DNA of 56,111 nucleotides from a virus (lineage: Duplodnaviria > Caudoviricetes), in the IMG/VR virus record IMGVR_UViG_3300027712_000037, positions 1 through 56,111 of that record. One strand, written 5' to 3'. Position 1 is the first letter of the stretch; each line of letters begins with the position of its first letter. The notes below the pieces were generated by a model. It worked only from the letters and a program-made list of their open reading frames with translations. It was not told the DNA's origin and searched no databases. Positions 1 to 56,111 of the stretch are shown here, one piece after another. The position numbers and the translations under genes are program-made.

Positions 1-493
1 TTTGAAAAACAATAATACCAATAAAAGCATTAATGATACTGGCAATGACAATAGCAATAAGACCAATAAACATAAACTTACCCATGCTATCAAGATTGCT
101 TTTAGTAAAGTATCCATAAAAACTCATTACTCCAAATAATACCGCTGCACCCATAAAAGCAGTAATAATACTACCCATTTGAAATACAGCAAAAATCGTA
201 GCAAAACTTAGACCCATTATGGCAGCGAATCCATGCAGCATAAACATTGCCATTTCTTTGGATGGTCTGCGAGATAGTGCATATGTAATAGCAAAAATAG
301 CAAGTAATGGTGCAAACATTACTATCCATTTCATTACGCCGGTAAAGAAAAATGCTAGCAACTGTGGTGATGTACCGACAAAATAACTAACAAGCATACT
401 CACCAAAACTGCAAGACTCATGTTTTTATAAACACCAGCCATTGCTGTATTAATTGCAGTTGCATCTGGGTAAACTCTAGCTGTATAATACAT
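1..493 (-). CDS. Bax inhibitor-1/YccA-family membrane protein (runs off window edge; not in ORF track)
   Basis: Hand translation: MYYTARVYPDATAINTAMAGVYKNMSLAVLVS...MFAPLL...FAAIMGLSFATIFAVF...AFMGAAVLFGVMSFYGYFTKSNLDSMGKFMFIGLI; several TM helices; AAGGAG RBS upstream. Confidence 0.85.
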   Translation of the reverse strand, partial: MYYTARVYPDATAINTAMAGVYKNMSLAVLVSMLVSYFVGTSPQLLAFFFTGVMKWIVMFAPLLAIFAITYALSRRPSKEMAMFMLHGFAAIMGLSFATIFAVFQMGSIITAFMGAAVLFGVMSFYGYFTKSNLDSMGKFMFIGLIAIVIASIINAFIGIIVFQ

Positions 494-495
494 AA

Positions 496-786
496 TTAAC
501 TCCTTAATGTTTCAAAACTAATAATTTTTCCCAACTCTTCGCCGAGGTCTTTATCCTCAGTAACAATGTGTAATTTATGTTCACCGCGGTCACGGTGTCT
601 ATCGTATTGGTGATATTCAACGATGAATCCACCATTTGCTTTGTACACCGTGAAGTTCATACCAAATGAATTTAGGTTAGAGGTCTTGGGTGAGCCACCA
701 ATAGTCGGGGTTGCATAAACTGCAACATCAGCATCTTTCAAAGAACGATTAAATTTTTTGTTAAGCCAACGAATAATAAATTGCAT
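496..786 (-). CDS. hypothetical protein
   Basis: 96-aa ORF tightly packed in the operon. Confidence 0.7.
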   Translation of the reverse strand: MQFIIRWLNKKFNRSLKDADVAVYATPTIGGSPKTSNLNSFGMNFTVYKANGGFIVEYHQYDRHRDRGEHKLHIVTEDKDLGEELGKIISFETLRS

Positions 787-1140
787 TTAGATTACCTTAT
801 CACCCATAGTATGGTCTAGCACAGGCTCGTCACTGACCATTAAAATGTCATTATTATCTATTTTGCGTATAGTATGCTCACCTGTACTATCTTCTATTGT
901 AATACCACGAGTCCACCGACCGTGACTAATTAGAATATATTGACCAACTTTAACATCTTTTTGTTCAGGCCCAATTGCATATACACGCCCCCAACGAGGT
1001 CTAATACCTGAGTTTTTCATATCATCATTGAGAATTATGATTCCTCCTGCACTAATACGCTCATCAAATGCCATGTCTGACACTATAACACTGTCATGCA
1101 ATGCCCGTAAATTATTGATCTTGTGTGCTTGTATTGTCAT
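787..1140 (-). CDS. groES: GroES-like co-chaperonin
   Basis: LRALHDSVIV...SAGGII...GRVYAIGP...VKVGQYIL...DIL motifs; start moved to ATG 1140, which has AAGGAG upstream. Confidence 0.85.
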   Translation of the reverse strand: MTIQAHKINNLRALHDSVIVSDMAFDERISAGGIIILNDDMKNSGIRPRWGRVYAIGPEQKDVKVGQYILISHGRWTRGITIEDSTGEHTIRKIDNNDILMVSDEPVLDHTMGDKVI

Positions 1141-1492
1141 TTGTATTATTAATCTCCTTAGCTTTAATTTGTTCAACTTCTAAATCATCTTCGAACTCAG
1201 CGTCAAGTTCTTTTTCAAGTTCCGTTAATTCTTCTTTAACTATATCAGGTTTAACTTTGTTTCTTTCAATGGGCTCAGGAGGTCTCCTAACTATATTAGC
1301 TGAACGGTTACCTACAGTTTTTGAATAGTTGTCATTAACTCTATTAGTGACGGGTTTAATTACTTTTCCTGTAGAATCAATCGTGTCGCCACGAGCATTA
1401 ACTTTCATGTTACCAACGGCTCTTGCTTTTTCGTTTTTAGCAGCTAATACTCCCATATCTACCACTTTTCCCATTGCTGTTTTATATTTCAT
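1112..1492 (-). CDS. hypothetical protein (late promoter upstream)
   Basis: 126-aa ORF, AAGGAG RBS, ATAAATA at 1514-1520. Confidence 0.75.
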   Translation of the reverse strand: MKYKTAMGKVVDMGVLAAKNEKARAVGNMKVNARGDTIDSTGKVIKPVTNRVNDNYSKTVGNRSANIVRRPPEPIERNKVKPDIVKEELTELEKELDAEFEDDLEVEQIKAKEINNTNDNTSTQDQ

Positions 1493-1516
1493 AATGAAAC
1501 TCCTTATATAGAATAT

Positions 1517-2023
1517 TTATTTTAAGAATTCGTCGATTGATAAATCGTAATATAATGAATTAATTCTATGGACACCTATCAAAAATAACACGAAACTGGC
1601 TACACTGCTTCCCCTGCCCACTCCCCATACTATATTATTTGCTCTCATAGTATCTACCAAATACTTAAGATAACGTAATAAATCAAACATTTCACGCTCT
1701 TGGAACAGTATTAATTCTTCACCAACTCGTTGTAATTCTGTGTTATTTTGACATAAATCTAGTACATATTTAGCAATATCAAAATTCTTATATTCTTCAG
1801 GCATTAACCAATTATTTTGCAAATTGCTATCAAATTCTTTTACGGTTAATTTAGGATCAGAATACAGTATAGTATTTGGTATATCAAATAATTCTAAGTT
1901 GTCTGAAAATTTTATAGGAGTTTCTACCCAAACTTCTTTTAATTTTCGTAAAGGATCTTTCAAATATAATCCACAGAGATCATCTTCTGTGTAAATTTGT
2001 TGCCCATACAAATCTGTTTTCAT
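1517..2023 (-). CDS. dnaE: DNA polymerase III alpha (DnaE)-like N-terminal palm fragment
   Basis: RVGEEL..F...LRYLKYLVD...NIVWGVGRGSSVASFVLFLIGVHRINSL...IDEFLK corresponds to the DnaE GPGRGS...FERFL segment; start set at ATG 2023, 5 nt after a -10 box. Confidence 0.85.
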   Translation of the reverse strand: MKTDLYGQQIYTEDDLCGLYLKDPLRKLKEVWVETPIKFSDNLELFDIPNTILYSDPKLTVKEFDSNLQNNWLMPEEYKNFDIAKYVLDLCQNNTELQRVGEELILFQEREMFDLLRYLKYLVDTMRANNIVWGVGRGSSVASFVLFLIGVHRINSLYYDLSIDEFLK

Positions 2024-2028
2024 AACTG

Positions 2029-2057
2029 ATTGTAACACCACTTAAGGTAAACATCAA
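2029..2057 (-). promoter_or_regulatory. sigma70-type promoter giving a leaderless dnaE-N transcript
   Basis: TTGATG-17 nt-TACAAT with extended -10 TGn; ATG 5 nt downstream. Confidence 0.65.
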
Positions 2058-2060
2058 GAG

Positions 2061-2660
2061 TTATTTGTCCAAATTTAAAAAAACAATCTCATTGTCTGTA
2101 GAAGAATCTTTTTGTTTCCAAGCTAATCCCAAATCAATCCAATCATTGGTTTCTTTTTTTAGCTCGACTATTTTATCTTTTTTATTTAGTTTCTTTGCCC
2201 AATCTGTAATACAAGGTCCAGAATTATTCCACCAAGAAACATTTCTATTCCAAAAGTCAACATGTTCATCATGGGTAACATAAAATTCCACATCATCAGA
2301 AATCAATGATGAAATTTTTATTTGTGTAACATACAATTTACTATCGGTAATAGTATTAATCTTTTTTAATAATACTAATGCTACAATTTGATCGTATGGT
2401 TCTTCAGGCAATGTGCAAACTTTTAATCCTGCCTTAATATAATTTTCAATTACATTCTTATTAGTTTCGTGTACAAAAACACAATTATCCACACCATTAA
2501 TAAACAAATGTTTAATGCGATCTAATGCAATGTTTTGTATTGATATATCTTCAACGGTTACTTCCATGTAAAGCCTAATATTATAGGTATTAATTAGGAA
2601 TTTATTTTCATAATATAAGCCTGCTTGAAAAGCAAAATCTTTTGATACTCTAGCGCTCAT
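2061..2660 (-). CDS. hypothetical protein, possible degenerate QueD/PTPS T-fold
   Basis: 199-aa ORF; VSKDFAFQA...NTYNIRL...DRIK...VDN...LPEEP pattern echoes QueD but lacks the Zn histidines. Confidence 0.45.
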   Translation of the reverse strand: MSARVSKDFAFQAGLYYENKFLINTYNIRLYMEVTVEDISIQNIALDRIKHLFINGVDNCVFVHETNKNVIENYIKAGLKVCTLPEEPYDQIVALVLLKKINTITDSKLYVTQIKISSLISDDVEFYVTHDEHVDFWNRNVSWWNNSGPCITDWAKKLNKKDKIVELKKETNDWIDLGLAWKQKDSSTDNEIVFLNLDK

Positions 2661-2886
2661 TTTGTTTCTTTATGTCAATCTTTGAACTAATATTTTGCTT
2701 TTTTATCATTTCATCCATTTTCTTTTGATATTCGGCTTTATAGCTGTCAATTACCATTTGTATTTGATGAATTAGCGGACCATTTCCAGTCTTATAAGCA
2801 AAATTTAACTTTCCAGTAAGATCGGATATCGTAGTTTGTAACTCTTCTAATTTTTTATCAGATAAATTATTTATAAATGGATGCAT
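2650..2886 (-). CDS. hypothetical helical protein
   Basis: 78-aa ORF in operon. Confidence 0.7.
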   Translation of the reverse strand: MHPFINNLSDKKLEELQTTISDLTGKLNFAYKTGNGPLIHQIQMVIDSYKAEYQKKMDEMIKKQNISSKIDIKKQNER

Positions 2887-2890
2887 TTAT

Positions 2891-4159
2891 TTACCATGAA
2901 TTTAAAGGAATTCTTCTCCAAATATCGGATCCTACATATATATTAGCAGTTGTTGCGGTACTATTAGAACTTAATGTTATTGCTGTATCCGCTACACCAT
3001 TTGTTCTAGATTGACTAATTGTTATGTTGGGGCTAGAAACAGTTTTAATATAGTAAACAGTATTAGCAACTATTTCTGCAATATTTGCTGTAAAAATTAT
3101 AGGAGCATTAACTACTAAATTAGTAGTATTATTTAATGTAATGTTATTAGTTGTTACTGTGGTTGATATAACATTTTTTGTGTATACTGTAGCATCATAA
3201 TTATCAGTAGAAATATACAAATATCTTACAGGATTAGCATACATTGTGCCAGATGAACCTGATAAGTTTGCATTAGCGCCACCTAAAGTAGATGATACGG
3301 TAAATGTATTACTTGATACCACATTTCTAACATAGTATGTATTTCCAGATACGATGTTAGCTTCGAAACTTGTGCCCGTAAATACTATAGGTTGATCTTT
3401 ATACAACTGTAGAGTATTTCCAGTAGTAGTAAAATAATCCGCTGCATTGCTACTAGTAATTACCAGTTGATTAATACTAGGATCAACTGATACTGTTCCT
3501 GCTACATCACCTTGAAATCCAGTGGGAGCAGGACTTCTTTGTTGAATTTGTGTAGATTGAGGTGATCTATTATATGGTTCAATCGTAATTGTATTACCGC
3601 AATCTAATGTACTTAGTCTATAATCTAATTGAGATATATTATAAGGAACAGAAATATTTGAAGTACCGGTAATATAATTTTCTAACCCAGTTAGTCCAAA
3701 ATTATTATTTGATGCTATTACCTGACTAGGCCAAGTGATTACTGCATTTGCATTACTAATTGCTAGCTGTAACTGAACATTACTCTGCGTTCCGGTAGGA
3801 GCCCAACTACCAAATTGAAATGTGGTATTAGCTGCTATTGTTCCGTATTGTACATCACCCAATGAAACATCAACTAATACGGTGCCTGATAAACTATTAC
3901 CTAAATTAAAAGTAGTTGCTCTAAAACTTCTTGTACTAGCATTACTAATCAATGTATTAGCCATATCATTGTTTACAGTACTATTGGTTAACGCAGACTT
4001 TACAACAACTTTGTTTTGTAGATCACTTATCTCCGTTCCGGCAGTATCAATATTAGTTTTTATAGCATTAAAATTATTTCTAAATCCTTGGCTACTATTA
4101 TTTTGCCCAGGTATAGGATAATTAACATCTATTCCATTTGTATTAATTGCGCTGCTCAT
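2891..4159 (-). CDS. virion structural protein (baseplate/fibre-associated)
   Basis: N-terminal IDVNYPIPGQNNSSQGFRNNF; N/T/S-rich beta repeats; C-terminal WRRIPL; CTAAATA at 4178-4184. Confidence 0.65.
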   Translation of the reverse strand: MSSAINTNGIDVNYPIPGQNNSSQGFRNNFNAIKTNIDTAGTEISDLQNKVVVKSALTNSTVNNDMANTLISNASTRSFRATTFNLGNSLSGTVLVDVSLGDVQYGTIAANTTFQFGSWAPTGTQSNVQLQLAISNANAVITWPSQVIASNNNFGLTGLENYITGTSNISVPYNISQLDYRLSTLDCGNTITIEPYNRSPQSTQIQQRSPAPTGFQGDVAGTVSVDPSINQLVITSSNAADYFTTTGNTLQLYKDQPIVFTGTSFEANIVSGNTYYVRNVVSSNTFTVSSTLGGANANLSGSSGTMYANPVRYLYISTDNYDATVYTKNVISTTVTTNNITLNNTTNLVVNAPIIFTANIAEIVANTVYYIKTVSSPNITISQSRTNGVADTAITLSSNSTATTANIYVGSDIWRRIPLNSW

Positions 4160-4180
4160 AATTCATTTCCAATATAGTAT

Positions 4181-6700
4181 TTAGTACTGTGATTCATCAG
4201 GCAAAATTGTTTGGCGAGGGAATAATACATAAAAATCTTTACTATCTAGTGGACTAGGTGTCGGTGTTGCACTGGGTAATCCAGTCCATGCAGGGGGAAC
4301 CAAACTATTGTCATAATCATATGTCATACTCTTGTTTACACTAAATCTATCAATTTTAAAATTAATCATATTCAATGTATACGGCATTCCATCTTCTTGT
4401 TTCCAATTATTATTGATATTATTTTTTATAATTTCAGCACATCCGGGTTTAGTATAACATATTACCCATGCTTGAGTATATCCCAATGTACTACCGTTTT
4501 GTTGCTGACTAGTCATCCATAACGGCAATAATTTACTATTATTTTCTTGTCCTAATACTTGTCCTACTCGTTTACGCATATTAAATAAACTATTTGGATA
4601 TAAAGTGCGAACATATCCCGGACTTAAACTAGTGTAGTAATCAACTCCTAGAACAGTTTCATAGCTAGTAAATATATTTGTTACACTAGTATACCATGGA
4701 CCTTGATTTAAATTAATTAATTCCGGCCAATATATAGAACTCTCTACACTGATTCCCTGTGAATTAACTAAATTGTCAATAACTTGACTATAAACTACTT
4801 CATATATTATATTACCATTTTCATCTTTTGCTACAGCGGTTTTTAATTCACCTAATGTAATATTTCTCCAATAATGATTTCTAGTTACTGCTGCAATATA
4901 TTCATTTATATCACTAGCAAATATTCCATATGCATGTTCGTAAATAACACTGCTTGCTTTTCCAAAATATATATCATTGGGACGGAACAATAATTCAGGC
5001 GGGATTAATAAATCGTCATTTAATAAAGAAGCAATGATTTCTCTATCTTGCACACTAGGAGCAGCTTTAATGTATAAAATATCTGTGGGCTGATTAAATT
5101 CCTGTACTACGGTTAGTGTAAATGTCTTATTAGAAGCTACTATAGGATAGATAGGAGAATATGCTTGGATTGTAAAGGTAAATAAGGTTTCGGCGCCTAG
5201 TTCTAGTATATTAGTAGTAGGCTGATCTGCCGTATAACCAGTTATTTCTCCATTGCTTAGTAATGTTAGATTTGGTGGAAGTTCCCCGTCTACTATTCTA
5301 TATTCTAAATCTACATCTGATGTTGCTAATACACTTTTTGTACTTAGTTCCCCGTTATAAATATTTCCTAAATTACTTAGAGTAACCCAAGTAATTACAC
5401 CGGTTACCATATTTGATAAATTAAATGAGAAGTTAAATACAGGGCTTTGTATTGTTGGGTTGGCAGTTTTACAAACAGCAACACCAAAATTAAATTGATC
5501 AATTCCTGTGCTTGATAATGTAGGAGTTCCCGTTATCCAACCCGTACTACTATTTCCAGTAAGTGATGGGGGCAAATCTGAAAACAAATAAGTAAATTGA
5601 TTGCCGTCAAAATCATATCCAATGATTTTAAATGCAAAATAATTATTACTTTCCACTGTTCCTATAAAGGCATATTTGGTTGGAGGGTAAGTATCATATA
5701 TACTATCTGCCGGTGGTAGCACATAATAGCCATAATATTGTTCAGAATCTGTTATAATAAATGATTGCGGTCTAGTATTAAATATAGCAGGTTTTCTACT
5801 ATTTGCTGGAAATCCCGGACCTCCTTGACTTTTGGGGGTATTTTGATTTATTATAGTTATACCGTATGATCCTGAATTACCTCCTAAAGAACTAATTATT
5901 TTTAATGTAAAATTATATGTCCTAATAGCTGGTTGCCCTGTTGATATAGAAGGTAAGGTAACACTCATTATTCCGCTACCAGCAGAAAGCACAGTAGTAG
6001 GACCATTTTGGGTAGCGCTTATTGTAAAAGTAGTGTTATCTATTATACTTTTAATATAATATGTGACATTATTTTCTACTCCCCCAAATAGAGAACTTCC
6101 TGAAAATGTAACCGGTCTACCTTCAATAAATTGGTTTGTAGTTAAGCAGGTGAACACATTAGTATTGTTGGCTGTTGCAACTGCAACGGTGACAACTTGG
6201 GGTGCATATATAAATTCAACAGGAGGTTGTGCATAACCTCTTATCAACCCTGTTTCGTTTATTTCTAATCCCGGCGGTAGCTCACCTCCTGTTAGTAAAA
6301 CATTTACTTGATTATTTGGATCAGGATTTAAATATCCAATTTGAAGTTCTACCCAAGTACTATCATTTGATGTTAAAATAATACCATTTGGGGTGGTAAA
6401 TTTAGGTATGGCAGAACCAATAATAGATATAGAAAAACTTCTATCTTTGATATTTCCCAAATTATCAGTGGCTCTAATTGTGAAAGTAGATATGGTTTCT
6501 TTCGTTACCAATGAGGGAGTTCCAAAAATAAGTCCTGAATTATTAATTGATAATCCTTCAGGTAAACTTGCACTTAATAATTGATAAGTTACACTAATAG
6601 CAGGTAATACAGGTATTGCTAAAACTTGTGTACTAAGATAAATTCTTGAAGGGAAAGATCCTAATGTACCTGCAGGTGTAGTCCAAATTGGTTGGGCCAT
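4181..6700 (-). CDS. baseplate-associated protein with Ig-like repeats
   Basis: Repeated LPxGL...G.I.G.P...F.I.A Ig-like units; located in the tail cluster. Confidence 0.65.
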   Translation of the reverse strand: MAQPIWTTPAGTLGSFPSRIYLSTQVLAIPVLPAISVTYQLLSASLPEGLSINNSGLIFGTPSLVTKETISTFTIRATDNLGNIKDRSFSISIIGSAIPKFTTPNGIILTSNDSTWVELQIGYLNPDPNNQVNVLLTGGELPPGLEINETGLIRGYAQPPVEFIYAPQVVTVAVATANNTNVFTCLTTNQFIEGRPVTFSGSSLFGGVENNVTYYIKSIIDNTTFTISATQNGPTTVLSAGSGIMSVTLPSISTGQPAIRTYNFTLKIISSLGGNSGSYGITIINQNTPKSQGGPGFPANSRKPAIFNTRPQSFIITDSEQYYGYYVLPPADSIYDTYPPTKYAFIGTVESNNYFAFKIIGYDFDGNQFTYLFSDLPPSLTGNSSTGWITGTPTLSSTGIDQFNFGVAVCKTANPTIQSPVFNFSFNLSNMVTGVITWVTLSNLGNIYNGELSTKSVLATSDVDLEYRIVDGELPPNLTLLSNGEITGYTADQPTTNILELGAETLFTFTIQAYSPIYPIVASNKTFTLTVVQEFNQPTDILYIKAAPSVQDREIIASLLNDDLLIPPELLFRPNDIYFGKASSVIYEHAYGIFASDINEYIAAVTRNHYWRNITLGELKTAVAKDENGNIIYEVVYSQVIDNLVNSQGISVESSIYWPELINLNQGPWYTSVTNIFTSYETVLGVDYYTSLSPGYVRTLYPNSLFNMRKRVGQVLGQENNSKLLPLWMTSQQQNGSTLGYTQAWVICYTKPGCAEIIKNNINNNWKQEDGMPYTLNMINFKIDRFSVNKSMTYDYDNSLVPPAWTGLPSATPTPSPLDSKDFYVLFPRQTILPDESQY

Positions 6701-6701
6701 T

Positions 6702-7322
6702 TTATCCTTGAAGCATGTTCAATGCAATTTGATAATGATGCTTTCTGTCTTCTAAACCAATGGTTCCGCCATTAATTCTCTTAGTCAATGTAACAAAATC
6801 ATCACGGTCACAATATTGATTTAATTTATTATTATCCCAAAACCATGCTGCACTAACCAGTGCTCCATTTGGAGTTTCTAAGTATGCAATGGTGTCTTCT
6901 ATACTCATGTTTAATGCCTGTGCAAACTTAGTATAGTTGTCTCTTCCTGTTAATTGTATTAACCCACGACCACAAAAACGATAACCATCACCAGACGCTT
7001 CATCACCGTTTTTCATTCTATTAGCATAGACACGGTTAGCTATCTTTTCTGGTTTTTTCTCGTATTGTTTTGCGGTAGCTTCATCAGGAAAATACTTTTT
7101 AAAAGTAGTCATTAATCCCTTAGCACTATAATTCAAATTTTCTTTTATAGCAGTAAATCCACCTGATTCATGTGCTACCTGTGCTAAAAATCCTGCTATT
7201 CTTTTTGGATTTTCAAACATCTCATAATACTCGCCCACAGTATTAATTGGTTCTACATATTTTTCTAAAATTGTAGGTTTTGTTTTTGGACAAATTGTTT
7301 TTAGTATATTTAAAGTTATCAT
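6702..7322 (-). CDS. GH19 chitinase-like lysozyme/endolysin
   Basis: [43 protein letters not shown] motifs; ATGA overlap with the upstream stop at 7319-7322. Confidence 0.92.
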
Positions 7323-10300
7323 ATTGTTCCACTCCACCATTGTAATGTGTTACTACACCAAAGTTGCCTAGAAGTATTAGCCGCAGCCGTTACTGATGCA
7401 TTAGCTGATAGCGTATTAATTTTGCCGGTAGCTGGCGGAAATATTGACAAAGTACTATTACCGATATTAGTAACATAAAATACTGCCCCCACAGGTCCCT
7501 GTGGTAATATTACAGCGTTAGAACCACTAACGGATGTTACCATATTAATATCATAAGTTCCTAAAGTAGTAGTAGTATTAGCTATAGTAGTACCGGATGC
7601 TGTTACATTTCCTACTTTTCTTATAATATTTCTACCAGATGTAATACTATTGGCACTAATATTTCCAGTAGTAGTGTTATTTCCTGTTGTACTTAAATCC
7701 CCAAATATGTTTACACCAGTGCCAGTAATTGCTGTAGTAAGATTTCCAACTGCTGTTAAGTTAATATTACTATTGGTACTAATAGTAATATTACTATTAC
7801 CATTACTAAGATTCCCTATTAAAGTAGTCGCACTTATAACATTACAACCAGTAATATTACCACTTGAACCACCACCAATAGTAAGTACATTGGCGCTAGC
7901 GTTGAAAACTAATCCTGTAGTACTTACTTTTCCTGCTTGTCCGGCGCCAGCTGCACCTACCATAACTGGATACAATGGAGAAGTAGAAGTATCATTAGAT
8001 GTTGTCAATGTAGATCCACCCGGGGCACCGCTATAACCTGAATATCCACTGGTCCCAGTATAACCACTTATACCTGAAACACCTGAATAGCCACTAGTAC
8101 CTGTATATCCGCTAAGTCCAGAAAAACCACTTACACCAGTATATCCACTTGTACCTGAAGTACCCGAAAAACCACTAATACCTGAAAAACCACTAATACC
8201 TGAAAAACCACTAGTACCTGAAAAACCACTAGTACCTGAAAAACCACTAGTACCAGTATATCCTGAAGTACCTGAAAAACCACTAGTACCAGAATATCCT
8301 GAAGTACCTGATGTACCACTAGTACCTGAAAATCCACTAGTACCTGAAGTACCACTAGTACCTGAAGTACCTGAAAAACCACTAGTACCAGTGTATCCTG
8401 AAGTACCTGAAAAACCACTAGTACCAGTGTATCCTGAAGTACCTGAAAAACCACTAGTACCAGTATATCCTGAAGTACCTGAAAATCCACTAGTACCAGA
8501 ATATCCTGAAGTACCTGAAAAACCACTAGTACCAGTATATCCTGAAGTACCTGAAAAACCACTAGTACCAGAATATCCTGAAGTACCTGAAAAACCACTT
8601 CTACCTGATGTACCTGAGTAGCCACTTACACCTGATGTACCTGAAGTACCGCTAGTACCAGAATATCCTGAAGTACCTGAAGTACCACTAGTCCCTGAAG
8701 TACCTGAAAAACCACTTACACCAGTATAACCACTAATACCCGAAATACCGGAAAACCCTGAAGGACCTCTAACGGGCCCAATATTAGAATATGTGTTATC
8801 CCCATTACTTAATGCACCATCTCCTGCATTATAACCGCCACCGGCATTTAATACAATGTACAGGTATCCTGCAGGTTGCCCAGTTGGTAGAAAAGTATAG
8901 TTGGTTACAGATCCTTGAATAGCGACTGATTCACCTGAGTATCCACTTATGCCTGAAGTGCCACTAGTGCCTGAAGTTCCACTTATGCCTGAAGTACCAG
9001 TATAGCCCGATATGCCACTAGTTCCTGAAGTACCGGTATATCCCGATATACCACTTGTACCTGAAATACCCGAAGTACCAGTATAGCCCGATATGCCACT
9101 AGTACCTGAAATACCCGAAGTACCAGTATAGCCCGATATGCCACTAGTACCTGAAAATCCACTTGTGCCTGATGTACCACTCGTGCCTGATGTACCTGTA
9201 TATCCACTTACACCGGTATATCCTGATATACCGCTTGTTCCTGAAGTACCAGTATATCCCGATATACCACTTGTACCTGAAATACCCGAAGTACCAGTAT
9301 AGCCCGATATGCCACTCGTACCTGAAGTACCTGTATAGCCCGATGTGCCACTAGTACCTGAAGTACCTGTATAGCCCGATGTGCCACTAGTACCTGAAGT
9401 ACCTGTATAGCCCGATGTACCACTTGTTCCTGAAAATCCACTAGTACCTGAAGTGCCGCTAGTACCTGAAAATCCACTAGTACCTGAAAATCCACTAATA
9501 CCCGATGTGCCACTCGTACCTGAAGTACCTGTATAGCCCGATGTGCCACTAGTACCTGAAGTACCTGTATAGCCCGATGTACCACTTGTTCCTGAAAATC
9601 CACTAGTACCTGAAGTGCCGCTAGTACCTGAAAATCCACTAATACCCGAAGTACCACTTATACCTGATGTACCACTAATACCTGAAAATCCACTAGTACC
9701 CGAAGTACCACTAGTACCCGAAGTACCACTCGTACCTGAAAATCCACTCGTACCTGATGTACCACTAGTACCTGATGTACCACTAGTACCTGAAAATCCA
9801 CTAGTACCTGAAAATCCACTAGTACCTGAAAATCCACTAGTACCTGAAAATCCACTAATACCCGAAGTACCACTTATACCTGATGTACCACTAGTACCAG
9901 TATAGCCCGATATGCCACTAGTACCTGATGTACCACTAGTACCTGAAAATCCACTAGTACCTGAAAATCCACTAGTACCTAAAAATCCACTAGTACCTGA
10001 AAATCCACTAGTACCTGAAAATCCACTAATACCCGAAGTACCACTTATACCTGATGTACCACTAGTACCAGTATAGCCCGATATGCCACTAGTACCTGAA
10101 AATCCACTCGTACCTGATGTACCACTAGTACCTGAAAATCCACTAGTACCTGAAAATCCACTAGTACCTGAAAATCCACTAGTACCTGAAAATCCACTAG
10201 TACCTGAAAATCCTGAAGTACCAGTATAACCACTTCTACCTGAAGTACCACTAGTACCTGAAAATCCACTAGTACCTGAAGTACCACTAGTACCTGAAAA

Positions 10301-11170
10301 TCCACTAGTACCTGATGTGCCGCTTGTTCCTGAAACACCAGTATACCCCGATATTCCACTTGTACCTGTATATCCACTTACACCAGTGTAGCCCGATATG
10401 CCACTTACACCAGTATACCCTGATTTTCCACTTGTACCTGAGTATCCTGAAAAACCCGAAACTGTAATAGAACTAGGTGACGCCCAAAATACTCCTGAAC
10501 CGGTCGCGGTCAACACATATCCACTAGTTCCGCCAGATATAAGAATATTAGATGTATTTCCTAAATTAATAGTGCTAACATTAGCAAAATTAGCGCTGCT
10601 AGATACATTCAATGTTCCTGTAGTGATTGCTCCGTTAGCTGTAATATTTGCTCCGATAATATTAGCAGTAGTAACAATATTACCTGTTGCAGAAACTTTA
10701 ACTACTGATGTATTTCCTATAACATTAAGATCATTATTTAAATTAGCATAATTGGCTACTAAATTGCTTAGAGTAGAAGTTCCGTTAACTTGAAGATTAC
10801 CTGCAATATTGGCATAACCATTTAAAATAATATTATTTACATTGGAAATAGTAGTTGGTAAATCTACCCATAAAGTTTGCGAACTAGAAGTAATAGTAGC
10901 GTCTTGACTACCATTAGAATCTCTACCTATACTTAATGTACTGGTATGAACTTGTACACATGCAATATTAGCGGTAACAATAACATTACCAGTTGGTCCG
11001 TTTACAGTAATACCGGCACCAGGTAATCTATTTACTGATGATACAGCCGCACCCTCAAGACCTTTAAAAACTTGTGAAAAGTTTTCTTGTACTTTCTGAA
11101 AAGCCGTCCTTATCGCATCCGCGTTTGGATCATCAGGAAAGGTACCAAAGTCTATATTTTGCTGGCTCAT
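7319..11170 (-). CDS. long tail-fibre-like protein with Gly-X-Ser/Thr triplet repeats
   Basis: N-terminal IDFG..PDD..AD.IRTAFQK.QENF fibre-attachment motif; about 2.4 kb of [12 protein letters not shown] triplets; GATAAATA at 11194-11201. Confidence 0.8.
8030..10460 (-). repeat. coding tandem repeat of 9/18-bp units
   Basis: Units such as ccactagta/cctgaagta/cctgaaaat on the + strand; one unique interruption at about 8760-8935. Confidence 0.95.
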
Positions 11171-11227
11171 CCTATCATTACCTCTTATTTTATTATTTAT
11201 CGTTTTAAGATAAACAATTCTATAGCC

Positions 11228-11258
11228 AAAAAAATACCCAGCTAGCTGGGTATTTTTT
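11228..11258. terminator. intrinsic terminator (bidirectional form)
   Basis: AAAAAAATACCCAGC-TA-GCTGGGTATTTTTT just after the 793-aa gene. Confidence 0.85.
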
Positions 11259-11269
11259 ATTAGTTACTT

Positions 11270-13651
11270 TTATTTTATTCCTGCTAATTTTTTCCAATCA
11301 GCTACATAATTTTCATTGACCCCGGTACGCTGACCCTGATGAGCAATCACCGGAATAGTTGTCTGACCAGTTGATTTTTGTTTATTCAACCCACCTGAAA
11401 TGACTTTAGTCATAAATGCAATGTCTTGCTCAAATCCCGCATCTGTTCCTTTGCCTGAACCTCCACCAACTTGATTAGCCCATTCATTGACATTTTGGAA
11501 TTCATCGTCTGTAGCAATTGCTTGATCTTCCTCAGCCTCGGCGTTTTCATCAGCGGTTGTTTCTGCTGCACCTGAATCAGGAAGATTATCTTCCGCTACA
11601 TTATAAGTCATTTGATCTTCTGATTCAACTTCATCAACCATTTCTTTGTTGTCACATTGGCAATCGCTTTCCATGTAACCACACTCATTACACTCTTCTT
11701 CATGATCTCCGTGGTCATGATCATGCTCTTCTTCATAATCTCCATCACTGATTGATGTATCACCGCCTGTTAATTTTTTCATTAACGCCATCATACCATC
11801 ATGGTCATCAACTACTTCAATACCACCTGGTGCTGTTCTAGGAGTTTCTTCACCTGGTGCAAAACCTTTGCTTTCATCTCCACCAAACAAACCTAAGCCT
11901 GCTGATTTGATTAAGCCTAACAATTGGTCGGCTTCACCATCTTGTGCTGATACGCTTACCGAATCAGGAGAACCTTGATGACCTTTAGAGATAGAAACTG
12001 TCATACCTTCATTAACTTCTTTACCTTCTAAGATAGCAGTTAATTGCTTATCCCATGATTCAAAAGCAAATTCATCTAGTACATCACTATCTTTGAAAGT
12101 TTGACCAAACGCTTTGAATGTATCCTTAGGAGACTTAATTGCCTGTTGCTTCATGTAAGAAGTTTTATCCATTTCGTACATGTCATCTTCTTCTAAGCCA
12201 TGAGCACCGTAACTAGCCATTGTGTCAACTACATCATGTTGTGATTCTTCACCAACATAACCTAAAATAGGTTGTTGGCCATAGCACTCATCAAGACCGC
12301 ACTTGTAACCTTCATGATATTGTCTTGCTTCTTCCATATCGTCATGACGACAGTTATATGCTTGTTTGCTTAAACCATGTGCCTTACCTTCATGATACGC
12401 TGCTCTTAAATGATGGTCTCTACCTTCTTTAACAGCCTTCTTTTTCTTGTCGGCAGCTGCCTTACGCATTGACTCTTTCTTGTCACCATCTTTATCTAAA
12501 TCAATATAGTCCGGCTTAGCGGCTTCTTTTACTGACTTCTTTTTCATATCGTATTCAATGTCCTTAGCAACTTTTTTACCCGTACGTTCTGCTTTATTAT
12601 CTTCAGCACCGCGCTTTTTACCATGTATGCCATCTTTTACTTTTTCATCATACTCAATATCTTTAGCGACTTTCTTGCCTGCTTTTTCAGCCTTATCATC
12701 TTTCTTTGCTGCTGCATCAGCTTTTTTCTTTGCTTCGCTAATAGGACTCATTAAACTATCATTTGGTGGAATATCAGCCTCATCTGTTTTTTTACGAAGC
12801 TTTCCTAAAGTTTTTGCAAGATTTGCTTGCTTTTCAGTGCTAGCAGGATAATCTTCTTTATTAGATAATACTTTACTAGCAAATGAAGATGTACTCATTC
12901 CATGTGATTTTGCTTTTTTAGTGAAAGCACCTGGATGCTTGATAGCACCTTTGATCCACTTTTCATCACCTTCTTCATCTAGTGGCTCAGTTGTACCAGG
13001 CTTTGTTAATTGCACTTGTCCAGTGTTAACTAAATCACCTAATTTTTTAACTTGGTCTGCTGAACCTACTGCTATAGTTTGACCTGTTTGTGTAGTCATT
13101 GTTGCAGGAGGCTTTTGACCAGCAGGCTGACCAGGCTTTACCATTACTTTCTGTGAGGAATTAGGTGCAGTAGCAGTTGATGTTGTGGTAGCAGTATTTT
13201 CTGCTAATACGCTTTCTACTCTTTCAACCCAATCTTTTAAACTTTTCTTTTTAATAGATTCATTTGCTTCTTTATCTTGAGGAGATTTATGTACTGTACC
13301 TTTTTTACCCGGTAATGATTTAGGCATTTTACCAATCATAACATTTTGAAGGTCTTTGGCACCAGAGTATCTATCTTTAGTATCTGCCGCTCCACCTGCT
13401 TTCTTAGGACGACCACGACCACGTTTCTCTGCACTAGCAGTGGTATCATCATCAGGATCTTGATCAGGATCACCTAACTCATCTGAAGTTTTTCCATATT
13501 TACCTACCTTACCGGCAACTGGTGTGCCTCTTTTCATATTAGGCTTATCACTAAAATCACCAGTCTTACCTACACGGTATGATGGTGAATAGCTTGCTTC
13601 TTTAGCCTCATTAAGCTGAGCCATTTTTGATAATAAATCTTTCATGTCCAT
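11270..13651 (-). CDS. large charged low-complexity protein, probable internal head protein
   Basis: Many [ILV]-x-E motifs (LNEA, ISEA, VKEA, VKEG, ILEG, VNEG); EF-hand-like DLDKDGDKKE; AAGGA RBS. Confidence 0.6.
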   Translation of the reverse strand: MDMKDLLSKMAQLNEAKEASYSPSYRVGKTGDFSDKPNMKRGTPVAGKVGKYGKTSDELGDPDQDPDDDTTASAEKRGRGRPKKAGGAADTKDRYSGAKDLQNVMIGKMPKSLPGKKGTVHKSPQDKEANESIKKKSLKDWVERVESVLAENTATTTSTATAPNSSQKVMVKPGQPAGQKPPATMTTQTGQTIAVGSADQVKKLGDLVNTGQVQLTKPGTTEPLDEEGDEKWIKGAIKHPGAFTKKAKSHGMSTSSFASKVLSNKEDYPASTEKQANLAKTLGKLRKKTDEADIPPNDSLMSPISEAKKKADAAAKKDDKAEKAGKKVAKDIEYDEKVKDGIHGKKRGAEDNKAERTGKKVAKDIEYDMKKKSVKEAAKPDYIDLDKDGDKKESMRKAAADKKKKAVKEGRDHHLRAAYHEGKAHGLSKQAYNCRHDDMEEARQYHEGYKCGLDECYGQQPILGYVGEESQHDVVDTMASYGAHGLEEDDMYEMDKTSYMKQQAIKSPKDTFKAFGQTFKDSDVLDEFAFESWDKQLTAILEGKEVNEGMTVSISKGHQGSPDSVSVSAQDGEADQLLGLIKSAGLGLFGGDESKGFAPGEETPRTAPGGIEVVDDHDGMMALMKKLTGGDTSISDGDYEEEHDHDHGDHEEECNECGYMESDCQCDNKEMVDEVESEDQMTYNVAEDNLPDSGAAETTADENAEAEEDQAIATDDEFQNVNEWANQVGGGSGKGTDAGFEQDIAFMTKVISGGLNKQKSTGQTTIPVIAHQGQRTGVNENYVADWKKLAGIK

Positions 13652-13662
13652 TTTGTTGTTCC

Positions 13663-14289
13663 TTATCTATTGAACTTAGCGCCAGTCGCTGGTTTATTTG
13701 GTCTAGTAATCTTGCTCATTGGGCTATTATCACCTCTAGGATCTTGAGGTATAACTTTGAATGGATCAAATGCTGGTTGAGTTTTTTGCCCTGCATAAGT
13801 AATATCAATTTCATTATCCTTCATTTGATCTTTAACGCTTGTCAAATATGACTCACCATATGCTTTACTAGCCTCTTTACTACCCGGTGCTGAACCCATT
13901 TCATTTTTAGTAAGCAATGGGCTTTCTTTCATTTGATTAGCATACTCATCTGATTCTGTATTAATACTGTCATTAAAATTTGTACTAATTAAACGGACCA
14001 TGTTAACATTATACCCACATAATTGTGCTATTTGCTGGATCATAGGTTCTGTAGCTGGATATCTAAATTTACATTTAAGTATAGTTACAGATTCATTGCT
14101 TAAATTAGGAAAACCATATGGATCTTTTTGAATAGGCGTGGTTGTAGGAGCACTGATATCAATAGGATCAAACTTACTTAGATTGTATTTAAACAAATCT
14201 AAAAAGTTTTTATCAACATCACCTGCAATTTTAATAGTGCAGTTATATGTATGCACACTTTCGGTAATATATGTTTTAAGGCTTTTCAT
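13663..14289 (-). CDS. hypothetical late protein with capsid-targeting-like N-terminus
   Basis: Starts MKSLKTYITES; GATAAATA at 14309-14316. Confidence 0.65.
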   Translation of the reverse strand: MKSLKTYITESVHTYNCTIKIAGDVDKNFLDLFKYNLSKFDPIDISAPTTTPIQKDPYGFPNLSNESVTILKCKFRYPATEPMIQQIAQLCGYNVNMVRLISTNFNDSINTESDEYANQMKESPLLTKNEMGSAPGSKEASKAYGESYLTSVKDQMKDNEIDITYAGQKTQPAFDPFKVIPQDPRGDNSPMSKITRPNKPATGAKFNR

Positions 14290-14314
14290 TGCATGTTCCC
14301 GTATCTAGTATTTA

Positions 14315-14797
14315 TCATTCTTCGTTCTTTTTACCTGCTAGAATTTTTAATAACTCATTTCTATCTAAAGCCTTACCTTCACCCAATGGAGTATTTGATA
14401 TTTCTTCTACAGCAGGATTTAATTTATGATCTAATGTAGCTTTCTTTAATTGTAGTTCTATCATTTTAAGTTTTTTGTTAATTTTAGCCGTTTTAGCAGT
14501 AATGGCATGATTTAACATATTACTAGCAACACTAAATATTTCACTGCTAAATCTACTGTCTACTTGCATACCTAAATCCATAAGGTCTTTATAACTATTA
14601 GTAGCTAAATCAGCTAAACTATCCATCTCAATATCTGCAACTTCTAAACCCCGTACTTGAGGTAAAGCATTTTCTATTTTTTCTAAATTAGTTAATGCTT
14701 CTTTAGTAATTTCTATTGCATTTTCAGGAATAGGTTTAGATAAAGATTCTATATCTGCTTCTGGTAGTTCAAATAATTCTTCTAATTTTTTTGTCAT
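14315..14797 (-). CDS. probable terminase small subunit (T4 gp16-like)
   Basis: Helical core DLMDLG...SRFSSEIFSVASNML...KLKMIELQLKK...RNELLKIL; next to the gp4-like gene; CTAAATA at 14803-14809. Confidence 0.5.
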   Translation of the reverse strand: MTKKLEELFELPEADIESLSKPIPENAIEITKEALTNLEKIENALPQVRGLEVADIEMDSLADLATNSYKDLMDLGMQVDSRFSSEIFSVASNMLNHAITAKTAKINKKLKMIELQLKKATLDHKLNPAVEEISNTPLGEGKALDRNELLKILAGKKNEE

Positions 14798-14809
14798 AAT
14801 AATATTTAG

Positions 14810-15247
14810 TTAGGGTTGGTTACCATTTCTAAATAAATCCTTTTCTGTAATTACTCTAAAAGTATATCCTTGACTTTTACAATATCCCATAGCTGCGGCC
14901 CATTTAGCATGATTTATAGCAACAATCATTCTGTCCTTTGCAGTAGCTGCTTTACTTTCAATAATACTTTGTTTTTGTGGTTTTATTTCTACTACTTCTG
15001 CTACTTTTTTGCCAAACTTGTTTTCATAAACTACAAAAAAATCAGGGACATATATGGTTGGTTTACCTGTAAAAGGATGCTTATATGGAATTCGTAATGC
15101 TTCACTGGCCCAATATAGTACATTATTGTGAGTATCACAAAATGTCATAAACGTAAGTTCCCAACCTGAACGATACTTAGGAGAATGTTTTCCTATATAT
15201 TTTTGAGGGTTTTTTGGGGTATAAAAACCTTGTGCCCATTTTCCCAT
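14810..15247 (-). CDS. head completion nuclease (T4 gp4-like, TnsA-type PD-(D/E)xK)
   Basis: G.Y.PKNPQKYIG...YRSGWE..FM..CD...WASE...IPY...YVPDF...EIKP...N.AKW.AA...FRVITE. Confidence 0.9.
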   Translation of the reverse strand: MGKWAQGFYTPKNPQKYIGKHSPKYRSGWELTFMTFCDTHNNVLYWASEALRIPYKHPFTGKPTIYVPDFFVVYENKFGKKVAEVVEIKPQKQSIIESKAATAKDRMIVAINHAKWAAAMGYCKSQGYTFRVITEKDLFRNGNQP

Positions 15248-15248
15248 A

Positions 15249-15620
15249 TCATTGTACTATATTTCTCGCTACAGGTATATTAGGCCTAGGAACAATGCTT
15301 ATTCCATACAAAGAAGTTTTCGACTTTAAACTATTTAAATAAAAACAAATTTTTTTATTCATTTGTAATTTACTACCGCTACCCTGTAGTTCATCTAACA
15401 AGTCTAATACATTTAATCCGGTTTCGGTAGCCGCTCTAAATAAAACTGCTGTAAAATTTTGTGCTATGCTATTAGTTGCACATACACTAGAAAAATATCC
15501 ATATACAATATCAAATTGGTCAGCACCAACTATTACATCAGTAGAATAAAAAGAATCAAAAATTCTAATAGTTCGATCTATGCTGGATCTATTATCTATT
15601 ATTCTAGCCACTAGTTGCAC
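15249..15620 (-). CDS. hypothetical protein (tail/baseplate cluster)
   Basis: 123-aa ORF; true start may be GTG at 15611. Confidence 0.65.
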   Translation of the reverse strand: MQLVARIIDNRSSIDRTIRIFDSFYSTDVIVGADQFDIVYGYFSSVCATNSIAQNFTAVLFRAATETGLNVLDLLDELQGSGSKLQMNKKICFYLNSLKSKTSLYGISIVPRPNIPVARNIVQ

Positions 15621-15876
15621 CTATATATGTTACTTGAGAACCTGCATAAGGATATAGCCCCACTCCCTTAGGATATTGAATTGCTAACATTGTGGGATAT
15701 CCAGCACCTGGATTGGGTGTGGATTGACCTACAGGATATAAAGTAGATATATTTCTATTATAATTTGGATTATTTCTTAATGTTACTGACAATGCTGCCA
15801 CAGATTGTAATGGATCTGAAGTAACTAACCCAGGTGTTTTTTGATAGTTATAAGCTACGTTTGGATTATTTAACAT
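15604..15876 (-). CDS. hypothetical protein
   Basis: 90-aa ORF with an AAAGGG RBS-like site. Confidence 0.55.
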   Translation of the reverse strand: MLNNPNVAYNYQKTPGLVTSDPLQSVAALSVTLRNNPNYNRNISTLYPVGQSTPNPGAGYPTMLAIQYPKGVGLYPYAGSQVTYIGATSG

Positions 15877-15890
15877 GTTATACCCTTTTA

Positions 15891-16847
15891 TTATTGATTC
15901 ATATAACCACCGGCCGGTGGAATATAATTACTGTTTCCTGCAACAGGACTATTATTACCCTTCGGCGTAATAGGACTTAATATTGTGTCGTATGATTCAG
16001 TTAAACCAAATCCTTGAACAATATTTCCAGGGGTTTTGCCATCCATAGCACCTGCATTATAAACTACAGTTTCATATCCTAAATCCATTTGAATATCCAT
16101 TGTACCACCGCCTTCTGCATAGCTATATGTATCATGATTCAATGAATTAATAATTGGATTAATTAGTGTATATGCAGTAAATTTATGTTGATTAAATCCA
16201 AATATAGTAATATTTTTAAAAAAAGGAATTTTAATTAAACTAGGGTTAGGACTTTCTCCCCAATAACCCCAATTATTATTACCAACAATATTATCTGTAT
16301 TTGTGTAAATGTTTCTATAATTGTAATTAGCATCTGTTGCTGATTGCACAGACTCGTCTCCGCCCTGAGTTGGTCTAGCAATTCCGCCTCTAGCACCTTG
16401 AAAGACAGCACCAAAATTTGAACCATCTTTATAATAGTATGTATAATATGCATCCCATAAACTGGTAATCATATTATCATTATCATCATGAAAATTAATA
16501 GTAACAGGATTATATTTGATTTTAGTTTGTACGATTCTTTTTCTATTGTATTGATTAAGTTCAACCGTGTTTATTTGATAGCTAGGTAATTTAACACTTT
16601 TAACTACAAGGCCAAAATTGTCACCAGTACTTATATTTTGATCATATGCTGGTTGATTAATTTCAAAATACACATGAAATAAAAATTTAAGTTTAGGTGC
16701 CCTTTGATAAACACCAGTTCTAAATATTTTTGCTGCGTGTTGTGCATCACGCAGATTTGCACCAGCAGGAGAATAAGTTTTACCGTCATTGGAAGGACTG
16801 GGTTTACCAGTCCTTCTTTGTAAGTTCTCCCCGTTAGAATTGGCCAT
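15891..16847 (-). CDS. tail-tube-fold baseplate/tube initiator protein
   Basis: PKLKFLFHV.F...VKSVKLPS...YN...K.KYNPVTINFHDD parallels the adjacent tube protein. Confidence 0.7.
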   Translation of the reverse strand: MANSNGENLQRRTGKPSPSNDGKTYSPAGANLRDAQHAAKIFRTGVYQRAPKLKFLFHVYFEINQPAYDQNISTGDNFGLVVKSVKLPSYQINTVELNQYNRKRIVQTKIKYNPVTINFHDDNDNMITSLWDAYYTYYYKDGSNFGAVFQGARGGIARPTQGGDESVQSATDANYNYRNIYTNTDNIVGNNNWGYWGESPNPSLIKIPFFKNITIFGFNQHKFTAYTLINPIINSLNHDTYSYAEGGGTMDIQMDLGYETVVYNAGAMDGKTPGNIVQGFGLTESYDTILSPITPKGNNSPVAGNSNYIPPAGGYMNQ

Positions 16848-16858
16848 GCGTTACCTTA

Positions 16859-17491
16859 TTAGGCTACGCTTGTAGCTGTATCTGTTGGGTTTCTTTGTGG
16901 TTGTGCTACCTGTCCTACGCCTTCTTCGACTCCATTGTATCCTGTTTGGATAGCGTTGTCGAATTGTACTGTCAATGCTATTTTGATATCTTCGCTAGTG
17001 CCGTAGTTAACTGTGTTATAGTTAACTGCTTCTAGGTAACAGCCAACTAAATACCATGTTTCAAGTATTTGCGGTGTTGCAATTCCATTACCACCGTCTA
17101 AAATTTCTAAAGTCATTGAAAACTTATAGTCACTTGAAGAAGCAGCACTGGCTTGTTCTGCCATATCTAATTGTCTTTGCAATTGCGCACCGATCGCTCT
17201 AGATACTGCACCTGAAGCATCATCACGCACATTTATAGACATTGTTTGCCATGTATGCTTGCCTGCCATGTAAATGGTAGAGTTGTATACTGGTAGTGTA
17301 ATCTTAGCAAATGAAAGGTTTGGTCTGGAACAATCAACAACTTGGCGTGTTAATTCGAGACCATCTCCAAGACCAAAATTGAAAAAGTTTAGACGGTATC
17401 TAAACTGTAACTTTGGCATCAACAATGTCTGATTACTAGCATTGGTATCACTTGCTGACAGATTAACTAGTGTTTGTGAGGCTATCGCCAT
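16859..17491 (-). CDS. tail tube protein (T4 gp19-like)
   Basis: MPKLQFRYR...RPNLSF...YNS.IY.AGKHTW...RDD...LETW.L.GC...QFDNA; directly after the sheath gene; GATAAATA at 17513-17520; AGGAG RBS. Confidence 0.9.
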   Translation of the reverse strand: MAIASQTLVNLSASDTNASNQTLLMPKLQFRYRLNFFNFGLGDGLELTRQVVDCSRPNLSFAKITLPVYNSTIYMAGKHTWQTMSINVRDDASGAVSRAIGAQLQRQLDMAEQASAASSSDYKFSMTLEILDGGNGIATPQILETWYLVGCYLEAVNYNTVNYGTSEDIKIALTVQFDNAIQTGYNGVEEGVGQVAQPQRNPTDTATSVA

Positions 17492-17524
17492 TATAATTTC
17501 TCCTGTTAATATTATTTATCTTTT

Positions 17525-17550
17525 ATTAAGGGGCATTTCTACCCCTTAAT
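17525..17550 (-). terminator. stem-loop with GAAA tetraloop after the sheath gene
   Basis: ATTAAGGGGTA-GAAA-TGCCCCTTAAT; weak U-tract, so it may be a stabiliser rather than a terminator. Confidence 0.6.
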
Positions 17551-17554
17551 TTTC

Positions 17555-20500
17555 TTATAGAGCTGCTAACTCACCTGTATTCAAAATACGAACTGGGATG
17601 TAGATGAATTCAACAGCCTTAACCGGCTCAATCGCAACGTCTACCCAAAGCTCATTTCTATCAATTCTAGCAGGAGTGTTGTTTGACTCATCACATACAA
17701 CTAGATAATCATATATACCACGTTTTGCTTGTAAATCAAGCATTAACGATGTTACTACGTTTGCAATTTGACCTCTAGTAAATGCATCGTTAGGTTCAAA
17801 TACGAACGGCCGTGCTGCAATAGTTAGTTGACGACGAATGTACGCAATTAATCTTGCAACGTTAGTTCTATCTAATGCACTTTGTGAATCAAAGCTTGTT
17901 TTATTACCATAATTCAATAAACCATTTCCGGTAAAGAAAACCAAAGGATTTATGAAGTTAAGATATAATACATCACGAATTCCTATTCTAGTTTTAGTAG
18001 GTTCAAATTCACCTGTAGTTCTATTTACATAGCCAATGTTTGCTGCATTGTCAATAATGCCTCTTCTTGTACCTGCTGCTGCTAACCAAGGATAAGCAAT
18101 AGTATCATTGCGTAAGAAAGTACGCAACATCATGTGTGATGCAGGAACCGCTACTTCATTACCTGCTAAATCAAATGCTATTCCACTTGGATAAAACAAA
18201 CCTAAGAAAGTATTGCGTGTTACACAACCTTCTTCACCTGTACTTGTTGCACCTGCTGCATTTGTAGCCCAAGCTTGAATAGCGGTTGCACTATCAGGTA
18301 ATCCTAATGGTGTATCACCTAATATGTAAGCTGTTTCCCCGCGATCGGCATTTAACACTACCATATTAGGTTGTAATTCAGGATAATTAGGAGTAGCCAT
18401 TAAGCTAAAGTAGTTGTCTTCATCACGAATATTAGGATTAGTATCAATCGTAGATCTTAATGATTCTACTACCATTGCTCTTTGAGCCTTACGACCCATA
18501 TATGGGCTACCATTAAATTGTAATCCGCTAGCTGATACCCATGCGTCCCTTTCAGTAGGCAGTGATTCACCAGGGAAACTAGTCGAATTAAAATAATTAA
18601 CCCTATATTGTTTAACATTATAACCTGAACGGCGTGTATTAAACAATAACATTCCTACTGGATATGTGCTTGGACTTGGCGCATCCAAATCTAAATAATT
18701 ACTGAGTAACAAACTTGCTATTGATGCAATAGGATCGTCTGCTGGATTAACATTACCATTGGTTGCCCAACGAGCATCAGCAAATACTATACCGGTACTA
18801 TTAACTTGATCCGTATTGTCTATTAGTACCCACATATCTTCTCCGTCAACTTGTTGCCAACGAGAAATTACAGGATAATCTTCTAGATTAGTAGTGTCGA
18901 TCCAAAGATCACCGTAAACTAACGGTGTACCATCACTTTGTACAATTGGTTCAGTTGGGGTTACAATGGGACCAGCTGGATCAGTAGTATTACTTCCCGA
19001 TATCGGGAATCCATTAGAATCATAGTTAATATTCCTGTAGCCGCGCCATCCGTTTGTAGTATTTACCATAATGTCAACTTGATTTACTACACTATAAAAC
19101 CAATTTGTGTTATTAGCAGGTGCTGCTACTGGTGCACCTTCATTAGCTGTGTAATCAAAATCAACCCAATTACTTAATTCTATGAGATTAGCTACAGCAG
19201 GTATACCACCACTATAGGCTACTGAGATTAACCCGCCTCCGTCAACTTCAGCAACTTTTAGTAATAAGTCATTTGCAGGGGATTGACCACCGAGATTGGT
19301 TCCTAAAACCCTAATATTATCACCTACAGCATATCCAGATCCTTGGTTATTACCAATAGAAATATCTGAATAGCTCCCCCATGCTGTAACATTTAATTTA
19401 GCGTCCGCCCCTGATCCACCTGTAACAGGGACATCAACAAATCGATTAAATAAAGTAGGTCCAACTTTAACACCTATATCTCCAATATTAAATCCAGCTT
19501 CTACTACTAAGCCAGAAGATGTACCTTGGAGTTGATTTCTAATTGAACCTACTTCAAATGTAAGATCATTTGTGGTGAGTATTCCGCCTAAATTATTTCC
19601 GGCAATGGACAGCGTGTCACCGACAGCATAACCTGTACCTGAATTAACAATTGTTATTGTGGTGTTACTGCTAGTATAAGTTGTACTATTTCCTGTTTTA
19701 ACTACGATAGCAAAAGCTCCAGAACCAAGACCTGACTCTGTAATAACAGGTACATTAGCATATATTCCAGGTCCTGGAATACTAGTTCCTGCAATACTTC
19801 CAGAATTTACTGTCGCCAGCAAACCAAGCACATTAACTACATAATAATCATTCAAAATGATTACACCGCCCTCAGTATGTGTTAATTGAATCGCGCCATT
19901 ACTTGCTACACTAGCAGTAGTATACAAAATATTTGCTGCCGACCATGCAGTAACAAACTCAGTAGCGTCTGCATTATCTCCTAAATTTACAATATATGAA
20001 CTAGATAATCCAGATGCACCAGGGATAGAAACGTTTACCTGAAAGCTATAGGGTCCATTGGTAAAAAGCGGAGAAGTATTTGTACCAGTAATTACTGTAG
20101 GACCGGTAGCATATCTTTCCCAAAAATATACAGAATTAGTTGTCGCTAAACCATCACTATTATAATATTGAGAATATATTGTCCCTGCAGGAATTTTTTT
20201 ACCACCTGTGGGGTCCAATACTGCACACGCTTCCCAGTCACTGGTAAATAAAGTTGCATTTTTGTTAATCCAAGATGCGGTTACTGCGTCATATTGAGAA
20301 ATATTTGGTAGTAGTCCATTACCCGCAGATCCAACTTTTACCCATACTGAACCAGTAGGTCTAGGAAAGGCTTGTCCAGTTTGCCACAATGGTTGCTGTG
20401 CTGAAGTTCCCCACTGTAATAAAGGTGGCAAATAATTACCTTGATTAATTCCTAAATCATCAAGTACTGTACCCGTAGGTCCAGATATTTGAACAGTTTG

Positions 20501-21415
20501 AGAGTTTGGAGATCCATTATATAGTGCATTCGAATAAATAGTTAATTTTCCGTTTGGTGCGGCAGCACTCAACTGTGCCCATCCTAAACTATTAATGGCA
20601 GCCGTTATGACATTGACATTTGATTGGCCTCCGCCTGAATTAGGAACAGTAATAATAACAGAAGTTGCTGCAATACCATTGTCCACTAAGGTAATAGTGA
20701 AGGTATCTCCGGCTGTTAAAACAGGATTAGATTGAGTACCTTGAATGGTAGGCCAACTCTGTGCCCATTGGGGTGATCCAAGAGGTACCCAAGTGTTAGC
20801 AGGTGTTTTATAAAAAATTTCTTGATTAAATACTGAAGTTAGTTGGCTAGCTATTACTGCATAATCACCAATATTTCCTAGACTAGGAATTGGTACGCCT
20901 CCATTTAAATTAATCGGATTTGTAATTACGATAGGATTCTGTAAAGTAAATTGTCCAGTTGTAGCATTAAATTGATTTATACCCCATGTTGAGTTTGTAG
21001 TATCTAACCACCATGAACCATTCTCAGGTGCACCAGTTGGGCGACCTGTTTGTCCTACTAAACTAGCTAAATCAATATCTGCTCTTAATACATAACAACG
21101 GTTAGTGACACCCAATAATGAGTATGCTGCTAATAATCCATATTCATTGAGTTCGTAACCCTGAATAGGAGTACCTGCAGTTGTTGTATAGAAGAAAGGA
21201 TTACCATATAATGTAACAAGATCGCGTTGGCTTGTTACTTGATATAATTTACCTGCATTTGCTGTTGTAGTAGCAACTGCTACTCCCGTACCAGTTGGGT
21301 CAGCTTTGTTTTGTGCTGTTGCTACTAATACGAAAGGTACGGAACCGGTTGCGGCTGGAAGATATTGACTTTGATCAATGATTGTAACTTCAACGCCAGG
21401 ACTTGTTAATGCCAT
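17555..21415 (-). CDS. tail sheath protein (T4 gp18-like) with large insertions
   Basis: MALTSPGVEVTIIDQS start; C-terminal PWLAAAG..RG, INP, SALDRTNVARL, FVFEPND, VCDESNNTP..IDRNEL, PVKAVEFIYI; ATAAATA at 21470-21476. Confidence 0.95.
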   Translation of the reverse strand: MALTSPGVEVTIIDQSQYLPAATGSVPFVLVATAQNKADPTGTGVAVATTTANAGKLYQVTSQRDLVTLYGNPFFYTTTAGTPIQGYELNEYGLLAAYSLLGVTNRCYVLRADIDLASLVGQTGRPTGAPENGSWWLDTTNSTWGINQFNATTGQFTLQNPIVITNPINLNGGVPIPSLGNIGDYAVIASQLTSVFNQEIFYKTPANTWVPLGSPQWAQSWPTIQGTQSNPVLTAGDTFTITLVDNGIAATSVIITVPNSGGGQSNVNVITAAINSLGWAQLSAAAPNGKLTIYSNALYNGSPNSQTVQISGPTGTVLDDLGINQGNYLPPLLQWGTSAQQPLWQTGQAFPRPTGSVWVKVGSAGNGLLPNISQYDAVTASWINKNATLFTSDWEACAVLDPTGGKKIPAGTIYSQYYNSDGLATTNSVYFWERYATGPTVITGTNTSPLFTNGPYSFQVNVSIPGASGLSSSYIVNLGDNADATEFVTAWSAANILYTTASVASNGAIQLTHTEGGVIILNDYYVVNVLGLLATVNSGSIAGTSIPGPGIYANVPVITESGLGSGAFAIVVKTGNSTTYTSSNTTITIVNSGTGYAVGDTLSIAGNNLGGILTTNDLTFEVGSIRNQLQGTSSGLVVEAGFNIGDIGVKVGPTLFNRFVDVPVTGGSGADAKLNVTAWGSYSDISIGNNQGSGYAVGDNIRVLGTNLGGQSPANDLLLKVAEVDGGGLISVAYSGGIPAVANLIELSNWVDFDYTANEGAPVAAPANNTNWFYSVVNQVDIMVNTTNGWRGYRNINYDSNGFPISGSNTTDPAGPIVTPTEPIVQSDGTPLVYGDLWIDTTNLEDYPVISRWQQVDGEDMWVLIDNTDQVNSTGIVFADARWATNGNVNPADDPIASIASLLLSNYLDLDAPSPSTYPVGMLLFNTRRSGYNVKQYRVNYFNSTSFPGESLPTERDAWVSASGLQFNGSPYMGRKAQRAMVVESLRSTIDTNPNIRDEDNYFSLMATPNYPELQPNMVVLNADRGETAYILGDTPLGLPDSATAIQAWATNAAGATSTGEEGCVTRNTFLGLFYPSGIAFDLAGNEVAVPASHMMLRTFLRNDTIAYPWLAAAGTRRGIIDNAANIGYVNRTTGEFEPTKTRIGIRDVLYLNFINPLVFFTGNGLLNYGNKTSFDSQSALDRTNVARLIAYIRRQLTIAARPFVFEPNDAFTRGQIANVVTSLMLDLQAKRGIYDYLVVCDESNNTPARIDRNELWVDVAIEPVKAVEFIYIPVRILNTGELAAL

Positions 21416-21538
21416 TTTATTTTTCCTTATTGTAAAATTATGAGGTTTACCACCTAGTTTGCATAATATTATTTATTTTATTTTTTAAAAAACAGCCATT
21501 TAGACGAACCTTCGAAGGTAAAGATCATAAATAATAAT

Positions 21539-21892
21539 ATGATACTGAAAAGACCTATTTGTAATACTTGCAACAAAAATTATTGTGCCATAAATTACAA
21601 AAGAAATGATATTACCCATTACCGTAGTATATGTGATGGATGTGGGAAGATTAAAACTAAGAAAAGACCTAGAGTTTATAATTGGGAAAAGGCAGGATAT
21701 AAGAAAAAACCCACATGCGATTTATGTGGATTTCGTAGTATATTTTTAACACAAATTACCGTGTTTCATATCGACGGCAATTTAGAAAACACAATGCTAA
21801 GTAATCTTCGTAGTATATGTTTAAATTGTGTTGAAGTTGTAAAGAAAAAAGAAGTTACTTGGAAACGTGGCGACTTACAAGTTGATTATTGA
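21539..21892 (+). CDS. Zn-binding HNH-like protein
   Basis: Four CxxC pairs with HIDGN...NL...CLNC; CATAAATA at 21526-21533 just upstream. Confidence 0.65.
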   Translation: MILKRPICNTCNKNYCAINYKRNDITHYRSICDGCGKIKTKKRPRVYNWEKAGYKKKPTCDLCGFRSIFLTQITVFHIDGNLENTMLSNLRSICLNCVEVVKKKEVTWKRGDLQVDY

Positions 21893-22510
21893 TTCGATTT
21901 TTTTATGAAGATCGTCTATTGTTCCATCATTTGCAATAATATTATCGTACTCTAAGCCAACGCTACTATATTCGCTAGCATGAATACCCAGTTTTTCTAG
22001 ATGGTGCCTACCAACAGCCCAACTATAATTACTATTTTCACCTTTATTAAAATTTATTGCATGTGTATACCATTCAGGATTAGGTCCCCTTTCAACTCTA
22101 ATAGTGATTCCACCGGCATTTTTAATAGCAGCAACTTCATTGGCAAAACGACAATCTGTTATTACAATACTATCAGTAGAGGTTCTTAGTTTATTTTCTA
22201 CTGAAGCCACCCAAATATCCGTGTGAAATGCATCACGACAAACTTCTGTTCCCCAATATTGTAGAATCCATCTAGGGGTAAGATGAGGGATACCTAAACG
22301 TTCTGCCCACCAATGATCAACCTGTTCACGCCATTCTCTACTTGACTTAGTAGTACCCTCTAGCATTTCACGATCCCAATTAAATACCGCTGCTACAGCA
22401 TCTTTTAGAGAAGCGGCAAAACTTAATCTTTTAAAACCATGAAATGTAGTTAGATAATCTGCAATAGTGTCTTTGCCAGAATTTATTAACCCGGTAATTC
22501 CAATGATCAT
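21875..22510 (-). CDS. deoxynucleoside monophosphate kinase (T4 gp1-like)
   Basis: IIGITGLINSGKDT P-loop, SFAASLKD, TPR.ILQYWGTE, ITDCRFANE, HASE. Confidence 0.92.
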   Translation of the reverse strand: MIIGITGLINSGKDTIADYLTTFHGFKRLSFAASLKDAVAAVFNWDREMLEGTTKSSREWREQVDHWWAERLGIPHLTPRWILQYWGTEVCRDAFHTDIWVASVENKLRTSTDSIVITDCRFANEVAAIKNAGGITIRVERGPNPEWYTHAINFNKGENSNYSWAVGRHHLEKLGIHASEYSSVGLEYDNIIANDGTIDDLHKKIESIINL

Positions 22511-22514
22511 GTGG

Positions 22515-22552
22515 TAAGCTCCTGTAAATATATATTATATTACAGGAGCTTA
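22515..22552 (-). promoter_or_regulatory. 13-bp RBS-sequestering hairpin with TATAAT in the loop
   Basis: TAAGCTCCTGTAA-tataatatatat-TTACAGGAGCTTA-ccac-ATG. Confidence 0.75.
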
Positions 22553-22572
22553 ACAAAATAAAGTATTTAGGT

Positions 22573-22986
22573 TCAATAATCTTCTTCTGATTCACCACTC
22601 TCACCATAATGTTCAGATTTAACTGAACCTATATAAGCAGGTATAGTATCATAGCCTAATTTAGCATACGCATTTGCGCGGTGTGTGCCATCAATAATAG
22701 AATTCTGAATTGGGTCAAACACTATGGGAGGCATTGTGTGTTTTGACTTCATTATTTGAGCAATATGGTCTGCTACTAAATCTTCATCTATGTCCCATTC
22801 ATTCAAATTTAATTTAGATAAAGGCAAGTCAACTAATTTATATTGATCAAACCAAAAGATTCTGTCAGATAAATCCCCTTCACCAAAGTCATTATAATTT
22901 CGGTGAATTTTTTTTGCTAATGTATATATGTGGTTAGAGTCAACTATGGGTTGATTACTTTCTCTAAGTAATTCCCCGATTTTCAT
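22573..22986 (-). CDS. ParB/sulfiredoxin-like domain protein
   Basis: MPPIVFD...IIDGTHRANAY..LG...IPA. Confidence 0.75.
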   Translation of the reverse strand: MKIGELLRESNQPIVDSNHIYTLAKKIHRNYNDFGEGDLSDRIFWFDQYKLVDLPLSKLNLNEWDIDEDLVADHIAQIMKSKHTMPPIVFDPIQNSIIDGTHRANAYAKLGYDTIPAYIGSVKSEHYGESGESEEDY

Positions 22987-22987
22987 T

Positions 22988-23773
22988 TTAACCTTGAATC
23001 CAAGTCAATGGTTGAGAATAGTCTTGATACTTTCTTAAATCATCTAACAGTGCTTCTTGCAATGCTTTGGATTCAGCTTTCATCGCTGTACCATTCAAGG
23101 TAGATCCTCCTCCTGGACCTGCAATACTGCCAAATTTTTCACGGGCTTCACCAATAATGCCCTTCAATGTTGCAAGGGTAAAGTCACCTATCCAAACTCC
23201 AGCACCTGGATCTTGTAATAAAACTTCGACGGGCCGTTGTACATCAGCCCAAACTAATATGCGTTCTCCGGTGCCCTTAAAGTCTCTAACTACTCTAAGT
23301 ACTTTAGTTACTGGGTCAAATGTATAATTAACATAGCCTCCAAACATTCTTGCTGCCAATTCTACATAACCTGCATAAAAATCATATGTTGCCATACCTC
23401 CGGTATAGTTATAATTTAACAAGTAAGTATTAAGAATAGCGCTTGAAAAGGGATCAAATGATGAAGAACTAGGACCTGTTTCGAGTCCCACGGTTCTACG
23501 AAATAATGCCCTTACATTTATAAATTCTTGAGGTAATGTATAAGTATCAACATTTTGAATAACTGTCATTAATGTATACGATTCAGCAGTGGCATTTTGT
23601 GCCCGTTGACGGTATAGTTTAATAGTATAATTTAATGCGGCTTCATAATGTTGAGGATCTAATTCAATGTCTATAATACCATCACCCAATCTTAATCTTA
23701 GGTTAGTGAATAGTGCTTCTTTTAATTCATCTAAATTTAGATTAGTAGGTGTCGATAGTATATTTGCAGTCAT
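22988..23773 (-). CDS. neck protein (T4 gp13-like head-tail adaptor)
   Basis: RLGDGIIDIELDPQH...K...GEAREKF..I.GPGG..TLNG..M. Confidence 0.85.
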   Translation of the reverse strand: MTANILSTPTNLNLDELKEALFTNLRLRLGDGIIDIELDPQHYEAALNYTIKLYRQRAQNATAESYTLMTVIQNVDTYTLPQEFINVRALFRRTVGLETGPSSSSFDPFSSAILNTYLLNYNYTGGMATYDFYAGYVELAARMFGGYVNYTFDPVTKVLRVVRDFKGTGERILVWADVQRPVEVLLQDPGAGVWIGDFTLATLKGIIGEAREKFGSIAGPGGGSTLNGTAMKAESKALQEALLDDLRKYQDYSQPLTWIQG

Positions 23774-23777
23774 TTTT

Positions 23778-23810
23778 GTAATCCTGATATATGTTATTTA
23801 TCAGGATTAC
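23778..23810 (-). promoter_or_regulatory. late promoter inside a 12-bp RBS-sequestering hairpin
   Basis: GTAATCCTGATA-aataacata-TATCAGGATTAC-aaaa-ATG; GATAAATA spans the 5' arm and loop. Confidence 0.8.
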
Positions 23811-24247
23811 AAGTCATTCTCTTTTCTATTTTCACTATGAGTTACATCAAATACACCGCCGGGATACCTACTCATTAATTTGTCAACATTACCTTCAATT
23901 ACCTTGTTAGGATCAAGTCCAAGTGCTCTACATGTATTAATCCAATACCACATAATATCACCTAATTCACGCTCCATGTGAAATAGATTTTCTTTAGTTA
24001 AAGGTTTACCTTGAAAAAGCATTTTCTTTACTATTTCATTAAATTCACCGCACTCAGAACTAAGTCCTAGCGCCCCTGTAATTAGCAAAGGCATATTAAC
24101 CGTAGGACCATATTCTTCTATAGAATCATCATGATTATCTGATAACTGATCTAGTCTATTAATAAAGTCAGTCAAATAATTACTAGGTCTACTAGTGATT
24201 GCCTCTACAAAATCTTTGTATTTGTTTAAATCAATTTGTTGTGTCAT
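23807..24247 (-). CDS. MazG-like NTP pyrophosphohydrolase
   Basis: LGLSSECGEFNEIVKK...ELGDIMWY...NVDKL..RYP. Confidence 0.9.
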   Translation of the reverse strand: MTQQIDLNKYKDFVEAITSRPSNYLTDFINRLDQLSDNHDDSIEEYGPTVNMPLLITGALGLSSECGEFNEIVKKMLFQGKPLTKENLFHMERELGDIMWYWINTCRALGLDPNKVIEGNVDKLMSRYPGGVFDVTHSENRKENDL

Positions 24248-24260
24248 TTTAGTTCCTTAT

Positions 24261-25019
24261 TTATGGGAGTGTTAGCAGGTTATTTTTAGTAATATACTCA
24301 AAAAGGTGCTCTGCATAAAGTTGATGCGGTACCTCGTCATGATGAAAATATTTTGCTTTTGTGTTTTTGTATCCTAAATTAGCATACTTGAAATAAAACG
24401 ATTCAGCATTATTATCAAATTCTAAGAATCGTTTACGGTCGATCTGATCCTTATACCATTTCAACGTATCATGCTCTTGTGTAAACATTTGTAATGTATT
24501 GACAAACAAATACTTGACCTTGTGCATCTTTAAGAAATATTGAAGTTGCAACACATACGTTACACTTAGAATTTCTAGGTACAACTCGTTGTCAGCCATG
24601 AACCTATGATAGCCTTCAATAAAATCTTGTTCTTTAGATCCATTTCCTTTGTAACCCATATTGATTCTAATGTAGTCATCGTGTGTAGGGCTATACCAGT
24701 CAGCATATTTGTCCCATTCTTTATTATACCATGTCTTTTGATAGAATGGTACTTCCATTCTTATGCCGTCAGCCCAACCCACAATCACATATACATCACC
24801 ATCGGTAGTATAATTGTGATTAAACCAATCTAAAACGCTCCTAACTATTCCTCCATTTGAAGATCCTGAGATAGCGATATTCACTGGTTCATATCCTAGC
24901 TTTTGTGCCAATAGATTACCAAAACTATGTTGACGGTTATATGGGCTATCACATGAACCATCAATTTCAGATCCTGCAGGATCACTTCCACCTGCAATTA
25001 ACATTATTTTTTTACTCAT
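24261..25019 (-). CDS. SGNH-like hydrolase-fold protein
   Basis: IAGGSDPAG, NIAISGSSN..I, VIVGW..R.E, C-terminal FHHDE..H..YA. Confidence 0.65.
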   Translation of the reverse strand: MSKKIMLIAGGSDPAGSEIDGSCDSPYNRQHSFGNLLAQKLGYEPVNIAISGSSNGGIVRSVLDWFNHNYTTDGDVYVIVGWADGIRMEVPFYQKTWYNKEWDKYADWYSPTHDDYIRINMGYKGNGSKEQDFIEGYHRFMADNELYLEILSVTYVLQLQYFLKMHKVKYLFVNTLQMFTQEHDTLKWYKDQIDRKRFLEFDNNAESFYFKYANLGYKNTKAKYFHHDEVPHQLYAEHLFEYITKNNLLTLP

Positions 25020-25605
25020 TAATTATCCTCAATTTTTCTAGAACAGATTCATATACGATTTTATTTCCAATATCAGTATAGTGATTTACCAAACCTCTAT
25101 GTTTTAGAAATATATCCTTAAAATTTACAAAGTTCTTAAACTTATACAGATTCTTCCAATCAATGTGCGAAATGTGCAATGTCTTTATTGTACAATATTC
25201 CTCAATTTCTTGTAGAAGTAAATTATGCATGTGTTCTGCATATTCAACATCAAAATACTTTTCAAAGTATTCTATAATCGGGTTTAATTCAGGGAAATTG
25301 GGCAAATGTTCTAAAACATCACTATATAACAAACAACTATTTTTATGTAACTTATCCTCATAATGCACGGGGTGTTCATTTACATATAAGCGAAAAGGAC
25401 TGGTGTGTGACACTAGCACTAACTCAAATTTATTTATGTCTATGGACTGTAATTGCTTTAGAATTTTGTATTCGCTACAACCTGCTTGAGAAAGATTAGT
25501 TATTTTATAATCTTTCTCAAGTAAATTGACCCAACCCCTTTCTGTATATTTAATCGTCCAATCAGCAGCAAAACTATCACCACAAATTAAAAGTTTAGTC
25601 ATCAA
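25012..25605 (-). CDS. SGNH-like hydrolase-fold protein
   Basis: ICGDSF...W..LL...NLSQAGCS...NHY...GN. Confidence 0.7.
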   Translation of the reverse strand: MMTKLLICGDSFAADWTIKYTERGWVNLLEKDYKITNLSQAGCSEYKILKQLQSIDINKFELVLVSHTSPFRLYVNEHPVHYEDKLHKNSCLLYSDVLEHLPNFPELNPIIEYFEKYFDVEYAEHMHNLLLQEIEEYCTIKTLHISHIDWKNLYKFKNFVNFKDIFLKHRGLVNHYTDIGNKIVYESVLEKLRIINE

Positions 25606-26801
25606 AATGCTTTTAATATAATCATATGTTCATTAAACCTTCCTGTAGGGGTAACAGACACTGCTTTAATTTCTTTAAAATATTTACGAGCAGCTGGCTT
25701 GCTACCCATAATTTCTTTAATTTGCTCTGCTGGCTTACGCAGTGTTTTACACTCACTTTGAGTAGTATCAAACCCTAATAAAGTATTACCTTTAACAGTA
25801 AAGTATTTACTATATTCATCGGCAACATAATGATGCAGTTTACGCCTTGAAGTATCGTATACCCAAGCTTCACTTGCGCCATGTAATTTAGTTGGATGTA
25901 AACTTGTTAAATTAAGTTTAGCAGCCGCGTCTACAAATTCACGCAAATATTTTAGTTTAGATACTTGCTTTTCAACTGGAACTGCTTTATGCTTGCGAGG
26001 AGCTTTATTAACTTTTTTAACGGTAACATAACTACCGATTTCGCTAAGAACTAATTCAATAAACTTAATAATATTTTTGACTTGTTGTTTACTCAACTGC
26101 ATGTAACCTTGTACAAGTTGGTCATCTTTACCTTCTTGTACCTCGGTAAACTCAATGAGTTTTTTATTCCAAGTTTCAACCATGAAACTAACATGCTGGG
26201 GCAATACATTCTTTTTAGCCAATTCATCAATTGGACGATATGTATGCTTAGTAAGCGCACCTGCACTAATGAAATCATCTAGCAAGCCTTCCAATTCACC
26301 TGCGGCTTCGCTAGCCTTTTCCCGCATGATTTCTTGTACGTTGGGCCTATTTACAACAGGTGCTTCAGACTTGACTGGACCACCTGTACGACTAGCCTCT
26401 TTGACTTCGGGTTTGTAAATGGTATTCAACAACCTACCGATTTCATTCTCCAAGGTCTGTTTTTCATATTCTACTAATACTAGACCACGGAGAGTCATAC
26501 GAGACAACCACCCAATCGTTGGGATGATTTCATTGTCAGCAACACGCCTAATAGTTTTGGCTTCGGTAGTTTTGGTATTCAAGTCTAGGTACTGTGCCAA
26601 AAATTCTTTGGCGTCTTTCTTGTTATAAAATTTATTGTACCAATTGAATGCTCGGGCTAATGCTATCCCGCGATTCTCCTCAGTAGGCTGAATCAGGAAT
26701 GAGGGCTCTTCACCAAAATATTTGGCATCCTCATCTTTGGGGGTAAGACTACGGACCAACCCAGCTTCTTCTACAACTTTTTTGCTAGCTTTCCTAACCA
26801 T
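25602..26801 (-). CDS. hypothetical early protein
   Basis: About 400-aa ORF; AGGAG RBS 5 nt before ATG 26801; near-consensus sigma70 promoter upstream. Confidence 0.75.
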   Translation of the reverse strand: MVRKASKKVVEEAGLVRSLTPKDEDAKYFGEEPSFLIQPTEENRGIALARAFNWYNKFYNKKDAKEFLAQYLDLNTKTTEAKTIRRVADNEIIPTIGWLSRMTLRGLVLVEYEKQTLENEIGRLLNTIYKPEVKEASRTGGPVKSEAPVVNRPNVQEIMREKASEAAGELEGLLDDFISAGALTKHTYRPIDELAKKNVLPQHVSFMVETWNKKLIEFTEVQEGKDDQLVQGYMQLSKQQVKNIIKFIELVLSEIGSYVTVKKVNKAPRKHKAVPVEKQVSKLKYLREFVDAAAKLNLTSLHPTKLHGASEAWVYDTSRRKLHHYVADEYSKYFTVKGNTLLGFDTTQSECKTLRKPAEQIKEIMGSKPAARKYFKEIKAVSVTPTGRFNEHMIILKAF

Positions 26802-26831
26802 GATCACTCCTATTCAACTATCTATATATCA

Positions 26832-26860
26832 ATGATACACGATCTTCCATTTATTGTCAA
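26832..26860 (-). promoter_or_regulatory. near-consensus sigma70 (early) promoter
   Basis: TTGACA-17 nt-TATCAT, back-to-back with the + strand late promoter. Confidence 0.8.
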
Positions 26861-26871
26861 GCCGTGTGCGT

Positions 26872-26879
26872 GATAAATA
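26872..26879 (+). promoter_or_regulatory. T4-type late promoter
   Basis: GATAAATA 5 nt before ATG 26885; the same core recurs before most structural genes. Confidence 0.75.
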
Positions 26880-26884
26880 CATAT

Positions 26885-28576
26885 ATGCCAAAACTTAGCC
26901 TCTACCGTTCCAATAAACAAAATGACTATAGGTTTTTAGATAGAACTATATCGGAAATGTTAACTGTTGGTGGGACCGATTTATACATACATAAATATTT
27001 AGGTCCAACTAATCAAGGCGATAGTGTTGATTATACTCAACCTGATTATTCTACATTAAATCCCACTAATATACAAGATTTATTGTTTTTAGAAAACCGC
27101 GATAGAACATACGATACTAATATATATCGTTTGCGCGGACATTATAATGTGCAAAACTTGGATTTTGATTTAAGTCAATTTGGATTGTTTTTGAATAATG
27201 ACATTATCTTTATTACAGTACATTACAATGACATGATTGAACTTATAGGTAGAAAGTTAATGGTAGGTGATGTATTAGAATTACCGCATTTACTTGATTA
27301 TAATCCATTAAAAGAAACAATACCTGTAGCATTAAAAAGATTTTATCAGATAACTGATTCCAATTATGCTAGTGAGGGATTTTCTGTAACATGGTATCCT
27401 CATTTATGGCGTATTAAATGTGAACCGTTAGTAGATAGTCAAGAATTTAGTCAAATACTTCAAGAGCCTATTAATCAAGATAATTACTTAGGTTTGTGGG
27501 ATAAGGATAAAACTTATCCATCCGGCTATATAATTAGTTATGGCGATAAAAATTATGAATCGATCACTAATGTTCCTGCTGGAATTTATCCACCAAACCC
27601 AACATATTGGAAATTGTCGTCTGAGCAAAACCTTAAAGATATACTTGCTACATACAATAAGAATTTAGACATTAATAATGCTGCATTACAAGAAGCTGCT
27701 AGAATTGTTCCCTTAGCAGGTTATAACCGTAGTAGTTTATATATTTCACCTACATATGGGGAATACGAATCAAACGGTGTATTATCAGGGAAAAATGATC
27801 AGCCCTCTCCACCTACTAATTTGGTTACTAGTTCAAGCGGAGGACCTACTACTGGCACAGTAGCAATGATTCGTAATCCTAATTACAAAATTGCAAACCC
27901 TGTAGTCAAAATATCTAAACAAGCATTGCAAAGTATATGGGATGTAACAGTAGATGCTATAAATGTTTCTACTCAAATTAATTTAGAAGTACTACAATTA
28001 GCACCAAAAAGAATAGGTAATAATTCAGGACAGGTTGAAGGCGATATGATTCTTTCTGTAGAATCTACAGGACCAATAACCGGTCCATATGGCACTTCAG
28101 ACAATACATATGCAACCGGTGATCAAAACCCAGTAGCACCTGGATTTACTGGTACTGTTACTCAACAAATGGATTACCGTGCTGATTGTGATCCTGCATT
28201 TCAATATATTGCTAGATCAAGTCCTAGAACATTTGGTTATAGTGCGGGTTATCTAACAGGTACCGCTGTACCACCAAACGGATATCCAGTTGGAACAGGT
28301 ATATCATTCCCACAAAATCCACAAGTAGGTGATTATTTCTTAAGAATCGATTATCTACCTCAATTACTATATAGATGGAATGGTAAATTATGGATAAGAA
28401 TTTCTGAAAATGTTAGAACCGATACCGGATTTACTGCTGAAGATAGGTCTTTATTATCTGGATTCATCAATGATTCAAATGTAACAAGATTAACTAACGG
28501 TACAGTTATTCCTGAAGCACAACCGCTATCTTCAATACTGCAACCACCACTAGATCCTATTCCACCGATTACATAA
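26885..28576 (+). CDS. neck/head-closure protein (T4 gp14-like), extended
   Basis: MPKLSLYR...NDY.F.D..I.E...GG..YIHKY...DLSQFGLFL..D...GDV.ELPH; upstream of the gp15-like gene. Confidence 0.7.
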   Translation: MPKLSLYRSNKQNDYRFLDRTISEMLTVGGTDLYIHKYLGPTNQGDSVDYTQPDYSTLNPTNIQDLLFLENRDRTYDTNIYRLRGHYNVQNLDFDLSQFGLFLNNDIIFITVHYNDMIELIGRKLMVGDVLELPHLLDYNPLKETIPVALKRFYQITDSNYASEGFSVTWYPHLWRIKCEPLVDSQEFSQILQEPINQDNYLGLWDKDKTYPSGYIISYGDKNYESITNVPAGIYPPNPTYWKLSSEQNLKDILATYNKNLDINNAALQEAARIVPLAGYNRSSLYISPTYGEYESNGVLSGKNDQPSPPTNLVTSSSGGPTTGTVAMIRNPNYKIANPVVKISKQALQSIWDVTVDAINVSTQINLEVLQLAPKRIGNNSGQVEGDMILSVESTGPITGPYGTSDNTYATGDQNPVAPGFTGTVTQQMDYRADCDPAFQYIARSSPRTFGYSAGYLTGTAVPPNGYPVGTGISFPQNPQVGDYFLRIDYLPQLLYRWNGKLWIRISENVRTDTGFTAEDRSLLSGFINDSNVTRLTNGTVIPEAQPLSSILQPPLDPIPPIT

Positions 28577-28591
28577 AAAAAGGTAATTCAA

Positions 28592-29959
28592 TTGGCACAA
28601 TTTTTTTACGATAACCAAATTCGCAGATTTTTAATTCAATTTGCAAAAATATTTTCCAATTGGTATGTGACTAAAGGTAAAGATCCGGCTGGTAATACAA
28701 TATATGTAAGAGTTCCTATCATGTACGGTGATAGTAGTAGACAGGCTGCTACCATAATTGCTAATAACTCGGCTAGTAATTTGCCATCAGCACCTTTAAT
28801 AACCTATTACATAAGTGGATTAGAGTATAATCAAAGTAGAACTCAGAATCCCTCATTTGTTGAAAAAACTCAAATTCGACAACGGGCATATAATTCTGAT
28901 TCACAATCATATGAAACTACACAAGGTCAAGCATTTACTGTTGAAAGACTAATGCCAGTGCCTTATACATTAAGAGTCACTGTAGATTTTTGGACTACGA
29001 ACTATAATCAAAAACTAGAAATTATTGAACAATTAGGAACTCTTTTTAATCCTGGACTAGAAATTCAAAGTACAGATAACTTCTTAGATTGGACTTCTTT
29101 AAGTGTAGTATATCAAGACGGATTAACATTTACTAGCCGTAGTATACCACAGGGTACAGGAAATCCAATTGATGTTATGACTTGGAAATTCTATATGCCT
29201 ATATGGTTAAGCACATCAAGTAAGCTTAAGAAAATGGGAGTTATTCAAAAAATTATCTATAGTATTTTTAAAGGACATGCCCTACAAGATATACAAGATG
29301 ATGATTTATTATTAGGTACTAGACAAAAAATTAGTCCATATGGATATCAAGTTTTGTTATTAGGTAATACACTACAACTACTACCGGCAAATCAACCGTT
29401 TCAACCACCCAATGATTCATTTGATATTCCTGAACCCCCAAATACTTCGCTATACTGGACTGCATACTTAAATGCATATGGCGTAATTAAACCAGGAATC
29501 TCACAAATATGGTTGCAAAATCCATATATGGATACAGAGATAGTGGGAACAATTGTCCCTGATCCGCTAGATGACAGATTCTTAATTTATAATATAGATC
29601 CAGATTCACTACCGCAAAATACTTTAGATCCTATAACTAGTATAATTAATCCACAATTGACTGGCCCTAATGCAGGATTGCCGGGACCTGTTAATGGCAG
29701 AAGATATTTAATCGTAGAAAGTATAGGAGGAGATTCTCCTACTGTATCATGGGGAAGTTTAAAAGCCAATGCCAATGATATAATACAATTCAACGGTAGT
29801 TTAGGGATATGGCAGGTTGTATTTAATTCTGAAAATACTGCTACCACTGAGTATGTTACTAATTTGACTACTAATATTCAATACCGTTGGACAGATGGTA
29901 ATTGGGTAAAATCAGTTGACGGTTGGTATAATGAAGGTGACTATAGTATTGTAATCTAA
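28592..29959 (+). CDS. tail sheath stabiliser/terminator (T4 gp15-like)
   Basis: FFYD.QIRR...F...F...VPIMYG...PVPY.L....W......LEIIEQ...LFNP; TTG start. Confidence 0.85.
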   Translation: MAQFFYDNQIRRFLIQFAKIFSNWYVTKGKDPAGNTIYVRVPIMYGDSSRQAATIIANNSASNLPSAPLITYYISGLEYNQSRTQNPSFVEKTQIRQRAYNSDSQSYETTQGQAFTVERLMPVPYTLRVTVDFWTTNYNQKLEIIEQLGTLFNPGLEIQSTDNFLDWTSLSVVYQDGLTFTSRSIPQGTGNPIDVMTWKFYMPIWLSTSSKLKKMGVIQKIIYSIFKGHALQDIQDDDLLLGTRQKISPYGYQVLLLGNTLQLLPANQPFQPPNDSFDIPEPPNTSLYWTAYLNAYGVIKPGISQIWLQNPYMDTEIVGTIVPDPLDDRFLIYNIDPDSLPQNTLDPITSIINPQLTGPNAGLPGPVNGRRYLIVESIGGDSPTVSWGSLKANANDIIQFNGSLGIWQVVFNSENTATTEYVTNLTTNIQYRWTDGNWVKSVDGWYNEGDYSIVI

Positions 29960-29977
29960 TATATTATATGATATAAT
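29949..29977 (+). promoter_or_regulatory. sigma70-type promoter giving a leaderless NUDIX transcript
   Basis: TTGTAA-17 nt-TATAAT with TGn extension; ATG 6 nt downstream. Confidence 0.7.
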
Positions 29978-29983
29978 TTCCAA

Positions 29984-30400
29984 ATGAACAATGTGTCGGC
30001 TGGAATATTCTTTTACAGTAAAAACTCTAAACGGTTTTTATATCTACTTAGAACTGATGCGAAAAACCCCGGTAATTGGGGTATACCGGGTGGCAAAATA
30101 GAAAATGATGAAACTTTATTAGATGGTTTACAACGAGAATGTGTGGAAGAAATTGGATATTGGCCTGATAGTCCTAAATTAGTCCCTATTCAAAAATTTG
30201 TTAACAATACCTTTACATATCATACCTTTTTTTCTCAAATAGAAAAAGAATTTATACCAATTCTAAATAAAGAACATTGTGGATATGCTTGGGTAGGTGA
30301 AAGTCAATATCCCAAACCATTACATCCTGGATTGTTTAGTACAGTAAATTTTGATGTTGTGCAGAAAAAGTTAAAGACGTTAATAAAAAAGGGACTATAA
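29984..30400 (+). CDS. NUDIX hydrolase
   Basis: Nudix box WGIPGGKIENDETLLDGLQRECVEEIG. Confidence 0.92.
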   Translation: MNNVSAGIFFYSKNSKRFLYLLRTDAKNPGNWGIPGGKIENDETLLDGLQRECVEEIGYWPDSPKLVPIQKFVNNTFTYHTFFSQIEKEFIPILNKEHCGYAWVGESQYPKPLHPGLFSTVNFDVVQKKLKTLIKKGL

Positions 30401-30411
30401 GTCCCTTTTTT
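30385..30411. terminator. bidirectional intrinsic terminator
   Basis: AAAAAAGGGACT-ATA-AGTCCCTTTTTT between convergent genes. Confidence 0.88.
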
Positions 30412-30721
30412 ATTTTAACAATTTTGCTACTGTATCGAATCCCATAGAGCCGACAACTATACCTGCCCCCATTAACATCCAACGCCACTTTTCTAATGCA
30501 CTAATCTTATCAGTTAATAACTTATGAGAAGTATCATTAGATAGTTGTAGTTCCTTGATTAGTTTGTGAGTTTCTTCCGCATTTTTGTCAAGGCATTCAT
30601 GCACTTCCTTCAAGTCATCTTTTAATTCATTGATTTTTGTTTCAATGTTATTAACTTGAACTTGAAGGACAGCAATATCAGTATCTGATGTATTAACGGA
30701 TAATGCTCTGGTGTTTGCCAT
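30410..30721 (-). CDS. coiled-coil protein with C-terminal hydrophobic helix (holin/XhlA-like?)
   Basis: Heptad-rich N-terminal part, then LEKWRWMLMGAGIVVG. Confidence 0.5.
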   Translation of the reverse strand: MANTRALSVNTSDTDIAVLQVQVNNIETKINELKDDLKEVHECLDKNAEETHKLIKELQLSNDTSHKLLTDKISALEKWRWMLMGAGIVVGSMGFDTVAKLLK

Positions 30722-30723
30722 GA

Positions 30724-32106
30724 TTAGGTATTATTAATAGTAACTATCGGGTTAGGTTGTCCTGAATATGTGTTAGCAGCATAAGCCGTATCGAATGTTG
30801 CAATAACATCAGGGTTAGCCGTAGTCAATATCGCAGTACCTGTTCCTGAACCAGTTGCTGTTGCAACGAATGATACACCAGTTATGTTAGCAGAAGCACC
30901 AACTGCTGTCCAGTTTGTAGTACCTACACTAAGAATTGTATAAGCTGTACCGGCTGATATTGACCCAGCAGCCACAGTAGTTTCAAATAGTTCTGATTGA
31001 TAATTATTGACTGACTGAACATATACTGTTGCTGGAGTTGCTGTTGTTGCAGTAACACTCATTGTATTTGGTGTTAATGCTGTATTAGCCACATTAGCTG
31101 TTGTACATTGAGCGGTTAAGCCAGATGTTAGACCTGTTACCAAATATTTTTGTTTGCCTTTTTGACGAACAATGTAACCTGCCTCATCATTAGCATAAAC
31201 AAATGCAGCATTTGCATAAGAAGTAGTGGCTGCACCTGATAATATGATACGATCTTGAACAGCATAAGAAGTAGCATTTTGGTTAGATAATCCAACGTTT
31301 GGGCCACCTGCGTCTAATGAAACACTAAATGCAGTAGTGTTGGCAATTGTTTTAACGAAATAAGTAGTACCTGCTACTAAACCACCGATATTAGCTGATA
31401 ATACAACCGGTTTGCTTGCAAACAATAATTGTGCATTACCTACTGTGGTTAAGAAATTACCAGTTGCAGTAGCATTTGAAATCTCAATATTTGCATAACC
31501 ACTGTTAGTTGCAATAAAACCTAAATTAACATAGTCTGTGCTACCATTAGTATTTGCAACTGCAACTTGAATTGCAGAACCAACTGAAGTAGTATTAGCG
31601 AAATCTGTACCTGTTCCGAATACGTTAGCATTGCCACTAAGAGCATATAGTGTACCAGTACCATTAATACCAATAGCAACTTGTGCTAATACTTGTGAGC
31701 CATAAATTGTTGTATTACCACCAACTACACCATAACTTGCGCCAGGGTTTGTTGAAGTATTACCTGATTGTGCTGTAGAATCAGGATTTTGAAATCCAGT
31801 GTCTACTACGCCAACTGACATTTTAACTGTAACTGGACCAGCTGTTGATAGGTTAACCTTAGTATAACTAGGATTAGCACTTGGTACTGTAGCCGATACT
31901 GTAAAAGTATTCGCTGTTAGTACTTGTAGAATCCAGTATGTTGTACCTGCTGTTAAACCACCTGTTGTAGTAGCAATTACAAAAGGCATTCCTGCGATAA
32001 CATTTAGAGTATTTAGATTTTCACTAACTGTAACAACTTCAGTTGTTCCATCTGTTGCGGTCAATGTTAATACTACCGCTTTGGCAATCTTTAAAGGGCG
32101 TCCCAT
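30724..32106 (-). CDS. virion structural protein
   Basis: MGRPLKI start, GYIVRQKGKQKYLV motif, A/T/G/N-rich; AAGGAG RBS; GATAAATA at 32190-32197. Confidence 0.7.
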   Translation of the reverse strand: MGRPLKIAKAVVLTLTATDGTTEVVTVSENLNTLNVIAGMPFVIATTTGGLTAGTTYWILQVLTANTFTVSATVPSANPSYTKVNLSTAGPVTVKMSVGVVDTGFQNPDSTAQSGNTSTNPGASYGVVGGNTTIYGSQVLAQVAIGINGTGTLYALSGNANVFGTGTDFANTTSVGSAIQVAVANTNGSTDYVNLGFIATNSGYANIEISNATATGNFLTTVGNAQLLFASKPVVLSANIGGLVAGTTYFVKTIANTTAFSVSLDAGGPNVGLSNQNATSYAVQDRIILSGAATTSYANAAFVYANDEAGYIVRQKGKQKYLVTGLTSGLTAQCTTANVANTALTPNTMSVTATTATPATVYVQSVNNYQSELFETTVAAGSISAGTAYTILSVGTTNWTAVGASANITGVSFVATATGSGTGTAILTTANPDVIATFDTAYAANTYSGQPNPIVTINNT

Positions 32107-32121
32107 TTGTTTTTCTCCTTA

Positions 32122-32180
32122 TTATGTGTGGGTTCTAGCCACTACGCGGCGGGGACCGCATAAACTCTTACTATAAGAGT
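32122..32180 (-). ncRNA. candidate structured 5' leader RNA (three hairpins)
   Basis: ACUCUUA-uag-UAAGAGU, UAUGCGG-uccccg-CCGCGUA and GUGG-cuagaac-CCAC between the late promoter and the RBS. Confidence 0.5.
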
Positions 32181-32386
32181 ATATGAATATATTTATCATC
32201 TTACTCAAAAATTTTGTCTATTGATTTATCAGTACCCATACTATATAAAAGTATAATTTATTTATAAAAATCACTGAAATTTTAGGTACAGCTAAATATC
32301 TGTACGGTAATTATATTCTACAACATCAAATTATACAGTAATCTCAATTTAACTGGCTCACACCCACACATAAAATATCTATTAAT

Positions 32387-33457
32387 ATGGCTAAAGTTTA
32401 CGAATTTAACAATAGACCAAATTCAACTAGTTTTTACAAAAATACAAATGATATAATATATTATACTAGTGAACCACTTGAGCTGGGTATACGTGAACGT
32501 GAATGGTTAAATAATTTAAAAATAGAAATAGAGAATACTTCTACATATGAACATAATGTATTAGTTAATCTTACTTGGTTTAACTGTAATTGGGACGCTT
32601 CAAAACCACTAATAGATTTAGTCGAAAGATTGGGTACGGATAATAATGTAAAATTATGGTACGCTTGTAGTATTGACGGCGGATATAGTATTACATATAC
32701 ATATATAGAGTTTTATCATTATCTTAAGAATAAAGGATATAAACAATCATTTGTCGGGTTTTCAGACGAACATTGGCATTCATGGATACCTAAATGGTTC
32801 ATTGATAATAACTCGGGTTTTGATACTAATAATATTATGTTAAACAGGGCACCGCAACACTTATATTTGTCATATAATAGAAAACCCAGAATACATCGTG
32901 AATGGTTAATTAATTCCTTAATAGAAAATAATTTGTTAGATAGAGGGTGGGTGACGTTTGAAAGGGGTCATTATCCCCAAATAGATAATAGAACCCAATT
33001 TACAGACCAAGACAAACATACCACCGATTTGAGATTTACTAGACCGGAAGACATATGTTCTATCGGTGACCTAAACACATGGCGTGATAGTTATATGATC
33101 GTTGTAAGTGAAACTGACCACGGTGATCCATGGCAATTGTCAGAAAAAACTTGGAAACCTATATTTGGATTGAGACCTTTTCTAATCAACGGTAGAAGAG
33201 AGGTATATAGAATACTAGAAAAATTAAATATGTACACACCAAAAGACTTATTTAAGAATATTGACTTAGATTGTCATTATGAAAGTGTCGTAAAACAAAT
33301 TCAGGTACTTTACAACAAAACGCCTGAAGAATTATACAAACTATGGGAAAATCAATTTGAAATGCTATTATACAATCGTAAGAGAATGTTTGAAATAGCT
33401 GATTCTGATCCTACTAAAATTTTAAATTGGCCTCAAGCTGTTCCTGTATCAGTATGA
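32387..33457 (+). CDS. putative glycosyltransferase-like protein
   Basis: LSYNRKPR.HR...IVVSET...LSEKTWKPI...PFLING resembles the GT10-type E-N/T...[ST]EK donor-binding segment; CTAAATA at 32292-32298. Confidence 0.5.
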   Translation: MAKVYEFNNRPNSTSFYKNTNDIIYYTSEPLELGIREREWLNNLKIEIENTSTYEHNVLVNLTWFNCNWDASKPLIDLVERLGTDNNVKLWYACSIDGGYSITYTYIEFYHYLKNKGYKQSFVGFSDEHWHSWIPKWFIDNNSGFDTNNIMLNRAPQHLYLSYNRKPRIHREWLINSLIENNLLDRGWVTFERGHYPQIDNRTQFTDQDKHTTDLRFTRPEDICSIGDLNTWRDSYMIVVSETDHGDPWQLSEKTWKPIFGLRPFLINGRREVYRILEKLNMYTPKDLFKNIDLDCHYESVVKQIQVLYNKTPEELYKLWENQFEMLLYNRKRMFEIADSDPTKILNWPQAVPVSV

Positions 33458-33502
33458 GTGGCTTTTAAACTAGTTATACCGAATGCACCCCCTATACCTA
33501 CA

Positions 33503-34057
33503 TTAATTAGGTCCGCCTGCGCTAGGAGTAGCTAAAACTCCATTAGTGCCTGTATTAGCGTGTGCAGCACCCAATTCCGTAATAGTAAATGCGGTAGATG
33601 TTACGCCGCTTACTTCCACAAAAGATACTATATTTCCTTGACCTACAATAATACTATTTGCAACTGTATTAGCAGGAATAATTGTACTATTAGCAGTAGC
33701 TACAGTGTAGGCCACACCATACGGATTATATCTCGCTGTTGCTCCGCTAATCGCTACTGCTGCATTTGCAGTTAATGTTAAACTAGTATTATTAGCTATA
33801 GCTTTAACAATCCCAACTGTAGCACCAGTTGTATTGCCTATCCAAGCCCCAATATTTAACTGAGTAGTAAATGCAGTTCCTGAACCGGTGACTGTATTAC
33901 TATTAGTAGCACAGGTCACTGTTCCAGTTAATGCAACATTTGGAAAACTAGTCGTATATTGAATAGGACTACTAGTAGTTGATATCATGACTTTATCTGT
34001 AGCGATATTTCCTGATGTTGCTACTGCTGAACTTGCTGTATATGAATATGATGCCAT
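33503..34057 (-). CDS. small virion/fibre-associated protein
   Basis: GTVT...SNTVTGSGTAFTTQL..G fibre-type motif; follows the adhesin gene. Confidence 0.6.
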   Translation of the reverse strand: MASYSYTASSAVATSGNIATDKVMISTTSSPIQYTTSFPNVALTGTVTCATNSNTVTGSGTAFTTQLNIGAWIGNTTGATVGIVKAIANNTSLTLTANAAVAISGATARYNPYGVAYTVATANSTIIPANTVANSIIVGQGNIVSFVEVSGVTSTAFTITELGAAHANTGTNGVLATPSAGGPN

Positions 34058-34073
34058 TTTTTTATTCCTGTTA

Positions 34074-37000
34074 TTATAATCTACCTATAGCGATTTCGAT
34101 GATACCCTCGCCTGAAAAATTCTCTAATGCCTTACCAATTACCGTGCCCATTATAGGGTTATTTGTAGGTCTTGCATATCCATTTCCACCGCTGATCATC
34201 ATATCGCCTTTACGAATTGTACCTCTTACTTTGCAAGGAACTCTTCCCTGTAGAGCAATAGGAACCGCTATACCTTGACAAGTAGCATTCATTACATATG
34301 CAGGATTAGAAGATACTACACCTGCTACTCTCATCGTTTCATCAGTAGCTATTGTAACTTCTTTATCTCCGCCAAACTCTAAAACGGTGCCCGGTTCGTA
34401 ATCATAATCTGCTTCATAGTATTCTGCCAAGTCAGCATATGTTGCATTTAATCTAGATCCTGCCGTTAAAGTCCAATTTCCCGTTATATTTCCTTGTGTA
34501 GTATTAGCACCGGTTGTTAAAATTGTAGTATTAACAACTCCGGTTGAAAAATTACTAATAAAGTATCTAATTACAGTATTGGCAGTATAATTTGTTACAT
34601 AAACAAATCTACCTGTTGGGTCTACTACTACACCGTTCGGATTAATTCCACTGGCAATTGCAGTTGTAATACTAGTTAATGCACCGGTTGATTGATTAAT
34701 ACTGTATTGGCTTACTGTACTGCTATTATAATTTGTTACATAAACGAACCTACCGCTAGGATCTACTGTTATTCCACCAGCATTGGTCCCACTAGCGATT
34801 GCAGTTGTAATACTAGTTAATGCACCGGTTGATTGATTAATACTGTATTGGCTTACTGTACTGCTATTATAATTTGTTACATAAACGAACCTACCTGTAG
34901 GATCTACTGTTATTCCTATAGGACTAGTTCCAGTAGCAATTGCAGTTGTAATACTAGTTAATGCACCGGTTGATTGATTAATACTATATTGGCTTACTGT
35001 ATTATCATTATAATTTGCGACATAAACAAACCTACCTGTTGGATCTACTGCTATTCCTCTTGGGGCAGTTCCGCTATTAGCCAAAGATCCATAGGATAAT
35101 ACGCCGGTTGATTGATTAATACTATATTGATATATATTGTTGCTACTAGAGTTTGTTACATAAACAAACCTACCTGTTGGGTCTACTGCTATACCGTACG
35201 GATTAGTTCCACTAGCAGTTGCAGTCGTAATACTAGTTAATGCACCGGTTGATTGGTCAATACTGTAAAAATTTATAGTGTTACCAGTATAATTTGTTAC
35301 ATAAACAAACTTACCGGTTGGTTCTACTACTATTCCTTGGGGACTAGTTCCAGTAGAAATTGCAGTTGTAATACTAGTTAATGTGCCAGTTGATTGGTCA
35401 ATGCTAAATTGACTTACGGTATTGCTAGCATAATTTGTGACATAAACGAACCTACCCGTTGGATCTACTGCTATTCCTTGGGGATTAGTTCCAGTAGCAA
35501 CAGTAGTCGAAGTATTAACCAATACACCTGTACCTAAATTTATTATTCTTTCGGGTACTACTGTAGGGTAAGGACTTTGTAAAAATTTTCCATATAATAA
35601 ATTGCTACTTATTGAATTAGCACCTGATAAATTACCTGATAAATTACCTGATATATTACCTGCTGTAATATTACCAGTAACTGTTAGAGATGTTAATGTA
35701 CCAACACTTGTAATATTAGGTTGTGCAGCAGTGGTTAAAGTACCGGTCAAGTAGTTAGAACTTACTAAGTTACCACCTGATATATTACCTGCTGTAATAT
35801 TACCAGTAACTGTTAGAGATGTTAATGTACCAACACTTGTAATATTAGGTTGTGCAGCAGTGGTTAAAGTACCGGTTAATAAAGTTGATGATAAAGTGCC
35901 TGTACCCACATCGAAAGCTAATACAGAATTTGCATTTAATGCACGGTTAGCAGTACTACTACCGTTTACAAATGGTATATAATAAACTCCCGTAGTTTGT
36001 GCGGTTACTACTCCAAAATCACTAACATTAGCATATTCTACACTTAAATTAGTTACACGGGTAGTACTAGTTACTGTTAAAGGAGCAGTACCGGTAGTTA
36101 CATTGGAAGTCAATGTACTAGCCACTACCCCATTAGTAGCATTAAAATTATTAGCATTAGTATTTCCTGTTACTGTTAAATATCCTGCTACATTTACGCC
36201 GGTACCTGTAACTACAGCAATATTTGCATTACCTACCGCACTTAAATTTATGTTTCCATTAGCAGCAGGAATACTGATATTGCTGTTACCATTGGCAAAT
36301 GGTCCGATAATATTACCTGAAACAGTCAAATTGCCGGCAACTACTGCCACTCCGGTTGAAAAATTACTAATAAGGTATCTAGTTACTGAAGTGGAACCAT
36401 TATTTACGACATAAACAAATCTACCTGTGGGATCAACTAATATTCCTATTGGTAAGGATCCACTAGCAATTGCAGTTGTGATACTAGTTAATGCGCCAGT
36501 GGATTGATTAATACTATATTGGCTTACTGTACTGCTAGCATAATTTGTTACATAAACAAATCTACCGGTGGGGTCTGATGCTATGAAATTGGTACCATTT
36601 CCAGCAGCAATTGCAGTTGTGATACTAGTTAATGCGCCAGTTGATTGATTAATACTATATTGGCTTACTGTATTATCATTAAAATTTGCGACATAAACAA
36701 ACCTACCTGTTGGGTCTACTGCTATACCTCGAGGTGAGGCTCCACTAGCAATTGCAGTTGTAATACTGGTTAATGCACCAGTTGATTGATTAATACTATA
36801 TTGGCTTACTGTATTACTAGTAATATTTGTGGCATAAACAAATCTACCTGTGGGATCTACTGCTATACCTCGAGGTGAGACTCCACTAGCAATTGCAGTT
36901 GTGATACTAGTTAATGCGCCAGTTGATTGATTAATACTATATTGGCTTACTGTATTATCATTAAAATTTGCGACATAAACAAACCTACCTGTTGGGTCTA

Positions 37001-38831
37001 CTGCTATTCCTACAGGATTAGTTCCACTAGCAATCGCAGTCGTAATACTAGTTAATGCACCGGTTGATTGATTAATACTATATTGACTTACTGTATTACT
37101 AGTAGAATTTGTTGCATAAACAAATCTACCTGTTGGATCTACCGCTATTCCTTGGGGATTAGTTCCACTAGCAATCGCAGTTGTAATACTAGTTAATACA
37201 CCGGTTGATTGGTCAATGCTAAATTGACTTACAGTGTTGCCAGTATAATTTGCGACATAAACAAACCTACTTGCTGAATCTACCGCTATTCCTTGGGGAC
37301 CAGCTCCAGTAGCGACGGTAGGCGAAGTACTAACCAATACACCTGTACCTGAATTTATTATTCTTTCGGGTGCTATAGTAGGATAAGGACTTTGTAAAAA
37401 TTTCCCATATAATAAATTGCCACTTACTAAATTAGCACTTACTAAATTAGCACCTGACAATTGTGATGCACTACCACTCATCGAAATATTGCCATTTGCG
37501 GCTAAAGTAACCGTTCCAGTAGGGCTAACATTAAATTGACTTGTACCACCAACCTGTAAATCTAGTAAAAGACTACCGCTTGCACTGGCAGTATTTGTAA
37601 TATTTTCTCTAATACCAGTGAATATTACACTACTGTTATTCCAAGTCTGAGTAAATGATACAGGTGCTGTAGCAGTAATGATGCCACTAGCAACACTTAA
37701 TCCAGTTAATGTACCAACACTAGTAATATTAGGTTGTGCAGCAGTAGTTAAAGTACCTGTTAATAAAGTTGCTGATAAATTTCCAGTTGCTGCATTAAAT
37801 GATAAGTTAGCATTTGATCCTAATGCATAATTAGCAGTAGTATTACCATTTGCAAATACTGGATAAAAGGTGCCGGTTGTTTGAGTTGTAACAACTTCAA
37901 AATCACTTACATTAGCATAGTTTACATTTAAATTAGCTACACGAGTAGTACTAGTTACTGTTAAGGGAGCAGTACCTGTAGCTATATTAGAAAATAGTCT
38001 AGTAGCGGTAACAACTCCAGTAGCATTAAGATTTCCTACATTGGCGTTACCATTTAATGTTAATATATTATTTACATAATCCCAAGTAAAATCAGAATCA
38101 CCAGACAATAGATTGTTATTATTAAATTGAATTGTTGTATTAGATCCGCCGGCTGCACCGCCCCCGCTACCTCCAAGAGCTGAAACAGCTCGGCCCCCGC
38201 TAGTATATGTCGAGTATCCTGTAGAATTTACAGGAACAGTTAACGAAGGATCTGAATATAATGAAAAAGTATTAGCAGTAAGAACATTAGCATAATAACT
38301 ATTGCCATTAACTTGAGTCATTCCTACTACATTCGTAATAGTAATTGACAAGCCTTTAGTAAAAGAATTATTTGCTGATGTAGTAACTACTGCCGGATTG
38401 GCTTTGGTTATATTACTAATATTTGCAGTAATTACCCCTTTAGAGGCCCAACTTAAATTACCTGCACCATCAGTTTCTAATACATAACCAATAGCACCGC
38501 CATCGATTTTAACATTACTGACATCACCTAATGTGATTAATCCACCGGCACCTCGACCTCTATTAATCCAGTCTGTACCATTATAAGTAAGTAGTTGACC
38601 ATCAGCAACGGTAGAACTATTAATGTCTAAATTTCCGGTAGCACCGGTTATTTGATTAAAATCAATGTTAGAATAAGAAGTTAATACTTCGATATTTTCA
38701 TTAGGATCGGATTTACCTATAAAAAGCTGTTTAGCATCTGATGCCCAACCAAATTCTGCTTCATCTAGCTGGGGTAAATCAACGATATTACCTGATCGTT
38801 GCTGTATTTTGCTGATCTGTATTATAGCCAT
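34074..38831 (-). CDS. tail fibre/adhesin with two 7-blade beta-propellers and a C-terminal autocleaving chaperone-like domain
   Basis: N-terminal QISKIQQRSG...LPQL..AEFGW..D...LFIG (Mtd-N-like); 14 GIAVDPTGRFVYV-type blades; C-terminal YADLAEYY...PGTV...VAGVVS.NPAY.MN...IALQGRVPCKV...KGD. Confidence 0.8.
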   Translation of the reverse strand: MAIIQISKIQQRSGNIVDLPQLDEAEFGWASDAKQLFIGKSDPNENIEVLTSYSNIDFNQITGATGNLDINSSTVADGQLLTYNGTDWINRGRGAGGLITLGDVSNVKIDGGAIGYVLETDGAGNLSWASKGVITANISNITKANPAVVTTSANNSFTKGLSITITNVVGMTQVNGNSYYANVLTANTFSLYSDPSLTVPVNSTGYSTYTSGGRAVSALGGSGGGAAGGSNTTIQFNNNNLLSGDSDFTWDYVNNILTLNGNANVGNLNATGVVTATRLFSNIATGTAPLTVTSTTRVANLNVNYANVSDFEVVTTQTTGTFYPVFANGNTTANYALGSNANLSFNAATGNLSATLLTGTLTTAAQPNITSVGTLTGLSVASGIITATAPVSFTQTWNNSSVIFTGIRENITNTASASGSLLLDLQVGGTSQFNVSPTGTVTLAANGNISMSGSASQLSGANLVSANLVSGNLLYGKFLQSPYPTIAPERIINSGTGVLVSTSPTVATGAGPQGIAVDSASRFVYVANYTGNTVSQFSIDQSTGVLTSITTAIASGTNPQGIAVDPTGRFVYATNSTSNTVSQYSINQSTGALTSITTAIASGTNPVGIAVDPTGRFVYVANFNDNTVSQYSINQSTGALTSITTAIASGVSPRGIAVDPTGRFVYATNITSNTVSQYSINQSTGALTSITTAIASGASPRGIAVDPTGRFVYVANFNDNTVSQYSINQSTGALTSITTAIAAGNGTNFIASDPTGRFVYVTNYASSTVSQYSINQSTGALTSITTAIASGSLPIGILVDPTGRFVYVVNNGSTSVTRYLISNFSTGVAVVAGNLTVSGNIIGPFANGNSNISIPAANGNINLSAVGNANIAVVTGTGVNVAGYLTVTGNTNANNFNATNGVVASTLTSNVTTGTAPLTVTSTTRVTNLSVEYANVSDFGVVTAQTTGVYYIPFVNGSSTANRALNANSVLAFDVGTGTLSSTLLTGTLTTAAQPNITSVGTLTSLTVTGNITAGNISGGNLVSSNYLTGTLTTAAQPNITSVGTLTSLTVTGNITAGNISGNLSGNLSGANSISSNLLYGKFLQSPYPTVVPERIINLGTGVLVNTSTTVATGTNPQGIAVDPTGRFVYVTNYASNTVSQFSIDQSTGTLTSITTAISTGTSPQGIVVEPTGKFVYVTNYTGNTINFYSIDQSTGALTSITTATASGTNPYGIAVDPTGRFVYVTNSSSNNIYQYSINQSTGVLSYGSLANSGTAPRGIAVDPTGRFVYVANYNDNTVSQYSINQSTGALTSITTAIATGTSPIGITVDPTGRFVYVTNYNSSTVSQYSINQSTGALTSITTAIASGTNAGGITVDPSGRFVYVTNYNSSTVSQYSINQSTGALTSITTAIASGINPNGVVVDPTGRFVYVTNYTANTVIRYFISNFSTGVVNTTILTTGANTTQGNITGNWTLTAGSRLNATYADLAEYYEADYDYEPGTVLEFGGDKEVTIATDETMRVAGVVSSNPAYVMNATCQGIAVPIALQGRVPCKVRGTIRKGDMMISGGNGYARPTNNPIMGTVIGKALENFSGEGIIEIAIGRL
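34545..35600 (-). repeat. propeller 2: seven ~132-bp blade repeats
   Basis: Recurrent gcagttgtaatactagttaatgcaccggttgattgattaatact units. Confidence 0.9.
36355..37420 (-). repeat. propeller 1: seven ~132-bp blade repeats
   Basis: Same unit; the flanks LLYGKFLQSPYPT and ISNFSTGV are duplicated with propeller 2. Confidence 0.9.
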
Positions 38832-38863
38832 AAATGTAATCTTCTCAATTACATTTATTTATC
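38830..38863 (-). promoter_or_regulatory. late promoter overlapping an 11-bp hairpin that covers the start codon
   Basis: GATAA-ATAAATGTAAT-tgagaag-ATTACATTTAT-G; the last AT of the 3' arm begins the ATG. Confidence 0.7.
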
Positions 38864-38870
38864 ACAAATA

Positions 38871-39557
38871 TCAGATGAATTGCATGTAGTACTGTTCTAC
38901 TCGGTTAAACCATTTGTCTGTATAAACATCAAAATCAGTACCTTCAAGAACAAATTCTTGATATTCGTTAGCTGCTGAACACATAAAAATAACGCCTTTA
39001 CGAATTTTTGTACCATATAATTCGTTGTGTGCATTAGCATATGCTGCCAATTGTACAAAATAGTCTTCTATCCATTCACGTTTTTTAGGCTTATTTGTTT
39101 GTTTGTGGTCCATAATAGATTCTGAACCTTCATGTAACCCTACCAAATCTGTCGTACCTGCATAAATTTTAGGAAAATATAGCGTTACTTCTGTTCCCCA
39201 AAATTCATTACATTTACTTAGACCTTGATCAATAATTGACCTAGCCATTTGATGACTTTGAATACTGTATGGATTAGTACCTGGTTCGCCCATTGCGCCG
39301 GTTTTAATATAATCCTCAAGCCATTTATGCATTCTTGTGCCACGGCCCGCTGCTTCTGTAGTAATTTCTTGTGCTTTGGCATGTCCTACACGCTTACGCC
39401 AATTAGCTAATGCTTGTTTACTTTCTTCTGATTTTGTTGCGTCTAGAATAGTTGTTACACTAGGCAATTTTTCTCCATCGGGAGTTGCATAACGGCGTTT
39501 GCCCTCAACTTCTACCCTAGACATAGAAATATAATTAAATTTATCAGGTTTATACAT
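38871..39557 (-). CDS. PD-(D/E)xK exonuclease
   Basis: R.Y.TPDG.KLPSVTTIL...RGT.MH...E..L....YAGTTD...DHKQ...QL.AY. Confidence 0.88.
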   Translation of the reverse strand: MYKPDKFNYISMSRVEVEGKRRYATPDGEKLPSVTTILDATKSEESKQALANWRKRVGHAKAQEITTEAAGRGTRMHKWLEDYIKTGAMGEPGTNPYSIQSHQMARSIIDQGLSKCNEFWGTEVTLYFPKIYAGTTDLVGLHEGSESIMDHKQTNKPKKREWIEDYFVQLAAYANAHNELYGTKIRKGVIFMCSAANEYQEFVLEGTDFDVYTDKWFNRVEQYYMQFI

Positions 39558-39560
39558 TAT

Positions 39561-40310
39561 TTAAATCCAAGTAGAGTCTATGGGAACAGGGTAAGCATCT
39601 ATTTTACTGTATTCTAGTAATGTCATGAATTTTCCATCTATTGGTGTTATTTCATCGTATTCTTTAATTAAATAATTGTATATAAAATCAGCTAAAGCAA
39701 TCTGCGCCTCGGGACCATCATGTCCGCATGGTAATGCAGGATAAAGACCCGCTACTTGGTAGAAGTTGAGATTAGTAATGGGAGTTTTATTTAAATATTC
39801 CAGTGTATTTGGAAATTTATGTGCCAATAAAGAGGTGATATCTTTTTCATTACCTGAAAAGAACGAAGACAAATAAGGTACGTGTCTAGATTTGAAAAGA
39901 CTATCTAGTGACAATCTATATAAAATTGTTTTTCTGTGAAAGTCCTCTTCAGACCAATTATCAAGTAAAGAATACTCTGCATGATTCTCAGGTTTGTCGG
40001 TAGGAAGCGTAATTCCAACATACCCAGCTTTTTTCCTATAATATTCTTTATTCCATATTTCTCGACGCCAAAATTGAGACCAAGCTATTATGTATAACGG
40101 TTTGTTGTTATTAGGGAGGTCCTCAAAAAAATATTCATATGTTCTTCTGTGGATAGTATCGTTACCTGAACCTTTTATTGCTAAATTTACAACAGGTACT
40201 TTTAACTTGTTTGCTAGTAAGGCAGGCCAACCCTGTTCTTTAGGATTGTCTAATCCTTGACAATATGTCCAACTGCAACCATTTACTACTAAGTGAGTGA
40301 TATCTATCAT
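39561..40310 (-). CDS. SGNH-like hydrolase-fold protein
   Basis: VNGCSWT...WP.LLA...NLA..GSGND.I.R...CGHDG..AQ..LA. Confidence 0.7.
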   Translation of the reverse strand: MIDITHLVVNGCSWTYCQGLDNPKEQGWPALLANKLKVPVVNLAIKGSGNDTIHRRTYEYFFEDLPNNNKPLYIIAWSQFWRREIWNKEYYRKKAGYVGITLPTDKPENHAEYSLLDNWSEEDFHRKTILYRLSLDSLFKSRHVPYLSSFFSGNEKDITSLLAHKFPNTLEYLNKTPITNLNFYQVAGLYPALPCGHDGPEAQIALADFIYNYLIKEYDEITPIDGKFMTLLEYSKIDAYPVPIDSTWI

Positions 40311-40319
40311 ACTAAAATT

Positions 40320-40640
40320 TTATATTCTAAAACTTTCGCCACAACCACAACGATCCTTTTCCTGAGGATTAATGAATTCAAACCCTTCATTTAACCCGTG
40401 TTTTGCGTAATCTACAATTAAGCCATTTAAATATACTATATCTTTAGGACTTACCCAAATCATAATATCATTAGACTCATATACAGCGTAGGTAGCATCT
40501 GGTTGATCTATAAATTCTAGAGTGTAAGCTAATCCACTACAACCAGTAGTTTTCACGCCTACTTTAATTCCTAGACCCTTTCCTCTTTTTTCTAAAAAAT
40601 ATTTTATTTTATCGGCTGCAGTAGGAGTAGCGCTTATCAT
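40320..40640 (-). CDS. iscA: A-type Fe-S cluster carrier IscA/HesB
   Basis: GVKTTGCSGLAY...EGFEFINP...CGCGESF. Confidence 0.95.
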   Translation of the reverse strand: MISATPTAADKIKYFLEKRGKGLGIKVGVKTTGCSGLAYTLEFIDQPDATYAVYESNDIMIWVSPKDIVYLNGLIVDYAKHGLNEGFEFINPQEKDRCGCGESFRI

Positions 40641-40972
40641 TTTTGCATGTTGGTAACAGCTTGATTTGCCATTTGTTTAACAATTTGTTTACCTTGTTCT
40701 TGGTCAGGAGCTTCAGGAGAATTAATATTTTTAAATATTATTTTATCTGATTGGATGTTACTAATTATTTTATTAAGTGGTGGTTTTTTAATCATTTTGT
40801 ATAGATCAGTTTTATCCAATACTATATCATATTTTTGAAGGTATTGCAATAGTTCTTCGGTAGTCATATCAGGATCAGTTTCACCATTTAATAAATCGGT
40901 GTGCAACTGATCCGAAACTGCAATTAATTTTACTAATAACGGGTCTGAACTATATATTTCAAAGAGGCGCAT
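40637..40972 (-). CDS. hypothetical protein
   Basis: 111-aa ORF in a late operon. Confidence 0.7.
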   Translation of the reverse strand: MRLFEIYSSDPLLVKLIAVSDQLHTDLLNGETDPDMTTEELLQYLQKYDIVLDKTDLYKMIKKPPLNKIISNIQSDKIIFKNINSPEAPDQEQGKQIVKQMANQAVTNMQK

Positions 40973-40974
40973 AT

Positions 40975-41685
40975 TTACCTCTTTGCTCGACCAACTCCAG
41001 CAACAGCTTTTGGCTCAGGAGCTTCAATTTCTTCCTCTTCAGCACCTAAATCGGCACCCAAATCAGCGCCCATTTCTGCACCTAAATCGGCACCAATATC
41101 TGCGCCCATTTCTGCATCATTAGCAGGTGGCTCATTAAATGCCATACCCGCATCTTGTCCAGTTAAACCACTAACTGCGGATTTCAATCCTGCCATTGAC
41201 TCTTTTAAAGTAGCACTTAATGCGTCTAACTGCTGAGTCACTTGTTCGTTGAAAGTTTGGCTTTCGTTAACTCCAATCTCGCTTTCGATACTTGTTACTA
41301 ATGCAGGTAATTCTTTGACTTGCATTTGCCCTACATCTTCTAGCATTTTTTGAACGGTATCTACTAAATCCTGTGCGGCTAAGTAAACTTGTGATTCTTC
41401 TATTTTTTCATTCTCTACTACAATTCTTGTAGAAGGCTTTGACATTAATTGGTTATGATGAGTAACCAAAGCTTGTTCCATAAACACCAATTTCATGTAA
41501 GATGGATTGGACTGGTCTTTGTAAAAATCAGGTGCTTGTTTAGCCTCATTAGCCAATGAGCGTACTTTCTTGAGCATTGCTTTAGTTTCTATCAATGACA
41601 TTTTGTTAAGGTTAAATGCCATTTTATAATTTTCTTTCAATGCTTGGGTAGCATTAACTTTATTGTTTAAGTCGTTTAATCTCAT
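40975..41685 (-). CDS. acidic helical protein, possible head/scaffold component
   Basis: Start moved to MRLNDL; GAD(L/I) repeats; GATAAATA at 41712-41719. Confidence 0.6.
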   Translation of the reverse strand: MRLNDLNNKVNATQALKENYKMAFNLNKMSLIETKAMLKKVRSLANEAKQAPDFYKDQSNPSYMKLVFMEQALVTHHNQLMSKPSTRIVVENEKIEESQVYLAAQDLVDTVQKMLEDVGQMQVKELPALVTSIESEIGVNESQTFNEQVTQQLDALSATLKESMAGLKSAVSGLTGQDAGMAFNEPPANDAEMGADIGADLGAEMGADLGADLGAEEEEIEAPEPKAVAGVGRAKR

Positions 41686-41730
41686 AGTTTTTGATTCCAA
41701 ACTTTATATAGTATTTATCTTGTTGGCTAT

Positions 41731-42207
41731 TTATTTTGTTCTTTCAGCAAATTGTTGTGTTTGCCAAATTTTAGAATCGTTAAGATATCTATCAAATTCT
41801 TTTAACATATGCTTTCGTTTTTCTTGTTCTTCTGTTAATTTAGCCAAATAAATTATTTTTGAATTCAAATCTTTAGTCTTTTTTATTAATTTTTTATGCA
41901 TTTCTATCGATACATCTATCCCGGTTATCATGCGGTCTAGATGAGCAATTCTATTAGCTGTTTGAATCTTATTTCTTTTATCAAAAATGCACCAAGTAAT
42001 AGCATGTTTTGTTGAAGAAAACAATAAAGAGTCATCGTTATTTTTACTATTAACTACACAATCTTGACCGTGATTAGATAAAGTATATATGTTAAATACC
42101 TGATAGGAGCCATCGTCATTTCTAAAAATAGAAATCCCGCCTGCTCTGTTTAAAATTTCTTTGGACAAGAAATTTGTTATTTTATCTAGTGCCTTTTTAT
42201 CATCCAT
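41731..42207 (-). CDS. hypothetical protein
   Basis: 158-aa ORF. Confidence 0.7.
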   Translation of the reverse strand: MDDKKALDKITNFLSKEILNRAGGISIFRNDDGSYQVFNIYTLSNHGQDCVVNSKNNDDSLLFSSTKHAITWCIFDKRNKIQTANRIAHLDRMITGIDVSIEMHKKLIKKTKDLNSKIIYLAKLTEEQEKRKHMLKEFDRYLNDSKIWQTQQFAERTK

Positions 42208-42655
42208 GCTGTATAGTAAAAAATATATTTCGTAGTTCAGGTGAAGTGTCTAAAAAAGATGGAAGTTTATTCCATTCAGTTCCGCATAATATCATAGGAA
42301 CACCGTCACAATCACTGTATAACGCTCCTAATTCAGTCACACCATCATCAAACACACTAGGATGTTGTACATCAAAGTCAAATGTCCAACATGGGTATAA
42401 TTCATCTTCAATCTGTTCAAATAAAAACCCAAAGTTCTCAAAATTGTCAAATCTAATTTCTATTAGAGAAGGCACATTAATTATTTCAGGTTGTGATCTT
42501 AACGATATAACTTGTAATACTGTATCAAAATTACATTGGGTATTTCTCTTTATTACCCACTCATTCAAATCTTGACCTTCATTGGGTTTGGTTCTATTTA
42601 ATACCCCAGTTTGTGTAATATCAAATAATGTGTAACAAGAAATTCTATAACTCAT
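42200..42655 (-). CDS. hypothetical protein
   Basis: Start moved to MSYRISCY, 5 nt after a perfect TATAAATA at 42661-42668; the longer ORF-track start crosses a terminator. Confidence 0.7.
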   Translation of the reverse strand: MSYRISCYTLFDITQTGVLNRTKPNEGQDLNEWVIKRNTQCNFDTVLQVISLRSQPEIINVPSLIEIRFDNFENFGFLFEQIEDELYPCWTFDFDVQHPSVFDDGVTELGALYSDCDGVPMILCGTEWNKLPSFLDTSPELRNIFFTIQHG

Positions 42656-42674
42656 ACACATATTTATAATGGTA

Positions 42675-42703
42675 AAAAACCCGAGAATAAATCTCGGGTT
42701 TTT
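42675..42703. terminator. intrinsic terminator
   Basis: AAAAACCCGAGA-ATAAA-TCTCGGGTTTTT. Confidence 0.88.
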
Positions 42704-42719
42704 ATATACTGAACTAAAA

Positions 42720-43130
42720 TTAGTTTGTAAATGTAGCTGTTGCACCGCCAGTTGTTGTATTAGCAACTGAAGCTGCTGTTAATGCTGCGTTAACCGCAGC
42801 AACAACATTAGCGCTAGCACCTAATGAATTGTCTACTGCCCATGCACCTGTTGGGTACACTGCGAAAGCCAATGAGTTTGTGCTTGCATCGTTGTACTCA
42901 TAGATATAAACAGTAGCTAGTTGCTGAACTGTTTGTATAATGAGGTTAACTTGAGTTGTACTGAATGTTGTGCCACTAGCTGCTGAAATTGTGAAATAGT
43001 CTAGCTTTGGGCCTTGTGGCTGAACTGATACGTTAGCTGTTACTGCATTAACTGCACCGACTGTATAAGCAGGTGAGTCATAGTTCATTACTGGTTGAAA
43101 GTCACCATGTGTACGGGTAAATTGTGCCAT
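42720..43130 (-). CDS. small virion protein (decoration-like), monocistronic late unit
   Basis: Own CATAAATA (43176-43183), leader hairpin TGAGAC/GTCTCA (43153-43169), AAGGA RBS and terminator; A/T/V-rich. Confidence 0.65.
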   Translation of the reverse strand: MAQFTRTHGDFQPVMNYDSPAYTVGAVNAVTANVSVQPQGPKLDYFTISAASGTTFSTTQVNLIIQTVQQLATVYIYEYNDASTNSLAFAVYPTGAWAVDNSLGASANVVAAVNAALTAASVANTTTGGATATFTN

Positions 43131-43209
43131 TTTAAAAATTCCTTATGTTTGTTGAGACCTACTGTCTCATACAATTATTTATGCCAAATTAAAAAAATAC
43201 CGATTTTGG

Positions 43210-44370
43210 TTACGCTCTTCCAGCTAAATTTTGTCTACTGAAACCCATTCTGTCTACAAACTTAAGCCCATTAGAAACGAACCCTTCTTGGGTTTGCGTA
43301 CCATCTTGAAGATATCCTTTTACAGGGCTAGCTTCAGCGGCGGTGTTTAATTGCTGAACTACATTCATCTTAAGATTGTATATATCTATCCATATAGTAA
43401 ATGCACCAATCAACCCTTCTTTATTAGCTTCTAAATGTTCATCTATCTTGGCTCGCATCTTATCAGTCATTGGTCTAGAAGAAACAAATTCTATAAATCC
43501 TTCTAGTAAATTATTTAAATCTCCCTGAACGATCCGTTTGTTTACATATACAGTAAACAATTGATTAAATGTATTTCTAGCTTGAGGAGCAGTATTCATT
43601 AACTGATGAACGGCCTGACCATATTGAGAAATATCCTGTTTAGCTTTGGCTAATAGTTTTTGGTCCATTTTTAAAGTAGGAGTAATAGGCATCTTACTAG
43701 GAATAATAGCAACATTACTGTTGTTTTTTAGTTGACCTATTGTGCCATCTAACGGCGCCGCAGCATCAGTGTTTGGTGCTTCAGGTTCTATATACTGATG
43801 CACTGCAATGCCAGCAGTTTTACCTGTCATTAATTTACCAGTTTCGCTGTCAACATCTACTGTATATGTTATGCCGTTAGGGTTAGCTTTAAATTTGTAT
43901 AAACCATTAACGTCTTTCAATGGTTGGCTAAACAACAAGTCACCCCAATAATACCCCTGAGTACCAGCACTTGCTTTTTCTAGCCCAGGCCATATCTCTG
44001 CCATTAAATTATGTAGGCCAGACCGGTCTACCTCACGGGCTAAATCATACTCTCTAAATTGCTTAGGACTATAAACTTGTCTGCCTGTGCCGTCTTTTTT
44101 ATTAAACATATGTTTGTCCATGATACTAAATCTACCTTTAGAATCACGACCAAATATGAGTGCAGGATAACCATCCCACTTAATAGAAACAGTTTTTGGA
44201 TTTGAAACTGTTTTTACAATAGCATCTACCGCTTTTTGAGCACCTGCAACATCTCCCAAAAATATCAAATCTTCAGGATGATCTAAATGACCTTTATCTT
44301 CAGTCAACGGCGGCAGAGATAAAGTCTCTAACTTACTTTTAAGTAAAGCCAAAGACTCAGAAAGATTCAT
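43210..44370 (-). CDS. DUF6267-like protein with ligase-superfamily motifs
   Basis: HLDHPED...SIKWDG.PA.IFG...WGDLLF...EGFV...KFVDR..FS..N; ATGA overlap at 44367-44370. Confidence 0.65.
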   Translation of the reverse strand: MNLSESLALLKSKLETLSLPPLTEDKGHLDHPEDLIFLGDVAGAQKAVDAIVKTVSNPKTVSIKWDGYPALIFGRDSKGRFSIMDKHMFNKKDGTGRQVYSPKQFREYDLAREVDRSGLHNLMAEIWPGLEKASAGTQGYYWGDLLFSQPLKDVNGLYKFKANPNGITYTVDVDSETGKLMTGKTAGIAVHQYIEPEAPNTDAAAPLDGTIGQLKNNSNVAIIPSKMPITPTLKMDQKLLAKAKQDISQYGQAVHQLMNTAPQARNTFNQLFTVYVNKRIVQGDLNNLLEGFIEFVSSRPMTDKMRAKIDEHLEANKEGLIGAFTIWIDIYNLKMNVVQQLNTAAEASPVKGYLQDGTQTQEGFVSNGLKFVDRMGFSRQNLAGRA

Positions 44371-45401
44371 TTTTGACCCCAATACTTTACCGGTTTCTTT
44401 TTATTTTCTGTTACTTTTGATGCCCATGAATCACTTGGGGCATTATTAGCCGGCGCCGCAGGAGCTGCTGCAGGACTACTAGCAGGTTGCTGAGTAGGTT
44501 GGGGTTGATTAGGTTCTTTAGGTGATGTATCTTGGGCATATGATACAGCATACAAATCATTTGCTAATTTTGTAAGTGCTGCTTTACCCTTGTCTTTACT
44601 ATAAGTATCTTCTACATTTTTAATTAAACTCTTAATATGATTAACTGAATTAGCATCACCAAAGCTAGTACCAGCCATATACTGTTTGACCCATTTTGTC
44701 AAAAATTGAGATATGGTTTCTACCCCTGTTGGTGTGGGTGCTGCTGTTGGTGTGGGTGCTGCTGTAGGTGTGGGTGCTGCTGTAGGTGTGGGTGCTGCTA
44801 TTGGATCAGCCTCACCTATAATGCTTTCAAAAATTGCATTTAATTTATCATAAGTTGAACTTTCGCTAAACCCTGCTCGGCGCATTTGTGCAATCTGTGC
44901 GGGTGTCCTTTTGTCTGCTGCAAAAGTTTTTTTGGTTGGTGGAGGCATATTAGCCACCCTTTTGTCTCTAGCTACATTGTTCTGCATAGACTTTATTTGC
45001 ATAGCATGTATTGGAGTATTACCAATGGTAGGTCTACTTGGAGGAGCTGTTGTAGGTGCGATAGAAGGTTTAGATGCTGCTGGTGCAGTAGGTGTAACAG
45101 GCTGTGCTTCCGGTGCAGCTGGCTGTGTAGCAGGCTGTGTAGCAGGCTGTGCTGCTGGTGTTACATTTGTTGTTATTCTACCACTAGTGATACCTGAATT
45201 TAATGTAGCACTTGCACGGCCTAAAAAGTTTTGAAGAAACTTTTCTTTAGCCATTTTATCTTGAATGGACATTGCACCTTCAGGTTTACCGGTTATTCTA
45301 TTTCCTAACTGCTTTGCAGCAGCCGCGCCGTAATCACCAATCCAATTACTTAAAGCCTCTTCTAACCTACGAACTTCATCATCAATACTACGGCGCTTCA
45401 T
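44367..45401 (-). CDS. Pro/Ala/Thr-rich hypothetical protein
   Basis: 344-aa ORF with QPA and APTPTA repeats. Confidence 0.7.
   Translation of the reverse strand: MKRRSIDDEVRRLEEALSNWIGDYGAAAAKQLGNRITGKPEGAMSIQDKMAKEKFLQNFLGRASATLNSGITSGRITTNVTPAAQPATQPATQPAAPEAQPVTPTAPAASKPSIAPTTAPPSRPTIGNTPIHAMQIKSMQNNVARDKRVANMPPPTKKTFAADKRTPAQIAQMRRAGFSESSTYDKLNAIFESIIGEADPIAAPTPTAAPTPTAAPTPTAAPTPTGVETISQFLTKWVKQYMAGTSFGDANSVNHIKSLIKNVEDTYSKDKGKAALTKLANDLYAVSYAQDTSPKEPNQPQPTQQPASSPAAAPAAPANNAPSDSWASKVTENKKKPVKYWGQK
44727..44798 (-). repeat. 18-bp tandem repeat x4 (APTPTA)
   Basis: ggtgtgggtgctgctgt(t/a) units. Confidence 0.9.
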
Positions 45402-45636
45402 GATTCTTCCTTATGCTTTTAGCAAATCTATTTTGATCTTTTCCCTTTATAGCACTTAAAAGTTTACGCTCCAATACTTCAGAGGTATTCTTATCATAAT
45501 GTTTATTAATCAATTCAATTAAATTAATTGCACTAGTGATAATATTATGAGCCCTATTTTCTATAACATGTGTCATATCACGGTTACTTCCAATAGATTC
45601 TAGTTCTTCCAAAAGGCTACGGGTTTTCTTTTGCAT
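45388..45636 (-). CDS. hypothetical late protein
   Basis: 82-aa ORF; CATAAATA at 45656-45663. Confidence 0.72.
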   Translation of the reverse strand: MQKKTRSLLEELESIGSNRDMTHVIENRAHNIITSAINLIELINKHYDKNTSEVLERKLLSAIKGKDQNRFAKSIRKNHEAP

Positions 45637-45664
45637 ATATAATATATCCTAATACTATTTATGC
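45633..45664 (-). promoter_or_regulatory. late promoter in a hairpin that pairs with the start codon
   Basis: GCATAAATAGTAT-taggat-ATATTATATATGC: 13-bp stem (1 mismatch, 1 GU), SD in the loop, ATG in the 3' arm. Confidence 0.6.
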
Positions 45665-45675
45665 CCATTTAATAA

Positions 45676-47079
45676 TTATTTCTTTAATCCGTTCAATATG
45701 CCCTTTAATCTAGATTCAGCAGTAGTTGCTATAACTCTTTTACTTTCAGGCTCTACTGTAGAATGTACAATGTCATTTACTGTAGATTGTGTTTTAATTT
45801 TATTAATAATATCGTTAGGAGTAGGAGCGGGTGGTCTATATGTATTAGCTTCAGGATCGGGGTCGGTAATTCGCAGTGTTTCTACATTAAACTCTAATTC
45901 GATTTTTTGACCTACGCCACTACTGCTTCTAGTTTTCATTAATTGCAATTGATATTGACCACGCTCACGCATACTGCGACTTGTAAAAATACCAAATACA
46001 TTATCTGCTGTATTAATTTTACTAATACCACCACTAATATGACTATGATCAAATTCAATTTCTTCAACCGCACTACGGTTCAATTGACTCGCCGTTACGA
46101 ACAATACATTTAATTCTTTTGCTAAGTTACGCAATTCTTCTGAGACATACTTGTCCTTAACAAACAAATCTGAAGGACTTACCTTTGCACTAACAGGCAT
46201 AAGCAAATCCAAATAATCTACACATAAAAAGTCTATTTTAACTCCTGTCTGTATTTGCAATTCTTTACAATATGCTCGCAAATCGTTAACTGTACTTTGT
46301 GCAGGCATATATTTGATGCGTAACTTGCCTGCCTTTTTGGCAAGCATTTTGATTTTCATTTCAACATTGTCAATATCTTTAAAGATATCTCGACTACTAG
46401 TATCAGTCATCATGCTATCTATACGCATACTACACAGACCTTCACTAAGTTCTAATGTAATATAAGCTCCATTCAACCCTGCTTGAGTCCAATTTACCGC
46501 AAGATTTTGCATGAATAAACTTTTACCAGAACCCGATCCCCCGGCGAAAATTTGCAATTCGCCCCTATTAAATCCTCCATAAAGTTTTTGATCCATGCTA
46601 GGCCAACCTGTACTATTCTGTCCATTATTACTTTTAAGCTGAGAAAGTCTAGCCCTAGGGTCAGCAAAATAATCTGTACCCATGTCTTTTTGTAAACTAA
46701 TTTGCACGGCATCTTTAATTAATTTTTCAACTGGACCAAAATCTCCCTTCTCTAACAAGTCAGCACTTTTAAGAATTGCTCTTTCTAGCTCTTGCCTTTT
46801 TGTGAATTTTTCAAATTCATCTAAAAACCAGTCATAATGCCCATCATCAAGTTCAGGAATAATATCTACAGATATTCCTGTAGATGCTTTGATTTGCGTA
46901 GGATCAGGCATTATATTATATTTTTTACTGTGCTCAACTAAAAAGTCTGCTACAGGTTTTAAATTGCGATCAAAATTACTAGAATTCATTATATTCATAA
47001 CTCTAGTATATAATTCTGCGTTAGTAACCATCATACGCAAAAACAATAATTGCATATCATTATTATATTCGTTGCTCAA
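45676..47079 (-). CDS. dnaB: replicative DnaB-like helicase (T4 gp41-like)
   Basis: GGSGSGKS Walker A, YITLELSE, CVDYLDL, SEELRNLA, TASQLNR, KTR. Confidence 0.93.
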   Translation of the reverse strand: MSNEYNNDMQLLFLRMMVTNAELYTRVMNIMNSSNFDRNLKPVADFLVEHSKKYNIMPDPTQIKASTGISVDIIPELDDGHYDWFLDEFEKFTKRQELERAILKSADLLEKGDFGPVEKLIKDAVQISLQKDMGTDYFADPRARLSQLKSNNGQNSTGWPSMDQKLYGGFNRGELQIFAGGSGSGKSLFMQNLAVNWTQAGLNGAYITLELSEGLCSMRIDSMMTDTSSRDIFKDIDNVEMKIKMLAKKAGKLRIKYMPAQSTVNDLRAYCKELQIQTGVKIDFLCVDYLDLLMPVSAKVSPSDLFVKDKYVSEELRNLAKELNVLFVTASQLNRSAVEEIEFDHSHISGGISKINTADNVFGIFTSRSMRERGQYQLQLMKTRSSSGVGQKIELEFNVETLRITDPDPEANTYRPPAPTPNDIINKIKTQSTVNDIVHSTVEPESKRVIATTAESRLKGILNGLKK

Positions 47080-48034
47080 GTTTTCTCCTTTGAATTTCTA
47101 TTTTGACTCTATTACTAGTAGCACATTGTAAAATACTTAACAATGTAGGTAGTTTACCATATTTTACTACTGCATCATTAACATCTTTTACATCAGAATC
47201 CCATTTTGGAATACTAACACTATATCCCAACTCTAAAGCCCTATTACAAGTTTCTAATCCAGTTTTATCACGATCCGGAACAAAAATAATTCGTCTGTTT
47301 AATTGGCTTAATAGTTCTACCTGATCATCATTGATTGTGTTATGTGTCAACGCACAACAATTCAAACTCAATGCATCAAAAATACCTTCTACCAATATAC
47401 AAACTTCATACTCAGGCTTTTGAAAATCAATACCAAATACATAACCCGACTGTTGTTGATTTATATATTTAGGTGTTTTATTATCTAAGAAACGACTAGT
47501 GTAACCTACTACTTTATTTTCATAAGTATAGGGAATGATTATTCTATTGCCTTGCCGCCCCTTTGCATTTGGAGTAATTATGAATGGATAATCACTAACA
47601 TTTATGCCCCTAGATCGTACATAATCAACATATACTTTGTGTGAGGGATTTTTAGTATCAAGTATTTCACCCTCAGGTAAAGTTTCTTCTTTAAATTTAA
47701 TTTTTTTCTTAGATTTTTTGATCTGTATAAAATCTAATATATCTTTTTTCTGTAGACTTTCTAAGCTCCAACGCTGTATTTGAGACTCATCTATACCACA
47801 CCATTGTAAGAAATTTTTTGTATTTTTTGTAATACTTTTTCCTAAAGTGAACCCGCACTTGAACCCACAATTAAAGCAATGCATACTCCAGTTTGGTCCA
47901 TCGATTCGTAGACCAGCACGACCTCTTTTATCTGCTTTGTGTCCACGGTGATGACAACACACAGCATTGAATCCATGCCAACCGCTTTGTGTTAGTTTTT
48001 TCTTACCCGGAACTATAGTTAGTATTTCAAACAT
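47063..48034 (-). CDS. DNA primase (Zn-binding domain plus Toprim)
   Basis: HCFNCG, RIIIP...GYTSR...PKY, LVEGIFDA, PDRDKTG, KDVND; adjacent to the helicase. Confidence 0.88.
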   Translation of the reverse strand: MFEILTIVPGKKKLTQSGWHGFNAVCCHHRGHKADKRGRAGLRIDGPNWSMHCFNCGFKCGFTLGKSITKNTKNFLQWCGIDESQIQRWSLESLQKKDILDFIQIKKSKKKIKFKEETLPEGEILDTKNPSHKVYVDYVRSRGINVSDYPFIITPNAKGRQGNRIIIPYTYENKVVGYTSRFLDNKTPKYINQQQSGYVFGIDFQKPEYEVCILVEGIFDALSLNCCALTHNTINDDQVELLSQLNRRIIFVPDRDKTGLETCNRALELGYSVSIPKWDSDVKDVNDAVVKYGKLPTLLSILQCATSNRVKIEIQRRKLEQRI

Positions 48035-48069
48035 ATTATGATTATAGCATAATATGCAGTAAAATACAA
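48032..48069 (-). promoter_or_regulatory. sigma70 promoter whose -10 sits in a hairpin loop, with ATG in the 3' arm
   Basis: TTGTAT-17 nt-TATAAT (TGn extended); CATATTATG-ctataat-CATAATATG. Confidence 0.75.
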
Positions 48070-48077
48070 TAACTAGG

Positions 48078-48857
48078 TTACCTTGCCAATATGTTAGTTA
48101 TTGCACCGGTATTGCTAACAAATTGCATACGGATATATGGATGAAATCCGCGAATGGTATAACCAAAAGTATCAGATACATTACTATAAGTTGAAGTAGT
48201 TATGGGGTACCAATCAGCATCTACAATAGTAGAACCTTCTATAGTAACATCTCCATTGAATTGATAGTAATGGGCCTGAATGGTAAGTATTGGATTAGAA
48301 TCGGTGTTGATTACGCTACTATAGTATGTATTAGCATTTGGTAATGCATTTTGTATGCTATTGTTAGAATCAATGTTTGGAAAAGGCTGTCCTGTAGGAA
48401 TAGTAATATTTGAACTTGGTACAAATGATGGCAAAACGCTATTAACGATATTCATATCACCACGAGCTCCTGCATTTTGATCAACAAACACAGGAAAATT
48501 AAATTCACCTACTGGTATTTCTAATGAATAGTGAGCCTGTTGTGCAGGAATATCTTCTACTTCTGCTGCATTTAATATTAATGCTGCAATACCAGTAGCC
48601 GGTAGTTGAAGTGTTAATGCCTTTCTAAGTAACACTTCAGTGCCATTATAATTAATAATTCTACAGGAAATTTCTTTACCTGTAATATCTACCGGCTTTT
48701 GCTCCTGATTTAAGAATTGAAATTGTATTTGATTATCAACTCCCTTATTTAAAGTTAATGGCTTAGAATATACAGGCATATATCTCCTCGGTGAAGTGCC
48801 GGTTAAAAGTACAACAATTTGACGCTGAGTATAAAGAAATACAGCAGTTGAGTACAC
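48078..48857 (-). CDS. hypothetical late (probably virion) protein
   Basis: 259-aa beta-rich ORF, GTG start, GGGAG RBS, CTAAATA at 48876-48882. Confidence 0.7.
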   Translation of the reverse strand: MYSTAVFLYTQRQIVVLLTGTSPRRYMPVYSKPLTLNKGVDNQIQFQFLNQEQKPVDITGKEISCRIINYNGTEVLLRKALTLQLPATGIAALILNAAEVEDIPAQQAHYSLEIPVGEFNFPVFVDQNAGARGDMNIVNSVLPSFVPSSNITIPTGQPFPNIDSNNSIQNALPNANTYYSSVINTDSNPILTIQAHYYQFNGDVTIEGSTIVDADWYPITTSTYSNVSDTFGYTIRGFHPYIRMQFVSNTGAITNILAR

Positions 48858-48948
48858 AATTTAGCTCCCTTTGTGTATTTAGTCCCAAAATATTAAATTA
48901 TTATATAATTGGTTGCCCGATTAAATAGAATGTATTGTAAAAATAATA

Positions 48949-49329
48949 ATGATTCAAAATGAATTTTTTAAAAAACTTAGCGAAACACATCCGTTTATAA
49001 CGGTATGTTCCTATGCCAATCAGGATTATGTAGGAATAATTCAGAATAAAGATGATAGCATTACTACTATATATGATTATGGATCAATAATAGATAGTAA
49101 TGTTAGAACTAGATTTTTAGAATTAGGGGATACATGGTGGTGGGAATCAAATAGATTGATTCCCATTAATTTATTCTTAAAAGAAGAATGGCTGCCTTTT
49201 AAACCTTATTTGAGGACCTTTACTAACAAAAGTTTAATAATATTGCACGGACCAGTATGCAGCATGAATGAATTACACAAGCGTAGAAGTAAGCGCAGAA
49301 GTATCACTCTTGTCAAAAGAATGCCTTGA
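48949..49329 (+). CDS. hypothetical protein
   Basis: 126-aa ORF with WWWESNR..PI motif; TTAAATA at 48921-48927; 57-nt convergent overlap with dnaE-C. Confidence 0.72.
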   Translation: MIQNEFFKKLSETHPFITVCSYANQDYVGIIQNKDDSITTIYDYGSIIDSNVRTRFLELGDTWWWESNRLIPINLFLKEEWLPFKPYLRTFTNKSLIILHGPVCSMNELHKRRSKRRSITLVKRMP

Positions 49330-49893
49330 TTCTTCTAACAAGTTCATATGAACTCCAACTAGAGTAGCATAAGAAATTGCATGTGCTTTTTTAAACTGAT
49401 ATCCATCATCGGCTTTATCCCATACTGTTTTACTTATTTCTGACCAAAATTTACCAATTAAATGTTTTTTGGCAGGACGAATCAATGCTAAAAACATTGC
49501 TAGTCTAGGAATACTATTAACAGGCTCAGGCATTTTCTGCAATGATTGATAATGATTTCCTAGATGAATCAATTTTTCCACAAACTCTTTATTTTTTAAG
49601 TTATCCCAATTTGGATTACGCATTAATTCAACTAAATGTAGTTCATCCTTGACTTGATTATATACATGAACATTCAACAAATCTAACTTAAAATACCCGC
49701 GCTGTTCAGCATCTGAATAGTCAATAGCTGCCATATCATTAACAGGGTCATATGGAATTTGAGTGACATGTATACCTGTAGCATGTTTACGCTGTGGTTT
49801 AACTTTACGCATTGCGGCGGGGATATACTTAATATGTTGGAGAATCTTTTCTCTATCCCCAAAATCAATATCAACATCCGATTGAATTTTCAT
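49273..49893 (-). CDS. dnaE: DNA polymerase III alpha (DnaE)-like catalytic fragment
   Basis: SDVDIDF, KHATG, GYFKLDLL, LALIRP and GYQFKKAHAISYA match DnaE PDxDxD, HAxG, KxDFLGL, ALxRPG and YGFNKSHxxxYA; ATGA overlap at 49890-49893. Confidence 0.88.
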   Translation of the reverse strand: MKIQSDVDIDFGDREKILQHIKYIPAAMRKVKPQRKHATGIHVTQIPYDPVNDMAAIDYSDAEQRGYFKLDLLNVHVYNQVKDELHLVELMRNPNWDNLKNKEFVEKLIHLGNHYQSLQKMPEPVNSIPRLAMFLALIRPAKKHLIGKFWSEISKTVWDKADDGYQFKKAHAISYATLVGVHMNLLEESRHSFDKSDTSALTSTLV

Positions 49894-50582
49894 TGATTGC
49901 TTTTCCAAATATTGTCAATATTTCTTACATCCTCAATTATATCATTGTCTAGATAATGAAGCAATAGAGCAGGTCTTGATTTGGGTAATGGATTAGGCAT
50001 ACTACTGTGTAAAACTCTACAATTATAAAATAGTACCGTGCCTTTTGGCATATTAGGTTGTATACTATGCTCTAAGAAAAAATCATTATATAATCCTTCG
50101 TAGCACAAATTAATATTAAAATCTTTTAATTGACTTTGAGGGACTAACCCTGTACTAGCAGAATTTTTATCGATATCGGTTAATGAAATAATACATTGTA
50201 TTCCCAATAGTCTTTTATCGTAATTGTATTTTTTAAATCTATGAGGTGTATCAATATGCGGGTTTAACCAAATACTTTCTTTTTCAATTACGACAATATC
50301 GCTAGAATAAAATTCCGCATTAGGTAAATAATTTTTAATTAATGGATTTAATAGTTTTTCTATTTCTAAAACTTCGGGCCAATTAATAACAGTTTGTGAC
50401 CACCAAACCGCTATGTCAGGTAAGTTTTTAATATCTTCTTTTTCAGCATATTGCATCGTGCTACTAGACGCACGAACTGGTGAAATTTCATCTAACCTAT
50501 TAACTACATTGTCAATTAATTCTTCTGAAATAAAATTTTTAGCTAAAATATAGCCGCTACCATCTATTAATTCATTATGCAT
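49890..50582 (-). CDS. PhyH-like 2OG-Fe(II) dioxygenase
   Basis: PHID...GLVPQS...PKGTVLFYN.RVLHSSMPN....R.ALL. Confidence 0.85.
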   Translation of the reverse strand: MHNELIDGSGYILAKNFISEELIDNVVNRLDEISPVRASSSTMQYAEKEDIKNLPDIAVWWSQTVINWPEVLEIEKLLNPLIKNYLPNAEFYSSDIVVIEKESIWLNPHIDTPHRFKKYNYDKRLLGIQCIISLTDIDKNSASTGLVPQSQLKDFNINLCYEGLYNDFFLEHSIQPNMPKGTVLFYNCRVLHSSMPNPLPKSRPALLLHYLDNDIIEDVRNIDNIWKSNQ

Positions 50583-50583
50583 A

Positions 50584-50850
50584 CTAAGTAAACTTTAATA
50601 AAAACATGACATATTTTTTTTCATCCACTACTTCGTAACCATCAGTAATTTTTCCACCCATTAGGTGCATTTTAATGCCATATACATTTGTTATATATTC
50701 TTCAAATTCATATGCGTCAAAATTTGTTTTATCAGCAAGATATTCTGCCCTGATTTTTTTAAGTGCGTTCCAATAATTCCAACGATTATTTCTACGGTCT
50801 ATTTCAGGATCGTCATCATCATAATCTTTAAAGGATTTAATTATTGTCAT
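50584..50850 (-). CDS. small hypothetical protein (FxLK[FW] tail)
   Basis: Ends VVDEKKYVMFLLKFT. Confidence 0.7.
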   Translation of the reverse strand: MTIIKSFKDYDDDDPEIDRRNNRWNYWNALKKIRAEYLADKTNFDAYEFEEYITNVYGIKMHLMGGKITDGYEVVDEKKYVMFLLKFT

Positions 50851-50854
50851 AAAA

Positions 50855-51082
50855 TTAACTCCATTTCAACATAAACCAAGTAACATCACTTTCATTTTCA
50901 AAATGCCAAGTATACGAATCAAATTGATGTGGACCTCCCCAAAAAGTACACCAAGTGCCATTTCTATTCTTAATAGCGTCCCACCTAGGTCCAAATTGTT
51001 CAGTACACCATTGAGTAGCTTCCCAATGATTTGCCTTTTTAGTCAAAACCAAATGCCAATCTAATGTTGGTGATCCTCTCAT
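50855..51082 (-). CDS. small FxL[RK]W-family protein
   Basis: WCTEQFG...WHFENESDVTWFMLKWS. Confidence 0.72.
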   Translation of the reverse strand: MRGSPTLDWHLVLTKKANHWEATQWCTEQFGPRWDAIKNRNGTWCTFWGGPHQFDSYTWHFENESDVTWFMLKWS

Positions 51083-51477
51083 GATGAAAATTTACTACTC
51101 GATAATCTAATTAAAAACAAACTAATAGACAGTACCAAAGTAGCTCCAGCTAATATTAATACATTCATCATTTGTTCATGACCAATGGCTATTAAATCTA
51201 CCATGTGTCTTGTTAGTGCTGTAATAGCAATATATATCAGAAAACGCACTGGCATGTGATTAGTTTTAAAATAGATACCAACCATAGCACCAATTTCTAA
51301 ATAAATGAACAACAATAATAGATCATTTATATTAGCCCGATTTTGAGTAAACATCTCTAAAAAGCTAGTACCGGCGCTCCATACAGTAGCAGTACCAATA
51401 CCGAATAATGCTAGTCTATGAAATATGCCTACTAAGACATTTCCTATATTATCTACACGGTCTAATTGTTTTTCCAT
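51079..51477 (-). CDS. psiE: phosphate-starvation-inducible PsiE-like membrane protein
   Basis: DLLLLFIYLEIGAMVGIYFKTNHMPVRFLIYIAITALTR. Confidence 0.88.
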   Translation of the reverse strand: MEKQLDRVDNIGNVLVGIFHRLALFGIGTATVWSAGTSFLEMFTQNRANINDLLLLFIYLEIGAMVGIYFKTNHMPVRFLIYIAITALTRHMVDLIAIGHEQMMNVLILAGATLVLSISLFLIRLSSSKFSS

Positions 51478-51478
51478 T

Positions 51479-51673
51479 TTATCCCCATCTTAACATAAAC
51501 CAATTAGTATGGCTAGGTTCACGAAATGTCAACACCATACCTTCTCTAGGATGATAGCCTAATGTTTGCCAACACCATTCATCCATATCTTCAGTGGTAT
51601 CTCCATCAAAAAATTCATAGTCTCTTATGATGACTACTAGGCTGTCGGCTTGATTGGCTTTTAATAGTTTCAT
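51479..51673 (-). CDS. small FxL[RK]W-family protein
   Basis: Start MKLLK at 51673; WCWQTLG...LTFREPSHTNWFMLRWG. Confidence 0.7.
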   Translation of the reverse strand: MKLLKANQADSLVVIIRDYEFFDGDTTEDMDEWCWQTLGYHPREGMVLTFREPSHTNWFMLRWG

Positions 51674-51977
51674 CCCCATCTCAATATAAACCAATTACAT
51701 AGAAGTTTAATTAATTCATCCATAATTCGTACATTGTAATAAGTTTACTAGACCAAATAGTTATTTGAACATGTTTAGTTCCAGCCATAAAATCCCAGCC
51801 GTCACCACGCTGTCCAAAATTTCTACGACACCATTGAATAATTTCTTTATGTTTGTCTTTAACGACAAATGTAATTCCTGTATGGTCTCGTGGATTTTTG
51901 TATTCTATCATGTCAACACATTCAATGATAGGTGATAAGTGATTAAATTCGTTCATCCCCATCTCAATATAAACCAA
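51669..51977. repeat. exact 26-bp direct repeat (51669-51694 and 51952-51977)
   Basis: ttcatccccatctcaatataaaccaa twice; degenerate copies at 51481-51506 and 50861-50879. Confidence 0.92.
51711..51956 (-). CDS. small hypothetical protein (WC..NFG motif)
   Basis: Start MNEFN via ATGA overlap; IIQWCRRNFGQRGDGWDF. Confidence 0.7.
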   Translation of the reverse strand: MNEFNHLSPIIECVDMIEYKNPRDHTGITFVVKDKHKEIIQWCRRNFGQRGDGWDFMAGTKHVQITIWSSKLITMYELWMN

Positions 51978-52165
51978 CTTGCTAGTTTAGCATCTTTAAA
52001 AGTAAATTCACATTTTTTTGGAACTTCGCCTGTCATATAATCCCAAGTATTGTGAAAATACCTAAACTCATAATGCTCATTAGCAACCAATCCATGTGAT
52101 TTTAATTCACCAAGTATTAAACTAATTTCATTACTGGTTTTATTGTATACTGTAACAGTGTTCAT
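51953..52165 (-). CDS. small FxL[RK]W-family protein
   Basis: ATGA overlap; FTFKDAKLASWFILRWG. Confidence 0.72.
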   Translation of the reverse strand: MNTVTVYNKTSNEISLILGELKSHGLVANEHYEFRYFHNTWDYMTGEVPKKCEFTFKDAKLASWFILRWG

Positions 52166-52410
52166 GACCAACGCAAAACAAACATTAAGTAGTCCCGCTC
52201 ATATCGAAATTTAAAATTGAATGTGTCATTGGTTATCATCCATCTAGCATGTCTTTCACACTTTTCAATGTGATTGTAAACCCAATCTATAATTGATTCA
52301 ATATATTTAAGTTCTTGCGGGACTGAGGTGTGTAATGGTAATTTACATTCATACCAACCTGGTTTACATTCTTCCCATTGTTTTAATGATTCAATGTTAT
52401 AATAGTGCAA
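52162..52410 (-). CDS. small FxL[RK]W-family protein
   Basis: FKFRYERDYLMFVLRWS. Confidence 0.7.
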   Translation of the reverse strand: MHYYNIESLKQWEECKPGWYECKLPLHTSVPQELKYIESIIDWVYNHIEKCERHARWMITNDTFNFKFRYERDYLMFVLRWS

Positions 52411-52416
52411 GATTAA

Positions 52417-54432
52417 TCAAAAGGTTTTTGTAAGTTTGAATCCTACAGCCATGTCATTTTGACCCAGTTGACCACGATAATTCTGCCGAGCCTCTACAAA
52501 TGCCATAGTGTTAAACTCCTTAGAGTTTTGAAACTTATGATAAACACCTGTTCTAAGTTCATGTACATCTGCGGCTAGGTTAACACTACTATTCTGAATG
52601 ATATTGAATGAACTATCCAATCCAACAGGGGCGACCAAATCAGCATTAGCACGGTAGACACTAACAGGTTGATATACCATAACACCAACAGTGTTGTTGA
52701 TATTTAGTTTTTGCTCAAGACCTGCGGTCCATGCGTAACTTAGGACACTTCCGATTTTCTGAATGTTTTCACTGTGCGAGTTGGTCTTTGTGATACCATG
52801 GATAAAATTAGCATACAGGTTAGTACCAGTGTCAAATGCTTTGTTCATCTCAACACCAGCAAACTGTGTAGTGCTGTTATTGTTTTTACCATCACCTACA
52901 AAACTACCTACACTATTACCCAACCAGGTGTTAGTTTCGTTAAAGAATCCACCTGAAAACTTAACACTAGTATCACCAAATTGTTTAGTGTAAGCCAGTT
53001 CCAACATCATAGGTGATGTTTCTAAAAAGTTTGTGGTGTCACGGTAAATGCTCATCTCATATGAGCCTACTTGTACATTGGTTCGGTCATAGTATGTATT
53101 GAACAATGTATAAGGGTTGTGTGACTCATAGGGCATCATTGCCTGATGAGGATTGAAAGGATCGTCTTTCTTGTGTGCGGTAAACGATTTTCCATTGAGA
53201 TAGAAATCACGCTCAAAACTATCCACTACCATGATGCCACTTAGTTTACCTGTGCTAGCACTACCAGTCGCCGTATAGACAAGTGGTCGTGCGCTAGCAA
53301 GAGTAGTGCCAGCCAATCGACCTGTAGTTGGAATACCAACTGAACCAACTGGGCTAGTTGCTTTATCAAGATCCATTAGACCTTGACCCATAGTGTATAG
53401 ACTGTAGCCAGGCAGATTCTTGTTAGCAGTAACAAGCAACAACCTTACAATGTTAGCACCTGTCATCTGTGGCCACATCTGATGAATTAGTGCGGCGCCA
53501 CCTGAAACAGCGGGTGCTGCCATAGATGTACCGGACATTGTAACCAATCCAGTTGGATTGATAGGAGTCTTAAGTCCAGTGCTAATAATGCTAGTACCGG
53601 GAGCCATTAGAAAAAAGTCATATGCCTTGTACTTATCTTGGCAAACTGAATTCACCATAACTTGGCATAGATGCGCCGCGCCATTGGTTGATGGCCCAAC
53701 TGTTTTGTTGGTAACACTGTTCCAATTGCCTGCAATAATCATTCGACCACCCAACAACAAATTACCATTTGCGTCAGTAGCAGTAGCCAATTGAGTAATA
53801 CTATTAGACCATGCTGTAGCCTCATTACCTGCGGCTACAACCATTACCATTTCACCTTTAGTAGCACTAGCCCATACCTTAGCATCAAAGTCATAGGGCA
53901 ATTTGCCAGTGTTAGTATAAGATGTTTTATAGATACCCGGGGCAATCAATACAGGGGTAATTGTGTTACGGCTAATAGGGAATGTAACGCTCATATTAGC
54001 AACATCAGCGCCTAAAGTTGCTGCCCAATTAGCGGCAGTAAGAACTGTTGATGTGTTCATAGCACCATTATCAGTAATTTTGCCAATAATCAAACTAGCA
54101 TCATACGCAACACCTTGAACACCTACACCATTTTTTGCTGCTGCTGCAATGCCAGCAACATGAGTACCATGACCAACGCGGTCAACTATAGTTTTACTAT
54201 TAGTAAAATCTTTAATAGCTAGGATTTTATTTTTAAACTCATCATTACTAGTATCGATACCGGTATCTAAAATAGCAATTACACTACCTTTACCTGTATA
54301 TCCACGTGCATATGCTCCACTGGCATTAATTAAAGGTAAAGTACGACTAAGAGAATATTCTGTAGTGGTTTGGGAGTAGGATAAACTAGAACAAGCCAGT
54401 GCTACACTTGCAACCAACATTTTAAATTTCAT
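52417..54432 (-). CDS. secreted S8 subtilisin-like protease with probable C-terminal beta-barrel
   Basis: Signal peptide; triad ILDTGID / GHGTHVAG / SGTSMAAP; amphipathic strands ending GFKLTKTF. Confidence 0.9.
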   Translation of the reverse strand: MKFKMLVASVALACSSLSYSQTTTEYSLSRTLPLINASGAYARGYTGKGSVIAILDTGIDTSNDEFKNKILAIKDFTNSKTIVDRVGHGTHVAGIAAAAKNGVGVQGVAYDASLIIGKITDNGAMNTSTVLTAANWAATLGADVANMSVTFPISRNTITPVLIAPGIYKTSYTNTGKLPYDFDAKVWASATKGEMVMVVAAGNEATAWSNSITQLATATDANGNLLLGGRMIIAGNWNSVTNKTVGPSTNGAAHLCQVMVNSVCQDKYKAYDFFLMAPGTSIISTGLKTPINPTGLVTMSGTSMAAPAVSGGAALIHQMWPQMTGANIVRLLLVTANKNLPGYSLYTMGQGLMDLDKATSPVGSVGIPTTGRLAGTTLASARPLVYTATGSASTGKLSGIMVVDSFERDFYLNGKSFTAHKKDDPFNPHQAMMPYESHNPYTLFNTYYDRTNVQVGSYEMSIYRDTTNFLETSPMMLELAYTKQFGDTSVKFSGGFFNETNTWLGNSVGSFVGDGKNNNSTTQFAGVEMNKAFDTGTNLYANFIHGITKTNSHSENIQKIGSVLSYAWTAGLEQKLNINNTVGVMVYQPVSVYRANADLVAPVGLDSSFNIIQNSSVNLAADVHELRTGVYHKFQNSKEFNTMAFVEARQNYRGQLGQNDMAVGFKLTKTF

Positions 54433-54452
54433 ATAACACCCTTAATGAAAAA

Positions 54453-54677
54453 TTATTCCCAACGAAGCGAAAAGTAAATTGCGTCTTGACTATCAACAAA
54501 CAAAAAATCCATATAGTCTTGAGTTAGTGATGTTACATATTTAGATCCCGGTGTACCATAATTTTCAAGTGCCCAAATACAAACTTCATCCCAATCTGAT
54601 AATTCCATATTCTTACGCCAAGGAATGCGGACCTTGAATTTATAATCCGATTGCAATAAGTAATTCCTTAACATCAT
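54453..54677 (-). CDS. small FxL[RK]W-family protein
   Basis: CIWALENYG...FLFVDSQDAIYFSLRWE. Confidence 0.7.
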   Translation of the reverse strand: MMLRNYLLQSDYKFKVRIPWRKNMELSDWDEVCIWALENYGTPGSKYVTSLTQDYMDFLFVDSQDAIYFSLRWE

Positions 54678-55350
54678 TGACTACTTTTGGGTCGCGCCTG
54701 AATCTTAAAGTCCACTGCTCGGGACTTATGTAATCAATGATAAGTTTAACATGGTCTGGATTTATTGTATCTAGAAAATGGACACCTGACGCACTTTGGT
54801 ACAATAACCATGGGCTAATTTTCCCTTTTGTGACGGCATAGCAAATTTTATTTTTATTGCCATATCTTAAATAATCTTTATGTTGGATTCTTTCTATCTC
54901 GGCAAATTGCATAGTAGTTTCTACACTTCTATGAATAGCATCAAATGGATCTTCACTACGCAAGTATTCTATTAAAAATTTGGTATATACTACGTCAGAA
55001 CACCATTCATCAATTTTAATTTGATCTTTTAATAACCAATCTAAGTATCTACTTACATTGATAGCATTAATGTCGGTACAATATAAACCAAATTTTGAAA
55101 AAGCTGTATAATAAGGATTACGGATAAATTCTTCGTAGGTTTTATATTTTTTAGATGCACTATTTTTCTTATAGAATTCTATCCAAGCTTGAAAACCTAT
55201 TCTATTACTTTGTTTATCTTTTTCTAACCATCGATGTTTATATTCACATATATGTTTTAATACCGTGGTTTCACGAATAAACTCTCGTTTGCAAAATTCG
55301 CAACTAAATTTAGGTTTAGTCGTTTCCTCTGTCTTTTTCATACTGCTCAA
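54640..55350 (-). CDS. hypothetical protein with N-terminal zinc finger
   Basis: FSCEFCKREF.RE....KHIC; follows the clamp-loader-like gene. Confidence 0.7.
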   Translation of the reverse strand: MSSMKKTEETTKPKFSCEFCKREFIRETTVLKHICEYKHRWLEKDKQSNRIGFQAWIEFYKKNSASKKYKTYEEFIRNPYYTAFSKFGLYCTDINAINVSRYLDWLLKDQIKIDEWCSDVVYTKFLIEYLRSEDPFDAIHRSVETTMQFAEIERIQHKDYLRYGNKNKICYAVTKGKISPWLLYQSASGVHFLDTINPDHVKLIIDYISPEQWTLRFRRDPKVVNDVKELLIAIGL

Positions 55351-55906
55351 TATCCATGTCTGTTATTAATTGATTTAATACCTCTATATCTTCTATTTTA
55401 TAGTTAGGATATAGTTGACTAAGATATATTTTTCTTTTTTGATTGACCACAAAATCAGTAGCTAATTCTTGTAAAGTGTCTTTATTTAATTTAGGATATA
55501 TTTTTGCATAGTAGTCGTTAATATCTTTAACTTTAGCCGCTATTTTTAATTTACTAATACTAGGACTAATATTGGGAATCCATTGATGAAACTGTTTACC
55601 AAGACTCGGACTAGCAGCACAAAGCATTAGCCATTGTAATTTGGGATGTTTTTGCACATTTTCATTAAACATATATTTGTTGGCATAGTAATCAGTACTA
55701 CTAACATAATAATTTTGTAAATCTTTATTACCCTTAACCGCACTCATCCACATCAACAACATATAAGGAACAAATTTCTTTTGTTGTTCCTGAGTAAGCC
55801 TATCATAGTATCCATAGTCTTTTTTATCTAATGCAGCCAAAGCATTAAACAAATCAAAGTCATGGTTTTCAAATTTTTCGTCAATTGGAACTACAGATTT
55901 TTTCAT
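55316..55906 (-). CDS. probable clamp-loader small subunit (T4 gp62-like)
   Basis: DLF..L.A...K......KKFVPYML..WMS...N...HPKLQW..L......K.FH.WI. Confidence 0.6.
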   Translation of the reverse strand: MKKSVVPIDEKFENHDFDLFNALAALDKKDYGYYDRLTQEQQKKFVPYMLLMWMSAVKGNKDLQNYYVSSTDYYANKYMFNENVQKHPKLQWLMLCAASPSLGKQFHQWIPNISPSISKLKIAAKVKDINDYYAKIYPKLNKDTLQELATDFVVNQKRKIYLSQLYPNYKIEDIEVLNQLITDMDIEQYEKDRGND

Positions 55907-56111
55907 TAGAATGATTGATTGTAATCTACTATTTCACAATTTCTACTAACTTCTTTTACAAAAAAAACACATCTGGGTTTATGCCCATCTTCAATAGGTA
56001 CACAAAGAAACTGTCCGTTTTTTAATCTAGGAGCATACCAAGTTACATCATGATATACATCTATAATTTCAATTGGTTGAAATGATGGTCTAAATGAACT
56101 TAATGGATTAA
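55906..56111 (-). CDS. 3' end of a hypothetical protein entering from the window edge
   Basis: Hand translation ...NPLSSFRPSFQPIEIIDVYHDVTWYAPRLKNGQFLCVP...IVDYNQSF*; TAATG overlap with the next gene. Confidence 0.75.
   Translation of the reverse strand, partial: NPLSSFRPSFQPIEIIDVYHDVTWYAPRLKNGQFLCVPIEDGHKPRCVFFVKEVSRNCEIVDYNQSF

Follow-up and report, generated by a model that had tools for sequence, protein, structure and literature searches.

The window analyzed here, a 56-kb fragment (56,111 nucleotides, ~16% complete) of an uncultivated phage, encodes two small proteins that each recall a different piece of the bacterial DNA polymerase III alpha subunit (DnaE), raising the question of whether two distant genes contribute to one enzyme and what such an enzyme would do. 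A sequence-only reading of this DNA had taken them for complementary, intein-free pieces of a C-family polymerase. Translation of the ORFs confirmed the coordinates and residues that it quoted and placed both genes, which are separated by 47.2 kb, on the minus strand (translated from the plus strand, they are riddled with stops):

1517..2023, minus strand: N-half of a putative minimal split Pol III alpha-like polymerase; 168 aa from ATG; ends ...GVGRGSSVASF...IDEFLK, then stop
49273..49893, minus strand: C-half of the same putative enzyme; 206 aa from ATG; begins MKIQSDVDIDF

In our view, the two ORFs probably correspond to the subunit genes of a minimal split Pol III alpha known from group 2.2 jumbo phages, an enzyme that would serve as an auxiliary polymerase. 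Iyer et al. 2021 (Viruses 13:63) had already described this "minimal", "split" enzyme from comparative genomics and arrived at the structural reading that we reach here. The paired architecture is thus not the novelty that the sequence-only reading had supposed and, with the idea already in print, the value of the window is confirmatory. The window derives from an uncultivated member of the group 2.2 (RaK2/121Q/PA5oct/Atu_ph07-like) jumbo myophages and adds a new member to the published architecture (PHROGs 11127 and 11778); no record in the phage collection exceeds 49% identity to its C-half or 54% to its N-half. It shares with the published cases an N-terminal NTP-binding and a C-terminal Mg- and template-binding protein and distant genes. 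In its relatives, these genes are accompanied by a family B polymerase and by no other Pol III domain among those searched for (PHP, HHH_6).

To place the N-half, we compared it with domain and profile collections. It matched positions 22–94 of the 260 in Pfam PF07733 (E 2.4e-8) and phrog_11127 (E 3.4e-41). The N-half profile aligned with five bacterial DnaE proteins in hhalign (probability 89.5%, E 2e-6), with residues 99–168 pairing with DnaE 329–398 and stopping at FERFLN; its matches to PDB were weak (best E 0.017), nine of the 12 being Pol III alpha. Residues 99–168 comprise a palm segment that includes the GxGRGS nucleotide-binding motif (G134–S139) and runs up to ...EFLK. Within and beside this motif, G134, G136, R137, G138, S139 and S140 were invariant across 58 N-half sequences, and the end point of the protein is the same in the PA5oct, Atu_ph07, PBECO4, RaK2 and Vibrio phage homologues. 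Residues 1–98 had no detectable relatives outside the family in Pfam or in hhalign against bacterial DnaE.

The C-half sequence had no match in Pfam and matched phrog_11778 with an E of 1.1e-54. A profile of 75 diverse homologues (28–56% identical to the window, mostly 185–216 aa) recovered Pol III alpha in all nine of its PDB matches (best E 7.6e-6), though per-stretch scores against PDB chains were weak (14.9 and 9.9 bits), and aligned with bacterial DnaE at a probability of 97.3% (E 2e-11, hhalign). D6/D8/D10 align with E. coli D401/D403/D405, K69-x-D71 with K553-F-D555, and F167..H171..Y175-A176 with F756..H760..Y764-A765; R139-P140 corresponds to the R-P of FRPG, and KHATG and IRP motifs are also present. 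The finger motif YQFKKAHAISYA aligns with E. coli 754–765. Within it, H171 corresponds to E. coli H760, the steric gate proposed in PMC8485763. Consistent with the earlier claim that the three catalytic aspartates and the fingers motif are kept, D6, D8, K69, D71, R139 and P140 were invariant in the 75 C-halves, and K168 and H171 were at least 90% conserved (codons: D6, 49876–49878; D8, 49870–49872; D71, 49681–49683; H171, 49381–49383). As judged from these alignments, the GS motif and the three predicted catalytic aspartates of the C-family core (PF07733) are present across the two halves.

The halves were said to meet end to end, and we found that their junction corresponds to FERFL / PDxDxD of bacterial DnaE. 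Alignment to DnaE extends to the C-terminal end of the N-half and sets in at residue 3–6 of the C-half. We also identified rare natural fusions (five distinct sequences of 375–376 aa, on 10 contigs) that are colinear – N-half, linker, C-half – and have only ~10 residues between EFIK and DFDID. Because the halves align to their very ends and the fused-form linker is so short, we conclude that the junction contains no intein, as had been proposed. A quick maximum-likelihood tree groups the fusions in a single clade with support 100, which branches from within the stand-alone C-halves.

Compared with bacterial DnaE (E. coli 5FKU/2HNH, Thermus aquaticus 2HPI), the phage proteins retain the palm motifs GxGRGS, PDxDxD, KHxxG and KxD, the finger motifs RP and YGFNKSHxxxYA, and the three catalytic aspartates. 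Whereas DnaE is a single chain of ~1160 aa, the phage enzyme would total ~374 aa in two chains. The interval from D10 to H37, in the thumb region, spans 27 residues rather than 108 (~81 fewer) and that from R139 to H171, inside the fingers, 32 rather than 114 (~82 fewer), so that the earlier description of a miniaturized enzyme with its thumb nearly gone agrees with our data, by sequence spacing only. Neither half had a PHP match in Pfam at E up to 1, and the chain ends 31 residues past the YA motif, where bacterial DnaE continues for more than 300, leaving no HhH, clamp-binding, OB or tau-binding part; the claimed absence of PHP, HhH, OB and clamp-binding regions is thereby upheld. Timinskas et al. 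2014 describe PHP, the palm-thumb-fingers core and (HhH)2 as common to both bacterial forms, PolC and DnaE.

We next asked how consistently the two halves occur together. By tblastn, the N-half found relatives in 94 phage records and the C-half in 96, and the genus counts of the two sets match. Exactly one N-half was present in each of the five complete reference jumbo phage genomes holding a C-half. Among 21 N-half-bearing IMG/VR contigs of at least 73 kb, 13 also encoded a C-half, including all seven that are at least 43% complete; the eight lacking it are just 22–36% complete. The genes lie 30–182 kb apart in the five reference phages and, measured by hand, 37–128 kb apart in the 13 contigs, two of which break the usual order (one with opposite strands, one with the N-half upstream). 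Both halves are under purifying selection, with dN/dS values of 0.04–0.37: 0.093 for the N-half of the window against that of contig L012, a median of 0.23 over 93 usable N-half pairs, and 0.12 and 0.18 for the two usable C-half pairs. The family abounds in metagenomes, where its length-conserved members fall into thousands of clusters at 90% identity (5251 for the C-half, at least 7999 for the N-half). [quoted passage not shown] Co-occurrence, catalytic residues, selection and natural fusion, the first and third of which the sequence-only reading had put forward as checks, thus give good support to its core claim of two complementary, intein-free C-family pieces that would have to act together. 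The ORFs are small, far apart and without most DnaE domains, as might be expected of the remnants of a decaying, formerly complete dnaE or of ORFs that act independently. We regard this as extremely improbable given the length-conserved clusters, the low dN/dS, the invariant active-site residues, the strict co-occurrence and the natural fusion.

Since the window is only ~16% of the genome, the absence of a domain within it proves nothing, and an ordinary multi-part DnaE could draw its PHP, thumb, HhH, clamp-binding and OB parts from ORFs elsewhere – a case that the sequence-only reading had named as its own refutation. Searches of five reference phage genomes and four IMG/VR contigs (two at 100% and two at about 76–77% completeness) speak against it: PHP was found in none of the nine records and HHH_6 in none of the five reference genomes, PF07733 gave a single match per genome (4/4), and DNA_pol3_finger gave only sub-threshold matches in the reference genomes, inside the C-half ORF (3/5). 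The natural fused form, moreover, stops at its 375–376 aa. A separate full replicative polymerase, the presence of which had been posed as a question, was found in the same relatives as a family B PolB (PF00136; 5/5 reference genomes and 4/4 contigs). We found no PolB within the window, so we infer the replicase from relatives. The combination of a full family B polymerase with no PHP or HhH in these relatives argues for an auxiliary polymerase and makes a multi-part DnaE very improbable.

To gain insight into the role of the pair, we analyzed the surrounding genes:

787..1176, minus strand: Cpn10/GroES-like gene, the second gene downstream of the N-half
45676..47079, minus strand: DnaB-like replicative helicase (DnaB_C, E 9.7e-21)
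47063..48034, minus strand: DnaG-type primase (Toprim; Toprim_2, DNAG_N)
48078..48857, minus strand: product whose positional counterpart in relatives is annotated 'virion structural protein'; weak PHROG matches only
48949..49329, plus strand: small conserved gene (phrog_11637, 126 aa) with a function-less annotation, convergent to the C-half gene
49890..50582, minus strand: PhyH-like dioxygenase gene; its TGA stop runs into the C-half start codon

The C-half belongs to a conserved block – C-half, small convergent ORF, virion-type protein, primase, helicase – whose order is identical in PA5oct, PBECO4, Atu_ph07, RaK2 and Vibrio phage 2.275.O. Primase and DnaB adjoin the C-half in all five reference phages, the window and MAG contig L115; the 48078..48857 gene stands between the C-half and the primase. 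The phrog_11637 gene overlaps the 3' end of the C-half gene by 57 nt and is convergent to it in 22 of 23 loci (6/6 genomes and 16/17 further loci). Searches of Pfam, PDB and Atlas gave no lead for its product, which is a candidate accessory component or regulator of the polymerase. On the N-half side, the order N-half, small ORF, Cpn10 was conserved in six of the seven genomes tested. The fused form, the conserved neighborhoods and the convergent phrog_11637 gene are what our analysis adds to the published picture. The start codon of the C-half and the stop of the dioxygenase gene ahead of it are interlocked as ATGA (49890–49893), which suggests translational coupling of the two genes. The expression signals attributed to both ORFs were not confirmed: sigma-70-like sites were no more frequent than in shuffles (14 versus 16.8; 33 versus 31.4), and the Shine-Dalgarno-like stretches are weak.

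In the mechanism that we propose, the break would fall inside a Pol-beta-like nucleotidyltransferase palm. The N-half would contribute a strand-helix unit with GxGRGS that grips the incoming nucleotide by its triphosphate, and the C-half would contribute the strands with the three metal-binding aspartates (D6, D8, D71) together with a shortened finger module whose YxFKKxHxxxYA motif contacts dNTP and template. Neither half would be active alone, so the halves would have to assemble – non-covalently and without an intein – into a single active site. The product would be a templated DNA polymerase of ~374 aa, probably distributive, lacking PHP, thumb, HhH, clamp-binding and OB parts as well as its own proofreader, and auxiliary to a T4-type family B replicase predicted to be encoded elsewhere in the genome.

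As to the role of this polymerase, its C-half gene adjoins primase and helicase genes and, on the sole basis of that adjacency, we tentatively propose that it extends primers beside the primase-helicase. B. subtilis DnaE, an additional C-family polymerase alongside the main replicase PolC, offers a works-like parallel: according to PMC3664799, it extends RNA primers and complexes with primase and helicase. That enzyme differs in being a full-length, clamp-binding single chain, and the role of the phage enzyme is read from gene order alone. Lacking a thumb and any clamp-binding part, the proposed phage heterodimer may bind DNA too poorly for a role at the fork. The same heterodimer might instead serve repair, gap filling or recombination-dependent replication, a possible but doubtful alternative in which short patches would suit a small, exonuclease-free, probably distributive polymerase, and which finds some support in the recombination genes between the halves, including a PD-(D/E)XK exonuclease at 38871–39557. 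The conserved neighbors of the C-half, however, are primase and DnaB with no repair genes, and a housekeeping replication role fits better with a pair that is a near-universal core of the group.

A nucleotidyltransferase that does not copy DNA – acting in template-independent tailing, in priming or in making a signaling nucleotide, for example in host takeover or counter-defense – would be compatible with the loss of thumb, clamp-binding, HhH and OB parts, which by spacing removes most duplex-DNA contacts. The Pol-beta fold is also common to many non-polymerase transferases. Yet the template- and dNTP-contacting finger motif and the steric-gate-aligned histidine are conserved, which favors templated DNA synthesis, and the neighboring genes already include a DnaG-type primase; we thus consider such an activity quite improbable, and the priming and template-independent roles floated in the sequence-only reading found no support. 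For the auxiliary polymerase that we prefer, a more speculative and rather unlikely elaboration is a three-part machine in which the halves form the active site and the phrog_11637 protein replaces the thumb or clamp-binding parts or docks the polymerase on the primase-helicase, giving 'Pol alpha-like' primer extension in a T4-type replisome. We know of no such division of labor in primer extension for T4-like phages. If this were true, the smallest known C-family polymerase core would exist, ready-made, as one chain in the rare fused form of 375 aa.

Other split or reduced polymerases differ from this one. Cyanobacterial split dnaE likewise builds a C-family polymerase from two distant genes, but there intein fragments on the halves splice them into a single chain, and the phage proteins have no room for such fragments. 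The cyanobacterial break is located around residue 774, in the fingers; the phage polymerase is broken in the palm, just before the DxD strand. The PhiKZ polymerase is also a jumbo-phage enzyme of two separately encoded subunits, though it is family B, from phage group 1 and the main replicase; in a preprint (Basu et al. 2026), DNAP-N and DNAP-C form a stable 1:1 complex, and an extra DNA-binding subunit, Rhc, compensates for missing processivity parts. Closer in sequence are unsplit DnaE-like proteins of ~560–580 aa (L115:6608–8305, L114:514–2190), which are PHP-less with the same palm motifs and align to the C-half and N-half profiles with hhalign probabilities of 89% and 70%, but which are single chains with a full PF07733 (19–260), a PF17657 finger (E 2.5e-13) and a C-terminal extension. 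One of them shares its 42-kb contig with a mini C-half.

The fused form and the linked small gene provide concrete handles for a first biochemical test. If active, the split polymerase would be the smallest C-family polymerase core known, at ~374 aa with its active site built from two polypeptides. It bears on how little of Pol III alpha catalysis needs, on why T4-like jumbo phages keep a second polymerase and on the origin of the C-family, for which Iyer et al. 2021 (Viruses 13:63) take the split Pol III as a model of the ancestral state.

The two halves of the Pol III alpha-like core are both encoded on the minus strand, and the plus-strand frames contain stops throughout. The N-half ORF (1517-2023, minus strand) specifies 168 amino acids counted from its ATG and ends ...NNIVWGVGRGSSVASFVLFLIGVHRINSLYYDLSIDEFLK, and the C-half ORF (49273-49893, minus strand) specifies 206 amino acids and begins MKIQSDVDIDF. 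Because CheckV estimates the completeness of the whole IMG/VR record at only 16%, we regard the window as a fragment of a roughly 350-kb phage. The 47 kb separating the two genes hold mostly tail and virion genes; the interval includes:

6702-7340: endolysin
7319-11170, minus strand: collagen-like tail-fibre protein, 1283 aa, with 10 stretches matching phrog_5073
15891-17491: tube
17555-21415: sheath

The start codon of the C-half and the stop codon of the PhyH-like gene upstream overlap as ATGA, and a 37-nt spacer that includes a weak Shine-Dalgarno-like stretch precedes the N-half. Promoter-like sites in the window were no commoner than in shuffled sequences, and the terminator scan likewise performed no better. 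The suggestion of the sequence-only reading that both ORFs carry expression signals was therefore not borne out.

Profile comparisons identified both proteins as relatives of bacterial DnaE. The N-half matched positions 22-94 of the 260 in Pfam PF07733 (E 2.4e-8), and hhalign with a profile of 58 N-halves placed residues 99-168 on bacterial DnaE 329-398, stopping exactly at FERFLN (probability 89.5%, E 2e-6). Its matches to PDB sequences were weak (best E 0.017), with Pol III alpha accounting for 9 of the 12 hits. A Pfam search with the C-half returned zero hits; a profile built from 75 diverse C-halves (28-56% identity to that of the window) found Pol III alpha in 9/9 PDB sequence hits (best E 7.6e-6) and aligned with five bacterial DnaE proteins at an hhalign probability of 97.3% (E 2e-11). 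The PDB alignments pair D6/D8/D10 with E. coli D401/D403/D405, K69-x-D71 with K553-F-D555, R139-P140 with the RP of FRPG, and F167...H171...Y175-A176 with F756...H760...Y764-A765. D6, D8, K69, D71, R139 and P140 are invariant in 75/75 C-halves, with D10, H37, G40, K168, H171 and A176 at least 90% conserved, and G134, G136, R137, G138, S139 and S140 are invariant in the 58 N-halves. The catalytic aspartates and finger motif that had been recognized by eye in these ORFs are thus correctly assigned, given these residue alignments and their conservation. According to PMC8485763, H760 is the proposed steric gate in Pol III alpha of E. coli.

The phage proteins are strongly reduced relative to bacterial DnaE. 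We compared the spacing of invariant columns between the bacterial DnaE alignment and the C-half alignment, a comparison of sequence spacing only.

Spacing between conserved motifs (interval; phage; bacterial DnaE)
DxDxD to KHxxG (thumb site); 27; 108
KHxxG to KxD; 34; 51
KxD to RP; 68; 82
RP to finger His; 32; 114
Downstream of YA motif; 31; >300

Region names follow E. coli domain limits reportedly set out by Lamers et al. 2006 (PHP 1-270, thumb about 433-510). N-half residues 1-98 take the place filled in DnaE by PHP and the beginning of the palm, and this segment matched nothing in Pfam, in an Atlas search of the N-terminus or in hhalign comparisons with bacterial DnaE.

The halves occur together and evolve under constraint, as emerged when co-occurrence and dN/dS, two of the checks proposed along with the original observation, were examined in related phages. 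Tblastn against phage records returned 96 C-halves and 94 N-halves, with agreeing genus counts (C-half/N-half: Escherichia 34/34, Pseudomonas 11/11, Klebsiella 11/10, Salmonella 8/8, Erwinia 8/8). Exactly one N-half is present in each of the five complete C-half-bearing genomes, the reference phages PA5oct, PBECO4, Atu_ph07, RaK2 and Vibrio phage 2.275.O. Among 21 N-half-bearing IMG/VR contigs of at least 73 kb, 13 also encode the C-half, including 7/7 of those at least 43% complete; the eight lacking it are 22-36% complete. The N-half dN/dS (Nei-Gojobori) between the window and L012, the locus of its closest relative, is 0.093, with a median of 0.23 and a range of 0.04-0.37 across the 93 of 3081 pairs with usable dS. 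Of 78 C-half pairs, 2 were usable and gave 0.12 and 0.18.

A natural fused form joins the two halves in a single chain. Searching 1.84 billion representatives with the C-half yielded 368 clusters at E <=1e-3, and of the best 150 of these only P0288 exceeds 233 aa. In this 375-aa protein, residues 79-180 match the N-half of the window (42% identity, E 1e-22) and residues 190-372 match the C-half. In all, the fused form comprises three 90%-identity clusters with five distinct sequences (P0288, P0393, P0394, P0407 and P0408; 375-376 aa) on 10 contigs of up to 33 kb from two assembly sources. A scan of viral contigs recovered no relatives of the fused protein, and a scan of JGI metagenomes with the fused alignment found one locus, through which the contig end cuts. 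The fused forms are monophyletic (support 100) within an 11-row clade (support 96) that otherwise consists of stand-alone C-halves (quick maximum-likelihood C-half tree, 88 rows, midpoint root). Because the fused clade nests among stand-alone C-halves, the fusion looks derived. The fused protein also bears on the claim that the split is intein-free, which holds: the alignment to DnaE runs to the very end of each half, and a linker of only ~10 residues separates ...EFIK from DFDID in the fused chain.

We considered whether the halves belong to an ordinary multi-part DnaE and rejected this explanation on the evidence of five reference genomes and four IMG/VR contigs. Whole-record searches of the reference genomes found PHP in 0/5 and HHH_6 in 0/5, with only sub-threshold DNA_pol3_finger matches, within the C-half ORF, in 3/5. 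PHP was likewise absent (0/4) from four nearer-lineage IMG/VR contigs, two of them 100% complete, and PF07733 matched once in each, at the N-half. A separate full replicative polymerase, raised as a question when the split core was first noted, does exist in these phages: PolB is present in 5/5 reference genomes and in 4/4 nearer-lineage contigs, where its open frames span 900-981 aa. No PolB was found in the window, which is explained by the window's incompleteness. PolB matches form one frame of ~1000 aa in PBECO4, RaK2 and the Vibrio phage and occupy two separate open frames in PA5oct (217618-221395; 825 + 379 aa) and Atu_ph07 (212336-213688; 578 + 418 aa), so the main replicase may also be split in some lineages. 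A PD-(D/E)XK-type exonuclease at 38871-39557 of the window was considered as a DnaQ-type proofreader and discarded on account of its type.

Unsplit, PHP-less DnaE-like proteins of ~560-580 aa were also observed (L115:6608-8305, plus strand; L114:514-2190, minus strand; and contig C110 of genome G024). L115, a 42-kb phage-like MAG contig, carries a mini C-half together with one such protein, of 565 aa, in which PF07733 and the finger domain are both complete. Only 3 of 1202 matching phage-collection records cover at least 80% of the unsplit protein, the best being a 484-kb uncultured phage (37% identity). These mid-size forms may bridge bacterial and mini DnaE. The C-half was found on at least four short MAG contigs in a scan of 185,579 species genomes, and the mini C-half is likely phage-restricted.

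The genomic context of both halves is conserved. The order C-half, small convergent ORF, virion-type protein, primase, DnaB helicase is found in 5/5 reference phages, in the window and in L115. A Cpn10 gene, separated from the N-half by one small ORF, lies downstream of it in 6 of the 7 genomes tested, with no hit in RaK2. In the window and all five reference phages the halves lie on the same strand, 30-182 kb apart, with the C-half gene upstream, a layout shared by 11 of 13 IMG/VR contigs counted by hand. Of the other arrangements seen, the halves in G012 (the contig of L049) are encoded on different strands at a distance of 128 kb, and in G018 (the contig of L078) the N-half is 49 kb upstream of the C-half. 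Neighbouring genes in the window include:

2-493, minus strand: Bax1-I family membrane protein, downstream of the N-half
787-1176, minus strand: Cpn10/GroES-like gene, downstream of the N-half
43210-44382, minus strand: DUF6267 protein (also L115:4042-5268), downstream of the primase-helicase block, where the replication genes end
44367-45401, minus strand: 344-aa protein with long Pro/Ala/Thr-rich repeats (such as AAPTPT x4) and no family hit
48949-49329, plus strand: phrog_11637 gene, 126 aa, convergent to the C-half gene
52417-54432, minus strand: subtilase, 671 aa, with Peptidase_S8 at residues 47-351 and an N-terminal signal-peptide-like stretch

In the related phage PA5oct, a gene for an 'FtsH-interacting integral membrane protein' lies ~12 kb upstream of the N-half, and a chaperonin gene comes two genes after it. 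A KxDG-like motif (SIKWDG), noticed by eye, suggests that the DUF6267 protein is a nucleotidyltransferase of the ligase type. The subtilase is unusual phage cargo; its C-terminal ~320 aa, ending ...KTF, resemble by eye an outer-membrane beta-barrel (autotransporter-like).

The small ORF convergent to the C-half belongs to phrog_11637. Its tail-to-tail arrangement with the C-half is seen in 6/6 genomes and 16/17 further loci (22/23; the lone miss is truncated by a contig end), examples being L002:3525-3923, L003:33428-33781, L004:6563-6922, L005:6593-6949, L006:6616-6993 and loci L092-L108. At the further loci the two 3' ends lie within 50 nt of each other in 12 of 16 cases. Overall, the small gene frequently overlaps the C-half 3' end, and the phrog_11637 protein is often better conserved than the C-half. 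A PDB sequence search with it gave 0 hits and an Atlas search no lead. We consider it a candidate accessory subunit or, at the level of the gene, a candidate antisense regulator.

The split falls inside the catalytic palm, after the helix bearing the GS motif and before the DxD strand, and shares out the active-site residues over two chains that are always found together and are naturally fused at the same point. We propose that the halves would come together without a covalent link to build a single Pol-beta-like active site. The resulting DNA polymerase would be small, template-directed and probably distributive, would lack proofreading, and would be auxiliary to the T4-type family B replisome. 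The role we favour, at low confidence, is the short extension of RNA primers before hand-off, suggested by the fixed adjacency to primase and helicase genes and by analogy with Bacillus subtilis DnaE. According to PMC3664799, DnaE of B. subtilis binds DnaG and DnaC and carries out RNA-primer extension; the phage C-half gene adjoins primase and helicase genes. A role in repair or in recombination-dependent synthesis has roughly the same probability.

The split core is a new member of a known family. The observation is correct, but the paired architecture, suggested as its likely novelty, had already been described by Iyer, Anantharaman, Krishnan, Burroughs and Aravind 2021 (PMC7824862), who also describe the other Pol III domains as missing from these phages. 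Both families are in PHROGs, labelled 'DNA polymerase', and many GenBank records carry the same annotation. Apart from Iyer et al. 2021, our literature search returned unrelated papers only, with no experimental study among them, and the PA5oct omics paper (PMC7318152) does not use 'DNA polymerase', 'gp264' or 'gp196' in its main text. Among the passages listed from sections 3.2, 3.4.1 and 3.5 of Iyer et al. 2021 and from its Figure 3 legend, none mentions the fused form or the linked small gene. Both offer ways into the biochemistry of the enzyme.
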